A stretch of DNA of 64,000 bases from contig NC_092374.1 of assembly GCF_030028105.1 (NCBI RefSeq), positions 9,042,998 to 9,106,997 on the forward strand. Reading direction: 5' to 3'. Below, piece after piece: positions 1 to 64,000 of the stretch (positions are counted from its first letter, which is position 1; every line of letters begins with the position of its first letter). The translations under genes and the position numbers were made by a program. The DNA comes from Mobula birostris. Taxonomy: Eukaryota. Under the pieces are notes generated by a model. The model worked only from the letters and a program-made list of their open reading frames with translations. It was not told the DNA's origin and did no database searches.

Positions 1-225
1 CAGAATTTCTCTCATTCATGCTCTGTCTCTTTTGCTCTCTCTCAGATACATTCTCTCTCTCATTTTCACTCACTCTCACTCTTCCTCGTGCTCTCACTTT
101 CTTGCAGTCTCTCTCTCTCTTTCTCACACACTATCTCTCTGTCTCTTGCTCTCTCTCTCGGGAATGCTTTCTCATGCGTGTATTCTCTGCTACATGCACC
201 ACATTCTCTCTCCCTTCAGCCCTTT
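1..225. repeat. Degenerate (CT)n-rich low-complexity tract
   Basis: Long pyrimidine-rich run of ctct/cact units. It explains the L/S-rich spurious ORFs at 18-478. Confidence 0.9.
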
Positions 226-304
226 ACTTCCGCCGCCCTTTCGTCCAACTGGCTACGCGCTCCCCAAAGGTCCTTTTATCAATATTGAAACAAGTTTGAT
301 GCAT

Positions 305-1965
305 GCGAGGCAGCACACAATGCTCTGGAGGAAGTATGCAGGCCAGGCAGCATCTACAGACGGGAATAAACAGTCAATATTTCGGTCTGAGATCCTTCCT
401 CAGGACTGCAAAGGAAAGGGAAAGGCGGTCCGAATAAGAAAGTTGGGGGAGCGGAGGAAGAAATCAGGTGATAGGTGAAACCAGGAGAGGGGGAAGGGAG
501 CGGCATGGGGTGAAGCAAAGAGCTGGGAGAGGGTTAGAAAACCATGGAAGAAAGGAAAGGAGGAGGAGCAGCGGATGGAGATGATTGGCAAATAAGAAGA
601 GAAGGTGTGGGAGGGAAAGAAAAATGGGGAATGGTGAACAAAAGGTGGGGAAAACAATTGCCGAAAGTTCGTGAAATTGATATTCATGTCATCAGGTTGG
701 AGGCTATCCAGACAGAATATAATGTGTTTCTCCTCCAAACTGAGTGTGGCCTCATTGTAGTAGTAGAGGAGGCCATGGACTGACATGTTGAAATGTTAAT
801 AGGAAGTAGAATTGAAATGGGTGGCTCCCGGGATATCCTCACTTTTCTGGCAGACAGAGTGTAGGAATTTGGCGAAATTGTCTCCTAATCTATATCGGGT
901 CTCAGTAATATACAGGAGGCCACACCAGGAACAGTAGATGACACCAACTGACTCACGGATGAAGTGCTTCTTAACCTGGAAGATTGTGATTGAGGAGATC
1001 TAGGGGCAAACATGCCACTTGTTCTACTTCCAAGGAGAGGTGTCGGTGGGGAGATTGGTCAGGAGAGGTGAGTGGACAAGAGAGTTGTGTAGGGACCGAT
1101 CTCTGCGGCAAGTGTTTGCGAGAGAAAGATGTGCTTGGTGGTGTGATCCTGTTGGAGATAGTGGAGTTACAGAGAATTATATGCTGGATGCGAAGGCTTG
1201 TGGGGTGATAACTGAGGACAAGTGGAACACTATCCCTGGTGTGGCAATGGGAGGATGAGGTGAGGGCAGATGTGCACGAAATGCAAGAGATACAGGAGAG
1301 GGCAGCATTGAAGGTGGAGGAAGGGAAGCCCCGTTCTTTGAAGTAGGACATCTCAGTTCTTTCTAGAAGGTAAAGCTTCATCCTGCGATGCAGTGGATAC
1401 AGAGATCTGAGAAAAGGGAATGGCATTTTTACAAGAGATTGTTTGTGAAGAGGTATAGTCAAGACAGCTGTAAGAAACAATCAGTTTATAAAAGGTATCA
1501 GCAGATAGATTGTCTCCAGAGATAGAGAGATTGAGAAAGGGGAAAAAGGTGTCAGAAATAGACCAAGTGAGTTTGAGGGCAGGGTGGAAGTTGGAGCAAA
1601 ATTCATTAAATTGATGAGTTTAGCATCAGTGCAGGAGGCAGCTCCAATATTATCGTCAATGTAGTATTGGAAGAATTGGAGAGCAGTGCCGGTGTAGGCT
1701 TGGAAAATGAACTGTTCCACGTTGCCAATAAAAAGTCAGGTATAGCTGGGACCCATGCAAGTGCTGTGGTTATACCTTGGGTTTGAAAGAAGTGGAGGAG
1801 ATGAAGGAGAAATTGTTGAAGGCGAGGACCAGCACTGCCAGATGAAGGAGAGTGGCGGTGGAGAGGCACTAGTTGGGTCTGTTGTCCAGAAAGAAATGGA
1901 GAGCTTTAAAGTTTTCCTGATGGGAGATAGAAGTATATAGGGACTGGACATGCATACTGAATAAA
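305..1965 (-). mobile_element. Penelope-like element (PLE), degenerate RT + GIY-YIG endonuclease + pLTR
   Basis: Minus-strand fragments encode STCMGPSY (RT motif), FFQYYIDD (catalytic YIDD) and the GIY-YIG C-terminus HGLLYYYNEATLSLEEKHIIFCLDSLQPDDMNINFTNFR. The pLTR has a hammerhead-like core at 371-408. Confidence 0.85.
371..408 (-). ncRNA. Minimal hammerhead ribozyme-like motif in a PLE pLTR (variant)
   Basis: Minus strand reads AGTC-CTGAGGA-AGGATCTCAGACC-GAAA-TAT-T-GACT. Core CUGANGA/GAAA and stem I AGTC/GACT are present; stem II is imperfect. Confidence 0.5.
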
Positions 1966-3476
1966 TACATGTGTTCTTTTATAGATATGGAAACATTTGA
2001 TAAATGTATTTTGTGCCCTAACATTTAACTGTTGTAGTCCTAAGTAAATAGAGTGAAGAGGTGTAAGGAATGCTTGCCTTCATCAGTCAGGACATCGAGT
2101 ATAAAAGTTAGGTTGGGTCATATTTGTGGTACTGTATGCAGTTATGGTTGCCACACTACAGGAAGTATGTGGAGGCTTTGCACAGAGTGCAGAAGACGTT
2201 CACCAGGATGCTGCCTGAATTACAGAGATTGGTTAAACTTTAATTGTTGCTCTGCAGAATCAGAGGCCAAGAGGCAACCTGATAGAAGAATATAGATTTA
2301 TGACTGGCATTGAATAAGTTGTAAAGTTCTTTTTCCAAGGGTGTACATGACACATATGAGAGTGAGGTGAGAGAAGGAAAGTTTAAAGGAGATTTAGAAG
2401 ATAAATCTGCAGATGCTGGAAGTCTTGAGGAACACACATAAAGAGCTTGAGAAACTCAGCAGGTCAGTGATAAAGGGAGGAATAAAAAGTTGATGTCTGG
2501 GGCTGAGAGCCTTCATCAGGAGGTTTTTTTACACAGACAGTGGCAAGTGCCTGAAGTGCACTGCCAAGATGATGTGGTAGAACCAGACAAGATATGCATT
2601 TGGCATAATCATATGGGCACATGAAAAGGCAGGGAATGAGGGAATAGAGAGGTGTTGATCATGTTCTGGCAGATGGGATTGGATTAATTTGGTAATCAGT
2701 GTTAGTGGCTCGGTGTTCTTTGTTCTTTTCTAGGGGATCTGCTCTGCACCTTGGAGAAGGTTCAGAGGAGGTTCATGAGAATTGTCCAGAGAATGAAACA
2801 GTTAATGTATGATGTCTCTGTGCCTGTACTCACTGGAGTTTAGATTGAGTCCTGATTGTAACCTATCAGATATTGAAAGGCCTAAGTAGAATGGACGGGC
2901 AGGGTATGATTTCACTAGTGGGATAATCGAGGACCCAAGGGCAGAGCAGAGCCTCAAAATACAAGGATGACCCTTGAGAACAGAGCCCCTTCCCTTAATA
3001 AATTGGAAACCAAACTCATTAGGGAAAAAGCACCAGATTTTTTAGTATTTTTTCCATGATGTATTGGGTAAATTTTATTTTCACGGAGAAATCCATCTTT
3101 GTGTACAAGTCAAGAAATACTAGTTTACAAGTGCATGTTTGAAGGGAAAGATGATCCTTCAGTTGCTACTGTTGGGGCTCCAGTTAAAGGAACCGATGTA
3201 ATTTTCACATTGAACGCCATTCAATGTCATTGGGAACTAGATCTGCTGGGATCTGCTCCCCTACTAGAACTCCCGCACTCCTTTCACTCAAGAACCCGCA
3301 CCCGTGGTTCACTTAAGCCCCTCTGGACATTTTGTTCATTTAAAGTGACCTTTCGATGCTTACGCAACAGCAAACACTTCCATTGCATACTTGCACGGTA
3401 GAATATCCCTCAAACCCCTCCGGACACTTCGTGACCTTATGGAACAGCATCAACAACAAACGCTTACACGGCATAC

Positions 3477-3690
3477 ACGGTACTGTTGCGGTTAGGACAA
3501 CGCTTTACAGCGCCAGCGACACGCGTTCAATTCCCACCACTTGTTCATTCTCCCCATGACCTCAGGGTGTTCCAGTTTACTCCCGCATTCCAAAGACGTA
3601 CTGGTTAGTAGGTTAACTGGTCACACAGTGTGACTGGACTGCGCGAATTTGGGTCAAAAGCGTCTGTTACCGTGCTGTACCTAGAAAATT
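3477..3690 (+). mobile_element. tRNA-derived SINE (V-SINE/HE1-like); related copies at about 7480-7720 (+), 7725-7930 (-), 10880-11145 (-), 11640-11860 (-), 22820-23030 (+), 23720-23920 (+), 40140-40300 (+)
   Basis: tRNA-like head (gcggttag...gttcaattccc) followed by the conserved ttctccccatgacc/gtgggtttcctcc...ggtttcctcccaca core. Confidence 0.75.
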
Positions 3691-4171
3691 AAAATTAAAG
3701 TTAAAAATGTAGCATTAGTAACACAGTCAAACGTCTCCAGGGTCCAGACGGGATCTATAGCTGAACTTGGGAATACTGTGAACATACATCTACTGTTGCT
3801 TCTGGACACATCTTCAGTGATGTTCCTGGAATCATCGGGTGTTTTGGGTCTTTCAACATCATACACCCTCCTCCAGGTGACCCAGCCGGGGCTGATCAGA
3901 CCACGTCTCCAGTGTCCAGACGGGTTCGATAGCTAAACTTGGGAATAGATGGTAGTGGATGATTAAATTCAGCAATATTTCAAGGAGCAGTATTGGAGTG
4001 GTTGGGAGATTTTGGAGTCCTGCTCCACCCTCGCGTCAGCGGAAGAATCACTGGGCCTTGTTTTGGCGCCGGAAATAGTTGATAAACAAGAAAACAGAAG
4101 CATTACACAGCCCACCCACCCACAAGTGAAAACCTCAATAGAAATGTTTTTCACCTTTGTGTCTTTGACAG

Positions 4172-4239
4172 GTTTCTGTCAGCGTGGAATCTGTGTTGAT
4201 TCCAGTGTAGCGATGGTGTGAAATCACAAACAGAGCCAG
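4172..4239 (+). pseudogene. Frameshifted juxtamembrane cytoplasmic exon of an upstream paralogous receptor gene
   Basis: Acceptor tttgtgtctttgacag and donor gtaatg match those of exon 23471-23542. It is 68 nt versus 72 nt; a 1-nt deletion gives GFCQRGICVDSSVAMV* with TGA at 4219-4221. Confidence 0.75.
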
Positions 4240-5099
4240 GTAATGGTGAGGGGGATGGGGGGGGGGGGTCGGGTGGAGGGGAAAATCCGCCTTCACATTG
4301 AGGACATACTTGATAAAGCAGAGCAGAGCTCAAATACCTGTTTATTCACCATCTCTTCCAGCGTCACGCCACAGGAATCTCGCGGCTGGATCACCAGAGC
4401 CACTCCCCCTGAAGTCAGTTGTTCGGTCGGGTTATAAACAGTAGTGTCTCGCATGTACCTTGCGCTGCATGCTGAGCGGTCGCATCATCGGTTGGTATGA
4501 AGGCTTCAGGCACAGCATCGCAAGAGGCTGGAGAGTGTTAAAGCGTTAGCCGCTTTCTTCCCAGCATCGAGGCTATCTTCAATGGGCGGTGCCTTGAGGA
4601 AGGTGCATCCATGCGGGGGGACATGACCTCTTCGCCTTACCACCATTGTACAGCAGGTCCAGCAGCCTGAAGGCCCACACTTCAATGAGGAACAGCTTCT
4701 TCCCCTCCATCATCAGATTGCTGAATTGTCCACGAACGCAAATTTACTTTTCCTCCCTTCTGCAATTTATTTAGTAGTTTTTATGTATTCATGATATTGC
4801 CTTGTACTGCTGCCAAAAAACAGAATTTCGGTATCAATATGTGTTGCAATCTTTAGTTTACTTTATATTAGATCATAAGCAATGACTAATAACAATTTGG
4901 CTTGCTCCTTCCTGATTTGCCGCACTGAGAATTTTTTAAAACTTTTTCCATTTCGGACATGACTGATGTATGTTATAGACTTGGAATGTTGGTTGTCCAT
5001 CTGGTGATGCACCGCCGGCAGTTCAACAGCCTTTGTAGCAGCTTTCAGTTCCACACATTACAGGCGCTGTGGACTGGGTCACCGCAGCAAAATGTGTCA

Positions 5100-5249
5100 A
5101 AATGGACTTCCTCATCTGAAGCTAACCATTGATATTGCAAAGCCTCTCAAGTGTTTTTAACCACAAAGTTCAGGAAACTGCAAGGAGTCTTCTTTCCACC
5201 AAGCCTGCAAAGAGACCAGTGGTGCTTGAGAGCTTACCGAGAGAAGAGA
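5100..5249 (+). promoter_or_regulatory. Putative TATA-less leukocyte-type proximal promoter/5' region
   Basis: ACTTCCTC (PU.1/ETS, reverse GAGGAAGT) at 5106-5113, ATTGCAA (C/EBP-like) at 5134-5140, AACCACA (RUNX) at 5159-5165 and CAGGAA (ETS) at 5171-5176, all within 150 nt of the ATG. Motif matching only. Confidence 0.35.
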
Positions 5250-5298
5250 ATGCTATTCTTTCTACTTAGCGCCATTGTCCTGAGTGTCTCTGCAGTGT
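5250..5298 (+). CDS. Siglec-15-like receptor exon 1: signal peptide MLFFLLSAIVLSVSAV
   Basis: ATG with purine at -3, 16 mostly hydrophobic codons and a perfect GTAAGT donor in phase 1, matching the phase-1 acceptor at 9992. Confidence 0.8.
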
Positions 5299-6424
5299 GT
5301 AAGTATCTTGAAATAAAAAGCAGTGAAAGGTTTTTCTGACTGTTTTATCTGTGAAAAGTGTAGGAGCTGGAATGAGTTCGCAGTGGCAACTGAGCAGGTT
5401 CAATTATGGGTCTCATGGACACACACAGTCTTTCAGAATCTGTGCTCTGTGTGTGTGTGCGTGTGTCTGTGTGTGTGTGTGAAGGAAAACTTGAAAAATC
5501 TAATTAAAATGTAATGGTTGGAGTCACCAAGGCTGAATCCTGTTCTGTACCCCACGTCTCTGGAGGGAGAGATTTTTTCTCGAGTGGAACTGTAGGGCGG
5601 TGTGATCCTGGCACTGAGAGTGAGAGATTTTGAAATTGGAACAGATTCTGGGTGATTCCTTCAAGAAAGAGGGTCGGGGCCGGTCGGATTACCAATAGTG
5701 TCTCTGATAGGAGCGTTCAACACCGGAATTGGTGAGGGCTAAAGGAAGAGGGAATTTCAGTGTGAGGGTCACTGAAGCTGGAAGCACCGGTAGATAAGGT
5801 TAAGGAGGCAGACAGGAAACTGGCCTTCATTATCCAGTGCATAGAGTATGAAAGCAGAGAGGTTACGGTACAAATGTATCAACTATTGGGTTAGCCACTT
5901 GCTCTGTGTGCACGTCTGATCACAACTGACAGGGAGGACACAATTGTCCCGGAAACGCTGTAGAGGAGATTCAACACTCTGTCTCCTGAGATGGAGCATT
6001 GGGTGACATCGTTCAAGTTGAAGTTTGATTACAGTTTACCCATACATACCCCCGTTAGTTCTGTAATAGTACTGATAACCTTCCCCCACAAACCAAAAAC
6101 CCCTGGACATTCCCATACAACACGTGTAAAAGAGCCAACGGTTCCGTGTGGGTAAATGAGCAATATGGGTCAGGAACCAGTCCCATTTCATGTCTAATTC
6201 TCGGTGTTAAATATGCTCTTTGACAATATTTCAAGTGTATATATCGATCATTTGGGTTTTTCGAAGCACCGGCAACATTATCCCAACAATCACAACACGC
6301 TGGAGGAACTCAACAGGTCGGACAGCACCCGTGGAAACGATGAGTCGGCGTATCGAGCCGGAACCACGGATGCTGCTCGACCTGCTGAGTTCCTCCAGCG
6401 TGTTGTGAGTGTTGCTTTGACCCC

Positions 6425-7240
6425 AGCATCTGCAAATTATTTTGTGTTTAGCATTATCACAAATCGCCTCTGTATTTTGTACAGTTGTCTCCCTGTTGCA
6501 CTCTCATCCCAATGCTTCTGCCATGTCTCCTCAATACGTGTTTCAATAATGCTCTTGACTTCCGCTTTGCTAAGAGGGATCTGGACCTCTATTATAGACG
6601 ATTTGAGCGATTGTTTAGCTATACTATCCACCTTTTCATTACCCTCCACTGAGCAGGAACCCAAAGAAAGCTTAATTCTACCCGATGTTTGGTCAGTGTA
6701 TATAACTTGCATAGAATCTCCAATAAAATATCTTGTACACTTTCTGATTTTCTTGATTTGATCGGGGTTAATGCAGATAAACTGTCTGAACAGGTTACAG
6801 CCTTTTTGATATTATTTTCTTCTATCCAAGATACTGCACTCAATATTGCTATTAATTCTGTTGTGTACACTGATAAATGGTTTGATGTTCTTTTCCTGAT
6901 ACTAGTTTTGCACTGAGGAATGTAGACTGCAATACCTGTATGGCCAGATCTAGGGTCTTTTGATCCATCCGTAAATATTACAAGTTCATTTCTAATATGC
7001 CATTCTTGTAATATCTGTTTGATTCCATAGTTAGACTTTTTTAAACGTTGTTGCAGGTTTTTATCTACTGTATGCATTGTAAAGAGCCATGCAGGAACAT
7101 CAGATATTGGAACTGTAGGGCTATATTCCATTTCGTGTAGACCATATTTTTGTGTTGCATCCCCAATCCATCCAAAACAATTTTTGAAAAATTTCAAATA
7201 TACTTTATTCAAAAATAAAGTTATATTCAATTACCCATTC
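6425..7240 (-). mobile_element. RNase H-bearing LINE fragment (I/Nimb-like clade)
   Basis: ORF 6619-7230 contains RNase H motifs VIFTDGSK, ELIAILSA, CSDSLSAL and LWVPA. The next frame continues VEGNEKVDSIAK...WQKHWD. Confidence 0.8.
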
Positions 7241-9991
7241 AATGACTGTCAATCCTTTACATATGTTTCCCTTAAGGTCTCTGGATATCCATACTTTTGG
7301 TCACCCACGTGGCACTCTGTTGGTTCACCTTAGCACAACACTGTCAAGGGGTATACTCCCTGCGACCCGACCACTCGTGTCGATTAATTTATTTGTTACA
7401 TGTACATCAAAACATACAGTGAAATGTGTCATTTGCGCCAATGACTAACACAGTCGGAGGATGTGCTGGAAGCCGCTTGCACGTAAGGCGTCACTTTACA
7501 GTACCAGTGACACAGATTCAGTTCCCACTGCTGCCTGTAAGGAGTTTGTACTTTCTTCCTGTGACCGTGTGGGTTTCCTCCCACAGTCCAAAGACCTGCT
7601 GGTTAGTGGGTTAGTTGGTCATTGTAAGTTGCCCCATGATTAGGCTTGGATTAAATTGGCGGTTTGCTGGGTGCCATGGCTCGAAGGGCCTTTTTTCACG
7701 GTATCTCAACAAATAAATAAAAAGTAACGCCATGTCCCAGCACCAACGTGGCATGTTCACAACTCACTAACCCTAACTGGTATGGCTTTGGAGTGTGGAG
7801 GGAAACTGGAACACCCAGAGGAAACCCACAGTTTCAGGGTGTTTGAGAGACAGGGTGAATGTACAAACTCCTGAGAGAAGGAGGCAGGAATTGAATTCTG
7901 AACACTCACACTGTGCAGCATTGTGCTAACCACTATGTCACCGTGCTGCCCTTTCAAATCTGCTCTGATGTCAGTCAGTTATACTGGGACGTGGTGAAGT
8001 GGCCAAACTGTATTGAGAGAGAAAGAGAGAACATTGGCAGGCCAGGTTCCTGTACAGATGGGAAGTGGAAAATGTTATCTGCAGTCAGAATTTCAAAATC
8101 TTGTTGGTGTTGAAAAAAGCTTGTTCTGCTTGCAAGGATGAGAGCCAGATGGGAGATCAGTGGACAGGTGTGAAGGGACAAGGGAGTCACGTGGGAAGTT
8201 CTCCATAACTTCCACCATCTCCAACAGGATCCGACCACCAAGCACAGCTTTCACTCCTTCCCACTTTCAGCCTTCCGCAGGATTGCTCCCTATGTGACTC
8301 CCTTGTCAATTCATCCCTCCCCACTGATCTCCCTCCTGGCACTTATCATTGCATTGAACTTGCATTGAACCCAGGGGTTCTCTCTTCACCACAGTGGCAT
8401 CTTCCTCAATCAGTATTACTGTTCAGTCTGTTGTCCTTTTCTCCTTTCTGAACATCTTCCTTCCAGGAATATCGAGTGCCCAGCCCTACCATTACTGTGA
8501 AAGATGCTGGTAGTCATTGTTACATCCTGTTTTCACACAGCCATTTCTGCCTTTGACTCACCAGCCCCGCTCAAGAACCTTCTGTCTACACTTGCTTCTC
8601 CAGTTACATCTGCCACTCCCAATTCTTTATTCATCTTCATTGTCTTTCTGTTGTCACCTGCCCAATTAGTTCAACCTTTCCCCCACCACATCAGTGACCC
8701 TCTCCCTGATACCCGCTCATCTTGCAAGGGTTTCTCCTGCCCCAAAACTGGTCCAACACCCTACAATTAGAGCAGTAACATTTCAAGGAGCCCTCAAGTG
8801 TTCTAAAGATCTTTATGGTGGAGCAGATGAGACATAAACACAAATAATCCGATTTTATGAGAATGCAAATCTTTAAACATTCCAGAGAGTAGACACTGAT
8901 GATAAATTTACCTCCGAACCCATACCCGAGAGTCATGGAGTCTTGTCTGTTATGGTACACAACTGACCATGCCAGTTTCTGGAGAGTAGACACTCTGACT
9001 CTCTGGATTATGGCTAGCTTGCATGGCCCCTTTAAAGACTCAGGGCTGCACTGCCAATTGGTGGCCATGTATTGACGCCAGGATTTTAATATTTAAAGAG
9101 AACCTGAACAGAGGGTCAGTGCTCAATCACTATTTCAACTTTGGATTCTCATCTTGCATCTCACTGAAAACCCTGTCCTTGTCTCAGCCTCATGTCCTGT
9201 GTCGATTCTAGTCTCGGATACTCCAGCACAAGGGTCCAAACCATCCTTGGCATGGTCTCTCGTTACAATATTACTGGGAAACTTACTCTTCACCCCATCA
9301 AGTTCATGCGAAAAAATGCACCCACTGACATTACTTCTTCATTGATCTCAATTCATTTTCCTCACATTCCCCACAATTCTCCCAGTTTCTATTTCTCACC
9401 AACACACGGGCGGTTTAGAAAAGTCAGTTAAATAACAACCCACTTCTTCTGGATTTTTGTGGAGGGTCTGAGTAGGAGAAGCATCATTTCATCATGTTTA
9501 TTCATTTCCATAGATGCTGCCTGACCTGCTGAGTTCCTCCAGCATTTTATGAGTGTATGTCTACATCAGCTCCACTGTGTGTAGCCATGTCTTACTGTCA
9601 AGTAATTCATTGGAGGGAGCTTCCAGGGAAGTGATGTAAATACGAGGTCTCTCTCTCACCTCAGCTTAGAGCTGTGAGAACCATGGCTCCAGTGAAGAGC
9701 TAGCATGGCCCAGGCAAGGAGAACCTCCTTGGGTTCACAGCCTCCCTTGTTCTATTTCTCTGCGCTTTTGATCTGTTGCAGAGTGACACTGCACAACACT
9801 GTCATAATTCAGCCCCCTTTCAACAGGGCAGAGACTCAGGGTGGGCACATAAATCACCCATGATGGAATGATGGAGCAGAGTCGATGGGCCAAATGGTCT
9901 AGATCTGCTCCTGTGTCTTATAGTCTTAGGACATGGTCCTCTAGTGTCTGTGGCCTCAGCTAGCGTTAATACCACATCTCTGTCTTCACAG

Positions 9992-10372
9992 CCGCTGATA
10001 ATAATGGATGGACCATGGAGATTCCGGACAAGGTGACAGGGAGAGAAGGGAATTCCTTGTTTCTGTTTTGCTTTTTCACTCCCCCTTTCAATGAATACGA
10101 GGGGAACATCAGCATCATTTGGAAGAATGCGAAGGGAAACGTGACATTTTTACATTACACCAATTATCCATCAGCACATGGGTTTGAAAATCACATTTGG
10201 AACAACAAAGACAGTCGCTACCAAATTCTGGGGAACCCACGGAAGAACGATGCTTCAATAGTCATCAAACAACTGAGGAGCGACGAGAATGGAAAGGGAT
10301 TCTGTTGTCAAATTGATTTCACAGAAGAATCAACAGGACAATGTGAAGAAGGTATTCGAACCAAAATAACAG
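9992..10372 (+). CDS. Exon 2: Ig V-set domain 1, strongly Siglec-15-like
   Basis: Acceptor ctctgtcttcacag, donor gtgagg, phase 1-1, 381 nt open. GWTMEIPDKV...LFCFFTPP...YEGNISIIWK...RYQILGNPRKNDASI...FCCQIDF...GIRTKIT parallels the recalled Siglec-15 WSMQVP...LPCTFTHP...RFRLLGNPRRNDLSL...YFCRVEF. Confidence 0.9.
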
Positions 10373-13272
10373 GTGAGGAGCAGAGTCATTGCATCTGAAT
10401 TCTGTTGAAGTAAAGAGATCACTGACCTCCCCCATCACTCAGTGTATTCTCCACCACTCCTGAGATCTGGGTGTCATGAGCAGGGCTGGCAGTTGTTGTC
10501 CATTCCTGTGTCTGCTCGGGTACATCAGAGGACAATAGCATGTTGGAATGCACTCACATCTGCAAAAGAGAATTTCAGAAAGAAATTGGGAAGGAGTAAA
10601 AATGGGATTTGAAATGTTGGCAGTCAGTATAAAGGACATTCCATAATGATTGACAGGTTTATTGGAAGTAAGAGAATGGGTAAGAAATGAGAAGATTCCT
10701 TCAGGGACGTAAAGGGAAACCTGTTGGAGATGAATTGGGTTCCATGTAAATGAAGACTTCTTATTGGTTTCCACCAGAGGGAATGACATGGAGGGTGGAG
10801 AGTTAGGGGAAGAGTACACTGAGCCTTTGGAACATGTCTCTAGAAGGAAGGAGGAGATCTCACTTAAATATTTTATTTAGTAATAAGACTCGGAACAGGC
10901 CTTTCCTGCCCAAGGAGATGCACCGTCCAGCAACACACCTATTTAACACTAGCCTCATCACAGGACAATTTACAGTGACCATCTAATGTACTAAGCAGTC
11001 TGTCTTTGGACTGTGGGAGGAAACAGGAGCCCTGAGGGAAACCCACGTGGTTCGTGGGGAGAACGTACACACCCCTTACCAATGGAGCTGGAATTGAGCT
11101 CTGAACTCTGGAACACCCCAAGCTGTAATAGCATCACGCTATCTGCTAGACATCTATGGTGTTGGCACACATTAACGTGAACAAATCCCCAGGGCCTGAT
11201 GGGATTTTCTCAGGATGCTATGAAAAGCAAGGGAGAAGACTGAGGCTCCACATTCATTCCTGCATCTTCATGAGAAACACCTGAGGTCCCAAACGGCAGT
11301 CGAATAGATAATGCTCTTTCTTTAAACTACACGCCACTCAGCCTTACATCAGTAGTCTTGAACTGATGGGAAAAGTTCTGAGAGACATCATAAATGTTCA
11401 CCTGGAAAGGCACGGACTGATAAACACAAGTCAACGCGCTTTAGTTCAGGTAAAATGATTTGTTGCAAATCCGAGTAATTTGAGCTAAGAAGGCCGATGA
11501 TGGCAGGGCAGTAAACATGTTTTACATGGACTTGAGCAAAGGTCTAGAACAAGTTGCAAACGCTAGTCTAGTACAGAAAGTTAGTGCAGATGGCTTCCAA
11601 AGTACTTTTTTTTTAATATTTTCTCTTCGGTGATAAGCAAGGTTACAGGCCCTTCTGGCTGAATAAGTCTGTTCCACTCAGTTACACCCATGTGGCCAAT
11701 TAACCTGCTAACCTGTACATCTATGGACCGTGAATGTGAGAGGAAACTGAAACCATGGTGGAAACACAGTCATGGGGAGAACATACAAACTCCTCACAGA
11801 TAGCAATGAAATTGAACCCTGGTCCCTGGCACTAATAGCATTACGCTCACCGCTACGCTCTTGTGTTTGGCAAACTGGATCCAAACTTCACTTGTTCGGA
11901 GACAGAGTGTAGTGGCTGAGCAAAGTTTTTTGACTGCAAGTCTGTAACCAATGGTGTATCTCAGGGACCAGTGCCTGGACCACTGCTGTTTGTCATACAT
12001 ATTTTATATGTGATTAACTTGGATGAGAATGCAGAAGGATTGATCAAGAAATTTACTGAACATACTGAACTAGTGGAGCAGTATGTCGTGAGGAATGTTG
12101 TGAAAGGGACATAGTTAAGTTGGAAAAATTGGCAGAGCAGTGATAAAAGAACTTAATAACTGTTAGGTAATGCATTCTGCCCCTCGTTCTTCCCTGTCTT
12201 CCATGGTCCACTCTCCTCTCCTCGCAGATTCCTTCTTCAGCCCCTTACCTTTTCCGCTTATCACCTCACTTCATCCTCCTCCCCACTTCCACCTGGTCTC
12301 CTCTATCATCTGCTGATTTTACTCCTTTGCAGACCTGCCTTCTTATCCTGGATTCATCCCCCTCCGTTCCAGTACTGCTGAAGGATCTTGTCCCAAAACA
12401 TTGACTGTTTATCTTTTTCAATATGATGCAGCCTGACCTGCAAAGTTCCCTAGGATTTTGTGCGTGCTATTCCAGAATCAAATACAATAAAACTGTATTG
12501 TTGTTGCTCAAAGTCAACGAGATTGTGGTGCTGCTCCAGTCCGTGCTAAACACATATTTACAATGTATACAGTATGACTGATTTTTTTCAAACATCCCGT
12601 ATTTGCAGACAACAAGTGATTTTATTCATCCACAATGCTCAAAGTCCATTGGCAAGTCAGGGAGAAGCATTTGTCACGTGAACAATGGCCCTCTTCACTC
12701 ACTCTCTCCCCTCCCTGGCAGAACAAGGAGTTTCCTTGCCTCTAATGTCCCTCCTCTTTCCCTTTGGAGCAAGGAGTTTATTTGCTCCCTATTTTTCCAT
12801 CCTGGAGAGGATTGGATAAGACAGAGGGAATATGTCTGAAAGGGTGAGAAGGTTTTTGATGAGATCTCTGGTTGGTGAATGAAGGGAGAAAGCTGGAGGG
12901 AGAGCACAAAAAGTGGTAGATATTTGAGCTGCAAGATGCCAACCAGAGCTCCAAGAGTTATCCAGTAGATCAGGCAGTGTCCGTGTAGAGTACGACTGAA
13001 CTAATAGAGCAGGAGTGGCCCATCCTGATACAAACCGAGAGAACAAGTTTGCTGAGATGGTTGTATTCACGAACACTCCATCTTGTGCACACGTGGCTGA
13101 GATGCTGTTTCCCGAGATTATAATGGGCTTCGTTAGAACAGTACACGAGCTCAGGGACAGATGAGTCAGAGTAGGAAGTAGATGAAGAATTAAACTCATT
13201 AGCAGGGATGAAATATTGTTCAATAAAATGTGGCGAATGCAATAAACTAATCCAGATTGTCCTTACATAAAG

Positions 13273-13635
13273 ATGTCCAAGGTGCCAGATTATCACCAAT
13301 GACTGTAAAGGTGGGAGATTCTGCAACACTTCCCTGCAACTTCACACCTCCTGACAAGAAACCCAGTTCCATCGGTATCATCTGGATGAAGGGGAATCTT
13401 CCAAATGTATCCATTGTCTTCAATCAGACTCGTTACCACTCTGCCAACCGACCCTACACCAACACTGTAAATGAAGGAGATCGATATGAGCTGGTGGGAA
13501 ACCCAGAGCAGGGAAACGCCTCCGTCAAAGTGACGAAACTCAGACTGAACGACAACAGCAAATATTTCTGTCATGTTTGGTTCAAGAACGCCAAAACAAC
13601 AGTGATTCAGGATGAGACGAGCCTGCAGGTTGAGG
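13273..13635 (+). CDS. Exon 3: Ig V-set domain 2
   Basis: Open frame DVQGARLSPMTVKVGDSATLPC...IIW...RYELVGNPEQGNASVKVTKLRLNDNSKYFCHVW...LQVE. Branch-like aactaat lies about 22 nt upstream and the GTGAGT donor is phase 1. An alternative in-phase acceptor exists at 13282. Confidence 0.9.
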
Positions 13636-14078
13636 GTGAGTAAACATCTATCTCAGCATTCTGGGAACGATATAAACACATCGAACTTTTGTCAGAAGGA
13701 ATGAGCTTCCAGTGAGGAGCTGGGGCCGAGATTGGCTCAATCCCCTTGGGCTCCATTCCTAGTCCTGGGCTCCCCAACCCCCTCACTCAGTACCGCCCCC
13801 AGTGGACAGAGACAGTGGATTCCAATCCAGGATAGGTGGAGCTTCCTGCCACAGGGTCAGAGGTTTAGACACTCATTTGGCCGCTGAATGACCAGACTGG
13901 CCTGAGCTATTTACATCTGTGTCTGATATTAAAGACCCAGAAGCTTCTACAGACAATCACCAATCAGTTTCCACACTGAGAATTTGTCGTCATTCTCCTG
14001 CTGGGTCTCTCCCATTCTTCATCTTTCCCAGAGCTGAGGGACTTTGTTCCCATGCACTCGAGAATAACGCTCCCCAAG

Positions 14079-14287
14079 TCACAGCCACAACCCTGGAGTT
14101 GTCCCTTGTAACTGATACTGTAACTGGAGGGATCTCCCTCTGCTCTGTCAATGGGAACCTCCTGCAAACATCACGTGGATCAATCCTGGGAAGAACTTAA
14201 CTGCCCCTAAGCAGCAGTGAGGAGAGTCACACAAGACCTCAGACTATGTGAGAGATACTTCACCCCAGGCTGGGTGGAAGCGACAGC
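14079..14287 (+). pseudogene. Pseudo-exon: degenerate Ig C2 exon (copy of 19035-19388), frameshifted and cut by a CR1 insertion
   Basis: ccccaag acceptor in phase 1. gggaac-ctcctgcaaacatcacgtggat aligns with gggaacccccctgcaaacatcacgtggat of the intact exon with a 1-nt deletion. Homology stops where CR1 starts, just before the F-strand Cys. Confidence 0.8.
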
Positions 14288-14617
14288 AGAATGGCATTGA
14301 ATGAATACAGGAAAGACTTGAGTCAGATCTACCTACCCAAGGAGAGATTGAGTGCATTGCCCATTCGAGCTGCCACTTACGTGGTCTACTTTCTTGTGAT
14401 TGTGAAAGATGATAGAAAATCTACAGAGCAGAATGTTGAGTCCATCTGGGTAGAAATTAAGAATAGTAAAGGGAAAAAATGACTGGTGGGTTTTGTCTAT
14501 AGGCCAATTAATAAGAATATTGCAGTGGCAGAGGTGATTAACCAAGAAATAACTGAGGCTTTTAAGAACGGAATGTCAGTTGACGTGGGGGATTTTAACT
14601 TCTACATAGATTGGGTG

Positions 14618-14916
14618 TGTGGCACATGGCCAAGTGGTTAGGACATTGGGCTCACAATCTGAAGGTCGTGGGTTCGAGTCTCGGCCAAGGCAGCGTGTTG
14701 TGCCTTTGAGCAAGGCACTTAACCTCACACTGCTCCAGTCCACCCTGCTGAAAATGGGTACCAGCAACTGCTGGGGGTTATCCTTGCGATAGACTGGCAT
14801 CCTATCCCAGGAGGGGTGTGGGGAGTCTCATACTCTCAGTCGCTTCACGCCAAGGAAACTGGCATAAGCACTGGTCTGATGGGCCACAAGGCTGGGGACA
14901 GACTTTAACTTTTTTG
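14618..14916 (+). mobile_element. tRNA-derived SINE (MetaSINE-like core) with 11-bp TSD
   Basis: A-box TGGCCAAGTGG, B-box GTTCGAGTC and a T-rich tail. TSD tagattgggtg at 14607-14617 and 14917-14927, interrupting the CR1 APE right after GDFN. Confidence 0.75.
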
Positions 14917-15500
14917 TAGATTGGGTGAATCAGGTTTGTCAAGGAAGCCTTGAGGAGAACTTCATAGAATGCATCCATGATGGCTTTCTTGAGCAGCATA
15001 TTAGTGAACCTACAAGGGAAAATACTACCTTAGAACTAGTCCTGTGCAATGAAACAGGTTAGATTAACGATCTTGAAGTCGGGGATCCTCTTGGAAAGAG
15101 TGATCATAGTATGACTGAATTTCGCATTCAGATGGAGGATGAAATAGTTAGATCTAAAACTAGTGTATTATGCTTGAACAAGGGAAACGACAACGGGATG
15201 AGGGAGGAGTTGGCTAATGTGGATTGGGAGCACAGGCTATTTGGTAGGACAGTTGAGGAACAGTGGAATACTTTCAAAGAGATTTTTCACAGTGCTGAAC
15301 AAACGTATATTCCAATCAAAAGTAAGGACAGTAAGTGTGGGGAAAGCCAGCCTTGGATAACTAAGGAAATAAAAGATAGTATCAAATTAAAAGCTCATGC
15401 GTACAAAGTAAGCAACAAAGAACAACTAAACAAGAAATAAGGAAAGGGAAGATAGAGTGTGAAAGTAAATTAGCACAAAATATAAAAGCAATATAAAAAC

Positions 15501-16054
15501 TGTGACCCCTCCTCCAGATGCGATCGATCCTCTGCAGTGAACCCGGCACCCAAGCGAGGGTGGACACACACCGGGTTCCCGCTGACCGTACCTTTCCACC
15601 CTGTGCGTTTAAGGCTGATCCCCCGATCAGCCGTCCAAGAGCTTCTCACCGACTTGAGAGAGGCGCACCGCTTCCAGGGTCTCATTACCTCGGGTGTCGT
15701 GTGTCCTGCCTTAGCGAACCTGTCCCTTTTTATCCCCCTGCTGGGGTATCGCCTGTCCATCACTTCAGACAGTTCAGGGTTCAAAGGGGGAGCCGCTCCA
15801 GACAGCACTCTCTACCGTCCCTTCATTACACATCTCCAGATCGCCTGTCCATCACTTCAAACAGTTCAGGGTTCAAAGGGGGAGCCGATCTTGGCAATAC
15901 CCAGACTGATGGCTCCTTCATTAACACCTCCACATGCTGCTTCATGTTCCTTATCTCTCCTTCCCCCTGAGGACAGGTGGCAGACCAACTGCTGATGTCA
16001 CTGATGCTAACCCAGGCCAGCAAACATCTTAATTTTATGTGTATTCTCGTCACA
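15501..16054 (-). mobile_element. Solo LTR (554 bp)
   Basis: Termini TGTGAC...GTCACA (6-bp inverted repeat), TATA-like gataaaagg on the minus strand, internal 48-bp direct repeat (15748-15795/15840-15887). No TSD; the orientation is inferred. Confidence 0.75.
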
Positions 16055-17967
16055 AGGAAGAAAGAGCAAAACATTTAGAAAGGAGTGGTTCCATTAGACA
16101 GACGCAGCAGGGATTCAGAAAGGGCAAGTCCTGTTTGACAAACTTACTGGAGTTCTTTGAGGACATAATGAGTGCAGCGGATAGAGGGGAACAGGTGGAT
16201 GTCATATACTTGTATTTCCAGAAGGCGTTCGATAAGGTGCTGCACAAGTGACTTATAAATAAGATATGGATGCATGGAGTCTGAGGAATTGTATTGGCAT
16301 GGATAGTGGATTGGTTAACCAATAGAAGGCAGAGAGTTGGTATAAATGGGTGTTTCTCCGGTTGGCAGTCAGTGGTGAGTGGGGTGCCGCAGGGGTCGGT
16401 GCTGAGCCTGCAGCTGTTTACCATTTACAATGATGATTTGGAAGAGGGGACTGAGTATAGCATAGCAAAATTTGCTGATGACACTAAACTGAGTGGAAAA
16501 GCAAATTGTATAAGTCTGCAGAGGGATTTAGATAGATTGAGTGAGTCTGGCAGATGGAATACAATGCTGGTAAATGCCAGATCATCCACTTTGGAAGGAA
16601 TAATAGAGGAGCAGATTACTATTTAAATGGTGAAAGATTGCAGCATGCTGTTGTGCAGAGGGACTTGGGAGTGCTTGTTCATGAATCGCAAAAAGTTGGC
16701 TTGCAGGTGCAACAGGTTATTAAGAAGGCAAACGGAATGTTGGCCTTCATTGCTAGAGGGATTGGATTCAAGAGCAGGGAGGCCATGCTGCAACTATACA
16801 GGGTTCTGGTGAGGCCGCACCTGGAGTACTGTATGCAGTTCTGGTCTCCATACTTGAGAAAGGATATTCTGGCTTTGGAATGAGGAGAGATTGAGTTGCC
16901 TGGGATATACTCTCTGGAATTAAGAAGAATGAGCAGGGATCTTACAGAAACAAACAAAATTTTGAAAGAGATAGATAAGATAGAAGTAGCAAAGTTGCTT
17001 CCATTGGTAGGTGAGACGAGAACTAGGGGATATTGCCTCAAGATTCAGGGGAAAAGATTTAGGACTGAGATGAGGAGAAACTGTTTTTCCCAGAGAGTGG
17101 TGAATCTGTGGAATTCTCTGCCCAGGGAAGCAGTTGAGACTTCTTCACTGAATGTATTTGAGATACAGTTAGATAGATTTTTACATAGTCAGGGAATAGG
17201 CAGGTAGGTGGAGCTGAGTTCATGGACAGATCAGCCATGATCTTATTGAATGGTGGAGCAGGCTCGATGGGCCAGATGGCTACTCCTGCTGCTATTTCTT
17301 ACGTTCTTATGTTTTTTCACTTTCTGGTGGTTGAGCAGAGGTGAACAGCAATGACAAAGGTACAAAATTGTGGGTGTTGATGGGAGTCCTCTGGGGACAT
17401 TGTCCTCCACTGCTGGTTCTGATGATGTGTGTTGGGTAACATCTCTGTCAGAGGGAAGTGATGGATCATTGCCCAAAAGCTGTGACTGTCTGTCTGTGGG
17501 ATATGTGGAACATTTCTTGTTTAACTCCGACGCAGAGAACCCGTCCCTCAGCTGCTTTTCCAATACATTTAAAACTGCATTGGTGCTGCTCCCTGCATGT
17601 AGACAGAACTCAGAAGCGTCCTTGGTGACACAAAGTTCAAAGTACATTTATTATCAAAGTATGTATGCTATATACAACCCTGAGATTCATCTCCTTACAG
17701 AACCCAATAAAAAAAGACAATTAAACATGCAATGTGCAGAACAAAAAAACAAATTGTGCAAGCAATAAAAGTTAGCGATAACATTCAGAATTGAAGGTCA
17801 CCAAAGTCAATCCACAGACATGAAACCAGTCATCCCTGCAGCCAGTCAGAGTAGGAGTAGGAATGAGATGGAGAATCAAACTCATAGACGGGGATGAAAT
17901 ATTCTTGAATAAAATGTGATTAATACACTCAACTAATCCAGATTGTTCTTACTCTAAACTGTCCAAG

Positions 17968-18324
17968 ATGTCAGTGTATCATCGGTGATTGTATAAAGGC
18001 AAGATTCTCCCACACTGCCCTGTTATTTCACACCTCCTGACACAAAACCCAACTCCACCACTATCCTTTGGATGAAGGGGAATCCTCCAAATGTGTGCAC
18101 TGTCCTCAATCAAACTCATTTCCACTCCATCGACCCTCCCTACACCAATGCTGTAAATGAAGGAGGCCGATATGAGCTGGTGGGAAACCCAGAGCAGGGA
18201 AACACCTCCATCAGGGTGACGGACCTCAGACTGAATGACCTCAGCAAATATTTCTGTCATGTTTGGGTCAGGAATTCCACATGGGAGGCAGAGATTCTGG
18301 ATGAGACAGGACTGCAGGTCATGG
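17968..18324 (+). pseudogene. Pseudo-exon: Ig V domain 3 (duplicate of V2) with in-frame TAA
   Basis: Aligns with V2 and its flanking intron. It has lost the AG homologous to 13271-72 and has an in-frame TAA at 17994-17996; the rest is open (LPCYFTPP...RYELVGNPEQGNTSI...KYFCHVW) with a phase-1 GTAAGG donor. Confidence 0.8.
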
Positions 18325-19034
18325 GTAAGGAAACAGCTCCATCAGAGTTGTGTAATTGATAAAAACATATTGAACATCCATGAGGAGAAATGAGCTCCCA
18401 CTGAGAAACTGGGGCTGAGATTGGCTCGATCTCTTGTGGGTTCCAATCTCGGCCCTGCGTTCCCCTCACTCACTACCACCACCAGTGGTAAGGAGACCGT
18501 GTTAATTCCATCTCTGAATAGGACCATAAAACATAGGAACAAATTTAGGGCATTCGGCCCATGGAGTCTGCTTCACCACTCCATGATGGCTAATTTATTA
18601 TCCCTCTCAACCCCATTCTCATGCCTTCTTCCCATAACCTTTGAGAGCCTGACCAATCAAGAACCTATCAACTTCCACCTTATATAGTAGTAATGGGGAA
18701 CAAGGACTTGGTGTAGAGTCTGAATGAGTATTTTCCATCCACTAGCAGTACGTCCGTACGAGCAGCTGGTGCAGGTCACAAACCCTGGTATTCAAACAAT
18801 AGCACCAGGCAGACAATCTCTGAAGAGTATTGATAATGTCAGGGGTCACCCATCTTGTAAAGACACTTCCCAGAAGAAAGCACCTCTGCAGAAAACTTTG
18901 TGAAGACCAATCATGATCATGATACCATGATCACCCAGGTCCTGCGACACGTCACATAATGAAGTTGATGTTCTCTAAAATAAAAATTGTCAAAATTTCA
19001 ATGAATTTAATTTGACTTTCTTTCCTCCCCCAAG

Positions 19035-19388
19035 GCCCGGCCACCATCCTGAGTCTAACTCTTGTGACTGATGATACTGGAGCCACCCTCGTGTGCAAGG
19101 CTGAAGGGAACCCCCCTGCAAACATCACGTGGATTGACCTTGAGAACAGCACACTGCCCATGAGCAGCAGCGAGATGAGAGTCACCGGAGATCTGGAGAG
19201 TGTGGGAAAGCTGGTGCTGCCCAGGCCGAGAGGGAGCTACCGCTGTGTGGCTGCGAATCAGCACGGAAATGACACCTGTGAGATCCACCTAGCCAAGACG
19301 GGAACAAGTGCACTGGCCCTCTCCGTTGCATTGTCCTCTTTAGCAATCATTCTTTTGGTTGTTTTTGTTGTCTGGTTTCTGAAGAAAG
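19035..19388 (+). CDS. Exon 4: Ig C2 domain + transmembrane helix
   Basis: Acceptor tctttcctcccccaag, donor GTGAGC, phase 1-1. LVCKAEGNPPANITW...GSYRCVAANQHG is Siglec-type C2, followed by TM ALALSVALSSLAIILLVVFVVWFL-KK. Confidence 0.92.
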
Positions 19389-19757
19389 GTGAGCAGTCCT
19401 ATGAATGGTCCATTCTTCCAGGGTCTGGGACATTTCACAAAAGGGGGATGGATACAGAGGCCATTCAGTCCATTAACCCAGTTCCACCAGTATGATGGCT
19501 CATATCTATTTTATCTCCTGTCATCCCCCTGGTTCTGAGCACAAGTGCATCAGCTCATGGAAACATCCATTTGTCACAATTTATAAATTCTCCCATTAGG
19601 TGTGCAGAGAGTCCAACTCCAAAGGAAAGAAACAAAATGAAAAAGAGTCCACTTACCTCAGTGAGAGGAAGAGCTTCCCTTCCCTCCCTGCCTCTGAATG
19701 GACTGGCGCTGGTCCTTAGAAAATCCCTTTTGATCTGAAATTGAAGAGAGGAAATCT

Positions 19758-19802
19758 TATCTCTCTCTCTCTCTCTGTCTCTCACTCTCTCTCACTCTCT
19801 CT
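19758..19802. repeat. (CT)n microsatellite
   Basis: Imperfect CT dinucleotide run. Confidence 0.85.
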
Positions 19803-21873
19803 AACTCTTGGGCCTGCTCTCTTCCTTCACCCTTCCGTTCCTGCTCCCCGTTAATCTGATTAGCTATGCACTCCACCAAAGCTTCGTTTTTAGATATGGA
19901 AGCACGGTTGATGCATTTATTCTTTTTTAGAAATGGAAACTTTTGATAGGTGTTTTCTGTATCCTCACATTTAACCCTTGAGGTCCTAAGTAGATAGAGT
20001 GAAGAGGTGTAAGGAATGCTTGCCTTCATCAGTCAGGACATTGAGTAGAAAAGTTAGGTTGGGTCATATTTGGAGAATTGTATGCAGTTTTCCTTGCTAC
20101 ATTACAGGAAGTATGTGGAGGCTTTGTGCAAAGTAGAGAAGAGGTTGCTGCCTGGATTAGAGAGTATTATTTCATAGAGAGGTTGGACAAATTATAATTG
20201 TTTCTCCGGAGAATCAGAGGCCAAGGGGCGACCTGATAGAAGTACGTAGAATTATGACTGGCATAGACAGAGTAAGTTTTAAAGTTCTTTTTCCCAGGGC
20301 ACATGGACATGACACATGTTATAGTGAGGTGAGAAATGAAAAGCTTAAAGGAGATTTAAAAGATAAACATAAGAGATTCTGCAGATGCTGGAAGTCTTGA
20401 GGAGCACACACAAAGAGCTGGAGAAACTCAGCAGGTCAGTGAGCAGGAGCGGAATAAAGAGTTGACGTTTGAGGCCGAGACCCTTCACCCAGCGGTTATT
20501 TTTGCACAGACTGTTGGAAGTGCCTGAAATGCACTGCCCAGGTGAGTGGCAGAGCCGGACAAGATATGGCATTTGGGGTATTCAGATGGACACATGAAAA
20601 GGCAGGGAATGGAGAGATGTAGACTATGTTCAGGCAGATGGGATTGGTTTACTTTGGCATCAGATCAGAATCAGGTTGAATATCATTGTTATACGTCATG
20701 AAATTTGTTAACTATACAGTCGTACAATGCAATACGTGATAAATTTAGAAAAAAAGCTGAATTACAGTAAACATATACATGTCTATGAAATAGTTAAGTT
20801 AAAATAAGCAGAGCAAAAAAACAGAAATGAAAAGTAGTGAGGTAGTGTTCACGGGTTCAATGTCCAGTCAGAAATCTGATGGCAGAGGGGAAGAAGCTGT
20901 TCCTGGCTGACAGAGTACGTGGTTTCAGGTTTCTGTACTTCCTTCCTGACGCTAACAATGAGAAGAGGGCTTGTCCTGGGCGGTGTGGGTCCTCAGTGTT
21001 TCCTCAGGCACCACTGCTTGACGATGTCTTCGATACTAAGAGTTCACAGCTCAGAGCTCTTTGTTCTTTTCCAGGGGATCTGTTCTGCACCTTGAAGAGG
21101 GTCCAAAGCAGGTTCACGAGTATGTTCCAGTGAATGAAAGGGTTAATGTATGAGGAGCGTTTGATGGCTCTGGGTTTGTAATGACTAGAGTTTAGAAGAA
21201 TGTGGAGGATCCCATTGAATCCCATCAAATATTGAAAAGCCTTGATGGAGTGGATGTGGAGAGGATGTTTTCAATAATGGGAGTGCCTAGGACCAGACAA
21301 CACAGCCTCAAATTACAAGGATGACCCTCCAGAACAGAGATGAAGACTAATTTATTTAAACAGAGGGCAGTTAATCTGTGGAATTCTTTACCACAGACGG
21401 CTATGGAAGACAAATCATTGGGTACGGTTAAAGCGGAGATTGATAGGTTTTTGACTAGTTTGGGTGTCAAAGGTTATGGGGGCAAGGCAGAGAATGGGGA
21501 TGAGAGGGTTAATAAATCAGCCGTGAAGGAATGGTAGTGCAGATTTGATGGGCTGAATGGACTATTTCTGCTCCTATCACTTATGGTCTTATGGTCTCTT
21601 CAGGTCCAAGTCTCTTCCTAAATCTGTGTAAAACTCCCCTTGTGACTTGCATATAACAAAAGCAGCAATACTTCTAGTTTTCGTAATGCTCTGTTGAGTA
21701 AGAGCCAACACACCTTCTTCCCCTCCATGTCCTTCTAGTCATATCCTGCTGTGGTTTCTGCCTGAAGGTTTCAATTCTTTGTTCTTTCTTTGCTCGGGAA
21801 CTAATCCACGCAAGGTTCAAGTAAATGGGAATATATTGATACTGAGGATGGACAGAAAGTATTGAAGAGGATC

Positions 21874-22380
21874 TAGTCATAGTCATAGTCATACTTTATT
21901 GATCCCAGGGGAATTTGGTTTTCGTTACAGTTGCACCATAAATAATAAATAGTAATAAAACCATAAATAGTTAAATAGTAATATGTAAATTATGCCAGGA
22001 AATTATGAAATAAGTCCAGGACCAGCCTATTGGCTCAGGGTGTCTGACCCTCCAAGGGAGGAGTTGCAAAGTTTGATGGCCACAGGCAGGAATGACTTCC
22101 TATGACGCTCTGTGCTGCATCTCGGTGGAATGAGTCTCTGGCTGAATGTACTCCTGTGCCCAACCAGTACATTATGTAGTGGATGGGAGACATTGACCAA
22201 GATGGCATGCAACTTGGACAGCATCCTCTTTTCAGACACCACTGTCAGAGAGTCCAGTTCCATCCCCACAACATCACTGGCCTTACGAATGAGTTTGTTG
22301 ATTCTGTTGGTGTCTGCTATCCTCAGCCTGCTGCCCCAGCACACAACAGCAAACATGATCGCACTGGCCACCACAGACTC
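21874..22380 (-). mobile_element. Rex1/Babar LINE 3' fragment with (TATGAC)n tail
   Basis: ORF SVVASAIMFAVVCWG...SHPLH...RHRKSFLPVAIKL, then aattcccctgggatcaataaagtatgactatgactatgac on the minus strand. Confidence 0.85.
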
Positions 22381-23470
22381 AGCACAGACAAACTCAATCA
22401 ATTTGGAATGAACCTCAAGTGGAAAAACTGCAATAGAATATTGAGTATTTTTTCAATGATTTATTGGGAAATATTTATTTTCATAGAGAAATCCATCTTT
22501 GTTTACAAGTCAAGAAATATTAATATGCAAGTACATATTAGAGGGAAAAGATGATCCTTCGGTTGCTAGTGTTGGGGCTCCAGTAAGAGAGACTGATGAA
22601 ATTTTTACATTGACCACCGCTTAATGGTAGTGGGAACCCGATCTGCTGGGATCTGCTCCCCTACCAGAACTCCTGCACTCTTTTCACTCAAGAACCCACA
22701 CCCATGGATCTTTCTCAGACTCAGCACTCGCTCAAACCCCTCTGGGCACCTTGTTCCTCTAAAGTGACCTTTCTGTCCTTGTGTAACACCATCAACAACA
22801 AACACCTGCATTGCACACACAGTAGTGTAGCGGTTAGCACAACCCTTTACAGTGCCAGCGACCCGGGTTCACTTCCCACCACTGTCTGTTCACTCTCCCC
22901 ATGACCGCATGGGTTTCCTCAAGGGGCTCTGATTTCCTCCTGCATACAGGTTAGTAGGTTAATTGTTCACATGGGTGCAACTGGGCTCGGAAGGGTCTGT
23001 TACCATGTCGTATCTCTAAATTTAAAATATAATATTAAAAAATGTGGCATTTGTAACACAGCAAAACATCCCCAGGGTCCTGACAGGATCTATAGCTGAC
23101 TCACATTCAACATCGGACATGAGCGGATTTTAGGATAGATAGGGCAAAGGGTGGAAGTATCTTTGCAGAGAGAGAGTGGGAGAGGTTTAAAGAGGGAATT
23201 CCGGAACTCGGGAGTGAATTGCCAGCAGTGATGGAGGGTTAAATTTGGAACATTTCAAGGAGAAGAATTAGAGGGTGGGGAGACTTAGGAGTCCATTGGG
23301 GTTGTCTGAGGCTCGTGCTCCACCCACACTTCAGCAGCAGAACAACCGGGCCCAGTTTGGGTGCCGGAAAGAGGACTCATCCTCAGCTGACAAACAGAAA
23401 AACACAAGCGATACACACCCGGTACTGAAAACCTCCACAGAAATGCTCTTTGCCTCTGTGTCTTTGACAG

Positions 23471-23542
23471 GTTCCCGTCAGCACAGATGCTGTGTTGATT
23501 CTGGTGTAGCGAGTGGTGTGAAATCACGAACTGCAGAGCCAG
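23471..23542 (+). CDS. Exon 5: juxtamembrane cytoplasmic exon GSRQHRCCVDSGVASGVKSRTAEP
   Basis: Acceptor ctctgtgtctttgacag, donor gtaatg, 72 nt, phase 1-1. Splice sites are conserved in the paralog at 4172. Confidence 0.8.
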
Positions 23543-24019
23543 GTAATGGGGCAGGGTCGGGGGTGGGGGGGGCGGTTGGGAGGAACTTGCCGAAGCTCCC
23601 TCTTCACATTGAGGACATTCCTGAAACGCAGGGCTGACTGAGCTGGCCTGGTGCCTTCTCTGGCTCCAGACTTCCTTCCCCTATCCTGTCACACCCACTA
23701 AATATCTATGCAGCTTGTGTGTTTGTGGGGTGGCAAGGTAGTTTAATGCTATTACAGCATTAACGTCCCGGTCTGAAAGGAGTTTCATGTTCTCCCCATG
23801 ACCATGTGGGTTTCCTCCAAGTGCTGCAGTTTCCTCCCACAATCCGTGCGGGTTGGTGGGTTAATTGGTCACATTGGTGTAACTGGGCAGCGTGGGGTCT
23901 GTTACCATGCTGTACCCCTCTTAAGTAAAAGCATTGAAGGCCTGGCCTACTCAATATCTCATAAACCAGTCTGTGAGTCAGAATCAGGTTTATAGTCAAT
24001 GACAGGTTTATAATCAAGG

Positions 24020-24315
24020 TCTACACTACAAGAGCAGGGATGTGATGCTGAGGCTTTATAAGGCACTGGTGAGGCCCCATCTTGAGCATTGTGAACAGTT
24101 TTGGGCCCCTTGTCTTAGAAAAGATGTGCTGGCATTGGAGAGGGTCCAGAGGAGGTTCACAAGGATGATTCCAGGGATGAAAGGGTTATCATACGAGAAA
24201 CGTTTGATGCATCTGGGTCTGTACTCGCTGGAATTCAGAAGGATGAGAGGGGATCTCATTGAAACCTTTCGAATATTGAAAGGCCTAGACAGAGTAGATC
24301 TGGAAAGGATGTTTC
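24020..24315 (+). mobile_element. CR1 3' region, left half (continues at 30269-30590 after nested insertions)
   Basis: MLRLYKALVRPHLEHCEQFWAPCLRKDV...DRVDLERMF. It resumes as tgtttcccgtggtgtgagagtccaggacaagaggg at about 30269 and ends in a cttatggt tail. Confidence 0.85.
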
Positions 24316-26728
24316 AAGATTCAAGATTGAAGATTCAAAAAACTTTATTATCATTCTAACCATACATCAGCTCTGCAGGGCAGAATGAGACAGCGTTTCT
24401 CAGGAGCAGTGCAATCCTAACATAACAAACGCAGCACTAAATAATAAACATAACAATAAATAGTAAAACACAACAGCCACATGTCAGTTAAAATCAGTTA
24501 TAAGTGTCTAGTGCAAGTTAAAAGTGTCCAAAGCAGAGTCAGGTAGAGCAGCTATTTAGCAGTCTGACTGCCTGTGGGAGGAAGCTGTTTAGTAGCCTTG
24601 TGGTTTTAGTTTTGATGCTCCTGTAACGTTTGCCTGATGGCAGAAGAGCCAACAGTTCATGGAGAGGGTGTGAGGGATCTTTGATGATGTACCGTGTCTT
24701 CTGGATTGATCGACTCTGAAAGAGGTCTTGGGCAGAAGGTAGGGAGACCCCAATAACCTTCTCTGCTCCCCTAACCACCCTTCTGCAAGGCTTTTTTGTC
24801 GACAGCACTGCAGCTGGAGTACCAGGTTGTGATGCAAAAGGTCAGCACACTCTCAACCATGCCTCTGTAGAATGTAGTTAAGATGTTAGTGGGGAGTGAT
24901 GCTTTTTTAAGCTTCCTCAGAAAGTGCAATCTCTGCTGGGCCCGTTTCACAATCCCAGTGGTGTTCCTGGACCAGGTGAGATTGTCCGAGATCTGCACCA
25001 CAAGGAACTTAATGTTTTCCACTCTCCACTGTGGAGCCGCTGATGCTGAGGGGTGTGTGCTCAGGCTGAGACCGTCTGAAATCGACGATCATCTCCTTGG
25101 TTTTGGTGACTTTAAGCATCAAGTTATTATCCCTGCACCAGCTCTCTAGGTGTTTGACCTCCCCCCGTACATAGTTTCATCATTTTTGCTGATGAGCCCC
25201 CCTACTGTGGCATCGTCTGCAAATTTAATGATCAGGTTCCCCTCCTTGAATCTGGCTGCACAGTCATGTGTTAGCAGTGTAAACAGCAGTGGGCTAAGCA
25301 CACAGCCTTGTGGGGATCCAGTGCTCAGTGTGATGGAGTCAGAGATGTTCCTGCCAACATGGACTGACTGTGGTCTCTCTGTCAAGAAATCCAGAATCCA
25401 GCTGCACATGGTAGTGCTAAGGCTAAGCAGCGACAGTTTCTCCACTAGTCTCTGCGGGATGATGGTATTGAACGCTGAACTGAAATCAATGTACAGGATT
25501 CTGGCATAGGTGTCTTTGTTGTCCAAGTGAGAGAGAACTGTGTGCAGTGTGGTGGATATTGCGTCCTCTGTAGAGCGATTTGGACGATAAGCAAACTGTA
25601 GAAGATCCAGTGATGAGGGGAGGCTGGCTGTGATATGAGGCTTGACAAGCCGTTCAAAACATTTCGTCACTATGGGGGTCAGGGCAACGGGACGGTAATC
25701 ATTCAGACAGACTACACCTGATTTCTTTGCTACAGGGTTGATTGTGGAGGTTTTGAAGCATCTGGGGACAATGGCTTGACTAAGGGAGAGGTTGAAAATG
25801 TCTGTCAGGACACCTGCTAATACATCAGCACATTCCTTGAGCACACGTCCAGGGATGTTGTTGGAACCTCCGGCTTTTCGTGGGTTGACCCTGGCAAGGG
25901 TCCTCCGTGTTTGCTCTGGATCAATGATTGGAGCCGGCTTGTCAGATGGTGGAAAGGGACTGGCTCTCCCCCTTGCTGTAGTGTTTGATGCTTCGAAGCG
26001 GGCAAAGAAATTGTTAAGCCTGTCTGGTAGAGAGGTGTTGCTGTCATTAGTTTTCTGCCTGATCTTGTAGTCTGTCAGAGCTTTAATTCCCTGCCACATC
26101 CGTCTGGTGTCACCTGTGTCACAGAAGTGTCCATGTATTTTGCCCGCGTAGGCCCTTTTCACTTTCCTGATCCCTAGTGAAAGTGCAGACCTGGCTGAGC
26201 GAAGCGCACTCCTGTCCCCCGATCTGCAGGCTGTGTCACGGGCCTTCAGTAGTGAACGCACCTCTGTTGTCATCCATGGCTTTTTATAACCACGTGCAGT
26301 GAAGGTTTTCATCACAGTGACATCCTCCGTGCATTTGGCTATGTAGCTGATTACTGCCCCCGCATACTCCTCAATGTCTGTATGATCACCCTAGGAGGCT
26401 GCTGTTTTGAATATGTCCCAGTCTGTGTGCAAAAAAGTCTTGTAGTGCTGAGGCTGCTCCTTTTGGCCAGACCCTTATCTCTCTTTTCTCTACTCTCACA
26501 CGTTTAAGCAGTGGTTTATATGCTGGTGTTAGCATGACAGATATGTGGTCAGAGTGGCCAAGATGGGGGCGGGGAGCTGCTTTGTATGCCTGTGGTGTGT
26601 TGGTATAAACCAAGTCCAGTGTGCTGTCTCCCCTGGTTTTGAAATCCACATATTGCCAGAATTTGGGGAACACAGTCTTTAAGCTGGTGTGGTTAAAGTC
26701 CCCAGCAATCACCACAAAGCTGTCAGGA
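24316..26728 (-). mobile_element. Rex1/Babar LINE, 5'-truncated (APE end + RT), few frameshifts
   Basis: HPDSFVVIAGDFNH, 389-aa RT ORF ([44 protein letters not shown]) and an (AATCTTG)n tail. Candidate TSD tgtttc at 24310-15 and 30269-74. Confidence 0.92.
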
Positions 26729-26976
26729 TGAAGCACCTTCAATTACTCCAAAAGACTGAGGTTTGGTTAAAATACTGAACGGCTTTTATTCGCTGTACAA
26801 TACGACCTCCACAGTGAGTGTCTGCCCCTGGACTGAGGGGGAGGGGCAAGGCGAACACCTTTATACAGGACTCTGTGGGAGGAGCCACAGGGGCAGTCAG
26901 CAGAGGTGTGTGTCCAGACAGGTAACCGAGTTACAACATATATACATGGTTTACCACATTCACCCCTCCTTTTTTT

Positions 26977-27642
26977 TTAAAAGAGTCCCGCAGGGTGAAG
27001 TGACTGACAATATTTACAAGAAGTATATTTACAGGTTAAGTCTATCAGGCGGTCGAGTCCGTCGCTGTGACCTCCGTAGCACCGGCGGTGATTGCACCCT
27101 GCGCAGACTTGGCAGTCCCTGGTCATCGTCCTGATCTCCTCAAGGGAGTAAGGCAGGTTCTGGGCTTTCACGAAGTGGAAAAGCCAGGTGACTCCCGGGT
27201 GGAAAAGGTCTACATGTAGGGCGTATAGCCGGTCGATCTGCGCGCTGGCACATGTTCCCCGGGATAGGGCATCAGAGGGCTCGTTGAGCTTCCCAGGCCT
27301 GTACATGATGTCATAGTTGTAGGTAGAGAGTTCGATTCTCCACCTCAGAATTTTATCATTTTTGATTTTGCTCCGCTGCTGATTATTAAACATGAACGCG
27401 ACTGAGCGCTGGTCAGTTAGCAGGGTGAACCTTTTGCCGGCAAGATAGTGCCTCCAGTGCCTTATAGCTTCCACTATGGCCTGGGCCTCTTTCTCTACCG
27501 CAGAGTGCCGAATTTCAGGGCCTTGAAGGGTACGGGAGAAGAACGCCACTGGTCTTCCTGCCTGGTTGAGTGTAGCAGCCAGCGCAAAGTCGGAGGCGTC
27601 ACTCTCTACTTGGAAGGGAATGGCCTCATCCTCCGCATGCAT
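26977..27642 (-). CDS. Gypsy RNase H + integrase N-terminal Zn finger (truncated)
   Basis: VESDASDFALAATL, EKEAQAIVEAIRHWRHYL, TDQRS, N(EPS)DALSR, H..HPG...CQVC. Confidence 0.85.
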   Translation of the reverse strand: MHAEDEAIPFQVESDASDFALAATLNQAGRPVAFFSRTLQGPEIRHSAVEKEAQAIVEAIRHWRHYLAGKRFTLLTDQRSVAFMFNNQQRSKIKNDKILRWRIELSTYNYDIMYRPGKLNEPSDALSRGTCASAQIDRLYALHVDLFHPGVTWLFHFVKAQNLPYSLEEIRTMTRDCQVCAGCNHRRCYGGHSDGLDRLIDLTCKYTSCKYCQSLHPAGLF

Positions 27643-27899
27643 TGTTGCTTTGGCAATGTCCCGTTTTATGCGGTTGAAGGCCGTGTGGGCCTCGGCAGAG
27701 AGGGGGAATGTGGTGGACTTGACCGGGGGCGGGCCTTGTCTGCATAGTTAGAGACCCATTGGGCGTAATATGAAAAGAAGCCCAGGCACCTTTTGAGGGC
27801 TCTGAGGGTATTGGGAAGAGGGAGTTCCAACAGGGGGCGCATACAGTCGGGGTCAGGGCCAATGACTCCATTCTCCACGACACACTCAAGGATAGCAAG

Positions 27900-28643
27900 T
27901 CAGGTGGTCCCAAATGCACACTTGTCCTTGTTATAGGTGAGGTTGAAAGATTTGGCCACTTGGAGAAATTTTTGGAGGTTGTTGTCGTGATCCTGCTGGT
28001 CGTGACCGCAGATGGTGATGTTATCCAGATATGGGAACATGGCCTTCAGTTGGCACTGGTCCACCATCTGGTCCATTGCCCTCTGGAAGACAGATACGCC
28101 ATTCGTGACACCAAAGGGGACGCGCAGGAATTGATAAAGCCTGTCGTCCGCCTCGAAGGCAGTGTAAGGGCGGTCCTCCCGGCGGATGGGGAGCTGATGG
28201 TAAGCGGATTTTAGGTCTATGGTCGAGTACACCTTGTACTGTGCTATCTGATTGACCATATCCGCGATGTGGGGTAGAGGGTACGCGTCGAGCTGTGTGA
28301 ACTTATTGATGGTCTGGCTATAGTTCACGACCATCCTATTCTTCTCCCTGTTCCGAACAACGACCACCTGCGCCCTCCAAGGACTTGTGCTTGCCTCAAT
28401 GACCCCCTCCCTGAGCAGCCGCTGCACCTCCGACGTAATGAAAGCTCTGTCCCCCGCGCTGTACCTCCTGCTTTTAGTTGCCACGGGTTTACAGTTGGGG
28501 GTCAGGTTGGTGAACAGCGGTGGGGGAGGGATCCTGAGGGTGGAGAGGCTGCAAGTGGTGTCGGTAGTGTGGCAGTTGGCATGATGTTGGGTGGGATGTG
28601 TGGGTCGGTGTGTGTGTGTGGTCAGTAGCGGGGTACGTGACAT
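27900..28643 (-). CDS. Gypsy reverse transcriptase (frameshifted relative to flanks)
   Basis: SPWRAQVVVV, YSTIDLKSAYHQL, VPFGVTNG, YLDNI. Confidence 0.9.
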   Translation of the reverse strand: MSRTPLLTTHTHRPTHPTQHHANCHTTDTTCSLSTLRIPPPPLFTNLTPNCKPVATKSRRYSAGDRAFITSEVQRLLREGVIEASTSPWRAQVVVVRNREKNRMVVNYSQTINKFTQLDAYPLPHIADMVNQIAQYKVYSTIDLKSAYHQLPIRREDRPYTAFEADDRLYQFLRVPFGVTNGVSVFQRAMDQMVDQCQLKAMFPYLDNITICGHDQQDHDNNLQKFLQVAKSFNLTYNKDKCAFGTT

Positions 28644-28788
28644 ATCTCTACAAAACGGGATTTATGACAGTAATTGGCGGGAGAGGCCCATCATACTTCA
28701 TTGTCACGCTTTTCAGGTGGCTCTGGAAGTCCAACCCCAACAGCACAGGGGCACATAGTTGAGGCAAGACCAGTAACTTAAAGTCCCG

Positions 28789-30006
28789 CTATTCTGTGCC
28801 CTGCACCACTAGCGTCGCTACACAACCCCCCCGGATGTCTGTTGTATGCGACCCGGAGGCCATGGTGACCCTCTGACTTACCAGCCGTATCATGAGTCCA
28901 CAATGCTGCACCGTGGCCGGGTGGATAAAACTCTCCGTGCTGCCTGTGTCAAACAGGCAGCTTGTCCTGTGCCCCTCCAACAGGATGTCCATCATTGACC
29001 TTGCGAGCTGGTGGGGAGCGCTTTGGCCAAGGGTCACGGAAGCCAGGGTGGGGTCGCTGTCTTGGTCCGGCGCGGTGGGGTGGCCCATGAGCACCCGTTG
29101 GTCGTAGGCGGTGGGAGGTGGCGCCGACCAAGATGGCTGCCCCCATGTCTCGCACGTGGTGGCAGTGTGCAGGCAAGATGGCGGCCCCCATGTCTCGCAC
29201 GTGGTGGCAGTGTGCAGGGAAGATGGCGACCCCCACGTCTCGCACGCGGCGCTGCTAGATCCCGCTTGCGGTTTTGACTTACAGACCTTGGCGAAGTGGC
29301 CCCTCTTTCCGCAGCTGGAACAGGTAGCTTGTCGGGCCGCGCAGCGTTTCCGGGGGTGCTTCTCCAGTCCGCAGAAGTAGCACTTCGCGGACTCACAACT
29401 GGCTGCAGCTGAGGTCGATTCGCCGGCGGGTTGCGGGGTCTGCGGCGCCCACGAGGCCATCGGGGGATCGCGTGCCTGGAGAGCCTCGGAGTTATGCAGA
29501 GCGGCCTCCAACGTATCAGCCAGCTCGATCGCCGAACTTAGGGTAAGATTGGCTTTTCCCAGCAGCCGCTGGCGCGCATACACGGACCTGGTCCCCGTGA
29601 CGAAGGCGTCTCTCACTAGGAGTTCTGCATGCTGCGCCGCCGTCAGCTCCTGGCAATTGTAGACCCGCACGAGTGTCTGTAGGGCCCGGACAAACTCAGC
29701 ACTCGATTCCCCGGACCGTTGTTGCCGTGTCGCTAAGCGATGCCGAGCATAGAAGCTGTTTATCGGCCGCAGGTATTGTCTTTTGAGTGCGTTCATCGCG
29801 CCGTCGCAGTTCGGCTGGTCTCTGATCAGCAAATAAACCCGTGGACTGACCCTGGAGAGTAGAACTCTGTGCTTTGCTACGGGGTCGGTCGCTTTAATCT
29901 CCTCTAGATACGCTTCGAAGCAGGCCAGCCAGAGTTCGAAAGCATTTCCAGCTTCGGGTGTTTGCGGATCAAGATCTAATTTGTCTGGTCTCAGAGCCTG
30001 TTCCAT
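28789..30006 (-). CDS. Gypsy Gag + aspartic protease (405 aa)
   Basis: Double Cys/His knuckle CYFCGLEKHPRKRC...CSSCGKRGHFAKVC and protease motif LFDTGS. Confidence 0.9.
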   Translation of the reverse strand: MEQALRPDKLDLDPQTPEAGNAFELWLACFEAYLEEIKATDPVAKHRVLLSRVSPRVYLLIRDQPNCDGAMNALKRQYLRPINSFYARHRLATRQQRSGESSAEFVRALQTLVRVYNCQELTAAQHAELLVRDAFVTGTRSVYARQRLLGKANLTLSSAIELADTLEAALHNSEALQARDPPMASWAPQTPQPAGESTSAAASCESAKCYFCGLEKHPRKRCAARQATCSSCGKRGHFAKVCKSKPQAGSSSAACETWGSPSSLHTATTCETWGPPSCLHTATTCETWGQPSWSAPPPTAYDQRVLMGHPTAPDQDSDPTLASVTLGQSAPHQLARSMMDILLEGHRTSCLFDTGSTESFIHPATVQHCGLMIRLVSQRVTMASGSHTTDIRGGCVATLVVQGTE

Positions 30007-31229
30007 GTTTCAAAATGTACAGCGAATAAAATTGAAGCACCTTCAATTACTCCAAAAGACTGAGGTTTGGTAAAATACTGAAAGGCTTTTATTCGCTGTA
30101 CAATACGACCTCCACAGTGAGTGTCTGCCCCCAGACTGAGGGGGAGGGGCAAGGCGAACACCTTTATACAGGACTCTGTGGGAGGAGCCACAGGGGCAGT
30201 CAGCAGAGGTGTGTGTCCAGACAGGTAACCGAGTTACAACATATATACATGGTTTACCACACAGGATGTGTTTCCCGTGGTGTGAGAGTCCAGGACAAGA
30301 GGGACAGCCTCAGGGTAGAGGGGTGCCCTTTCAAAACAGAGATGTGGAGAAATTTTTTCAGCCAGAGGGTGGTGAATCTGTGGAATTTGTTGCCACGTGC
30401 AGCTGTGGAGGCCAGGTCGCTGGGTGTGTTTAAGGCAGAGATTGATAGGTTCTTGATTGGTTATGGGGAGAAGGTCGGGAAGTGGGGTCAAGGAGAAGAT
30501 TTTAAAAAAAGGGTCACCCATGATTGAATGATTGAGCAGACTCGATGGGCCTTATGGCCAAATTCTGCTCCTGTGTCTTATGGTCTTTTGGTCTTATTGT
30601 CAAACAGTACATCATGAAATTGTTTTTGTGGCAGGACAGTATATTACACAGAAAAGTTACAATAAGAAAAAGGAAAATAAATAAGTAGTACTTATCACAA
30701 ATCTTGGTTACGGGATCACTGACGCCAGGCAGACAACCTCTGAAGAGGATTGATAATGGCTGTGGTCACCTGTTCTGTAAAGACACTCCCCAGTAGAAAA
30801 CAATGGCTTCTGTAGAAAAAATTTGCTCAGTACAATCATGGTCATGGAAAAACCATGTCATACAACACAACACGTGATGAATGAATGCTACTCATCAAAG
30901 TGCTATATAAAGACACACGAGATTCTGCAGATACTGGAAATCCAGAGTAGCACACACAAATGCTGGAGAAACTCAGCAGGTCAGGAGTCCTGACAAAGGG
31001 TCTCAGGCCAAAGTGTTGCCTGTTTATTCCTCCCCATAGGTGCTTCCTGACCTGCTGAAAATTTAAGGACACTAAGTTACACCTTCTTACTTTTATGTTG
31101 CTTCTTGTCCTCTTCTTGGCCACCACAGCACAATCTCAGCACAAGTGTAGAGTTGGTACCTTCTGGATCAGAAAGAGCACGTCCAACTTTCAATTGTTTT
31201 CCTGCAAGTTCAGACTTCATTTATTATCA

Positions 31230-32750
31230 CAGTACATCTATATTACCATGTGCTCCCTTGACATGTTCTCACAGGCATTTATCGGGGAAAAAATTCAAAG
31301 TTCAAAGTGAATTTATAATTAGAGTATGTATATATTACCCTGAGATTCATTTTTTTCTGGCCATCACAGTGAGAAACAATAGAATCGGTAAGATCAATGA
31401 AAAACGACGCACAAAGACCAACAACCATTACACCAAAAGAAAACAAACTGTGCAAATAGAAAAATAAATAAATAAATAATATTGAGAATAAGAACTGCAG
31501 TATCATTGAAAGTGAGTTTATAGGTTATGAAATCAGTGGAATCAAAGTTCAAAGTAAATTATTAAATGTATTATTGAAGTACATATATAGCCCTGAGATT
31601 AATTTTCTTGTGGCCGTACTCAATAAATCTATAGAATAATGACCATAACCGAATTAAAGACTGTCCAACTTGGCATTCAACCAGTGTGCAGAAGACAACA
31701 AACTGTGCAATTACAAACATAAATAAATAATAATAATAAATAAATAAGCAATAAGAATGGAGAACATGAGATGAAGAGTCCTCGAAAGTGAGTCCACAGG
31801 TTGTGGGAACAGTTTAATGATGGGGCAAATGAAGTTGAGTGAAGTTATCCCCAGTTTCAGGGGTAGTAACTCTACCTGAGCCCAGTGGTGTGGGTCGTGA
31901 TGCTCCTATACTTTCTTACTGTTGGCAGCAGCGAGAAGAGAGCATGTCCTGGGTGGTGGGGGCAATAAGAAATGCAACAGAATTTTACAGAAAAATTACA
32001 TGTAGTCTGACAAACAACCAGTGTGCAAATGGAGACGACCTGTGCAAATATAATTAATACTGAGAGCATGAGTTACAAAGAATACTTGGAAGTTTGTAGA
32101 GGTCGTGAATGAGGTGAATCGGTTGCTATTGATTGCAAGGAATGCACTTCCTGACCTGAATCTTCCTTCGTCTCCGATGGGAGTAGAATTAGAATCAGAA
32201 TCAGGTTTAATATCACCAGCATATGCTGTAAAATTTGTTAACTTAACAGCAGCCATACAGTGCGATACATGATAATATAGAAAAAAGGTATAGCGATTGC
32301 AGTAAGTCTATATATATATAAAACTATATTAATATATAGCTATATTAAAAACAGTGCAAAAACAGAAATAATACAAAAAAAGGTGAGGTATTGTTCATAG
32401 GTTCAATGTCCTTCCAGGAATCAGATGGCAGAGCGGAAGAAGCTGTTACTGAGTGTGTGACTCAGGCTTCTGTACCTCCTTCGCAATGGCAACAGTGCGA
32501 AGAGGACTTGTCCTGGGTGATGGGGGTCCTTAATAATGGACGGCGACTTTCTGAGGCACCGCTCCTTAAAGATGTCTTGGATACTACGGAGGCTAGTACC
32601 CAAGATGGAGCTGACTAATTTTACAACTTTCTGTAGCTTCATTTGATCCTGTGCATTAGTCCCCACACCCCAGAGAGTGATGCAGCCTGTCAAAATTGCC
32701 TCCACGGTACATCTGTAGAAGTCTTCAAGTGTTTTAGGTGACAAGCAGAA
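31230..32750 (-). mobile_element. Cluster of Rex1-type 3' fragments/tails
   Basis: Repeated tails (ttcaaagt.../agaatcagaatcagg...) and ORF FYRCTVEAILTGCITLWG...KDPHHPG...RRRYRSL. Confidence 0.75.
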
Positions 32751-32943
32751 TATCTGCAGAAGATGTTGTCTGCAGATATAACAATGATAACACCTCGCGT
32801 AGGGGCTTGGCTAGGGTAGCGCTGGAAAACTTTTGCAGTCATTACTCCAGGATTCACCCCACACCCGATTACTACAGGACAGGAATGGGGCTGGACAGTT
32901 TCTCCATTAAAATCCCCGTCTGATATCTTTGTGCCTTTGACAG

Positions 32944-33033
32944 ATTTGCAGCTTGAAAGTGACCCTATTTACAGCATTGTCAATTCAACAGCAGAGGCTA
33001 CTCCCCAGGTGGCTCCCGCTACAGGACAGAACG
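32944..33033 (+). CDS. Exon 6: cytoplasmic DLQLESDPIYSIVNSTAEATPQVAPATGQN
   Basis: Acceptor ctttgtgcctttgacag, GTGAGT donor, 90 nt, phase 1-1, Tyr motif IYSIV. Confidence 0.82.
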
Positions 33034-33548
33034 GTGAGTGCAATGACCATGATCATCCATATTATCATGCAGAAGGATTTCCGAGAGGGAGAGATTCGGG
33101 GAGGGTATTCCATATAATCCTGTAGTTGGCATGCACGGCCACCACAGAATAGTTGAAATAGGGGAAAGCATGTTGGGGAAGGTGGAGATCTCAGGGTTAT
33201 TGAACTGGGCCAGGTGACAGACAAAAGGGAAGGAAGAGTTTCCATAACGCGTGGAAACAGAAATGTGGGAGAAGTGCAGGACCAGACATTTGGTCCACAC
33301 TAACAATACAGTAATACCATTTTAAACTGCACATGTCAGCATCCCTCCATTCTCTGCCTCTCTAAACGCCCCTTAAATGTTGGCAAGACACCACTTCCCA
33401 TGGCTCTGCTCTTCAGGTAATATGTTCCTGTGTCAAAACAAAAATCTTGTCTCATAGCAGTCCTTTAAACATTCTCCCTTTCATCTTAAAGCTATGTTCT
33501 CTGGTATTTGGCCTTTCTGTCCTGAGTAAAAGACAAGAGTATCGAGAG

Positions 33549-33628
33549 CAGGGGTTCTAACCTGGTGTCCACAGACCCGTCGAGAATGGTAGGGGTCCAT
33601 GGCATAGAAGAAAAGTTGGGAACCCCTG
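33549..33628. mobile_element. hAT-like MITE (about 80 bp); related copy at about 40345-40429
   Basis: TIRs caggggttctaacc / agttgggaacccctg. Confidence 0.7.
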
Positions 33629-33764
33629 ACCTGGAGCAACACACGAGGAACTCAACAGGTCAGGCAGCATCTATGGAAATGACGGCTTGAAATGTCAGTT
33701 GTTTATTCCCTTCCATCGAGGCTGCCCGACCTGCTGAGTTCCTCCAGCATCTTGAGTGAGTTGC

Positions 33765-34385
33765 AACACACATCAAAGTTGCTGGTGAACGCAGCAGGCC
33801 AGGCAGCATCTCTAGGAAGAGGTACAGTCGACGTTTCGGGCCGAGACCCTTCGTCAGGACTAACTGAAGGAAGAGCTAGTAAGAGATTTGAAAGTGGGAG
33901 GGGGAGGGGGAGATCCAAAATGATAGGAGAAGACAGGAGGGGGAGGGATGGAGCCAAGAGCTGGGCAGGTGATTGGCAAAAGGAATATGAGAGGATCATG
34001 GGACAGGAGGCCCAGGGAGAAAGAAAAGGCGGATGGAGAACCCAGAGGATGGGTAAGGGTTATAGTCAGAGGGACAGAGGGAGAAAAAGGAGAGGGAGAG
34101 AAAGAATGTGTATATAAATAAATAACGGATGGAGTACTGGGGGAGGAGGGGCATTAGCGGAAGTTAGAGAAGTCAAAGTTCATGCCAGCAGGTTGGAGGC
34201 TACCCAGACGGAATATAAGGTGTTGTTTCTCCAACCTGAGTGTGGCTTCATCTTTACAGTAGAGGAGGCCATGGATAGACATGTCAGAATGGGTATGAGA
34301 CGTGGAATTAAAATGTGAGGCCACTGGGAGATCCTGCTTTCTCTGGCAGACAGAGCGTAGGTGTTCAGCGAAACGATCTTGTGTG
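33765..34385 (-). mobile_element. Penelope-like element 3' end (GIY-YIG + pLTR)
   Basis: DRFAEHLRSVCQRKQDLPVASHFNSTSH...IFRLGSLQPAGMNFDFSNFR followed by the pLTR. Confidence 0.88.
33826..33861 (-). ncRNA. Minimal type I hammerhead ribozyme (PLE pLTR); similar copies at 50836-50871 (-), 61684-61719 (-), 62322-62357 (+)
   Basis: AGTC-CTGACGA-A-GGG-TCTCGG-CCC-GAAA-CGT-C|GACT: intact core, stem I AGTC/GACT, stem II GGG/CCC, palindromic ACGT stem III and a GUC cleavage triplet. Confidence 0.8.
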
Positions 34386-34744
34386 AGTTGTTCTGGATTG
34401 CCAGCATCTGCAGGATCTCTTCTGTCTCCGACTATCTGCCCTATATATGCCGCTGAATTCAACTTCCTGCACTTAAGACAAAAGGGGGTAATTTCAAAGG
34501 AGATGTGAGGGCAGGTTTTTATGGAGGGTGGTGGGTGGTTACGATGTGCTCTCTGGGGTGGTGATAGAGGCAGATACATCAGGGATATTTAGATCAGCAC
34601 AGGAATGTGAGGAAAATGGAAGCTTATGGATACTATGAAGGGAGAGGAGATTAGTTGGCCATTTGATTACTAATTTAATTGGTTTAGCACAACATTTTCG
34701 GCCAAAGTGCCTGTCCCTGTGCTGTACTGTTCCGTGTTCTATCA

Positions 34745-35893
34745 GGTTGCCCCCCAGCCTTCAATACTCCAAATCATCACACTCTTCAGCAGAGCTACTA
34801 GGACTTGATGTTTCAATCCCTATGGTAAGTTGGCACTCTCGATGTCGGCAGTGGGTTTGGAGTGGTGACAAGGAAGGAGGGCAGGTACGTCATCGGAGTC
34901 ATCAGGTGGGCATCCTCCTTCTTTGATGTTTCGTTGCTAAGCCCAGAGGGCTCAACAGTGCTACCTGGCGTCCCAGATACACCCACTCAGTTCCATACCC
35001 TCCTGTCTTCATCTTGCAGCCCAGTTGTTGTCTTTCCTTTTAATACAAATCCAGTTGCTGCTTTTTTCTGCTGCATTTGACAAGGACTTGATTGCTCGTT
35101 GGAGGGAGTGACCCCTCACTCCCATCTTCTTCAATAGACTGGTCGTAGATGTAGCAACGAATCCCCTGCATCCCACTTCTACGGGGAAAATCTTGGTCTT
35201 CCAGCCATTCTGGGCAGCTTCAGTTGCCAGTTCAGAGTACTCGGTCTTTTTCCTCTCTTAAGCTTCTTCGACACCATCTTCTCATGGTACTGTCAATTCC
35301 ACAACATATGCCAGCTTGGCTGTTGTGGACCACAGGACCATGTCTGGCCGAAGTGTTGTAGCTGCAATGTCTGGGGGAAACACAAGCTTTCTTTCCAAGT
35401 CCACGTCCATTTTCCAATCCCGAGCAACCAGCAGAATGCTTACATCTTTTGATGTTGTATGGTGCTCTGGAGGTTGGTCTGCTGGTACAAATCGTGTGAT
35501 GTGGACATTTCCTGCCGATGTTTATGGGACAGCATTTGTGGCGTTTCGCCTCTGTTCCAAGATTGATGCCAGCTGTCTGAGTATTTGGTTATGCCGCCAA
35601 GCGTACGGCCCCGGGTGAGGCTCGTGGTGCATCCTGTTAAAATGTGTCTTAGTGATGCAGGTGCTTGACAAAGAGAGCAAGCGGGGTCTTCTCCCCACCA
35701 CTGGTTCAGGTTCTGGGGTGTGGGTAGGAGGTCATAAGTGGCTCTGATGACAAAACTTAGCCGAGATCCCTCCATCTCCCAGATGTCACGCCAGCTAAGT
35801 TTCCTCTTTTCCAGGCTCTCCCAATTAGTCCAGTGACCCTGCTTGGTCATTGAGACGGCCCTGGTGTGTCGCTCTGCCTCCTTCTGTCTTCTC
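34745..35893 (-). mobile_element. HERO-like non-LTR retrotransposon, C-terminal part (Zn knuckle + restriction-like endonuclease) and 3' UTR
   Basis: RATYDLLPTPQNL...CSLC...HILTGC, then frameshifted WRHNQIL, LRPDMVLWS, ELTVPWED, YERKK.EYSEL, VEVGCRGFV. Confidence 0.8.
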
Positions 35894-36965
35894 TTTTTAA
35901 ATCTTTTTATTAATTTTCAAAATTATAAACTCAGTAACAATGTTGGTACCAAGAGATTAGAATAATCTTAATCAGCATATACAAAAAGGATTTAAGTAAT
36001 ATAGATATAAAAGACTTCCAAACTCATAATGAAATTAATCATTAAAAAAAGAAATAAAAAGAAAAGATATATATAAACAAAAAAAATCCCCAAAAGAAAA
36101 AGAAAAAAAAAACCCTAAAAAAAGAACAAAACAGGGCTAGACCAGTATCTTGTATCAGACATGTTCAGTAATGTCGTCAACTCCGCTGCTCTAATCACAT
36201 AATCTAAGTTTGAAAAAAAGATTCCGAAAGGCCAGATTACATCATATGAAAATGTTGCATAAAAGGTTTCCAAGTTCCTTCAAATTTAACCGAAGGATCA
36301 AAAATATCACTTCTAATTTTTTCTAAATTTAAACATAATATAGTTTGAGAAAACCATTGGAATGTAGTTGGAGGATTGATTTCTTTCCAGTTCAACAAAA
36401 TAGATCTTCTCGCCATTAAAGTAACAAATGCTGTCATCTGACATGCTGAAGAAGACAAAGATCTATGTTCTACCATTGGCAATCCAAAAATTGCCGTAAT
36501 AGGATGGGGTTTTAAATCGAAGCATAGAACTGTTGAAATAATATCAAAAATATCTTTCCAATACTTTTCCAAAAGAGGACAAAACCAAAACATATGAGTT
36601 AAAGAAGCTACTTCAGAGAGATATCTATCACAAGTAGGGTCCTAAATAAGTAAAATAGTCAGTAGTCACTCTAGTCACTTTAACCAATTTCCTCCGGGAT
36701 CAATAAAGTATGACTATGACTATGAAAAAAAAGTGGAGAATTTCTATAAGTAGGAACCTGCATATTTAATAGAAAGAGTTCACTGTTACCTAGGTTCAAT
36801 TTATAACCAGAAAAACTACCAAACTGAGCAAGCAAAGTTAATACTGCCGGAATAGATTTCCCTGGGTTAGAAAAATATAATAGTAGATCATCCACATATA
36901 GTGATAATTTATGAGTCTCATTTCCACGGATAATGCCAAATATGTTAGGGGAGTCACGAATGATC
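35894..36965 (-). mobile_element. L1-clade fragment (same family as 43375-46362) inserted in the HERO element
   Basis: Reverse complement of the 3' part of the + copy, with an A-rich tail at left. 10-bp TSD ctgtcttctc at 35884-93 and 36966-75. Confidence 0.88.
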
Positions 36966-37444
36966 CTGTCTTCTCAACTCCTCCACAATGAGTCGTCTCT
37001 GCTGCACTGATGTTGCCTTGTGCCATTGAGGAGCCTTTGGGACAAGCCGGAGCCCGGCTCTCCCATGTTGGACTTGGCCAACCACATCCCTGAAGCGAAG
37101 AGCAGACTTAGCACTCTGAACAGCTTCAGATGGGGCCCACTTCCTTGCCGTTGCCTCACAGGGGGCTACTGTTCGAATAACAGTATCTTCAGATTCAGTG
37201 AGGGTCATGACCAACCTTGCTTTGGTGCATTTGAATTCTTCCACAAGACTTGCAATTGGTAATTCCAGTTTGCCGTTCCCGTACAGTCCAACAGGACTTA
37301 AGCATCGTGGAAGTCCAAGCCACTGTTTTACATGCGTCCTGATCATTCTTTTGAGCTTTTCAACCTTGCTGATGGGGATTTCATACACTGTTAAAGGCCA
37401 CATGAGTCTTGGGAGTACGCTGAACTGGAAGCACCACAGCTTGA
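36966..37444 (-). mobile_element. HERO-like element, upstream part (post-RT region), 5'-truncated
   Basis: KLWCFQFSVLPRLMWPLTVYEI...KQWLGLPRCLS...GRAGL...EELRRQ. It continues across the L1 insertion into ...MTKQGHWTNWE. Confidence 0.8.
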
Positions 37445-40115
37445 CAGCCCTGGGAAAAAGCTTCTGACTATCCACATGACCAATGCTTCTCATCATCTTA
37501 TACACCTCTATCAGGTCACCTCTCATCCTCTGCTGCTCCAAGGAGAAAAGGCCAAGTTCACTCAACCTATTCTCATAAGGTACACTCTCCAATCCAGGCA
37601 ACATCTTTGTAAATCTCCTCTGCACTCTCTCTATAGTATCCACATCCTTCCTGTAATGAAGTGACCAGAACTGAACACAGTACACCAAGTGGGGAATGAC
37701 CAGGGTCCTTTATAGCTGCAACATTACCTCTCAGCTCTTAAACTCAATCCCATGATTGATGAAGGCCAATACACCGTATGCCTTCTTAACCACAGAGTCA
37801 ACCTGCGCAGCAGCTTTGAGTGTCCTATGGACTTGGACCCCAAGATCCCCCTGATCCTACACACTGCCAAGTCTTACCATTAATACTATATTCTGCCATC
37901 ATATTTGACCTACCAAAATGAACCACCTCACACTTATCTGGGTTGAACTCCATCTGCCACTTTTCAGCCCAGATAAGTGTGAGATAACTCCTATCGATGT
38001 CCCACTGTAACCTTTGACAGCCCTCCACACTATCCACAACACTCCCAACCTTTGTGCCATCAGCAAATTTACTAACCCATCCCTCCACTTCCTCATCCAG
38101 GTCATTTATAAAACTCATGAAGAGAAGAAGTCCCAGAACAGATCCCTGAGGCACACCACTGGTCACCAACCTCCATGCAGAATATGACCCATCTACAGCC
38201 ACACTTTGTCTTCTGTGGGGAAGCCAATTCTGGATCCACATAGCAATGTCCCCTTGGATCCCATGCCTCCTTACTTTCTCAATAAGCCTTGCATTTAGTA
38301 CCTTATCAAATACCTTGCTGAAATCCATATACACTCCATCTACTGCTGTATCTTCATCAATGTGTTTAGTCACAACACAAAAAATTCAATCAGGCTCGTA
38401 AGGCATGACCTGCCTTTGACAAAGCCATGCTGACTATTCCTAATCATATTATGCCTCTCCAAATGTTCATAAATCCTGCCTCTCAGGATCTTTTCCATCA
38501 ACTTACCAACCACTGAGGTAAGACTCACTGGTTTATAATTTCCTGGGCTATCTCTACTCCCTTTCTGGAATAAGGGAACAACATCTGCAACCCTCCAATC
38601 CTCTGAATGCTCGCCATCCCCACTGATGATGCAGAGATCGCCAGAGGCTCAGCAATCTCTTCCCTCACCTCCCACAGTAGCCTGAGGTACATCTTGTCCG
38701 GTCCTGGAGACTTATCCAACTTGATGCTTTCCAGAAGTTCCAGCACATCCTCTTTCTTGATGTCTATATGCTCAAGCTTTTCAATCCGCTGTAGATCATC
38801 CCTACAATTGCCAAGATCCTTTTCCACTGTCACACTTGATTGGTCCTATTCTCTCATGTCTTATCCTCTTGCTCTTCACATACTTGTAGAATGCCTCGGG
38901 GTTTTCTTTAATCCTGCTCACTAAGGCCTTCTCATGGCCCCTTCTGGTTCTCCTAATTTCATTCTTCTTGCTAGCCTTAAAATCTTCTAGATTTCTATCA
39001 TTACCTAGTTTATTGAACTTTTTGTAAGCTTTTCTTTTCTTCTTGACTAGATTTTCAACAGTCTTTGTACATCACAGTTCCTGTACTCTGCCATCCTTTC
39101 CCTGTCCCATTGGAAAGTTTCCATGTAGAACGCCACGCAAATATCCCCTGAACATTTACCACATTTCTGCTGTACATTTCCCTGAGAACATCTGTTCCCA
39201 ATTTATGCTTCCAAGTTCCTGCCTGATAGCGTCATACTTCCCCTTACTTCAATTAAATGCTTTCCTAACTTGTCTGTTCCCGTCCCTCTCCAACGCTGTG
39301 GTAAAGGGCATAGAATTGTGATCATTATCTCCAAAATGCTCTCCCACTGAGAGACCTGACACCTGATTAGGTTCATTTCCCAATACCAGATCAAGTACAG
39401 CCTGTCCTCTTTCGGGCTTATCTACATATTGTGTCAAGAAACCTTCCTGAACACACCTAACAAACTCCACCCCATCTAAACCCCTCACTCTCGGGAGATG
39501 TCAATCAATATTTAGGAAATTAAAATCTCCCACCATGGCAAACCTGTTATTATTACACCTTTCCAGAATCTGTCTCCCTATCTTCTCTTCGGTGTCCCTC
39601 TTTCTATGGGGTGGTCTATAAAAAACACCCGGTAGAGTTATTGACCCCTTTCGGTTTCTAACTTCCACCCACAGAGACTCAGTGGACAAACCCTCCATGA
39701 CTTCTTCCTTTTCTGCAGCCGTGACACTATCTCTGATCAGCAGTGCCACGCCCACACCTCTTTTGCCTCCCTCCCTGTCCTTTCTGAAACATCTAAAACC
39801 CAGCATTTTAAGTAACCATTCCTGCCCCGAGCCATCTAAGTCTCTGTAATGGCCACAACATCACAGCTCCAAGTACTGATCCATGCTCTAAGCTCATCCG
39901 CTTTATTCATAATACTCCTTGCATTAAATAGACACATCTCAAACCATTGGTCTGAGCACATCCCTTCTCTATCACCTGCCTATTCTCCCTCTCGCACTGT
40001 CTACAAGCTTTCTCTATTTGTGAGCCAACCACCCCTTCCTTCAGTTCAGTTCCCAGCCCCCAGCAATTCTAGTTTAAACTCTCCCCAACAGCCTTAGCGA
40101 ACCTCCCCACCAGGA
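37445..40115 (-). mobile_element. CR1 LINE, long degenerate ORF2
   Basis: [62 protein letters not shown]. Confidence 0.92.
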
Positions 40116-40796
40116 TATTGGTCCCCCTGAGATTCAAGTACAACCCTGTCTCCTCCTGGTTTTCTGCTTCGTCTCACAATCCAAAGACATTAGTGTAGGT
40201 TAATTGGTGATTGTAAATTGTCCCGTGGTTAGGCTAGGGTTAAACCGGGGACTGAAGGGTCAGTAGGGCATGTTCCAAGCCGTATCTTAATAAATAAATA
40301 TTGTCAGATTGAGGTGATTTTTTTCCCCTCTCTCAGATGGTCTAGAGCTTCCCAACCTGCTCTATGGACCCCTTGCTAAATGGTATTGGTCCATGGCATA
40401 AAAAAGGTTGGGAACTGCTGGTCTAGGGTCTTTGGGAATCTCTTTCTCAAAGACCAGTGGAAACATAATTTTGAATATCTTTGAACGGGAAGTAGATGGA
40501 CTCTGGAGTAAAAGAAACCAGAAGATTATGTAAACTGAATTTAAGTTTTGCTGATTTTGAAGGATCCCACCCACCCTGCTCTGGGACTGTTTGTCCCGCT
40601 CCCATCAGGGAGGAGGTTACTTGGCATCCGCGCCAGGACCACCAGACTCTAAAACAGTTACTTTCCCCAAGCAGTAAGGCTGATCAACACCTCCACCCAC
40701 TAACCCACTCCTCCACACCCCCAACCACCACGACTTGATCATTTCCTGTCAGTCACCTTATGTACAAACACTCCTGTGTCTGGTGTCACTTTATGG

Positions 40797-41062
40797 CAGG
40801 GGTTCCCAACCTGGGGTCCACGGACCCATTGGTTAATGCTAGGGATCCATGGCATATAAAAGGTTAATGGTGGGGATCCATTGCATATAAAAGGTTAATG
40901 GTGGAGATCCATGGCATATAAAAGATTAATGCTGGGGATCCATGACATATAAAAAGTTAATGATGGGGATCCATGGCATATAAAAAGTTAATGATGGGGA
41001 TCCATGGCATATAAAAGGTTAATGGTGGCGATCCATGGCATATAAAAGGTTGGGAACCCTTG
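40797..41062. mobile_element. hAT-like MITE with internal 31-bp tandem array (about 7 units)
   Basis: TIRs caggggttcccaacc / ggttgggaacccttg; 8-bp TSD ctttatgg/gtttatgg; unit ggatccatggcatataaaaggttaatggtgg. Confidence 0.85.
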
Positions 41063-41506
41063 GTTTATGGACGTACGATCAATCTATGAATATAAGCTAT
41101 TTTATATTCTTCATCCTAAATAAGAGAAAATCTGCAGATGCTGGAAATCTGAGCAACACACACAAAACGCTGGAGGAACTCAGCAGGCCAGGCAACATCT
41201 ATGGAAAAAAGTACAGTCGACGTTTCGGGCTGAAACTCTTCAGCAGGACATAGACCCTTTGGCAGACCCTACTGTCCTGCCAATGGGTCTTGGACCAAAA
41301 TGTCGACTGTGCTCTTTTCTATAGATGCTGCCTGACCTGCTGAGTTCCTCCAGCATTTTGTGTGTGTTGCTCCTTCATCCTATGTGGTTTTTTATGCTGT
41401 TTCAGATCTGGAGTAACAATTATTTCATTCTTCTTTACATTTGTGAACTGGAAATGACATTAAACAATCTTGAATCTTAAGTAATAACTGTCTATGCCCT
41501 TTCTAG

Positions 41507-41578
41507 ATCCTCAGGAGTCTCTAAACCAGCAGCTCTACAGCAATGCTAACTTTCAAACAGATTCCCAGACGAAGATGG
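41507..41578 (+). CDS. Exon 7: cytoplasmic DPQESLNQQLYSNANFQTDSQTKM
   Basis: Acceptor ctatgccctttctag, GTAAGC donor, 72 nt, phase 1-1. Homologous to exon 9 (DP..S....LYS...F.....TK.). Confidence 0.82.
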
Positions 41579-41789
41579 GTAAGCAACGGTGAACATACGG
41601 TAGGCGGTAAATCATTGGCCAAATTCCTTCCAAGGATTCTTGCCTCCATGACTTTTCCGTCAGCTTGTTCTGTAGTGTATCCACAGTTGAGCTGAGGTTA
41701 TGGAATGGAGAGTGGGATAGTAGAGGGGGATGGAGGGTTCTTGGAGCACAGAGAGAGGGTGCTTGGGATAGGGTGAGGGCAGTGTCTGT

Positions 41790-42425
41790 CATAGATTTAG
41801 ATTAGATTTGATTATGAGGACACGCAGTCCTCTTTTATTGTCATTTAGTAATGCATGCATTAAGAAATGATACAATATTCCTCCGGTGTGATATCACAGA
41901 AAACACAGGACAGACCAAGACTGAAAAACTAACAAAAACCACATAATTATAACATATAGTTACAACAGTGCAACAATACCATAACTTGATGAAGAACAGG
42001 CCATGAGCACAGTAAAAAAGTTCAAAGTCTCTCGAAAGTCCCACATCTCATGCAGACGGGAGAAGGAAGAAAACTCTCCCTGCCATGCCTGACCACAGTC
42101 CAACTCGGAGTCGTCCGAAAACTTCGAGCTCTGATCAGCCCTCCGACACTGAGTACCGAGCACCATCTCTGCCCAATGCTTTGACCTCAGCCTCGGTCGC
42201 CAACAGCAGGCAAAGCCGGGGATTTTGGAGCCTTCCCTCCGGAGATTCTCGATCGCACAGTAGCAGCGGCAGCGAACCAGGCATTTCAGAAATTTCTCCA
42301 GATGTTCCTCTGCTCCTCACGTCTGTCTCCATCAAATCAGAATTGTGCTCGGCATCCTACTTACAAATACAATATCATTTCACCAGAGATCTGCGTGAGC
42401 TGCGTCGTGTCGCCATCTTCTCCTC
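41790..42425. mobile_element. Unclassified interspersed repeat (inverted partial copy at about 56990-57305)
   Basis: tgaggacacgcagtcctcttttattgtcatttagtaatgcatgcatt... is the reverse complement of 57240-57300. Confidence 0.65.
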
Positions 42426-43131
42426 CTGCCCAAGAGAAGCAGGGGATAGGGAGCAATCAGAGGGGAGGTGCTGTCCGGACTGCCGATGGGGGGGGGGAGC
42501 GGACATTGGTGTCAGGGTGCAATCAAAAGAGGTGGGGAGCCTGTCAGCAGGCAATAGGGGTTACTGTATCAGAAAGAGAGGGACTGTCATGGCAACTGCT
42601 GGGTGGAATCAGAGTTTTCGGGAAGGTTTGAAGCATCAGAAGTACAGGGTATTAGAGGGGGATGGTGGGGTTGACAGGACAGGATTTAAGAGGGCTTTCC
42701 ATACGACTGTGAGATATAGGATCAGAATTTGGACATCCAGCCCATTGAGTCTGTTCCACTATTCAATCATGGCTGATTTATTATCCCCCTCAACTCCATT
42801 CTCCTGCCTTCTTCCTGTAACCTTTGATTCCCTTACTAGTCAAGAACCTACCAACATCCAAAGTTGGTCAGCATACTTCAAGTGTGGTCTGACCAATGCC
42901 TTATAAAGCCTCAGAATTACATTCTTGCTTTTATATTCCAATCCTCTCAAAATGAATGCTAACATTGAATTTGCCTTCCAGAAATGCGTGGCATTGCGTG
43001 ACAGGGCACATTCCGTTACATGGCGGGAGACACGAGGCTTCAGAGCAAGGGAATAACAGGCTAGGAGCTGGGGTTGTGGGATCCGTGTAGTGAGAGGGTG
43101 AGAAAGTTCATCGACTCTGCATCCTTTCCAG

Positions 43132-43209
43132 ATCCCCAGGAGGATCCCCATCTGCCTGTTTACAGCATCGTGCAGATTCGAAAACATTCCGAAGCAGGGC
43201 AGCGGAAAG
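43132..43209 (+). CDS. Exon 8: cytoplasmic DPQEDPHLPVYSIVQIRKHSEAGQRK
   Basis: Acceptor ctctgcatcctttccag, GTAAGG donor, 78 nt, phase 1-1. PVYSIV repeats PIYSIV of exon 6. Confidence 0.85.
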
Positions 43210-43374
43210 GTAAGGCGTGTGAAACAGTGGGAGCAGTGAAACACCATTGTCAAAATCAGGTTTATTTTCATTGTCTGTCAAAAAAATGTGTTGTTTTGTG
43301 GCAGCAGTGCAGTGCAATGCATAAAAAAGTTACAATAAGAAACAACAGATTCTTAAGATTCGTAAATAGGATGG

Positions 43375-46362
43375 CACTTTGACGGTTGACCATGACGAGA
43401 TTAATAAATCCTTTCAAGAATTTTATACCTCCTTATATCAATCAGAATTTCCTGATGACTCCACTATAATGCATGAATTTTTTAAGGAATTGAATATTCC
43501 AAAATTATCATCTAATGAACGTTCAAAACTAGACATACCTATTACAGTAGAGGAAATAAAGAATGCTTCTTTTTGATGAACTCAGGTAAAGCACCTGGCC
43601 CAGACGGATATACAGTAGAATTTTTAAAAAATGTTTCTCTACTACACTGACTCCTTGGCTATGTAGAGTTTTTAGGGATGCAGTATCTATAGGTAAATTA
43701 CCACAATCATTTTATTGAGCTTCTATTTCCCTAATTCTCAAAGAAGATAAGAATCCTACTGAATGTGCATCTTATAGGCCTATATCTTTGCTGAAAGTGG
43801 ATCCTAAGATTTTTTCTAAAATATTGGCAATGAGATTGGAGAATATATTACCTCAAATTATTTCTGCTGATCAGACTGGATTTATTAAAAATGGTTACTC
43901 TTCTTTTAATATTAGGAGATTAATGAATATTGTTTATACGCCTTCACCCAGAATTCCAGAATGTGTTATTTCATTGGACACTGAGAAAGCTTTTGACAGA
44001 GTTGAATGGACATATTTATTTAACACCCTTGAGAAATTTAATTTTAGTTCGATATTTATATCTTGGATTAAACTGATATATCTCACCCCTTTGGCTTTGG
44101 TATTTGCTAATAATCAAAGATCCCCTCTTTTTGAACCAATTTCCCCCGGGATTAATAAAGTATGACTATGACTATGACTATGACTATGACTATTTTTCAT
44201 CTATTCCGTGGTATTAGGCAGAATTGTCCTATTAGTCCACTACTATTTGATATTGCTTTGGAACCGCTAGCTATTGCTATTCGTGACTGCCCTAATATAT
44301 TTGGCATCAGCCGTGGAAATGAGACTCATAAATTATCACTATATGCAGATGATGCGCTATTATATATTTCTAAGCCAGGAAAATCTATTCCGGCAGTATT
44401 CCTGCTCAGTTTAGTAGATTTTCTGGTTATAAACTGAATCTAGGTAAGAGTGAACTTTTTCCATTAAATATGCAGGTTCCCATTTATAGAAATTCTCCAC
44501 TTAGAGTGACTACTGACTATTTTACTTATTTAGGAGTTAAAATTACTAAGAGACATATCTATTCAATTTCAACCTTTTACCGTTAATTAACCAGGTTAAA
44601 CAACTGATCACTAAGTGGTCCCCATTGTCTCTATCATTGATTGGCTGAATCAATGCTATTAAAATGATTATTTTACCTAAATTTTTATATTTATTTCAAG
44701 CGATATCAATTTTCATTCCTAAATCCTTTTTTGATACTATTGATTCTAAAATTTCCTCTTATATATGGCAAAAAATCCCAGATTAAGTAAAAAATATTTA
44801 CAGAAATCCAAGGAAGATGGAGGTTTGGCATTGCCTAACCTAAGATTTTATTATTGGGCAATTAATAGTCGATATTTAATATTTTGGACACAAGATTGGA
44901 ATATAACTCTAAGCCCACATTGAGTAAACCCTGAAGGGTTTTCGTTAGCTTCCATTTTAGAAACTTCACTTCCTTTTTACTATCTAAATTGAATAAACAA
45001 ATGCTTAACCCTATAGTTAAACATACATTGCGAATATGGTTTCAATTTCGTAAATTTTCTGGCCTGAATGAATTTACATTATCAAGTCCTATTATAGCTA
45101 ATTTCTTTTTTCAACCCTCGGTTATGGACCAAGCCTTTTTGATATGGAAAACGAAAGGTATAACATGTTTTCATGATTTATTTCTGGATAACTGTTTTAT
45201 GTCTTTTGAGCAGTTATCTAAGAAATTTGAATTGCCTAGATCCCATTTTTTTAGATACTTACAAATAAGAAATGTTTTAAATATTACATTGCCTACCTTT
45301 CCGACTTCAAATCCGACTGATATCATTGATAAAATTTTAGGTTTAAATCCTTTTCACAAGGGATTAATAGCAGTTATCTATGATATAATTATGAAATTAC
45401 AGCCAGGTATATCTGATAAAATTAAAAATGAATGGGAGAGGGAACTTCAACTTTGTCTACCTATAGAGAAATGGGATAAAATTTTTCAATTAGTTAGTAC
45501 TTCTTCTATATGTGCTAAACATACATTAATACAATTTAAAGTGGTGCATAGAGCCCATATGTCCAAAGATAAATTAGCCCATTTTTATTCCCATATAAAT
45601 CCTATTTGTGATAGATGTCACTCCTTTAACTCATATGTTTTGGTCCTGTCCTCTTTTGGAAAAATATTGGGAAGATATTTTTGATATTATCTCAATAGTT
45701 CTATGTTTTGATTTACAACCCCATTTTTGGATTGCCAATGGTAGAACATAGATCTCTGTCTTCTTCAGCCTGTCGGATGATAGCATTTGTTACTTTAATG
45801 GCCAGAAGAGCTATTTTATTGAACTGGAAGGAAACCAATCCTCCTACTACATCCCAATGGTTTTCTCAAACTATACTGTATTAAGTTTAAACTTAGAAAA
45901 AAATTAGAAGTGATATTTTTGATCCTTCGGTTAAATTTGAAGAAACTTGGAAACCTTTTATGTAACATTTTCATATGAGGTAATTTGACCTTTCTGAATC
46001 TTCTTTATTAACTTAAAATATACGAATAGAGGAGCGGAGTTGACGACATTACTGAACGTGTTCGATTCAAGATATTGGTCTAGCCCTGTGTTGTTCTGTT
46101 TGCTTTTTTTTTGGGTTTAGTATTCAGTTTTTTTTTCTTTTGGGGGTTTTTCTTTGTTTATATATATATTTTTCTTTTTATTTCTTTTTTCTCTTTATGA
46201 CTAATTTCATTATGAGCTTGGAAGTCTATTATGCCTATGTTACTTAAAATCTTTTTTGTATATGTTTATTAAGACTATTCCAATCTCTTTGTATCAACAT
46301 TGTTACTGTGTTTATAATTTTGAAAATTAATAAAAAGATTTAAAAAGAAATATAAAAAATAA
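43375..46362 (+). mobile_element. L1-clade LINE, 5'-truncated degenerate ORF2 + 3' UTR + A-rich tail
   Basis: KAPGPDGY, YRPISLL, QTGFIK, SLDTEKAFDRVEW, RQNCPISPLLF, SLYADD, FFRYLQIR, QFKVVHR, CDRC; aataaaaagatttaaaaag tail. Confidence 0.92.
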
Positions 46363-47694
46363 ATGTTGGGCAAAAAGAGGGCAAAATAGTGATGTAGAGT
46401 TCATGGACCATTCAGAAATCTGATGACAGGAGAAAGAAGCTGTTTCTAAATCACTGAGTGCACTGCAGTGCTTCCAAACTAGACAGTGATACTCTCCATG
46501 GTGCATTTGTAGAAACTTGCTAAAAGTCAAAGTTCAAAATAAATCTACTATCGAAGTACACATATGTCACCATATACAACCCTGAGACTCGTTTTCTTGC
46601 AGGCATACTCAATAACTCCTTAACAGAATTATAAAGCAACTTGGGTTTTCAACCGGTGTGCAAGACAACAAACTGTGCAAACACTAAATGAAAGAAATAT
46701 ATTGATAAGTAAATAAGCAGTAAATATCGAGAACATGAGGTTGTGGGAACATTTCAATCATGGGACAAGTTAAGTTGAATGAAGTTATCTCTTTCGGTTC
46801 AAGGGCCTGATGGTGGAGGGTTAATAACTGTTGGTATGAGTCCTGAGTCTCCTTTACCTTCTTCCTAGAGGCAGCAATGAGAAGAGAACATGACCTGGGT
46901 AATGGGGGACCATGATGATAGGTGCTGCTCTCCTGCAACAGTGCTGCATATAGATATACTCAGTGGCGGGGAGGGCTTTACCCATGATGAACTGCTACTG
47001 CTTATAGGATTTTCCATTCATTGGTAACATACCAAATCTCCTCAAAGTCCTAATGAAATATAGCTGCAGTACTGTGGGTATCTATTGGAGATTCATCTCT
47101 TCAGTTGGCTGAACAGCACACCCTTGGCATATTGTCCAGGAACAGCCACACACACTAACAGCACCCACTGGGCGTCCCACCAACCCCCACAATCCAGTGG
47201 CCTCAAGGGTTCAAGGTTGACTGAATATGTAGGCAAGGTTAAAGCCAGTAAAGCAGCTACGAGATCAGGACGTGGAGGCCAAAGATCTTGATGTATTTGA
47301 CCTTCCTCCCACCAGCAAGCAAACAAGGACCAGAGCTGGAAATGTAGCACTGAGGAAGAGGAGGTAAGCAGAATAGGGAAAATGGGTTGCTAGGTCAGGT
47401 GAGAGCTGCCAGTCTGGGAGGAATGAGCATGGGGGAGAGTGGACTGTCAATGGGGACTATCAGGGCTGGGGAAAGAAGTGTGAGATGCAGGACAGGAGGG
47501 GCTTTCAGGGTGGGGGAAAGGCACTTTCAGAACACAGTCTTCTGATGTAAGGGAGAATATTATAACAGAGGAAATATAAGAATGACTAGTCCACTTTGCC
47601 CTTTGAACCTGTTATACCTGTCTGCTGATATTCAACACAGACTGAACCTGGAATTTCCCACTATTGGAAACAGCCTCTCCACATCCACTGTATC

Positions 47695-48080
47695 TCATCA
47701 TCATATCAATGTGCTGTGTCGTATGACGTGGGCGATCAGGGTCTTTCACCATGATTGTTTTAGGCAAATTTTTCTACAGAAGCAGTTTGCCATTGGCTTC
47801 TTCTGGGCAGTGTCTTTACAAGACGGGTGACCCCAGCCATTATCAATACTCTTCAGAGATTGTCTGCCTGGTGTCAGTGGTCGCATAACCAGGACTTGTG
47901 ATATACACCGGCTGCTCATACGACCATCCACCACCTGCTCCCATGGTTCCAGGTGCCCCTGATCAGAGGGCTAAGCAGGTGCTACACCTTGTCCAAGGGT
48001 GACCTGCAGGCTAGCAGAAAAAAGGAGCACCTTACACCTCCTTTGGTAGAGACGTACCTCCACCCCACTGCCCACCATTC
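47695..48080 (-). mobile_element. Short interspersed repeat with (ATG)n-type tail; related copies at about 18720-18960 (+) and 30700-30900 (+)
   Basis: Shared ccaggcagacaatctctgaagagtattgataatggctggggtcacc...cttgtaaagacact core. Confidence 0.7.
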
Positions 48081-48583
48081 TAACTAGACTTTTCAATATT
48101 TAATATGTTTCAATGAGATTCCCTCCTCACTCAGTGAGTACAGACCTTTTGACTTTAATAATAAATAAATAATAATAATAAAAATAAAAAATATTAATAA
48201 ATCAGAGTCAAAAACCCAAAGTCAATTAAACCCTTTAATTCTCGGAATCATCCTCTCCTATGCCAGCACATCCTTTCTTAAATACGAAGTTCGAAACTGC
48301 TCACAATACCCTGTACTCCAAGTATAGTTTGGCCAATGCCTTATAAAGTCTCAGCATTACAGCCTTGCTTTTATAGAGCATAGAACAGCTTTTCATTTCA
48401 TGGTGCCTGTGCTGACCATGATGCCAACTTCAACTGATCACACCTGCCTACAGACAGCTTTCATCTTTGTTTCATTAGCTCCTAACAGGTCACCTCCCCC
48501 GAGGTAGAGACAGGGCAGTTTTAAGGAGGTAATGCAGTGGGGAGGAGATGAGGAAGAATTTTAACTATTTGTGTATTTTGCAG

Positions 48584-48655
48584 ATCCCCACGACTCTCCA
48601 AGTCATGGTCTTTACAGTAAAGTCCAATTTCCAATACCCAGACGCACGAAGACAG
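48584..48655 (+). CDS. Exon 9: cytoplasmic DPHDSPSHGLYSKVQFPIPRRTKT
   Basis: Acceptor tttgtgtattttgcag with tttaac branch, GTAAGG donor, 72 nt, phase 1-1. Confidence 0.85.
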
Positions 48656-49429
48656 GTAAGGAAATTAAAATGCGTAGTGAGTGGCAAACTACCAGTGGGC
48701 ATCCCCTGAGAGTTCCTGTTCCCATCTGGCAGGATTTCATACCAATCAAAGAAGCCACCCATGCTAAACACACTTTTGAATTCAATAAAGGAATTAGTAA
48801 AAAAAATATGAGAGTAATCTAGCGAAAAATGTCAAAAAAATGACAAGGGAAAAAACTTGCGAGGACCTGTGCGTCTCTGATATCAAAAACAATGGGAATA
48901 CGGGAGAGGACTGTAGTTTTTGATGCACCCTAGATCAAGGTCTCGTTGAGGGCTTTTGCTATTGTTTGCATGGTGAGAGGAGGGGTGGTTGTTCGTTACT
49001 TGCTGGTGCAAGTGGGGGGGGGGAGAGGGAAGGTCGATGCCTCTGTTGCTGCTTGCGCAACGGAAGAGGGAGGGGGACTTTGGGGTTCTGATATCTCTGT
49101 TATTCATTCTTTGGTTTGTTCTGTTTCGTGGACGTTTGCGAAGAGTAAGAATTTCAGGTTGTACAGTGCAATGCATAAAAATTGCTATGTTACAAAAGCA
49201 AATAGCGCAAAAGATGAAGGACAAGAATTTACTCGGAGGACCACATCATCAGATAGGTGATAGCATTAGAGCAACAGGCTGCCAAAGGACTGCAACTATA
49301 TTGTGCAATATGGCAAGTCAGTTTGCAGTGATAAACACATGGCTGATGTTCAACACCTTGGTTTAACTATACATTGCCCTAGGCTGGGCTAGATCTTTAC
49401 TTAAATATATTGCTGGGCGGCCACACTTT

Positions 49430-50585
49430 CTACTCATAAACTACTTAACGAGGTAAGAGCCCATGGAATTACGGGAAAGTTATATACATGGATAGAGTGT
49501 TGGCTGATTGGCAGGAAACAGAGAGTGGGAATAAAGGGATCCTATTCTGGTTGGCTGCCGGTTACCAGTGGTGTTCCACAGGGAGCCGTGTTGGGGCCGC
49601 TTCTTTTTAAATTGTACATCAACGATTTGGATTATAGAATAGATGGCTTTGTGGCTAAGTTTGTTGATGATACGAAGATAGGTGGAGGGGCCGGTAGTGC
49701 TGAGGAAATGGAGAGTCTGCAGAGAGACTTGGATAGATTGGAAGAATGGGCAAAGAAGTGGCAAATGAAATACAATGTTGGAAAGTGTATGGTTGGCAGA
49801 AGAAATAAACGGGCAGACTATTATTTAAATGGGGAGAGAATTCAAAGTTCTGAGATGCAACGGGACTTGGGAGTCCTCGTACAGGATACCCTTAAGGTTA
49901 ACCTCCAGGTTCAGTCGGTAGTGAAGAAGGCGAATGCAATGTTGGCATTCATTTCTAGAGGAATAGAGTATAGGAGCAGGGATGTGATGTTGAGGCTCTA
50001 TAAGGCGCTGGTGAGACCTCACTTGGAATACTGTGGGAAGTTTTGGTCTCCTTATTTAAGAAAGGATGTGCTGACGTTGGAGAGGGTACAGAGAAGATTC
50101 ACCAGAATGATTCCGGTAATGAGAGGGTTAACTTATGAGGAACGTTTGTCCGCTCTTGGAATGTATTCCTTGGAGGTTAGAAGAATGAGGGGAGACCTCA
50201 TAGAAACATTTTGAATGTTGAAAGGCATAAACAGAGTGGATGTGGCAAAGTTGTTTCCCATGATGGGGGAGTCTAGTACGAGAGGGCATGACTTAAGGAT
50301 TGAAGGGCACCCATTCAGAACAGAAATGCGAAGAAAATTTTTTAGTCAGAGGGTGGTGAATCTATGGAATTTGTTGCCACGGGCAGCAGTGGAGGCCAAG
50401 TCATTGGGTGTATTTAAGGCAGAGATTGATAGGTATCTGAGTAGCCAGGGCATCAAAGGTTATGGTGAGAAGGCGGGGGAGTGCGACTAAATGGGAGAAT
50501 GGATCAGCTCACGATAAAATGGCAGAGCAGACTCGATGGGCCAAATGGCCGACTTCTGCTCCTTTGTCTTATGGTCTTATGGTCT
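49430..50585 (+). mobile_element. CR1 RT/3' end, relatively well preserved
   Basis: 229-aa ORF (GVPQGAVLGPLLF, KFVDDTK, VRPHLEYC) followed in frame after one stop; (CTTATGGT)n tail. Confidence 0.92.
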
Positions 50586-50959
50586 AAACTGATCAGTTTA
50601 TGAGTAGTTCTCAGGAACAGAATCCTACCATAAACCAAGGAGACCTGCAGCAGCATCTCTCAATAACTACATTAAAATCCTAAAATGACTGTAATTCTGA
50701 GGCTTTGGTCAGATCACACTGGAGGTATTGTAAAACGCAAACACGGGAAATCAGCAGATGTGGGAATTTCAAGCAACACACATAAAAGTTGCTGGTGAAC
50801 GCAGCAGGCCAGGCAGCATCTCTAGGAAGAGGTACAGTTGACGTTTCAGGCCAAGACCCTTCGTCAGGACTAACTGAAAGAAGAGCTAGTAAGAGATTGG
50901 AAAGTGGGAGGGGGAGGGGGAGATCCAAAATGATAGGAGAAGACAGGAGGGGGAGTGAT

Positions 50960-51500
50960 CCCCTCCTGTGAGCAGTTTGTGAGCAGTTTTAGGCCCCTTA
51001 TCTCAGAAAGGACATGCTGGCATTGAAAAGGGCCCAGCGGAGGTTCACAAGAATGATCCCAGGAATGAAAGGGTTAATGTGTGAGGAGTGAGGAGATGGC
51101 TCTGGGCCTGTACTCACTGAAGTGGGGTGGGGGGGAATCTTATTGAAACCTATCAAATACTGAAAGGCCGAGATAGAGTAGACATGAAGAGGATGCTTCC
51201 ATTATTGGGAGAGTCTAGGACCAGAGGGCACAGCCTCAAAATACAAAGACATCACTTTAGGACAGAGATGAGGAGGAATTTCTTTCAGCCAGAGTGAATC
51301 TGTGGAACTCATTGCCACAGACTGCTGTGGAGGTCGTCACTTAAAGCAGAGGTTAACAGTTCTTGATTAGTAAGGAGGTCAATCCAGAAGGCAGGAAAAT
51401 GGGGTTGAGAGGGTTAATAAATCAGCCATGATGGAATGGCGGAGCGGACACGAGGGGCCAAATGCCCTGATTATGCTCTTATGTCTTATAGTCCTATGGT
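50960..51500 (+). mobile_element. CR1 3' fragment
   Basis: aggttcacaagaatgatcccaggaatgaaagggtta...atgtcttatagtcctatggt tail. Confidence 0.8.
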
Positions 51501-51527
51501 TTTAAAACAGAATTGTTTCTCTTTCAG

Positions 51528-51574
51528 CTGCAATTTATGCAACAGTTGCCCATCCTGATGAACAGTCTTCAGAC
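51528..51574 (+). CDS. Exon 10: cytoplasmic AAIYATVAHPDEQSSD (or read-through VSND* to 51589)
   Basis: Acceptor ttgtttctctttcag in phase 1, IYATV motif, GTAAGC donor in phase 0. If the donor is unused, the stop is TAA at 51587-89. Confidence 0.72.
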
Positions 51575-52689
51575 GTAAGCAATGATTAAACTCTCTGTGA
51601 GTGGACCCTTGCCCCTGCTACTTTAGGACAACGTTGAAGGAGTTGCGAATCCTTGGTTGAATTGGAACTCTTGAGACCCAGGACCTCTGTGAGGGCTCCT
51701 CGGAAATGAAAATGTCTCTCACTGCGCCAGGATGTCCTAGAACACTTTCTTAGAAGTGATGCACTTCTGAAGTGCAGGCACCATTGTAAGGAAGCGGGTC
51801 TCAACCCAAAACGTCAACCATCCCTCTGCCTCCAAAGATGCTGTTCAACTCACAGACGTCCTCCACATTCCGGTGTCCCCAGCCTCCTGTGTCCACGCAG
51901 CTGGATTCCACTCAAGAATGGCAATGAGTAAACTGGTGTTGTATGAGGAGTATGTTGTTAATAGTGCTAGACTTCCTGGTGCTAGAGTAAGTTATAGCTT
52001 TGAGAATTACACTTACTTTAACATCTCGATAATCTCTGTTTGCTAGTTTTCTTGGTCTTTTCATTCCAATGCCAGATTTGGCTTTGTGACCATCTATATA
52101 ACTGGGGAGCTACTCAATTGGTTCAGAGAAGTGTTAGAGATCAAGAAGTTATGCTTAGTATAAATGTTTTTTTTTGTTTTCTTTTGGAAAATAGAGAATT
52201 AACACAAGTAAAGGGAAAGATTTGGGAAAGGGATAAAAAAATGAAAAAATTAAGTAAATAAGTACATAGGGATTGGATAATTATGTCTGCGGGCAGGAGC
52301 AAGCATGAACAAATTAGGATATAAACACCTACAATGGTTGATACATAGGCTTATATACAACATTTTGGACCAGTGGAAATGGTCCAGAAGGGTTATATGG
52401 AAACTATTATTACCATTTTTCTTAAAAACTAATTCCATTACTTAGCCTAATAGGTTAGATTTACCACAGTACATAATTATCTACTTAAATGTTTATTTTC
52501 CATTTATATCATCTCAATGTGTACTTAAGAATGTATAAATAATTGTAGTTTTATACATATAAAAAAATGGAAAAGGTTATATGTGTGAAAAAAGTACATG
52601 ATATTTGTGAATTCCTTATCCAAATAAAAATAAGATTAAAAAAAAAGAATTTTGACTAGGTGTACTTGGATATGGAGATATGGTTTTTT

Positions 52690-55600
52690 TTGTTGGTTAT
52701 TTTGAGCTTTCAAGGGTGATGGGAGTTGTGGGGGGAGGGAGGGACAGGGGTAAGGGAGTGCTGTTTGGGATCCATTCATTTCTAATTACCGATAGATTTA
52801 CAAGGTCCAGAAAAGATCAAAAACATTATCATATAGATGATAAAAACTGAGATGGTAAGAGGTCAGGGGGATTTAAATTTTGTTCTGGATACATATTTAG
52901 ACAGATCTTCCAATCGGAGGGCATTACCATCAAAGGCAAGGAACCTGCTGAAAACATATATAGACAATATGAATCTGTGTGAGATATGGAGACTGATTCA
53001 ACCCAACAGGGAGAGAGTATTCATTCCACCCTAGAGTTCATAAGGTATATACTCAGATTGACTTTTTCCTCCTTGATGGCAAAATACTGCTGCAGGTCGA
53101 TAACGTAAGATATCATAATATTGTCATCTCAGACCACAGCCCTGTTACTTTTTCACTGGAGCTGGGTGAGTCGACACAAATACATAGAAATTGGAGGTTT
53201 ACTCTTCAGCTACTTACAAACCCAAAATTTTGTGAGTATTTAGAATTGCAAATTTTATTGTTTTTTGAGACAAATGATAATAGTGAAACACCCCCAGGAC
53301 TACTATGGGAAACATTTAAAGCTTATGTTAGAGGATGTATAATTTCTTTTCAGTCTTCCCTAAAGAAACGTAGTGGAGCAGAACAAATAGAACTAGAAGA
53401 ACAAATACGTAAACTAGACGTGGAGAATGCGCGACAACCATCCGCAGAAAAATACAACAGAATTTCAGCATTAAGATTACAAACTTAACCAAATACTCTC
53501 AGAAAGGATGTGCAAAGCCTTTCTGTTTACAAGACAGAATTTCTTTGAATTTGGTGATAGACCGCACAAATTGCTGGCAGGGCAGCTACGCAAATTGGAA
53601 AGTGATCGGGCCATTCATAAAATTAAATCAGACTCGGGCACGCCATTGGTGTCACACAAAGACATTAATCAAAGATTCTGTCAGTGTTATGAAAAATTAT
53701 ATACATCTCAATATAATGTACCGACGGGGAGTGTGCACACATTTCTGGGCACTTGTAGGCTACCTTCACGCAATCTGACGGAGTGTCAGACTTTGGAAGC
53801 AGAGATTACAAATGACAAAATAGAAAGAACAATAAGATCCCTGAAAAATGGCAAGAGTCCAGGTTCGGATGGAATAGGTAATGAGTTTTATAAGAAGCTT
53901 AGTGAGTTATTAGCAACTTATATGGTAAGGATGTACAGAAAGTCATTTGAAACTGGCAGGTTACCCCAAACCCTGAACGAGGCCATTATCACGTTTATTC
54001 CAAAGAAGGACAAAGACCCAGAGGAGGTAGGATCTTATAGGCCGATTTCACTGCTAAATTCAGATCAGAAAATTTTGGCTAAAATGCTGGCAAGGAGACT
54101 CACTCAGCAGATAAATAAATTGGTACGCTCAGATCAAACAGAGTTTGTCCCTAAAAGGAATTCTTTCTATAACATCAGGCTCCTTCTTAATATAATGCAC
54201 CCCCTAAGACATCCTAAGAAAGACCTTATAATATTAAGTTTAGATGCATAGAAAGCATTCGACCAAATGGAATGGCAATACCTCTACGAGGTTTTGAAAA
54301 AATTTGGAATGGGAGTCAAATTTATAACTTGGATTAAGCTACTGTACAGTAACCCTAGTGCTAAAATACTAACTAATCGGACCCTCTTGGAACCATTCAG
54401 TTAGCACAGGGGCACAAGACAGGGCTGTGCATTAAGTCCCTTATTGTTTGCGTTGGCCCTGGAACCACTGGCGGAGACTATACCTTCTCACCCCGAAATT
54501 TATGGGTACAATACAGAATATACTATCAACAAAATTTCCCTTTATGTGGACGATGTTTTGTTGTTTGTAGCGAAACCATATATTACTATTCCAGTTTTGC
54601 TGGAAATAGTCAATTTATTTGGCACTTTCTCGGGGTATAAGATTAATTGGAGGGAAAGTGAATTTTTCCCGGTCCGAGTAGAAGAACAGGAGGGGCTTAA
54701 ACAATTTCCATTCAAAATAACCCTTGAGAAGTTTACTTACCTTGGAATTGTAATAACCAAAAGGTATAGTTCTCTATTTGAAGCAAATTTTATCCCTCTA
54801 ATTGAAAAGATATAAAAGAAAGTAGGATTTTGGAAGACACTTCCAATTTCTTTAGTGGGTAGAGTAAATGCAGTCAAGATGATCTTTCTTCCCCAACTGC
54901 TCTTTCTATTTCAGAACCTGCCCCTCTATCTTAACAAAACCTTTTTTAAAGGATTAGATTTGATAATTCTACCTTTTATATGGAATTATAAAGCCCATCG
55001 AATTAGGAAAGAACATCTCTGCAAGAATAAGACTAGTGGGGGGCTGACATTACCCAACTTTATTTTTTATTACTGAGCTGTTAACGTTAGCCATATAGCA
55101 TACTGGATAGATGATACAGTTGTATTTCCCGGATGGCTGGAGATGGAGCATGAGGATTGCCTACCATATTCCATAGGGGCAATCATTATGTCCCCTATTT
55201 GGTTAAATAAAGCCTGTTATAGAGGCAATCCCATTATCCATAGCACCATACAGACGTGGAGGCAAATGGGGAAGCATTTGAAACTCAGAACATTTTCTTT
55301 TCTTGTACCTATATCAGCGAACCCCTCTTTTATCCCCTCATGTATAGATGGGGCCTTTGATGCATGGTGAGAAATAGGGGTACTTATTGGACACTTACAC
55401 ATACAAGGGATTTTTGCATCATTTTGGCAGCTCCAGGACAAGTTCGGATTGCGAAAGAGTCATTTTTTCAGGTATCTCCAGCTAAGACGCTATATAAGAT
55501 CACATCCTTTTGGTTTTCAGACGGCAGAACCTGATAAATTAGATAATCATTTAAGATCATGTTTAGGGACAGAACACATCATCGTCTCTCTGTATGATGC

Positions 55601-56445
55601 CATACAAAACAAGTGTCATACAACAATGGATAATATTAAAAAAGAGTGGGAAAAGGAGTTGGGTACAGCGATAGAGGAGGTTATATGGAATGAGGCTTTG
55701 GAGTATGTTAACTCCTGTTCCATCAATGCCAGGCATTGTTTAATACAATTTAAAATCCTACATAGACTTCAAAGTAAGGATTCATAAAATATTCCCAGAG
55801 GTGTCCCCAATGTGTGAGGAATGCAAGTCCTCGGAGGCAAATTTGGTACATAGTTATGCTTTATGTCCCAGGATACAAGAGTATTGGGAGCAAATATTTG
55901 AGGTCCTATCAAAGGTACTAAAGGTTCAGATAATACCAGACCCCATTTTAATCATTTTTGGAACTTCTGCGAGGGCAAATAAATTCCAGGCTACCCAGCA
56001 ACAACTCCTGACCTGTGGCATACTTAATGGAAAGAAACTCATACTGATGTTCTGGAAAAAGGAGGAAGCTCCATCACTCAGACAATGGCTGGCTGCATTA
56101 ATGGATACTCTGCATCTAGAGAGGATAGGATACGTTATCAAGGAATTTGAAAAAATCTGGCAACCATTACTGTTGTATTTAGAAGAGACCGACAGCTGAA
56201 CTAAGTGTGGGGGGTGCTAGGACCTAAACAGCACATACGAGAGGGGTGAGGGAAGGGTAGGGCTGGGGAGGGGAAAGGAGACGGGGTGGTAGGGTTTCCT
56301 TTGCTTTTTGCTTGTTTACTAAACATACATTCATTTGACTTTCATTATGCTGTTCCAAGAAAGAAAAGAAAAAAGAAGCATTGTACTTTAGGACATTGTC
56401 GGTTGTGGTTAAGCTGATGTTGCTTCACAATAAAAGCATTTGAAA
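52690..56445 (+). mobile_element. L1-clade LINE (second family), near-complete ORF2 (APE-RT-Cys-rich), multiple stops
   Basis: GDLNFVLD...DR, ISDHSP, LWETFKAYVRG, KSPGSDG, YRPISLLNSDQKI, ISLYVDD, GGLTLPNF, FFRYLQLR, CEEC...HSYALC; 3' UTR with caataaaa. Confidence 0.92.
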
Positions 56446-57499
56446 ACCAAGAATGGTAATCAATAGATAACAAGTAAATATTGGGACATTATCTTTCGTG
56501 AAATATTCCCCCCACATATGTTCAAGTCATGCAGCCACCACATTGTTGTGAAATTGGAACCCTGTGTGCCTTTTGTGGAAGGAAATGAGGTGTCCCTGCA
56601 TGAGTTAACACATTCAGCGAAAATAACTCCTTCCTGATATGTGCCTGTGAAATGCTTCAGCAAGCCACTCAGTCCACGTGGGACTGAGTCTGTCCACAGT
56701 TAAGTATAGGCCATAAATATAAGCCCACCCGTAATAAGAACAATTCCCTCTGTGTGATATTTTCCTTCACTCCTACCAATCATTGCATTACAAACTTTTA
56801 ACCGCCCCTAATATTTCAAAGTTCAAAAGTTCAAAGTAAATTGTATTATCAAAGTACATATATGTCACCATATACAACCCTGAGATTCATTTTCTTGTGG
56901 GCATACTCAACAAATCTATAGAATAATAAGCAGAAGAGAAACGATGAAAGACCGCGCAACTAGAACATTCAAACAAAGTGCCGAAGAAAACAAACTGTGC
57001 AAATTGTCGGCGTTTGGAAGTTCATGGTAGGGAGAGTTTCTCCCTTCTGCCGCTTGCGTTAGATGATAAGTCGATCGGGACTTTGAGACTTTTTTTTACC
57101 GTGCCCATGGTCTGCTCTTTATCAAATTATGGTATTGCTTTGCATTTGTATTGTTGTAACTCTATGTTATAATTATGTGGTTTTGTCAATTTTAGTCTTG
57201 GTTTGTCCTGTTTTTTTTGTGATATCTTTCTGGAGGAACATTGTATCATTTTTTAATGCATGCATTTCTAAATGACAATAAACAAGGACTGAGTGTCCTC
57301 ATAATCTAAAAAATACAAAAAAGAAGGAATAATAATAGTAAATAAATAAGCAATAAATATCGAGAACATGAGATGAAGAGCTGTGGGAACATTTCAATGA
57401 CAGAGCAATTGAAGTTGAGTGAAGTTAACCCTTTTGGTTCAAGAGCCTGATAGCTGAGGGGTAGTAACTGTTCCTGAACCTGGCAGTATACAGGTAGGA

Positions 57500-58920
57500 A
57501 AAGGGCGGCCAAGTGATCAAATTCCCCAAAATGTGGTCAGTATTTGCACCGAGGTCTGCAACCCAAATAGTAGACAAAGCAAAATGATATTTATCGGAGT
57601 TAATAATCAGTCCCTGTTGGCTTAAGCACTTGAAAAATGTGTGGAGATGTGATAAGTGTTCAGTTTTGGATGTGCTTCTGACAAGTGTGGTGTCAGGATA
57701 AAAAAAAGAAAATCTCAGTCTTTTAACACAGGTTGCTGGAAAGCCTGATTTGCATTTTTCACTCCAAATGCTATGCATAGAAACTCAAATAAGCCAAGCG
57801 GGGTTTAACAGCAATTTTGGGAATGTCCTCAGCACAGACAGGCAATTGATGGTAGCCACTGACTAAGTCACTTCAGAAAAAATTATCTTTCCAGCTAAAC
57901 AGAATCAGAATCAGAACTGGCATGTGTCGTAAAATTTGTTAACTTAGCAGCAGTTCAATGCAATACACAGTATAGACGAAAAAATAATAATAAGTAAATA
58001 AACAAATAAAATACAGTACAAATATATTGAATAGATTAAAAATAGTGCAAAAAGCAGAAATAATATATACTAAAAAATGAGGTAGTGTCCAAGGGTTCAA
58101 TGTCCATTGAGGAATCGGATGGCAGAGGGGAAGAAGCTGTTCCTGAATCGCTGAGTGTGTGACTTCAGGCTTCTGTATCTCCTACCTGATGATAACAGTG
58201 AGAAAAGGGCATGCCCTGGGTGCTGGAGGTCCTTAATAATAGAAGCTGCCTTTCTGAGAAACCACTCCTTGAAGATATCCTGGCTACTTTTGTAGGCTAG
58301 TACCCAAGATGGAGCTGACTAGATTTACAACCTTCTGCAGCTTCTTTCGGTCCTGTGCAGTAGCCTCCCCCCACCCATACCAAACAGTGACACAGCCTGT
58401 CAGAATGCTCTCCATGGTACATCTATAGAAGTTTTTGAGTGTACTTGTTGACATGCCAAATCTCTTCAAATTCCTAATTAAGTATAGTCGATGTCCTGCC
58501 TTCTAATACCAATTGTTTGCCATAAATGTGTTGAATATATGGGGGTGGGGGTGCCCTTGTTAAGGAAAAGGTAATTGCCACATGGATGGCAACTACCATT
58601 GGGCTTAGCCACCATGTGCAGGGATGAAGCCCAATGGCTATTTAACCTGTGTACGATGCCAAGCATTGCCATTATTAGCAAACTCAGCCTTCACGTTCTT
58701 CAGCTTTCCTGAGCCGAGTCTACGTGCACAAGCGTGCATCGGCCAGCCGGTTGTGGAATTGTGGTGCCCAACCCCGTGCTTTGTGACTGCACTGGAAAAT
58801 TTGGCTTGGTGAGGTTTGGGAATTTGCCCAGCAGGCCAGTAAATTCACATGTGGAGGCACATATGCTAGACAGAGCTGTTGAGGGGGATTTACTGGGAGT
58901 AAGTACAGGGTAATGACCCA
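57500..58920 (-). mobile_element. Old Gypsy RT remnants (57500-57745, 58490-58920) split by a Rex-type 3' fragment (57900-58480)
   Basis: MLGIVHRLNSHWASSLHMVAKPNGSCHPCGNY and EHLSHLHTFFKCLSQQGLIINSDK resemble Gypsy RT segments. Confidence 0.65.
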
Positions 58921-58968
58921 AAGTCATTTGTAGTTCTTTAGATATACTAACAGTCCTTTGGTGCACAG

Positions 58969-59106
58969 GAAATCTACGCTGAGCAGAGGCCTAGCAACTT
59001 TAGCCAAGATGAAGTCCCATGTATAGCATCATCTACTGAAGCAGAACGTCATTCATCGTGTCCCATAAGTCCAGCTCCTGCTGTTGCTTTGAAACCTGAG
59101 CTTTAA
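58969..59106 (+). CDS. Probable terminal exon EIYAEQRPSNFSQDEVPCIASSTEAERHSSCPISPAPAVALKPEL*
   Basis: Perfect TACTAAC branch point at 58945-51, acceptor cacag, phase 0 matching the exon-10 donor, 45 open codons starting with an IYA motif, TAA at 59104-06. Confidence 0.5.
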   Translation, partial: EIYAEQRPSNFSQDEVPCIASSTEAERHSSCPISPAPAVALKPEL

Positions 59107-60414
59107 GATTGAATAGGATAGAACTTTATTCCCTAGAAGGTAGAAGATTGAGGGGAGATTTGATAGAGGAATACAAAATTATAAGGGTATAGATGGGGTA
59201 AATGCAAGCAGGCTTTTTCCACTGAGGTTGGGTGGGATTACAACCAGAGGTCATGGGTTAAGGATGAAAGGTAAAATATTTAATGAGAACAAGAGGGGAA
59301 ACTTCTTCACTCAGAGGGTGGTGATTGTGTGGAGCGAGCTACTAGTGGCAGATGCAATTTCGATGTGAGAGAAGTTTAAGAAAAGTTTATGGATGGGAGG
59401 GGTATGTAGGTGTGGGTGCAGGTTGATTGGACTAGGCAGTATGGACCAGATGGGCCGAAGGGTCTGTTTCTATGCTGTAGCTTTCCAGCAATTGACATTT
59501 TGACCCTGAGAAAACGATATAGGCTGTCTGTATGCCTCTCTTTATCTTAAACCTTTGCCAGACCTCCCCCTATTTGTCCAACCTCCTCTTGCTGCACACT
59601 CCCTCTAATCTAGGCAGTGTCCTGGTAAACCTCTTCTGCATTCTCTCCAAAGCCTCAACATCCTGCCTTGTCAGCAGGAAGGATATCCTTGCAGCAGAGG
59701 GAGTACAACCATTTGACTCCTGTCATGGTGTGGCTCTCCCATGAGGAGAGGTTCAAAGGATATACTTGATAATACACTATTGAGCAAAAGTCTTAAGTGT
59801 ATATATATATATATATAGCTAGGTGACTAAGACCTTTGTACAGTACTGAATTTGACAATGTGGAGCAGAGAGCGAATTTGTAAATCTTGCAGAAGCAAAG
59901 GATGTTGGGAATGGCGCGGGTAGAGCGCCACGGGAGGGGTGTCAGGGAAGGAGTGCAGGGGCGGGGAATGGTGCAGGTGCAGACACACCCAGCCCTACAA
60001 CACCAGGCAAGCTAATTTGATTCCAAACAATTGGTATATTGACCATGACAGAATATCTCTCTGATGTGCTCTGCTCCCTCCTCTCTCCCTTCCCCTTTTC
60101 CCGACCATGATCCCCCTCTCCCTGCCCCCTTCCCACTCTCAGTCCACAATAGAGACTCATATCAGAATCAGGTTTATCATCACTCACATATGTCATGAAA
60201 TTTTTTGTGGCAGCAGTACAGTGCAATACATAAAATTACAGCATTACTGTTATAGATGAGATCTGAAGTCAAGGGTATGAATGAAAAACAGGCATTGTTT
60301 CGCCCTGTCCTTCAGCAAGTGCAAGGATGGAACAGTGATAGGTGTAGTTAGCACCAACAACCATGTGTATATTTTCCTTCATGCACAGCTGTATAAACGC
60401 GATAAGCGATACAC

Positions 60415-61090
60415 TTGCCCCTACGTTTCCTTCCTCACCAACATCAGGGCCCCAAACAGCCCTTTCAGGTGAGGCGATACCTCTTCTTCAGGTCTTTCAG
60501 GGTCGTACTCTGTATCCGGCCTCCCTTGCGTCAGTTGGACCCAAAGCAGATCGGGGAACCACTTTTGATGAACCTTACCGCCACAAAAGACAGGATCTCC
60601 TGGTGGCCCACCATTTCGATTCAACTTCCCATTCCCATTCTGGATGTCAGTCCATGGTTTCCTCTACTGCCCGAAAGAGTCCAAGGTCAGGTTGGAGGAG
60701 CAACACCATATATATTCCATTAACATCTATTTCTCTACTCCAGTATGTTTTTCTTCCTTTCCCTTTCTCTCTTTATCCATTCTCCACTTTTCCTCACCTG
60801 CCCATCTCCTTCCTCTGGTGCCCTTCCTGCTTCCCTTTCTCCCATTGTCCTCTCTCCTTCAGCCCTTTACCTCCCAGATCCTTACTTATTCCCCCTCACC
60901 TGGTCTCACCTACCACCTACCAGCCTGTACTCCTTCTCTTCACCCCACCTTCTTATTCTGGTTCAGCCCCCTTCCTTTCCAGTCCTGATGAAGGGTCTCA
61001 GCCCAGATCGCCGACTGTTCCCCTCCATTGATGCTGCCTGGCCTGCTGAGTTCCTCCAGCATTTTATGTACGTGTTACTGGATTTCCAGC
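60415..61090 (+). mobile_element. Penelope-like element 3' end (GIY-YIG + pLTR, hammerhead core mutated)
   Basis: RQDLLVAHHFDSTSHSHS, HGFLYCPKESKVRLEEQH; agtcctgatgaagggtctcagccc at 60981 lacks GAAA. Confidence 0.82.
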
Positions 61091-61624
61091 AGCTGCAGGA
61101 TCTCTTGTGCGTATGTGAGCCCATTTGACCACACTGTGTGGTGGCCTCCAGCCACCATTTCACACAGATCCAGCTTCATCTCCAGAAGGCAGGAGCTAAA
61201 GGAGGAAGTCAAGTAGCTTTATCACTTCCACTAAATAGCTTGCTATGTGAGATAGTATCTCACCACGCACTGCCGACAGCTTGATCAACAGCACTCTGCT
61301 TGTTCTCTGCTTGGAAGGTGTTAGCTTGTTGTGACTGTGACCTAGTTACTGGAGAAGCTGGTGGATATGAAAGTCTTTATTCAAACAGAATTTCTCTTGG
61401 AGTTCCTCTCAGTAGAGTCTCCCAAACCCCAAACTCAAAGTACATCACATTCTTATACCCTTAAAATCAAGGGTAATGCAGGTGATTCAATACAATTGCA
61501 ATGACATAGTTCACTTCAATATTTTGTGTCTGACAAATAGTTCCTTTGAAGTATATATTTACAACGGAAGTACATTGCAATTGATCAGACACCTCTGAAG
61601 GTTCAAACACCTTTGCTGAGACAA

Positions 61625-62452
61625 CACACATAAAAGTTGCTGGTGAACGCAGCAGGCCAGGCAGCATCTCTAGGAAGAGGTACAGTCGACGTTTCAGGCT
61701 GAGACCTTTCGTCAGGACTAACTGAAGGAAGAGTGAGTAAGGGATTTGAAAGTGGGAGGGGGAGGGGGAGGGGGAGATCCAAAATGATAGGAGAAGACAG
61801 GAGGGGGAGGGATGGAGCCAAGAGCTGGACAGGTGATTGGCAAAAGGGATATGAGAGGATCATGGGACAGGAGGTCCGGGGAGAAAGACAAGGGGGGGGG
61901 GGACCCAGAGGATGGGCAAGGGGAATATTCAGAGGGACAGAGGGAGGAAAAGGAGAGTGAGAGAAAGAATGTGTGTATAAAAATAAGTAACAGATGGGGT
62001 ACGAGGGGGAGGTGGGGCATTAGCGGAAGTTAGAGAAGTCGATGTTCATGCCATCAGGTTGGAGGCTACCCAGACGGAATATAAGGTGTTGTTCCTCCAA
62101 CCTGAGTGTGGTTTGCCCCTTATACCCCTTGCCCATCCTCTGGGTCCCCCCCCCCTTGTTTTTCTTCCCGGACCTCCTGTCCCATGATCCTCTTGTATCC
62201 CTTTTGCCAATCACCTGTCCAGCTCTTGGCTCCATTCCTCCCCCTCCTGTCTTCTCCTATCATTTTGGATCTCCCACTCCCCCTCCAACTTTCAAGTCCC
62301 TTACTCACTCTTCCTTCAGTTAGTCCTGACGAAGGGTCTTGGCCTGAAACGTCGACTGCACCTCTTCCTAGAGATGCTGCCTGGCCTGCTGTGTTCACCA
62401 GCAACTTTTATGTGTGTTGCTTGAATTTCCAGCATCTGCAGACTTCCTGTTG
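61625..62452. mobile_element. Penelope-like insertion with inverted pLTRs and 13-bp TSD
   Basis: About 300-bp inverted arms (about 61625-61925 and 62120-62420) around a GIY-YIG remnant. TSD tttgctgagacaa at 61612-24 and 62453-65. Confidence 0.9.
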
Positions 62453-62904
62453 TTTGCTGAGACAAGCTAATTTACACAGATGGTCTAAAAATGTCTGAAG
62501 ACAGAGAGATAATTCGCCCAAGATAGCTGTTGTGAAGGCTGCATCTACGACGATCTCCCAACTATTCATATCAGACACTTAATGTGCTAAGTGATAACAT
62601 CAGTGGATTGCAAGCTTCCTTGAACTTGTTAAAATGATGCAAATAACTTAGCCCATAATTGCATGGTTTGCTGATGCATGAGAATATCTCATGGTCACTT
62701 CTCTTTGTAAACTAGCTGGCCCCCTGTTGTGTGCTAATTTGTGCCTTGTGCTCCACAAACAGTACTGTTTAGTTTCAAAGCTGTTCCTTTAACTTCAAAC
62801 TGATCACTGCTTGCAAATTACAATAAGAACTGAAGACTGGTTCTCATTTGAATTAATATCTGATGCATTTATAATTCTATAATTACTCAATAATATCTAA
62901 CAAG

Positions 62905-63615
62905 CTCGTGGGACACCACAGAGAAACAAGAGGAGAGCTCTATAGCAAAGAAAGCCTAGCAGCGTCTCTACTTTCTGCGAAGGCTGAGAAAAGTCCATCT
63001 TCCACCCCCCGCCCCCATCCTCACCACATTCTACAGAGGTTATATTGAGAGCATCCTGAGCAGCTGCATCACTGCCTGGTTCGGAAATCTCGGATCGCAA
63101 GACCCTGCAGCAGATAGTGAGGTCAGCTGAGAAGATCATCGGGGTCTCTCTTCCCGCCATTACAGACATTTACACCACACACTGCATCCGTAAAGCCAAC
63201 AGCATTGTGAAGGACCCCACGCACCCCTCATACAAACTCTTCTCCCTCCTGCCATCTGGCAAAAGGCACCGAAGCATTCAGGCTCTCACGACCAGACTAT
63301 GTAACAGTTTCTTCCCACAAGCCATCAAACTCCTCAATACCCAGAGCCTGGCTTGACAACAACCTACTGCCCTCTACTGTGCCTATTGTCTTGTTTATTA
63401 TTTATTGTAATGCCTGCACTGTGTTGTGCACTTTATGCACTCCTGGATAGGACTGTAGTCTTGCAGTTTTTGTGTTTTTTCTTACGTAGTTCAGTGTAGT
63501 TTTTGTATTGTTCATGTAGCACCATGGTCCTGGAAAACGTTGTCTCATCTTTACTATGTTCTGTACCAGCAGTTATGGTTGAAATGACAATAAAAAGTGA
63601 CTTGACTTGACTTGC
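62905..63615 (+). mobile_element. Rex1 3' fragment with (TGACT)n tail
   Basis: RSAEKIIGVSLP...KDPTHPSYKLFSLLPSGKR...NSFFPQAIKLLN; aataaaaagtgacttgacttgacttg. Confidence 0.88.
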
Positions 63616-63896
63616 GATCTTAAAGGGAGCAAAAGGAGGATTAGTAAGAGAATACTCCAATGAATTGTTAGGAAAGATATTATCCTACAAGAGTAAGAAC
63701 TCCTCCACACAAGCTTTAAGACTGAACCAGAATCAGGTTTATTATCACCAGCATGTGGCGTGAAATTTGTTAACTTAGCAGCAGCAGTTCAATGTAATAC
63801 ATAATCTAGCAGAGAGAAAAAAATAAAAATAATAATAATAAGCAAACAAGCAAATCAATTACGTATATTGAATAGAATTTTTAAAATGTGCAAACG

Positions 63897-64000
63897 GTTT
63901 CAGACGGTCTCAGCCTGAGCACACACCCCTCAGCATCAGCGGCTCCACAGTGGAGAGAGTGGAAAACATTAAGTTCCTTGTGGTGCAGATCTCGGACAAT
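63897..64000 (+). mobile_element. Rex1 fragment, near-identical to the reverse complement of 24981-25078; runs off the window
   Basis: Identical except for a 2-nt (ag) difference. Confidence 0.88.

What the first reader, a model, noticed from the sequence alone, without database searches (positions are those of the whole stretch)
5250..59106. Siglec-15-like receptor rebuilt as a V-V-C2 non-lectin receptor with a long multi-tyrosine tail
Seen: ten phase-compatible exons give a 526-codon open frame (SP-V1-V2-C2-TM-tail), plus 45 aa if the 58969 exon is used, spread over about 54 kb of TE-filled introns. Established: canonical Siglec-15 has one V and one C2 domain, an essential F-strand Arg, a TM Lys that pairs with DAP12, and a short tail. 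Inference: this is a lineage-specific Siglec-15 derivative with inverted signalling logic, namely no sialic-acid Arg, a neutral TM and a scaffold-like tail of about 145-190 aa with 5-6 Tyr motifs. It may be an undescribed cartilaginous-fish immune receptor family.
Basis: partly seen in the sequence, partly recalled or inferred. Interest (0 to 1): 0.85.

Follow-up and report, generated by a model that had tools for sequence, protein, structure and literature searches.

The report
Long-tailed Siglec-15-like receptor of manta ray
This is a real, spliced gene for a three-domain immune-type surface receptor of the giant manta ray, a long-tailed member of an old, so far undescribed shark-and-ray sister family of Siglec-15 that has lost the sugar-binding arginine; it is interesting for comparative immunology but is not a new kind of receptor.

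Summary
The gene is real. Ten exons on the + strand (5250-51589), all with AG/GT and phase 1 junctions, give a 530-aa protein: signal peptide, V1, V2, C2+TM in one exon, and a 148-aa tail with five tyrosines. Residues 18-530 are identical to the second half of RefSeq XP_072113536.1 (Mobula birostris, "uncharacterized protein"), a model that wrongly fuses it to an upstream paralogue. An RNA contig shows the V2-to-C2 splice.

The optional exon at 58969 is unsupported: it has the wrong phase and no homologue.

It is not Siglec-15 rebuilt. Manta has its own canonical Siglec-15 orthologue on the same chromosome. This gene belongs to a sister family (V1-V2-C2) found in chimaera, sharks and rays. That family has Lys-TM short-tail forms and neutral-TM forms with multi-tyrosine tails.

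Other long-tail members keep the Arg and strict ITIMs. Manta and stingray copies have Gln instead, and the manta tail has no strict ITIM.

The upstream paralogue is 96% identical in the ectodomain, but has an Arg in its TM and a short tail. That is the usual pattern of a paired receptor.

The scan noted sister genes of this cluster in neighbouring windows.

The parts
5250..5298 (+). Exon 1: start codon and signal peptide (16 codons + 1 nt)
   Evidence: ATG at 5250, donor GTAAGT at 5299. The leader plus junction matches the N-terminus of stingray P0103.
9992..10372 (+). Exon 2: V1, the Siglec-15-like V-set domain with Gln at the Arg143 position
   Evidence: Pfam V-set. Best PDB match is Siglec-15 7zoz, E 8e-9. 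Falls in the family V1 clade, 98/94. Residue table.
13273..13635 (+). Exon 3: V2, the second V-set domain with His at the Arg position
   Evidence: Pfam V-set 1e-15. PDB 7zoz E 4e-9. V2 clade 98/92. An RNA contig joins 13635 to 19035.
14078..14401 (+). Decayed C2+TM exon (stops and frameshift) whose TM is of an Arg-bearing type
   Evidence: tblastn hits from 18 family proteins. 67.6% nt identity to exon 4. TM part is 14/20 identical to Rhinoraja P0118. No RNA depth.
17961..18335 (+). Decayed V2-like exon (in-frame TAA, acceptor AG lost)
   Evidence: 77.7% nt identity to exon 3 plus flanks. Zero RNA depth, and skipped by the spliced contig.
19035..19388 (+). Exon 4: C2-type Ig domain plus an uncharged transmembrane helix, ending FLKK
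   Evidence: Pfam I-set/Ig_3. AG/GT boundaries. RNA contigs in three runs.
23471..23542 (+). Tail exon T1 (Cys-rich juxtamembrane piece)
   Evidence: AG/GT, phase 1. Homologous pieces follow the TM in sawfish, skate and stingray proteins.
32944..33033 (+). Tail exon T2 (DPIYSIV)
   Evidence: 100% match to P0001. Aligned with skate, sawfish and shark tails.
41507..41578 (+). Tail exon T3 (QLYSNA, a YxN motif)
43132..43209 (+). Tail exon T4 (LPVYSIV)
   Evidence: Aligned with the xIYSxVxxRRxSE unit of skate and electric-ray tails.
48584..48655 (+). Tail exon T5 (GLYSKV)
51528..51589 (+). Tail exon T6 (AAIYATV) with stop codon TAA
   Evidence: The terminal IYAxV motif is conserved from chimaera to manta.
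51590..52194 (+). Probable 3' untranslated region
   Evidence: Run X3 holds 0.69 of the sampled words of 51528-52000. A 532-nt contig lies on 51651-52194 at the same low depth as the coding exons.
4171..4221 (+). Last coding exon (T1') of the upstream paralogue A. It is a copy of T1 with a 1-nt deletion that brings an early stop
   Evidence: tblastn and direct reading. 69.6% nt identity to T1 plus flanks.

Best explanation
The window holds one complete gene of the giant manta ray, here called gene B, for a type I membrane receptor of 530 aa. Its order is signal peptide, V1, V2, C2, an uncharged TM, and a 148-aa cytoplasmic tail built from six small phase 1-1 exons.

It is the long-tailed member of a chondrichthyan family that is the sister of Siglec-15. 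Members of that family come as Lys-TM or Arg-TM short-tail forms, which look like adaptor-coupled activating receptors, and as neutral-TM forms with many tail tyrosines, which look inhibitory. Directly upstream on the same strand lies paralogue A. Its ectodomain is 96% identical, but it has an Arg in the TM and a tail cut short by a frameshift. A and B therefore look like a paired receptor.

Shown here: the exon structure, the open frame, one splice junction, the family relations, and the loss of the sialic-acid signature in V1 (Arg143 to Gln, Tyr154 to Cys). V2 also lacks that signature.

Inferred: the ectodomain binds a ligand other than sialic acid in the canonical way. After ligand binding, Src-family kinases phosphorylate the YxxV tyrosines (YSIV twice, YSKV, YATV) and the YSNA tyrosine. 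These then recruit SH2 proteins, most likely SHP-type phosphatases or Csk, and Grb2 at YxN. The net effect would be to damp the signal that A sends through an ITAM adaptor.
For: Gene structure and frame.

Annotation: identical to the second half of RefSeq XP_072113536.1 of Mobula birostris.

RNA: a GT..AG joint 13635|19035 that skips the decayed V exon, exon 4 covered in three runs, and the 3' end held by run X3.

Ectodomain fold: three Ig domains predicted with mean pLDDT 85 and pTM 0.79.

Family: 24 chondrichthyan relatives at E 1e-59 or better. Same V1-V2-C2-TM-long-tail plan in Heptranchias P0005 and Rhinoraja P0107, and a long-tailed member with three V1 copies in Callorhinchus (P0123). 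The tail exons align unit by unit across species.

Tree: family V1 clade 98/94, V2 clade 98/92, with canonical Siglec-15 in a separate clade.

Residue table.

Paired partner: V1 95.8%, V2 95.9%, C2 96.6% but TM 64.5% identity between the two halves of the RefSeq model. A's TM motif LARYIV is shared with stingray P0103. A's last exon with its early stop is at 4171-4221.

Motifs: YSSV is the Csk SH2 site of Cbp/PAG (PMC3492796). Definition of paired receptors, and of gene conversion in Siglec-11/16: PMC5701461.
Against: None of the five tail tyrosines fits the strict ITIM ([ILVS]xYxx[ILV]) or ITSM pattern, although relatives have one to three such motifs. An inhibitory role is therefore weaker here than in the relatives.

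The tail splice junctions were not seen in RNA. The T5-T6 joint was not among those listed, and the signal near T5 cannot be resolved. RNA depth is very low, about 3-6.

No binding, phosphorylation or adaptor data exist. Co-expression of A and B is untested. The DNA of A could not be fetched, so gene conversion and recent duplication cannot be told apart at the nucleotide level.
Confidence: 0.6

Rival explanations
1. Gene B is a receptor under relaxed constraint on its way to loss. It is intact and spliced but functionally hollow: the lectin site is gone, the ITIM fit is gone, and it is transcribed only at trace level.
For: V1 lost Arg143 and the aromatic 154 that other long-tail members keep. 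The tail has no strict ITIM or ITSM, whereas relatives have 1-3. RNA depth is only about 3-6. The locus is littered with decayed exons.
Against: A 530-codon frame over ten exons, with all splice sites intact, would not last long without selection. The Gln at the Arg position is shared with a stingray that is only 68% identical, so the lectin loss is old and the gene has stayed open since. The five tyrosines and their +3 Val are all kept.
Confidence: 0.2
2. The tail is a positive signalling scaffold, like a transmembrane adaptor. It would recruit Src-family kinases, Grb2 or PI3K rather than phosphatases, so gene B activates rather than inhibits.
For: There is no strict ITIM. One YxN (Grb2-type) motif and several spaced tyrosines recall adaptor proteins.
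Against: The same tail units in chimaera, sharks, skates and the electric ray do carry strict ITIMs or an ITSM. Four of the five manta motifs are Y[S/A]xV, the type bound by Csk, a negative regulator. The neighbouring paralogue already has the features of the activating partner.
Confidence: 0.15
3. One reading: this is the manta's Siglec-15 itself, remodelled in this lineage by adding a V domain and swapping the TM and tail.
For: Siglec-15 is the best solved match of both V domains. NCBI names several relatives 'Siglec-15'.
Against: A separate canonical V-C2 orthologue with the Arg exists in sharks and in Mobula birostris on the same chromosome. The family V1 clade is outside the canonical clade and includes chimaera, so the split is at least as old as chondrichthyans.
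Confidence: 0.04

Closest known systems
Siglec-15 (human Q6ZMC9, structure 7ZOZ; canonical orthologues such as Carcharodon XP_041041398 and the Mobula birostris protein P0053)
   Same: It is the best solved match of V1 and V2. The B-F disulfide cysteines and Trp44 (in V1) are kept. The GNPRxND and YxC motifs match. A C2-type domain is followed by a single TM.
   Different: Two V domains instead of one. Arg143 is Gln or His. Tyr154 is Cys. The C95-C104 disulfide is absent. There is no TM Lys. The tail is 148 aa with five tyrosines. It falls in a separate clade, and a true orthologue coexists in the same genome.
RefSeq automatic models of the same family in other chondrichthyans (for example Heptranchias perlo 'Siglec-12 isoform X3' XP model P0005, Rhinoraja longicauda LOC144611565 P0107, Callorhinchus LOC103188797 P0123)
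   Same: Same V1-V2-C2-TM plan, a neutral TM, and tail units that align one by one, including the terminal IYAxV.
   Different: Those keep Arg143 plus Phe154 in V1 and have strict ITIMs or an ITSM. Some carry extra V copies. The manta gene has lost these and keeps a dead third V exon.
Primate paired Siglecs: Siglec-5/14 and Siglec-11/16
   Same: Neighbouring genes with near-identical ectodomains. One partner has a tyrosine-bearing tail. The other has a basic TM residue and a short tail. The similarity ends sharply at the TM (PMC5701461).
   Different: They belong to an unrelated branch of the family (CD33-related). Those pairs bind sialic acid through the Arg. Here the Arg is missing in both partners, the basic residue of the partner is an Arg near the outer end of the TM, and gene conversion is inferred, not shown.
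Cbp/PAG-type transmembrane adaptors
   Same: Several spaced tyrosines, including Y-S-x-V sites of the kind that dock Csk (PMC3492796).
   Different: Those adaptors have almost no ectodomain and are palmitoylated raft proteins. There is no sequence homology. The likeness is in the motifs only.

Membership tests
Siglec-15 (orthologue) | One N-terminal V-set domain followed by one C2-set domain | tested here: not met
   Two V-set exons precede the C2 exon. The 3-Ig model has pLDDT 85.
Siglec-15 (orthologue) | F-strand Arg143 that forms the salt bridge to sialic acid (PMC10264397, PMC7226832) | tested here: not met
   Gln in V1, His in V2.
Siglec-15 (orthologue) | Other ligand contacts Trp44 and Tyr154 (PMC10264397) | tested here: inconclusive
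   V1 keeps Trp44 but has Cys at position 154. V2 has neither.
Siglec-15 (orthologue) | Disulfides C64-C142 and C95-C104 of the V domain (PMC10264397) | tested here: inconclusive
   The C64 and C142 equivalents are present in V1 and V2. There is no Cys pair in the C'-C'' region of V1 (read from the sequence).
Siglec-15 (orthologue) | Lys in the TM that couples to DAP12/DAP10 (PMC7226832) | tested here: not met
   The TM segment ALALSVALSSLAIILLVVFVVWF has no charged residue.
Siglec-15 (orthologue) | Falls inside the Siglec-15 clade and is the only such gene in the genome | tested here: not met
   V1 lies in a separate clade, 98/94. The canonical-type P0053 is on the same manta chromosome.
Chondrichthyan V1-V2-C2 Siglec-15-like family (known only from automatic annotation) | V1 and V2 each fall in the family's own clade | tested here: met
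   V1 clade 98/94. V2 clade 98/92. The nearest relative outside manta is stingray P0103.
Chondrichthyan V1-V2-C2 Siglec-15-like family (known only from automatic annotation) | His at the Arg position of V2, and C2 plus TM following V2 | tested here: met
   His in 21 of 23 family V2-type domains compared, this one included. Architecture.
Chondrichthyan V1-V2-C2 Siglec-15-like family (known only from automatic annotation) | Long-tail subtype: Cys-rich juxtamembrane piece, DPxxYSxV units, terminal IYAxV | tested here: met
   Tail alignment with skate, sawfish, shark, electric ray and chimaera.
ITIM-bearing inhibitory receptors | At least one [ILVS]xYxx[ILV] motif in the tail (signature as in PMC7226832) | tested here: not met
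   0 of 5 tyrosines fit. Position -2 is P, Q, P, G, A. Relatives have 1-3 fits.
ITIM-bearing inhibitory receptors | Recruits SHP-1, SHP-2 or SHIP after phosphorylation | not testable with these tools
   Needs biochemistry.
Paired receptors (sense of PMC5701461) | A neighbouring gene with a highly similar ectodomain and opposite signalling features | tested here: met
   A versus B: 96% identity in V1, V2 and C2, 64.5% in the TM. A has a TM Arg and a short tail.
Paired receptors (sense of PMC5701461) | Expressed in the same cells. Ectodomains homogenised by gene conversion | not tested
   No tissue labels for the runs. The DNA of A could not be fetched.

The most novel reading that the evidence does not exclude
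Cartilaginous fishes carry an ancient, unpublished sister family of Siglec-15 with a V1-V2-C2 ectodomain, run as paired receptors. In most species the long-tailed ITIM form keeps the sialic-acid arginine, while the Lys-TM (DAP12-type) form has lost it. In manta and stingray a second pair (Arg-TM short tail and neutral-TM long tail) has lost the lectin site altogether and is kept alike in its ectodomain, probably by gene conversion. [quoted passage not shown]
Probability: 0.5. Interest if true: 0.55.

Novelty: new variant of a known kind. Interest (0 to 1): 0.42.

Why it matters
In mammals Siglec-15 is treated as a lone, conserved, activating Siglec with no inhibitory counterpart. This gene and its relatives show that in cartilaginous fishes the Siglec-15 lineage has a sister family with both adaptor-coupled and tyrosine-tailed members. 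They also show that the sialic-acid arginine was lost independently in different members.

That gives a natural series for two questions. The first is what a Siglec fold binds once the arginine is gone. The second is how paired receptors evolve outside mammals.

On the practical side, the RefSeq model for this locus fuses two genes and should be split. For the scan, the finding is a solid gene annotation with a moderate evolutionary point, not a new class of receptor.

Tried and rejected
1. The 58969-59106 exon. It has the wrong phase for every upstream donor. It has no similarity to any family tail and is not repeated in the window. Rejected as part of the gene.

2. A second look at RNA over T5-T6. 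The stretch is swamped by transposon contigs. The T5-T6 joint is not among the 15 joints listed (36 are hidden). The low signal in the bin 48500-48626 cannot be assigned to T5. Only the 3' UTR contig is usable.

3. Fold search of the three-domain model against the PDB. It returns only generic multi-Ig proteins (DIP, IgLON, JAML, MAG) with TM-scores of 0.3-0.4, so it does not discriminate.

4. Fetching the locus DNA of the RefSeq model, to compare paralogue A and gene B base by base. No DNA was served, so the gene-conversion test could not be run.

5. Literature searches for Siglec or Siglec-15 with shark, cartilaginous fish or elasmobranch, and for skate modular domain immune-type receptors. 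No description of this family was found. The library lacks most subscription journals, so absence is not proof.

6. The idea that the lungfish V-V-C2 'Siglec-15' (P0009) shows the two-V plan to be ancestral. In the tree both lungfish V domains sit inside the canonical clade, so that is an independent duplication.
Full report
WHAT IS IN THE SEQUENCE

The window has no gaps. On the + strand, four exons encode Ig-superfamily parts. The first is a leader (5250-5298). The second is a V-set exon (9992-10372; Pfam V-set, E 1e-5). The third is another V-set exon (13273-13635; E 1e-15). The fourth (19035-19388) holds an I-set/C2-type domain and a hydrophobic helix ending FLKK.

Six short exons follow: T1 23471-23542, T2 32944-33033, T3 41507-41578, T4 43132-43209, T5 48584-48655, and T6 51528-51589 with the stop. 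Every internal exon is flanked by AG and GT. All junctions are phase 1. The joined frame is 1593 nt, that is 530 codons plus stop.

The tail exons T2-T5 share the acceptor context (a C/T-rich run, then AG|ATCC..) and the opening Asp-Pro. They look like old tandem copies of one unit. The introns hold reverse-transcriptase ORFs and an LTR element.

INDEPENDENT SUPPORT

A search of 1.8 billion representative proteins with the V1 exon found an 874-aa protein (P0001). Its residues 362-874 are identical to residues 18-530 of the protein assembled here. It is RefSeq XP_072113536.1, "uncharacterized protein" of Mobula birostris.

Its first 360 residues are another V1-V2-C2-TM unit. That unit is spliced straight onto exon 2 of this gene and skips this gene's leader exon. 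The model therefore fuses an upstream paralogue (A) with this gene (B).

The real start of B is supported by the stingray protein P0103. Its N-terminus matches exon 1 plus the junction.

RNA

Four runs of one study hold the V2 exon. One contig joins 13635 to 19035 (GT..AG) with 76 letters on the shorter side. Exon 4 is covered in three runs. The stretch between, including the dead V exon, has no gene-like coverage.

Run X3 also holds 69% of the sampled words of T6 plus downstream sequence, and a 532-nt contig lies on 51651-52194.

The tail junctions themselves were not seen, because transposon contigs crowd the tables. The tail is instead supported by homology. T1 directly follows the TM in sawfish, skate and stingray proteins. 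T2, T4, T5 and T6 align unit by unit with tails from skate, electric ray, a cow shark and chimaera.

The optional exon at 58969 reads its 45 codons only in phase 0. After any phase 1 donor it gives four codons and a stop. It resembles no family tail.

Two relic exons lie between V2 and exon 4. The first is a C2+TM exon at 14078-14401 with stops and a frameshift. Its TM part is 14/20 identical to the Arg-bearing TM of a Rhinoraja protein. The second is a V2-like exon at 17961-18335 with an in-frame TAA and a lost acceptor. It is 77.7% identical to exon 3 with its flanks.

At 4171-4221, 1 kb before this gene's ATG, lies a copy of T1 with a 1-nt deletion and an early stop. This is the last exon of paralogue A.

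RELATION TO SIGLEC-15

Both V domains match human Siglec-15 (7ZOZ) best among solved structures, at E 8e-9 and 4e-9. But sharks have a canonical V-C2 Siglec-15 of about 323 aa that keeps the Arg (P0032). Mobula birostris has its counterpart (P0053) on the same chromosome.

A tree was built from 57 V domains. The V1 domains of the V1-V2-C2 proteins form their own clade (98/94), chimaera included. This clade sits beside the canonical Siglec-15 clade, though the link between the two is weakly supported (83/49). The V2 domains form another clade (98/92). The two V domains of the lungfish "Siglec-15" sit inside the canonical clade, so they are a separate duplication.

This gene therefore belongs to an old sister family of Siglec-15.

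PATTERN IN THE FAMILY

One type has a highly conserved TM with a Lys (FIIGMLCLIPLIKF...) and no tail. NCBI calls it Siglec-15. Its V1 mostly has Leu at the Arg143 position.

A second type has a neutral TM and a long multi-tyrosine tail. Its V1 keeps Arg143 and an aromatic residue at position 154.

V2 nearly always has His at that position.

Manta A, manta B and the stingray protein have Gln at position 143, and Cys or Asp at 154. The lectin signature was thus lost before these rays diverged.

The manta tail has five tyrosines (YSIV, YSNA, YSIV, YSKV, YATV). None fits the strict ITIM or ITSM pattern, whereas related tails have one to three fits.

THE PAIR

Across the two halves of the RefSeq model, V1, V2 and C2 are 95.8-96.6% identical, while the TM is 64.5% identical. 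A's TM carries Arg in a motif shared with the stingray protein, which is only 68% identical overall.

An old split in TM type combined with species-specific likeness of the ectodomains is what gene conversion produces in primate Siglec-11/16 (PMC5701461). Here it remains an inference, because A's DNA could not be fetched.

MECHANISM

Shown: a spliced, open gene for a three-Ig receptor that lacks the canonical sialic-acid site and carries a tyrosine-rich tail.

Inferred: the tail tyrosines are phosphorylated and dock SH2 proteins. Y-S/A-x-V is the type of site that Csk uses on Cbp/PAG (PMC3492796), and YxN is the Grb2 type. This would counter an adaptor-coupled signal from paralogue A.

Rivals are slow decay of a hollowed-out receptor, and a positive scaffold role.

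VERDICT

This is a sound gene and a useful correction of a fused RefSeq model. It is also a moderate evolutionary point: the Siglec-15 lineage has paired, partly non-lectin relatives in cartilaginous fishes. It is a variant of a known kind of receptor, not a new kind.

No paper describing the family was found in the searched library. Earlier notes of this scan list sister genes within 0.1-1.7 Mb on the same chromosome.

Noticed in passing
window 4171-4221 (+): Terminal exon of the upstream paralogue A. It is a copy of tail exon T1 with a 1-nt deletion, so the protein ends 16 residues after the TM. The RefSeq model skips it and reads through into this gene.
   Followed up: partly
window 14078-14401 (+), perhaps continuing at 17316-17348: Decayed C2+TM exon whose TM resembles an Arg-bearing TM of a Rhinoraja family member. 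A weak match to the rest of that TM lies 2.9 kb further on, behind a reverse-transcriptase-bearing insertion. This suggests the exon was split by a transposon. The locus once held a second, activating-type C2-TM cassette.
   Followed up: partly
window 17961-18335 (+): Dead third V exon (V2-like) with a stop and a lost acceptor. Relatives in skate and cow shark use such extra V2 copies.
   Followed up: yes
P0053, P0169, P0171 versus P0032 (not in the window): The canonical Siglec-15 orthologues of batoids (manta, sawfish, stingray) have no Lys in the TM and carry a long acidic repeat tail. Those of sharks keep a Lys. The 'conserved' DAP12 coupling of Siglec-15 may be lost in rays.
   Followed up: no
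family proteins P0006, P0108-P0112, P0114 (not in the window): The Lys-TM members that NCBI names Siglec-15 in elasmobranchs have Leu at the essential Arg position of V1, while the long-tailed members keep Arg. This is an unexpected split of lectin signature between partners.
   Followed up: partly
window 26980-30006 (-): LTR retroelement remains (gag with aspartyl protease, reverse transcriptase, RNase H) in a GC-rich stretch of the T1-T2 intron. A further reverse-transcriptase ORF lies at 25149-26315 (-).
   Followed up: partly
window 50786-50912: A repeat in the T5-T6 intron with summed RNA word depth up to 5e5 in all four runs. It is a very highly transcribed transposon family.
   Followed up: no
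window 5165-5209 (+): The 5' untranslated stretch just before the start codon is conserved at peptide level with read-through sequence in a fused Amblyraja model (P0004). Tandem arrays of this family seem to be mis-joined by the annotation pipeline in several species.
   Followed up: no
window 58969-59106 (+): A 45-codon ORF behind an AG that begins EIYAEQ. It has the wrong phase for this gene and no homologue, so it is probably chance.
   Followed up: yes

Follow-up and report, generated by a model that had tools for sequence, protein, structure and literature searches.

The cytoplasmic tail of PECAM-1 (CD31) is encoded by exons 9-16, and in-frame skipping of single exons generates isoforms that differ in signaling and adhesion (PMC2132561). 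The catfish receptor IpLITR 1.1b has six tail tyrosines, with a Csk-type AVYAQV motif, a Grb2 YxN motif, an ITIM and an ITSM, and binding of Csk and SHP has been shown experimentally (PMC4810170). The Xenopus FcR-like (XFL) proteins form a large paired Ig receptor family whose genes obey a phase-1 exon rule; their long tails contain between one and three YxxL/I/V motifs and are encoded by exons separate from the transmembrane exon (PMC2413239). The primate paired Siglecs Siglec-5/14 and Siglec-11/16 are reported to have near-identical ectodomains (PMC5701461, PMC4042635). A literature search for Siglec-15-like receptors from sharks or rays found no paper.

We analyzed a stretch of 64,000 nucleotides from the giant manta ray, Mobula birostris, referred to here as the window. 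It includes a gene that is probably the long-tailed, uncharged-transmembrane partner in a pair of Siglec-15-like Ig receptors, and whose cytoplasmic tail was probably built from copied exons with turnover exon by exon. By analogy of design only, this tail can be compared to that of PECAM-1, as it is spread over many very short exons with the tyrosines on separate exons, while it differs in that the manta exons appear to be paralogous copies of one 24-codon exon and in that the sites miss the ITIM rule. The two key sites of PECAM-1 are true ITIMs, and its tail exons are not known to have arisen as copies of each other. A similar analogy may be drawn with IpLITR 1.1b, also a fish Ig-superfamily receptor with a long multi-tyrosine tail including Csk-type and YxN motifs, although the ectodomains belong to different families and a strict ITIM is missing from the manta tail. 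Paired receptors, phase-1 exons and tail tyrosines located off the transmembrane exon are shared with XFL; the ectodomain family is another one, and a repeated tail-exon array is not described for XFL in the available part of that report (PMC2413239).

None of this amounts to a new principle. PECAM-1 is the textbook case of a tyrosine-bearing tail spread over many exons that can be skipped in frame (PMC2132561), paired Ig receptors commonly have their long tails on phase-1 exons of their own (PMC2413239), and the exon-copied tail described below, which is real and common to sharks, is an ordinary construction for such receptors. The locus is of value as a clean, datable case of an immune-receptor signaling tail assembled by copying one small symmetric exon, in the sharks and rays, a lineage in which innate receptors have received hardly any study. 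The analysis also sets right a RefSeq model that fuses two genes, and it points out the probable long-tailed partner of the Siglec-15-like pair.

Gene structure and the paired neighbor

The spliced reading of the tail is the C-terminus of the RefSeq protein XP_072113536.1 (Mobula birostris), which uses exactly the same exons, and exon 4 is identical to residues 610-726 of this protein. When the signal exon and the two V exons are added the gene consists of 10 exons coding for a 530-residue protein (Table 1). XP_072113536.1 is no flawless witness because it is itself a mis-fusion of two genes, in which this one was wrongly joined to its upstream neighbor.

Table 1. Features of the long-tailed receptor gene and its surroundings (positions in the window)
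Feature	Coordinates	Strand	Length and phase	Description
Exon-5 copy of the upstream neighbor	4172..4239	+	68 nt	Reads GFCQRGICVDSSVAMV followed by a stop; short tail
Exon 1	5250..5298	+		Signal peptide MLFFLLSAIVLSVSAV; context
Exon 2	9992..10372	+		First V-set domain; context
Exon 3	13273..13635	+		Second V-set domain; context
Exon 4	19035..19388	+	354 nt, phase 1-1	C2/I-set Ig domain and uncharged transmembrane helix, ...WFLKK end
Exon 5 (E5)	23471..23542	+	72 nt, phase 1-1	Juxtamembrane GSRQHRCC...TAEP, no tyrosine
Exon 6 (E6)	32944..33033	+	90 nt, phase 1-1	PIYSIV unit
Exon 7 (E7)	41507..41578	+	72 nt, phase 1-1	LYSNA unit (YxN)
Exon 8 (E8)	43132..43209	+	78 nt, phase 1-1	PVYSIV unit
Exon 9 (E9)	48584..48655	+	72 nt, phase 1-1	LYSKV unit
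Exon 10 (E10), terminal coding	51528..51589	+		AAIYATV...DVSND, stop TAA at 51587-51589
Candidate alternative last exon (unsupported)	58969..59106	+		EIYAEQ...KPEL, stop at 59104-59106; in frame if donor 51574 is used

The relatives of the protein are named Siglec-15 or Siglec-12 by NCBI. Siglecs have a sugar-binding Arg in the V domain, and inspection by eye showed that both V domains of the manta protein have Gln or His at this position. Mammalian Siglec-15 has a lysine in the membrane and a short tail; unlike it, the manta protein has a transmembrane helix with no charge, ALALSVALSSLAIILLVVFVVWF, and a tail of 148 residues for which six short exons downstream of the transmembrane exon code, and does not qualify as a Siglec-15 orthologue.

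The upstream neighbor shows 93% identity over 360 residues comprising the Ig domains and the transmembrane stretch, a near identity of adjacent ectodomains of the kind described for the primate paired Siglecs. The differences, as judged by eye, are nearly all in the transmembrane helix, which in the neighbor carries an Arg while that of the long-tailed gene is uncharged. The exon-5 copy of the neighbor is reduced to 68 nt and frameshifted to a stop codon because of deletions of 1 and 3 nt. The locus has the near-identical ectodomain next door, with the charged helix and the truncated tail, that define paired activating/inhibitory receptors.

The tail exons

The exon limits were re-read from the sequence and showed good AG/GT sites, in agreement with the sizes of 72, 90, 72, 78 and 72 nt and the common phase 1-1 given in the earlier note. 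E5 to E9 are preceded by a pyrimidine tract and AG, followed by GTAAG, GTGAG or GTAAT, and have G as their last base. E6 to E10 have open frames, strong splice sites and one tyrosine per exon; the proposal of one Tyr motif per exon must be limited to these five because E5 has no tyrosine. Each of the five peptide motifs occurs once on the + strand, at the position at which it had been reported, and the four exons said to start with G|AT (Asp) are E6 to E9, the three that start with Asp-Pro being E7 to E9. The pattern [AVI]IYA[AT]V was found in the window only in E10. No Pfam family was matched in the tail, and a profile scan of the window in all six frames detected no hidden or decayed extra unit.

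Common descent of the tail exons

E7, E8 and E9 show 50-60% in-register DNA identity along the whole exons, including codons outside the motif and the bases flanking the splice sites. The number of identical positions is 43/72 for E7-E9, 41/72 for E7-E8 and 36/72 for E8-E9, where about 21 are expected, and none of 5000 codon shuffles matched these values. E7 and E9, whose alignment had been pointed out before, are each other's best match within the manta tail. With a gap of one codon E6 shows 35/72 identities to E7 (0/3000 shuffles), 32 to E8 and 31 to E9, the p values of its gapped alignments against shuffles ranging from <0.0004 to 0.012. Shuffles at the protein level gave z values of 10.4, 5.6 and 4.3. 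Formal alignment thus upheld, for protein as well as DNA, the claim that the tail includes duplicated exons, and on these comparisons E6 to E9 are diverged copies of one ancestral exon.

E5 is probably a decayed copy of the same family. In register it has 36/72 nt identical to the first tail exon (U1) of the sevengill shark homologue, a value reached in 0/5000 codon shuffles, and the two also show an in-register blastn match. The support for E5 and E6 is weaker than that for E7 to E9, but with E6, and probably E5, in the family the duplication extends further than the earlier note proposed.

Between the manta copies, flanking intron homology is limited to some 10-20 bases next to the splice sites, and the copies are therefore old. 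The introns preceding E8 and E9 share a 62-nt match that was considered as a relic of duplication and discarded, as it belongs to a dispersed repeat that recurs near 24.0, 50.0 and 50.7 kb.

Shark homologues

The homologous locus of the sevengill shark Heptranchias perlo (L001) has five tail exons of 72 nt, all phase 1-1, each encoding one 24-residue unit, followed by a terminal IYAAV exon. The layout of 72-nt phase-1 exons is conserved in sharks. A profile made from shark units only was compared to 2659 six-frame pieces of the window and ranked E8 first (E value 0.004), E7 second and E6 fourth, a pattern beyond what chance would give; in the reverse experiment a manta-only profile against 1691 six-frame pieces placed the five shark tail exons as the top five. 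At the DNA level E7 and E9 are each identical to shark U3 at 45/72 nt, with in-register blastn matches of 109 nt including flanks (E value 5e-14) and 126 nt (E value 1e-13), respectively. E6 shows 71% identity to U2/U6 over 62 nt, and E10 shows 74% identity to the shark terminal exon over 77 nt, a match in which, by a count made by eye, 19 of the 22 bases of intron that precede the AG agree.

Duplication can be seen directly in the shark. U1, U2 and U6 lie in duplicated blocks of 0.8-1.2 kb that carry one exon each and include homologous introns, and the 72 nt of U2 and U6 do not differ at all, their flanks hardly. Of the annotated sevengill shark isoforms, X2 lacks precisely one 24-residue unit of X1 and is otherwise the same. 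A search scored on the manta tail returned the manta protein alone, with no annotated ray orthologue carrying this tail, and a search with the shark tail returned two shark proteins besides the query and nothing else.

How the array grew

The reading that we consider probable is that E6 to E9, and probably E5, would derive from one ancestral phase 1-1 exon, roughly 24 codons long, with the form Asp-Pro-x-Glu ... (V/L)-Tyr-Ser-x-Val. The conserved site of the last exon, (A/V)-Ile-Tyr-Ala-(Thr/Ala)-Val, would be separate from this family. The exon family would be older than the split between sharks and rays, and its later growth and shrinkage would have occurred by duplication or loss of single exons with flanking intron.

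The earlier note had instead attributed the alternation E6-E7-E8-E9 to one tandem duplication of a two-exon block made of a PxYSIV exon and an LYS exon. The motif types do alternate, E7 and E9 are reciprocal best matches within manta, and the fact that both are closest to shark U3 fits a doubling in rays, or an earlier one followed by loss in sharks. A block duplication predicts, however, that E6 and E8 should be as alike as E7 and E9, and they rank with the least alike of the pairs (32/72, gap included, compared with 43/72, and below E6-E7 and E7-E8), share little beyond P(I/V)YSIV, and have proteins that are each closer to the shark PVYS units than to one another. There is no intron homology between the supposed blocks, the sole in-register intron match being the dispersed repeat mentioned above, the maximum-likelihood tree of ten exons has no supported fork, and in the shark, where duplicated blocks can be seen, each contains a single exon. 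We therefore regard the two-exon unit as unlikely. Far less probable still is that the exons are alike not by descent but because they converged on the same length and a short motif around a tyrosine. Such short motifs recur in many receptors and E6 and E8 have little in common outside the hexapeptide, but the identity between exons extends over non-motif codons and splice-flanking bases, length and phase are alike across exons, the manta-shark matches run into the introns, and the shark duplication blocks visibly include introns.

It is also improbable that some of the exons are prediction artifacts or decaying pseudo-exons absent from the mature manta mRNA, so that the true tail is shorter. 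In favor of this reading, the sole manta model is fused and no close ray orthologue is annotated. Nevertheless, all the exons have open frames and strong splice sites, E6 to E10 each keep one tyrosine, exons were recovered by a profile built from sharks alone, the window includes no extra decayed copies, and the layout is the same in the shark homologues.

Beyond the preferred reading of single-exon turnover, we put forward with considerable reserve a broader one, in which the tail would be an array, open to evolutionary change, of a single phase-1 exon of 24 codons with a tyrosine motif that is copied, lost and selectively spliced across cartilaginous fishes. The number and type of SH2 docking sites on one receptor could then be tuned one exon at a time both by evolution and by the cell, copies in corresponding positions drifting among true ITIM, Csk-type and Grb2-type forms.

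Docking sites and direction of signaling

None of the five manta tyrosines lies in a strict ITIM, (S/I/V/L)-x-Tyr-x-x-(I/V/L), nor do they follow the ITSM rule; the residues at Y-2 are P, Q, P, G and A, as had been noted. The shark homologues have at matching positions ILYSSV and VIYATV, which are ITIMs, and TLYSTV, an ITSM. The resemblance to SH2 docking sites proposed in the earlier note stands in part. YSKV in E9 is a full fit to the Csk SH2 consensus Tyr-[T/A/S]-[K/R/Q/N]-[M/I/V/R] quoted in PMC4810170, and YSNA in E7 fits the Grb2 consensus Tyr-x-Asn, so that both would be candidate sites on motif grounds, whereas YSIV and YATV are Csk-like at +1 and +3 only.

Upon clustering of the receptor, Src-family kinases may phosphorylate the five tyrosines, which could then dock SH2 proteins: Csk at YSKV, Grb2 at YSNA and, with weak binding to YSIV and YATV, SHP or SHIP-type phosphatases. 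On balance the receptor would damp or modulate the response and so act against the neighbor with its charged helix and truncated tail. Because no manta tyrosine conforms to the ITIM or ITSM rule, we infer the inhibitory direction from the paired layout and from the shark homologues. The tail could instead be an activating or endocytic scaffold, recruiting Grb2, PI3K or Syk-type proteins or acting through YxxV sorting, a possibility to which we give a minor but appreciable weight. The lack of strict ITIM and ITSM in manta and the YxN Grb2-type site agree with it, as does the catfish LITR 1.1b, a receptor with many tyrosines in a long tail that is inhibitory and yet also promotes phagocytosis (PMC4810170). 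Against it are the paired layout, in which the neighbor combines a short tail with a charge in its transmembrane helix, the strict ITIM and ITSM of the shark at matching positions, and the fit of YSKV to the Csk consensus, an inhibitory route (PMC4810170).

As every one of E5 to E9 is symmetric, being a multiple of three in length and phase 1-1, any of them can be skipped in frame, as the earlier note had anticipated, and the shark isoforms differ by one such unit. Exon skipping could change the number and type of docking sites with the frame kept.

The 3' end of the gene

The IYATV exon had been thought to end at a donor at position 51574. The GTAAG found there lies inside E10, and the RefSeq model and both shark homologues finish the coding sequence within the IYATV exon. 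The candidate alternative last exon that this donor would join in frame (Table 1) is unsupported: the RefSeq model does not include it, and an IYA(A/T)V exon is the last one in both shark homologues.

Searches for sequencing runs returned none recorded as RNA. A read alignment of four runs, probably DNA, over positions 48500-54499 was dominated by transposon copies, and no 48655->51528 joint was among the joints listed. In the window the transposon copies are located at 49.1-51.5 kb and 52.1-52.7 kb.

Structure of the long-tailed gene

The plus-strand gene rebuilt from the window sequence has 10 exons (E1 to E10), of which E5 to E10 encode the cytoplasmic tail. The tail exon lengths, phases and motifs listed in an earlier note were borne out by the window sequence. 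All tail exons follow a pyrimidine tract and AG, their donors being GTAAG, GTGAG or GTAAT. Exons E5 to E9 are all phase 1-1 and have G as their last base; AT opens E6 to E9, so that the junction codon of each is Asp, and E7 to E9 open with Asp-Pro. One tyrosine motif had been assigned to each exon, which holds for E6 to E10 and fails for E5. The end proposed at 51574 was not retained either, as the RefSeq model does not splice there and reads through to DVSND and a stop codon; in both shark homologues the coding sequence ends 7-8 residues past the IYA(A/T)V motif. An open exon-like stretch (EIYAEQ...KPEL, then a stop) preceded by a TACTAAC branch point and AG is found at 58969-59106 of the plus strand and could follow the GTAAG donor at 51574 without a change of frame. 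If spliced in, it would bring the tail tyrosines to six; neither the RefSeq model nor the shark homologues include it, and nothing beyond its frame and branch point supports it.

Exons of the manta long-tailed gene (window coordinates) and tail exons of its Heptranchias perlo homologue (coordinates of locus L001)
Feature	Position	Strand	Basis
E1, signal exon	5250-5298	+	rebuilt from sequence
E2, V-set	9992-10372	+	Pfam, rebuilt gene
E3, V-set	13273-13635	+	Pfam, rebuilt gene
E4, C2/I-set and transmembrane	19035-19388	+	Pfam
E5, 72 nt, GSRQHRCC...TAEP, no tyrosine	23471-23542	+	read from sequence
E6, 90 nt, PIYSIV	32944-33033	+	read from sequence
E7, 72 nt, LYSNA	41507-41578	+	read from sequence
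E8, 78 nt, PVYSIV	43132-43209	+	read from sequence
E9, 72 nt, LYSKV	48584-48655	+	read from sequence
E10, IYATV, stop TAA at 51587-51589	start 51528	+	sequence, RefSeq model
U1, 72 nt, phase 1-1	12267-12338		
U2, 72 nt, phase 1-1	20939-21010		
U3, 72 nt, phase 1-1	30064-30135		
U4, 72 nt, phase 1-1	30627-30698		
U5, 36 nt			
U6, 72 nt, phase 1-1	36209-36280		
Shark terminal tail exon	start 38984		

Kinship of the tail exons and conservation in sharks

The proposal that the tail exons are duplicates was upheld by formal alignment against shuffled sequences at both the protein and the DNA level. In pairwise protein alignments compared with 2000 shuffles, z was 10.4 for E7-E9, 5.6 for E7-E8, 4.3 for E8-E9 and 4.0 for E6-E8, the last being limited to a hexapeptide, while E5 and E10 gave no significant alignment with any other tail exon. 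Ungapped, in-register DNA identity was 43/72 for E7-E9, 41/72 for E7-E8 and 36/72 for E8-E9, and none of 5000 codon shuffles, which scored about 21, was as high in any of the three cases. The tyrosine of E6 sits one codon earlier than in the other tail exons; with a one-codon gap E6 matched E7 at 35 of 72 positions (0/3000 shuffles), E8 at 32 (p = 0.012) and E9 at 31 (p = 0.007). The introns between the manta copies share no homology beyond 10-20 bases at the splice sites, and the copies are therefore old. By comparison, the other duplication in the window (1965-4327 versus 19911-23637) retains some 70-80% identity in its non-coding DNA. The introns ahead of E8 and E9 share a 62-nt match, which was rejected as a trace of duplication, being a dispersed repeat.

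A whole-library search identified two shark proteins with tails made of the same 24-residue units, one from Heptranchias perlo (NCBI "Siglec-12" isoforms), with units such as DPQEAGSVPVYSIITGTVSQQAET and DPQESESLILYSSVHVLRFHQTET and the end AAIYAAV..., and one from Heterodontus francisci (NCBI "CXADR-like"), with similar units and the end DVIYATV.... Conservation in sharks is confirmed: the Heptranchias locus has one exon per tail unit, five of them being 72 nt and phase 1-1. A profile made only from four manta units placed the shark 72-nt exons at ranks 1-5 of 1691 six-frame pieces of this locus, and among 2659 pieces of the window a profile of shark units alone ranked E8 highest, followed by E7, with E6 in fourth place. 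Both E7 and E9 match U3 at 45/72 nucleotides, with blastn matches that extend past the exon limits into intron sequence (E ~1e-13). Between the terminal exons identity is 74% over 77 nt, and a count by eye gave 19 shared bases among the 22 of the intron that precede the AG. The tyrosine-less E5 is probably a decayed copy at the position of the first shark tail exon, U1, since the two match at 36/72 nucleotides (0/5000 shuffles as high); U1 has His where Tyr is expected.

Growth of the exon array

The shark exons U1, U2 and U6 sit in duplicated blocks of 0.8-1.2 kb, 77-89% identical and carrying one exon each, in which the growth of the array is seen directly. Not one of the 72 nt differs between exons U2 and U6, and their flanks of up to 100 nt are nearly identical, against about 80% for the wider blocks; this pattern points to either a recent duplication or gene conversion over a short tract with the exon at its centre. 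The PVYSI(V/I) and LYS motif types are both present in sharks, and both are therefore older than the shark-ray split.

The earlier note had explained the alternating motifs of E6 to E9 by a single duplication of a two-exon block. Such an event predicts that E6 and E8 be as alike as E7 and E9, but the values are 32 and 43 of 72, and the DNA of E8 matches E7 better than it matches E6. At the protein level E6 and E8 are each closer to shark PVYS units than to one another, and a maximum-likelihood tree of ten tail exons has no supported fork. The mapping of both E7 and E9 to U3 fits a doubling of a U3-type exon, which could have taken place on the ray branch or before it, in the latter case followed by loss in sharks. 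Turnover of single exons is therefore favoured, a two-exon block being an unlikely origin of the pattern. The exon observation of the earlier note stands and its interpretation is supported in part.

Tyrosine motifs and possible exon skipping

As had been noted, none of the five manta tyrosines satisfies the ITIM rule, and none fits the ITSM rule either. Of the proposed Csk-like sites, YSKV (E9) agrees with the consensus for the SH2 domain of Csk, Y[T/A/S][K/R/Q/N][M/I/V/R], and the proposed Grb2 site YSNA (E7) fits YxN; both are candidate sites matching the patterns given in PMC4810170. In Cbp/PAG, Csk docks at YSSV (PMC3492796). Strict ITIM or ITSM sites (ILYSSV, TLYSTV and VIYATV) occupy matching positions in the shark homologues, and the manta sites consequently resemble inhibitory motifs in a relaxed form. 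Because the shark motifs and the paired gene layout point the same way, our best inference is that the long tail is inhibitory or modulatory. Catfish LITR 1.1b, a fish receptor whose multi-tyrosine tail uses Csk, Grb2-type and ITIM sites, provides a functional precedent (PMC4810170).

The claim that symmetric phases allow skipping in frame holds arithmetically, as the frame stays intact after loss of any subset of E5 to E9 and the junction codon is then Gly, Asp or Ala. The annotated Heptranchias isoform X2 differs from X1 solely by the absence of one 24-residue unit, that of exon U2. As a rule, NCBI predictions of alternative isoforms require transcript support. For the manta, no sequencing run recorded as RNA came up, and the single alignment of reads was dominated by transposon copies. 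PECAM-1 has a matching design, with its tail on exons 9-16 and tyrosines on separate exons, and its isoforms minus single exons differ in behaviour (PMC2132561). Paired Ig receptors usually carry long tails on phase-1 exons apart from the transmembrane exon (PMC2413239). What sets the manta and shark tails apart is that their exons can be shown to descend by copying from a single exon, and that turnover can be seen when sharks are compared with rays. No Pfam model matched the manta tail, and our literature search found no paper on shark or ray Siglec-15-like receptors.

The upstream neighbour and the RefSeq model

Across the Ig domains and the transmembrane segment, the upstream neighbour and the long-tailed gene are 93% identical. 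Inspection by eye places nearly all of their differences in the transmembrane helix, where the neighbour bears an Arg. The two genes form a classic paired-receptor arrangement. The DNA that follows the transmembrane exon is duplicated upstream at 70-80% identity as far as about 100 bases beyond exon 5, where homology between the two genes stops. The neighbour's exon-5 copy (4172-4239) keeps both splice sites and has deletions of 1 and 3 nt; it reads GFCQRGICVDSSVAMV and then a stop, which falls after 16 residues. These deletions look like the route to the short tail of the neighbour.

The library search that gave the shark proteins, for which the transmembrane exon served as query, also returned XP_072113536.1, an 874-residue "uncharacterized protein" of Mobula birostris whose C-terminal 148 residues are the exact splice product of the manta tail exons. 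This model is a fusion of the two adjacent genes, residues 1-360 being the neighbour and 361-874 (514 residues) the long-tailed gene minus its signal peptide. The fusion joins the neighbour's transmembrane exon to the first V exon of the long-tailed gene, leaving out the exon-5 copy and the signal exon.

Other features

Within the gene a V exon and a C2 exon are duplicated (13163-13817 versus 17849-18501, and 14072-14362 versus 19028-19318). The RefSeq model omits the second V copy (~17997-18356) and the first C2 copy (~14072-14362), which look like pseudo-exons because of a stop before the V core and a frame shift in the C2 copy. Dispersed repeats crowd most introns. Intron 5 has long open frames of up to 414 residues on the minus strand (~24700-30000) that resemble those of a retroelement; the DNA there is unusually rich in GC, reaching 0.585. 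The intron also includes a 230-nt direct repeat, 98% identical (26729-26958 and 30033-30261). In the Heptranchias locus an additional unannotated, 3'-truncated tail-exon copy (DPQEPGSVPVYNIITGTVSQQ...) lacking the donor site is found at ~8900-8970, in a 638-nt block 91% identical to that bearing U2.
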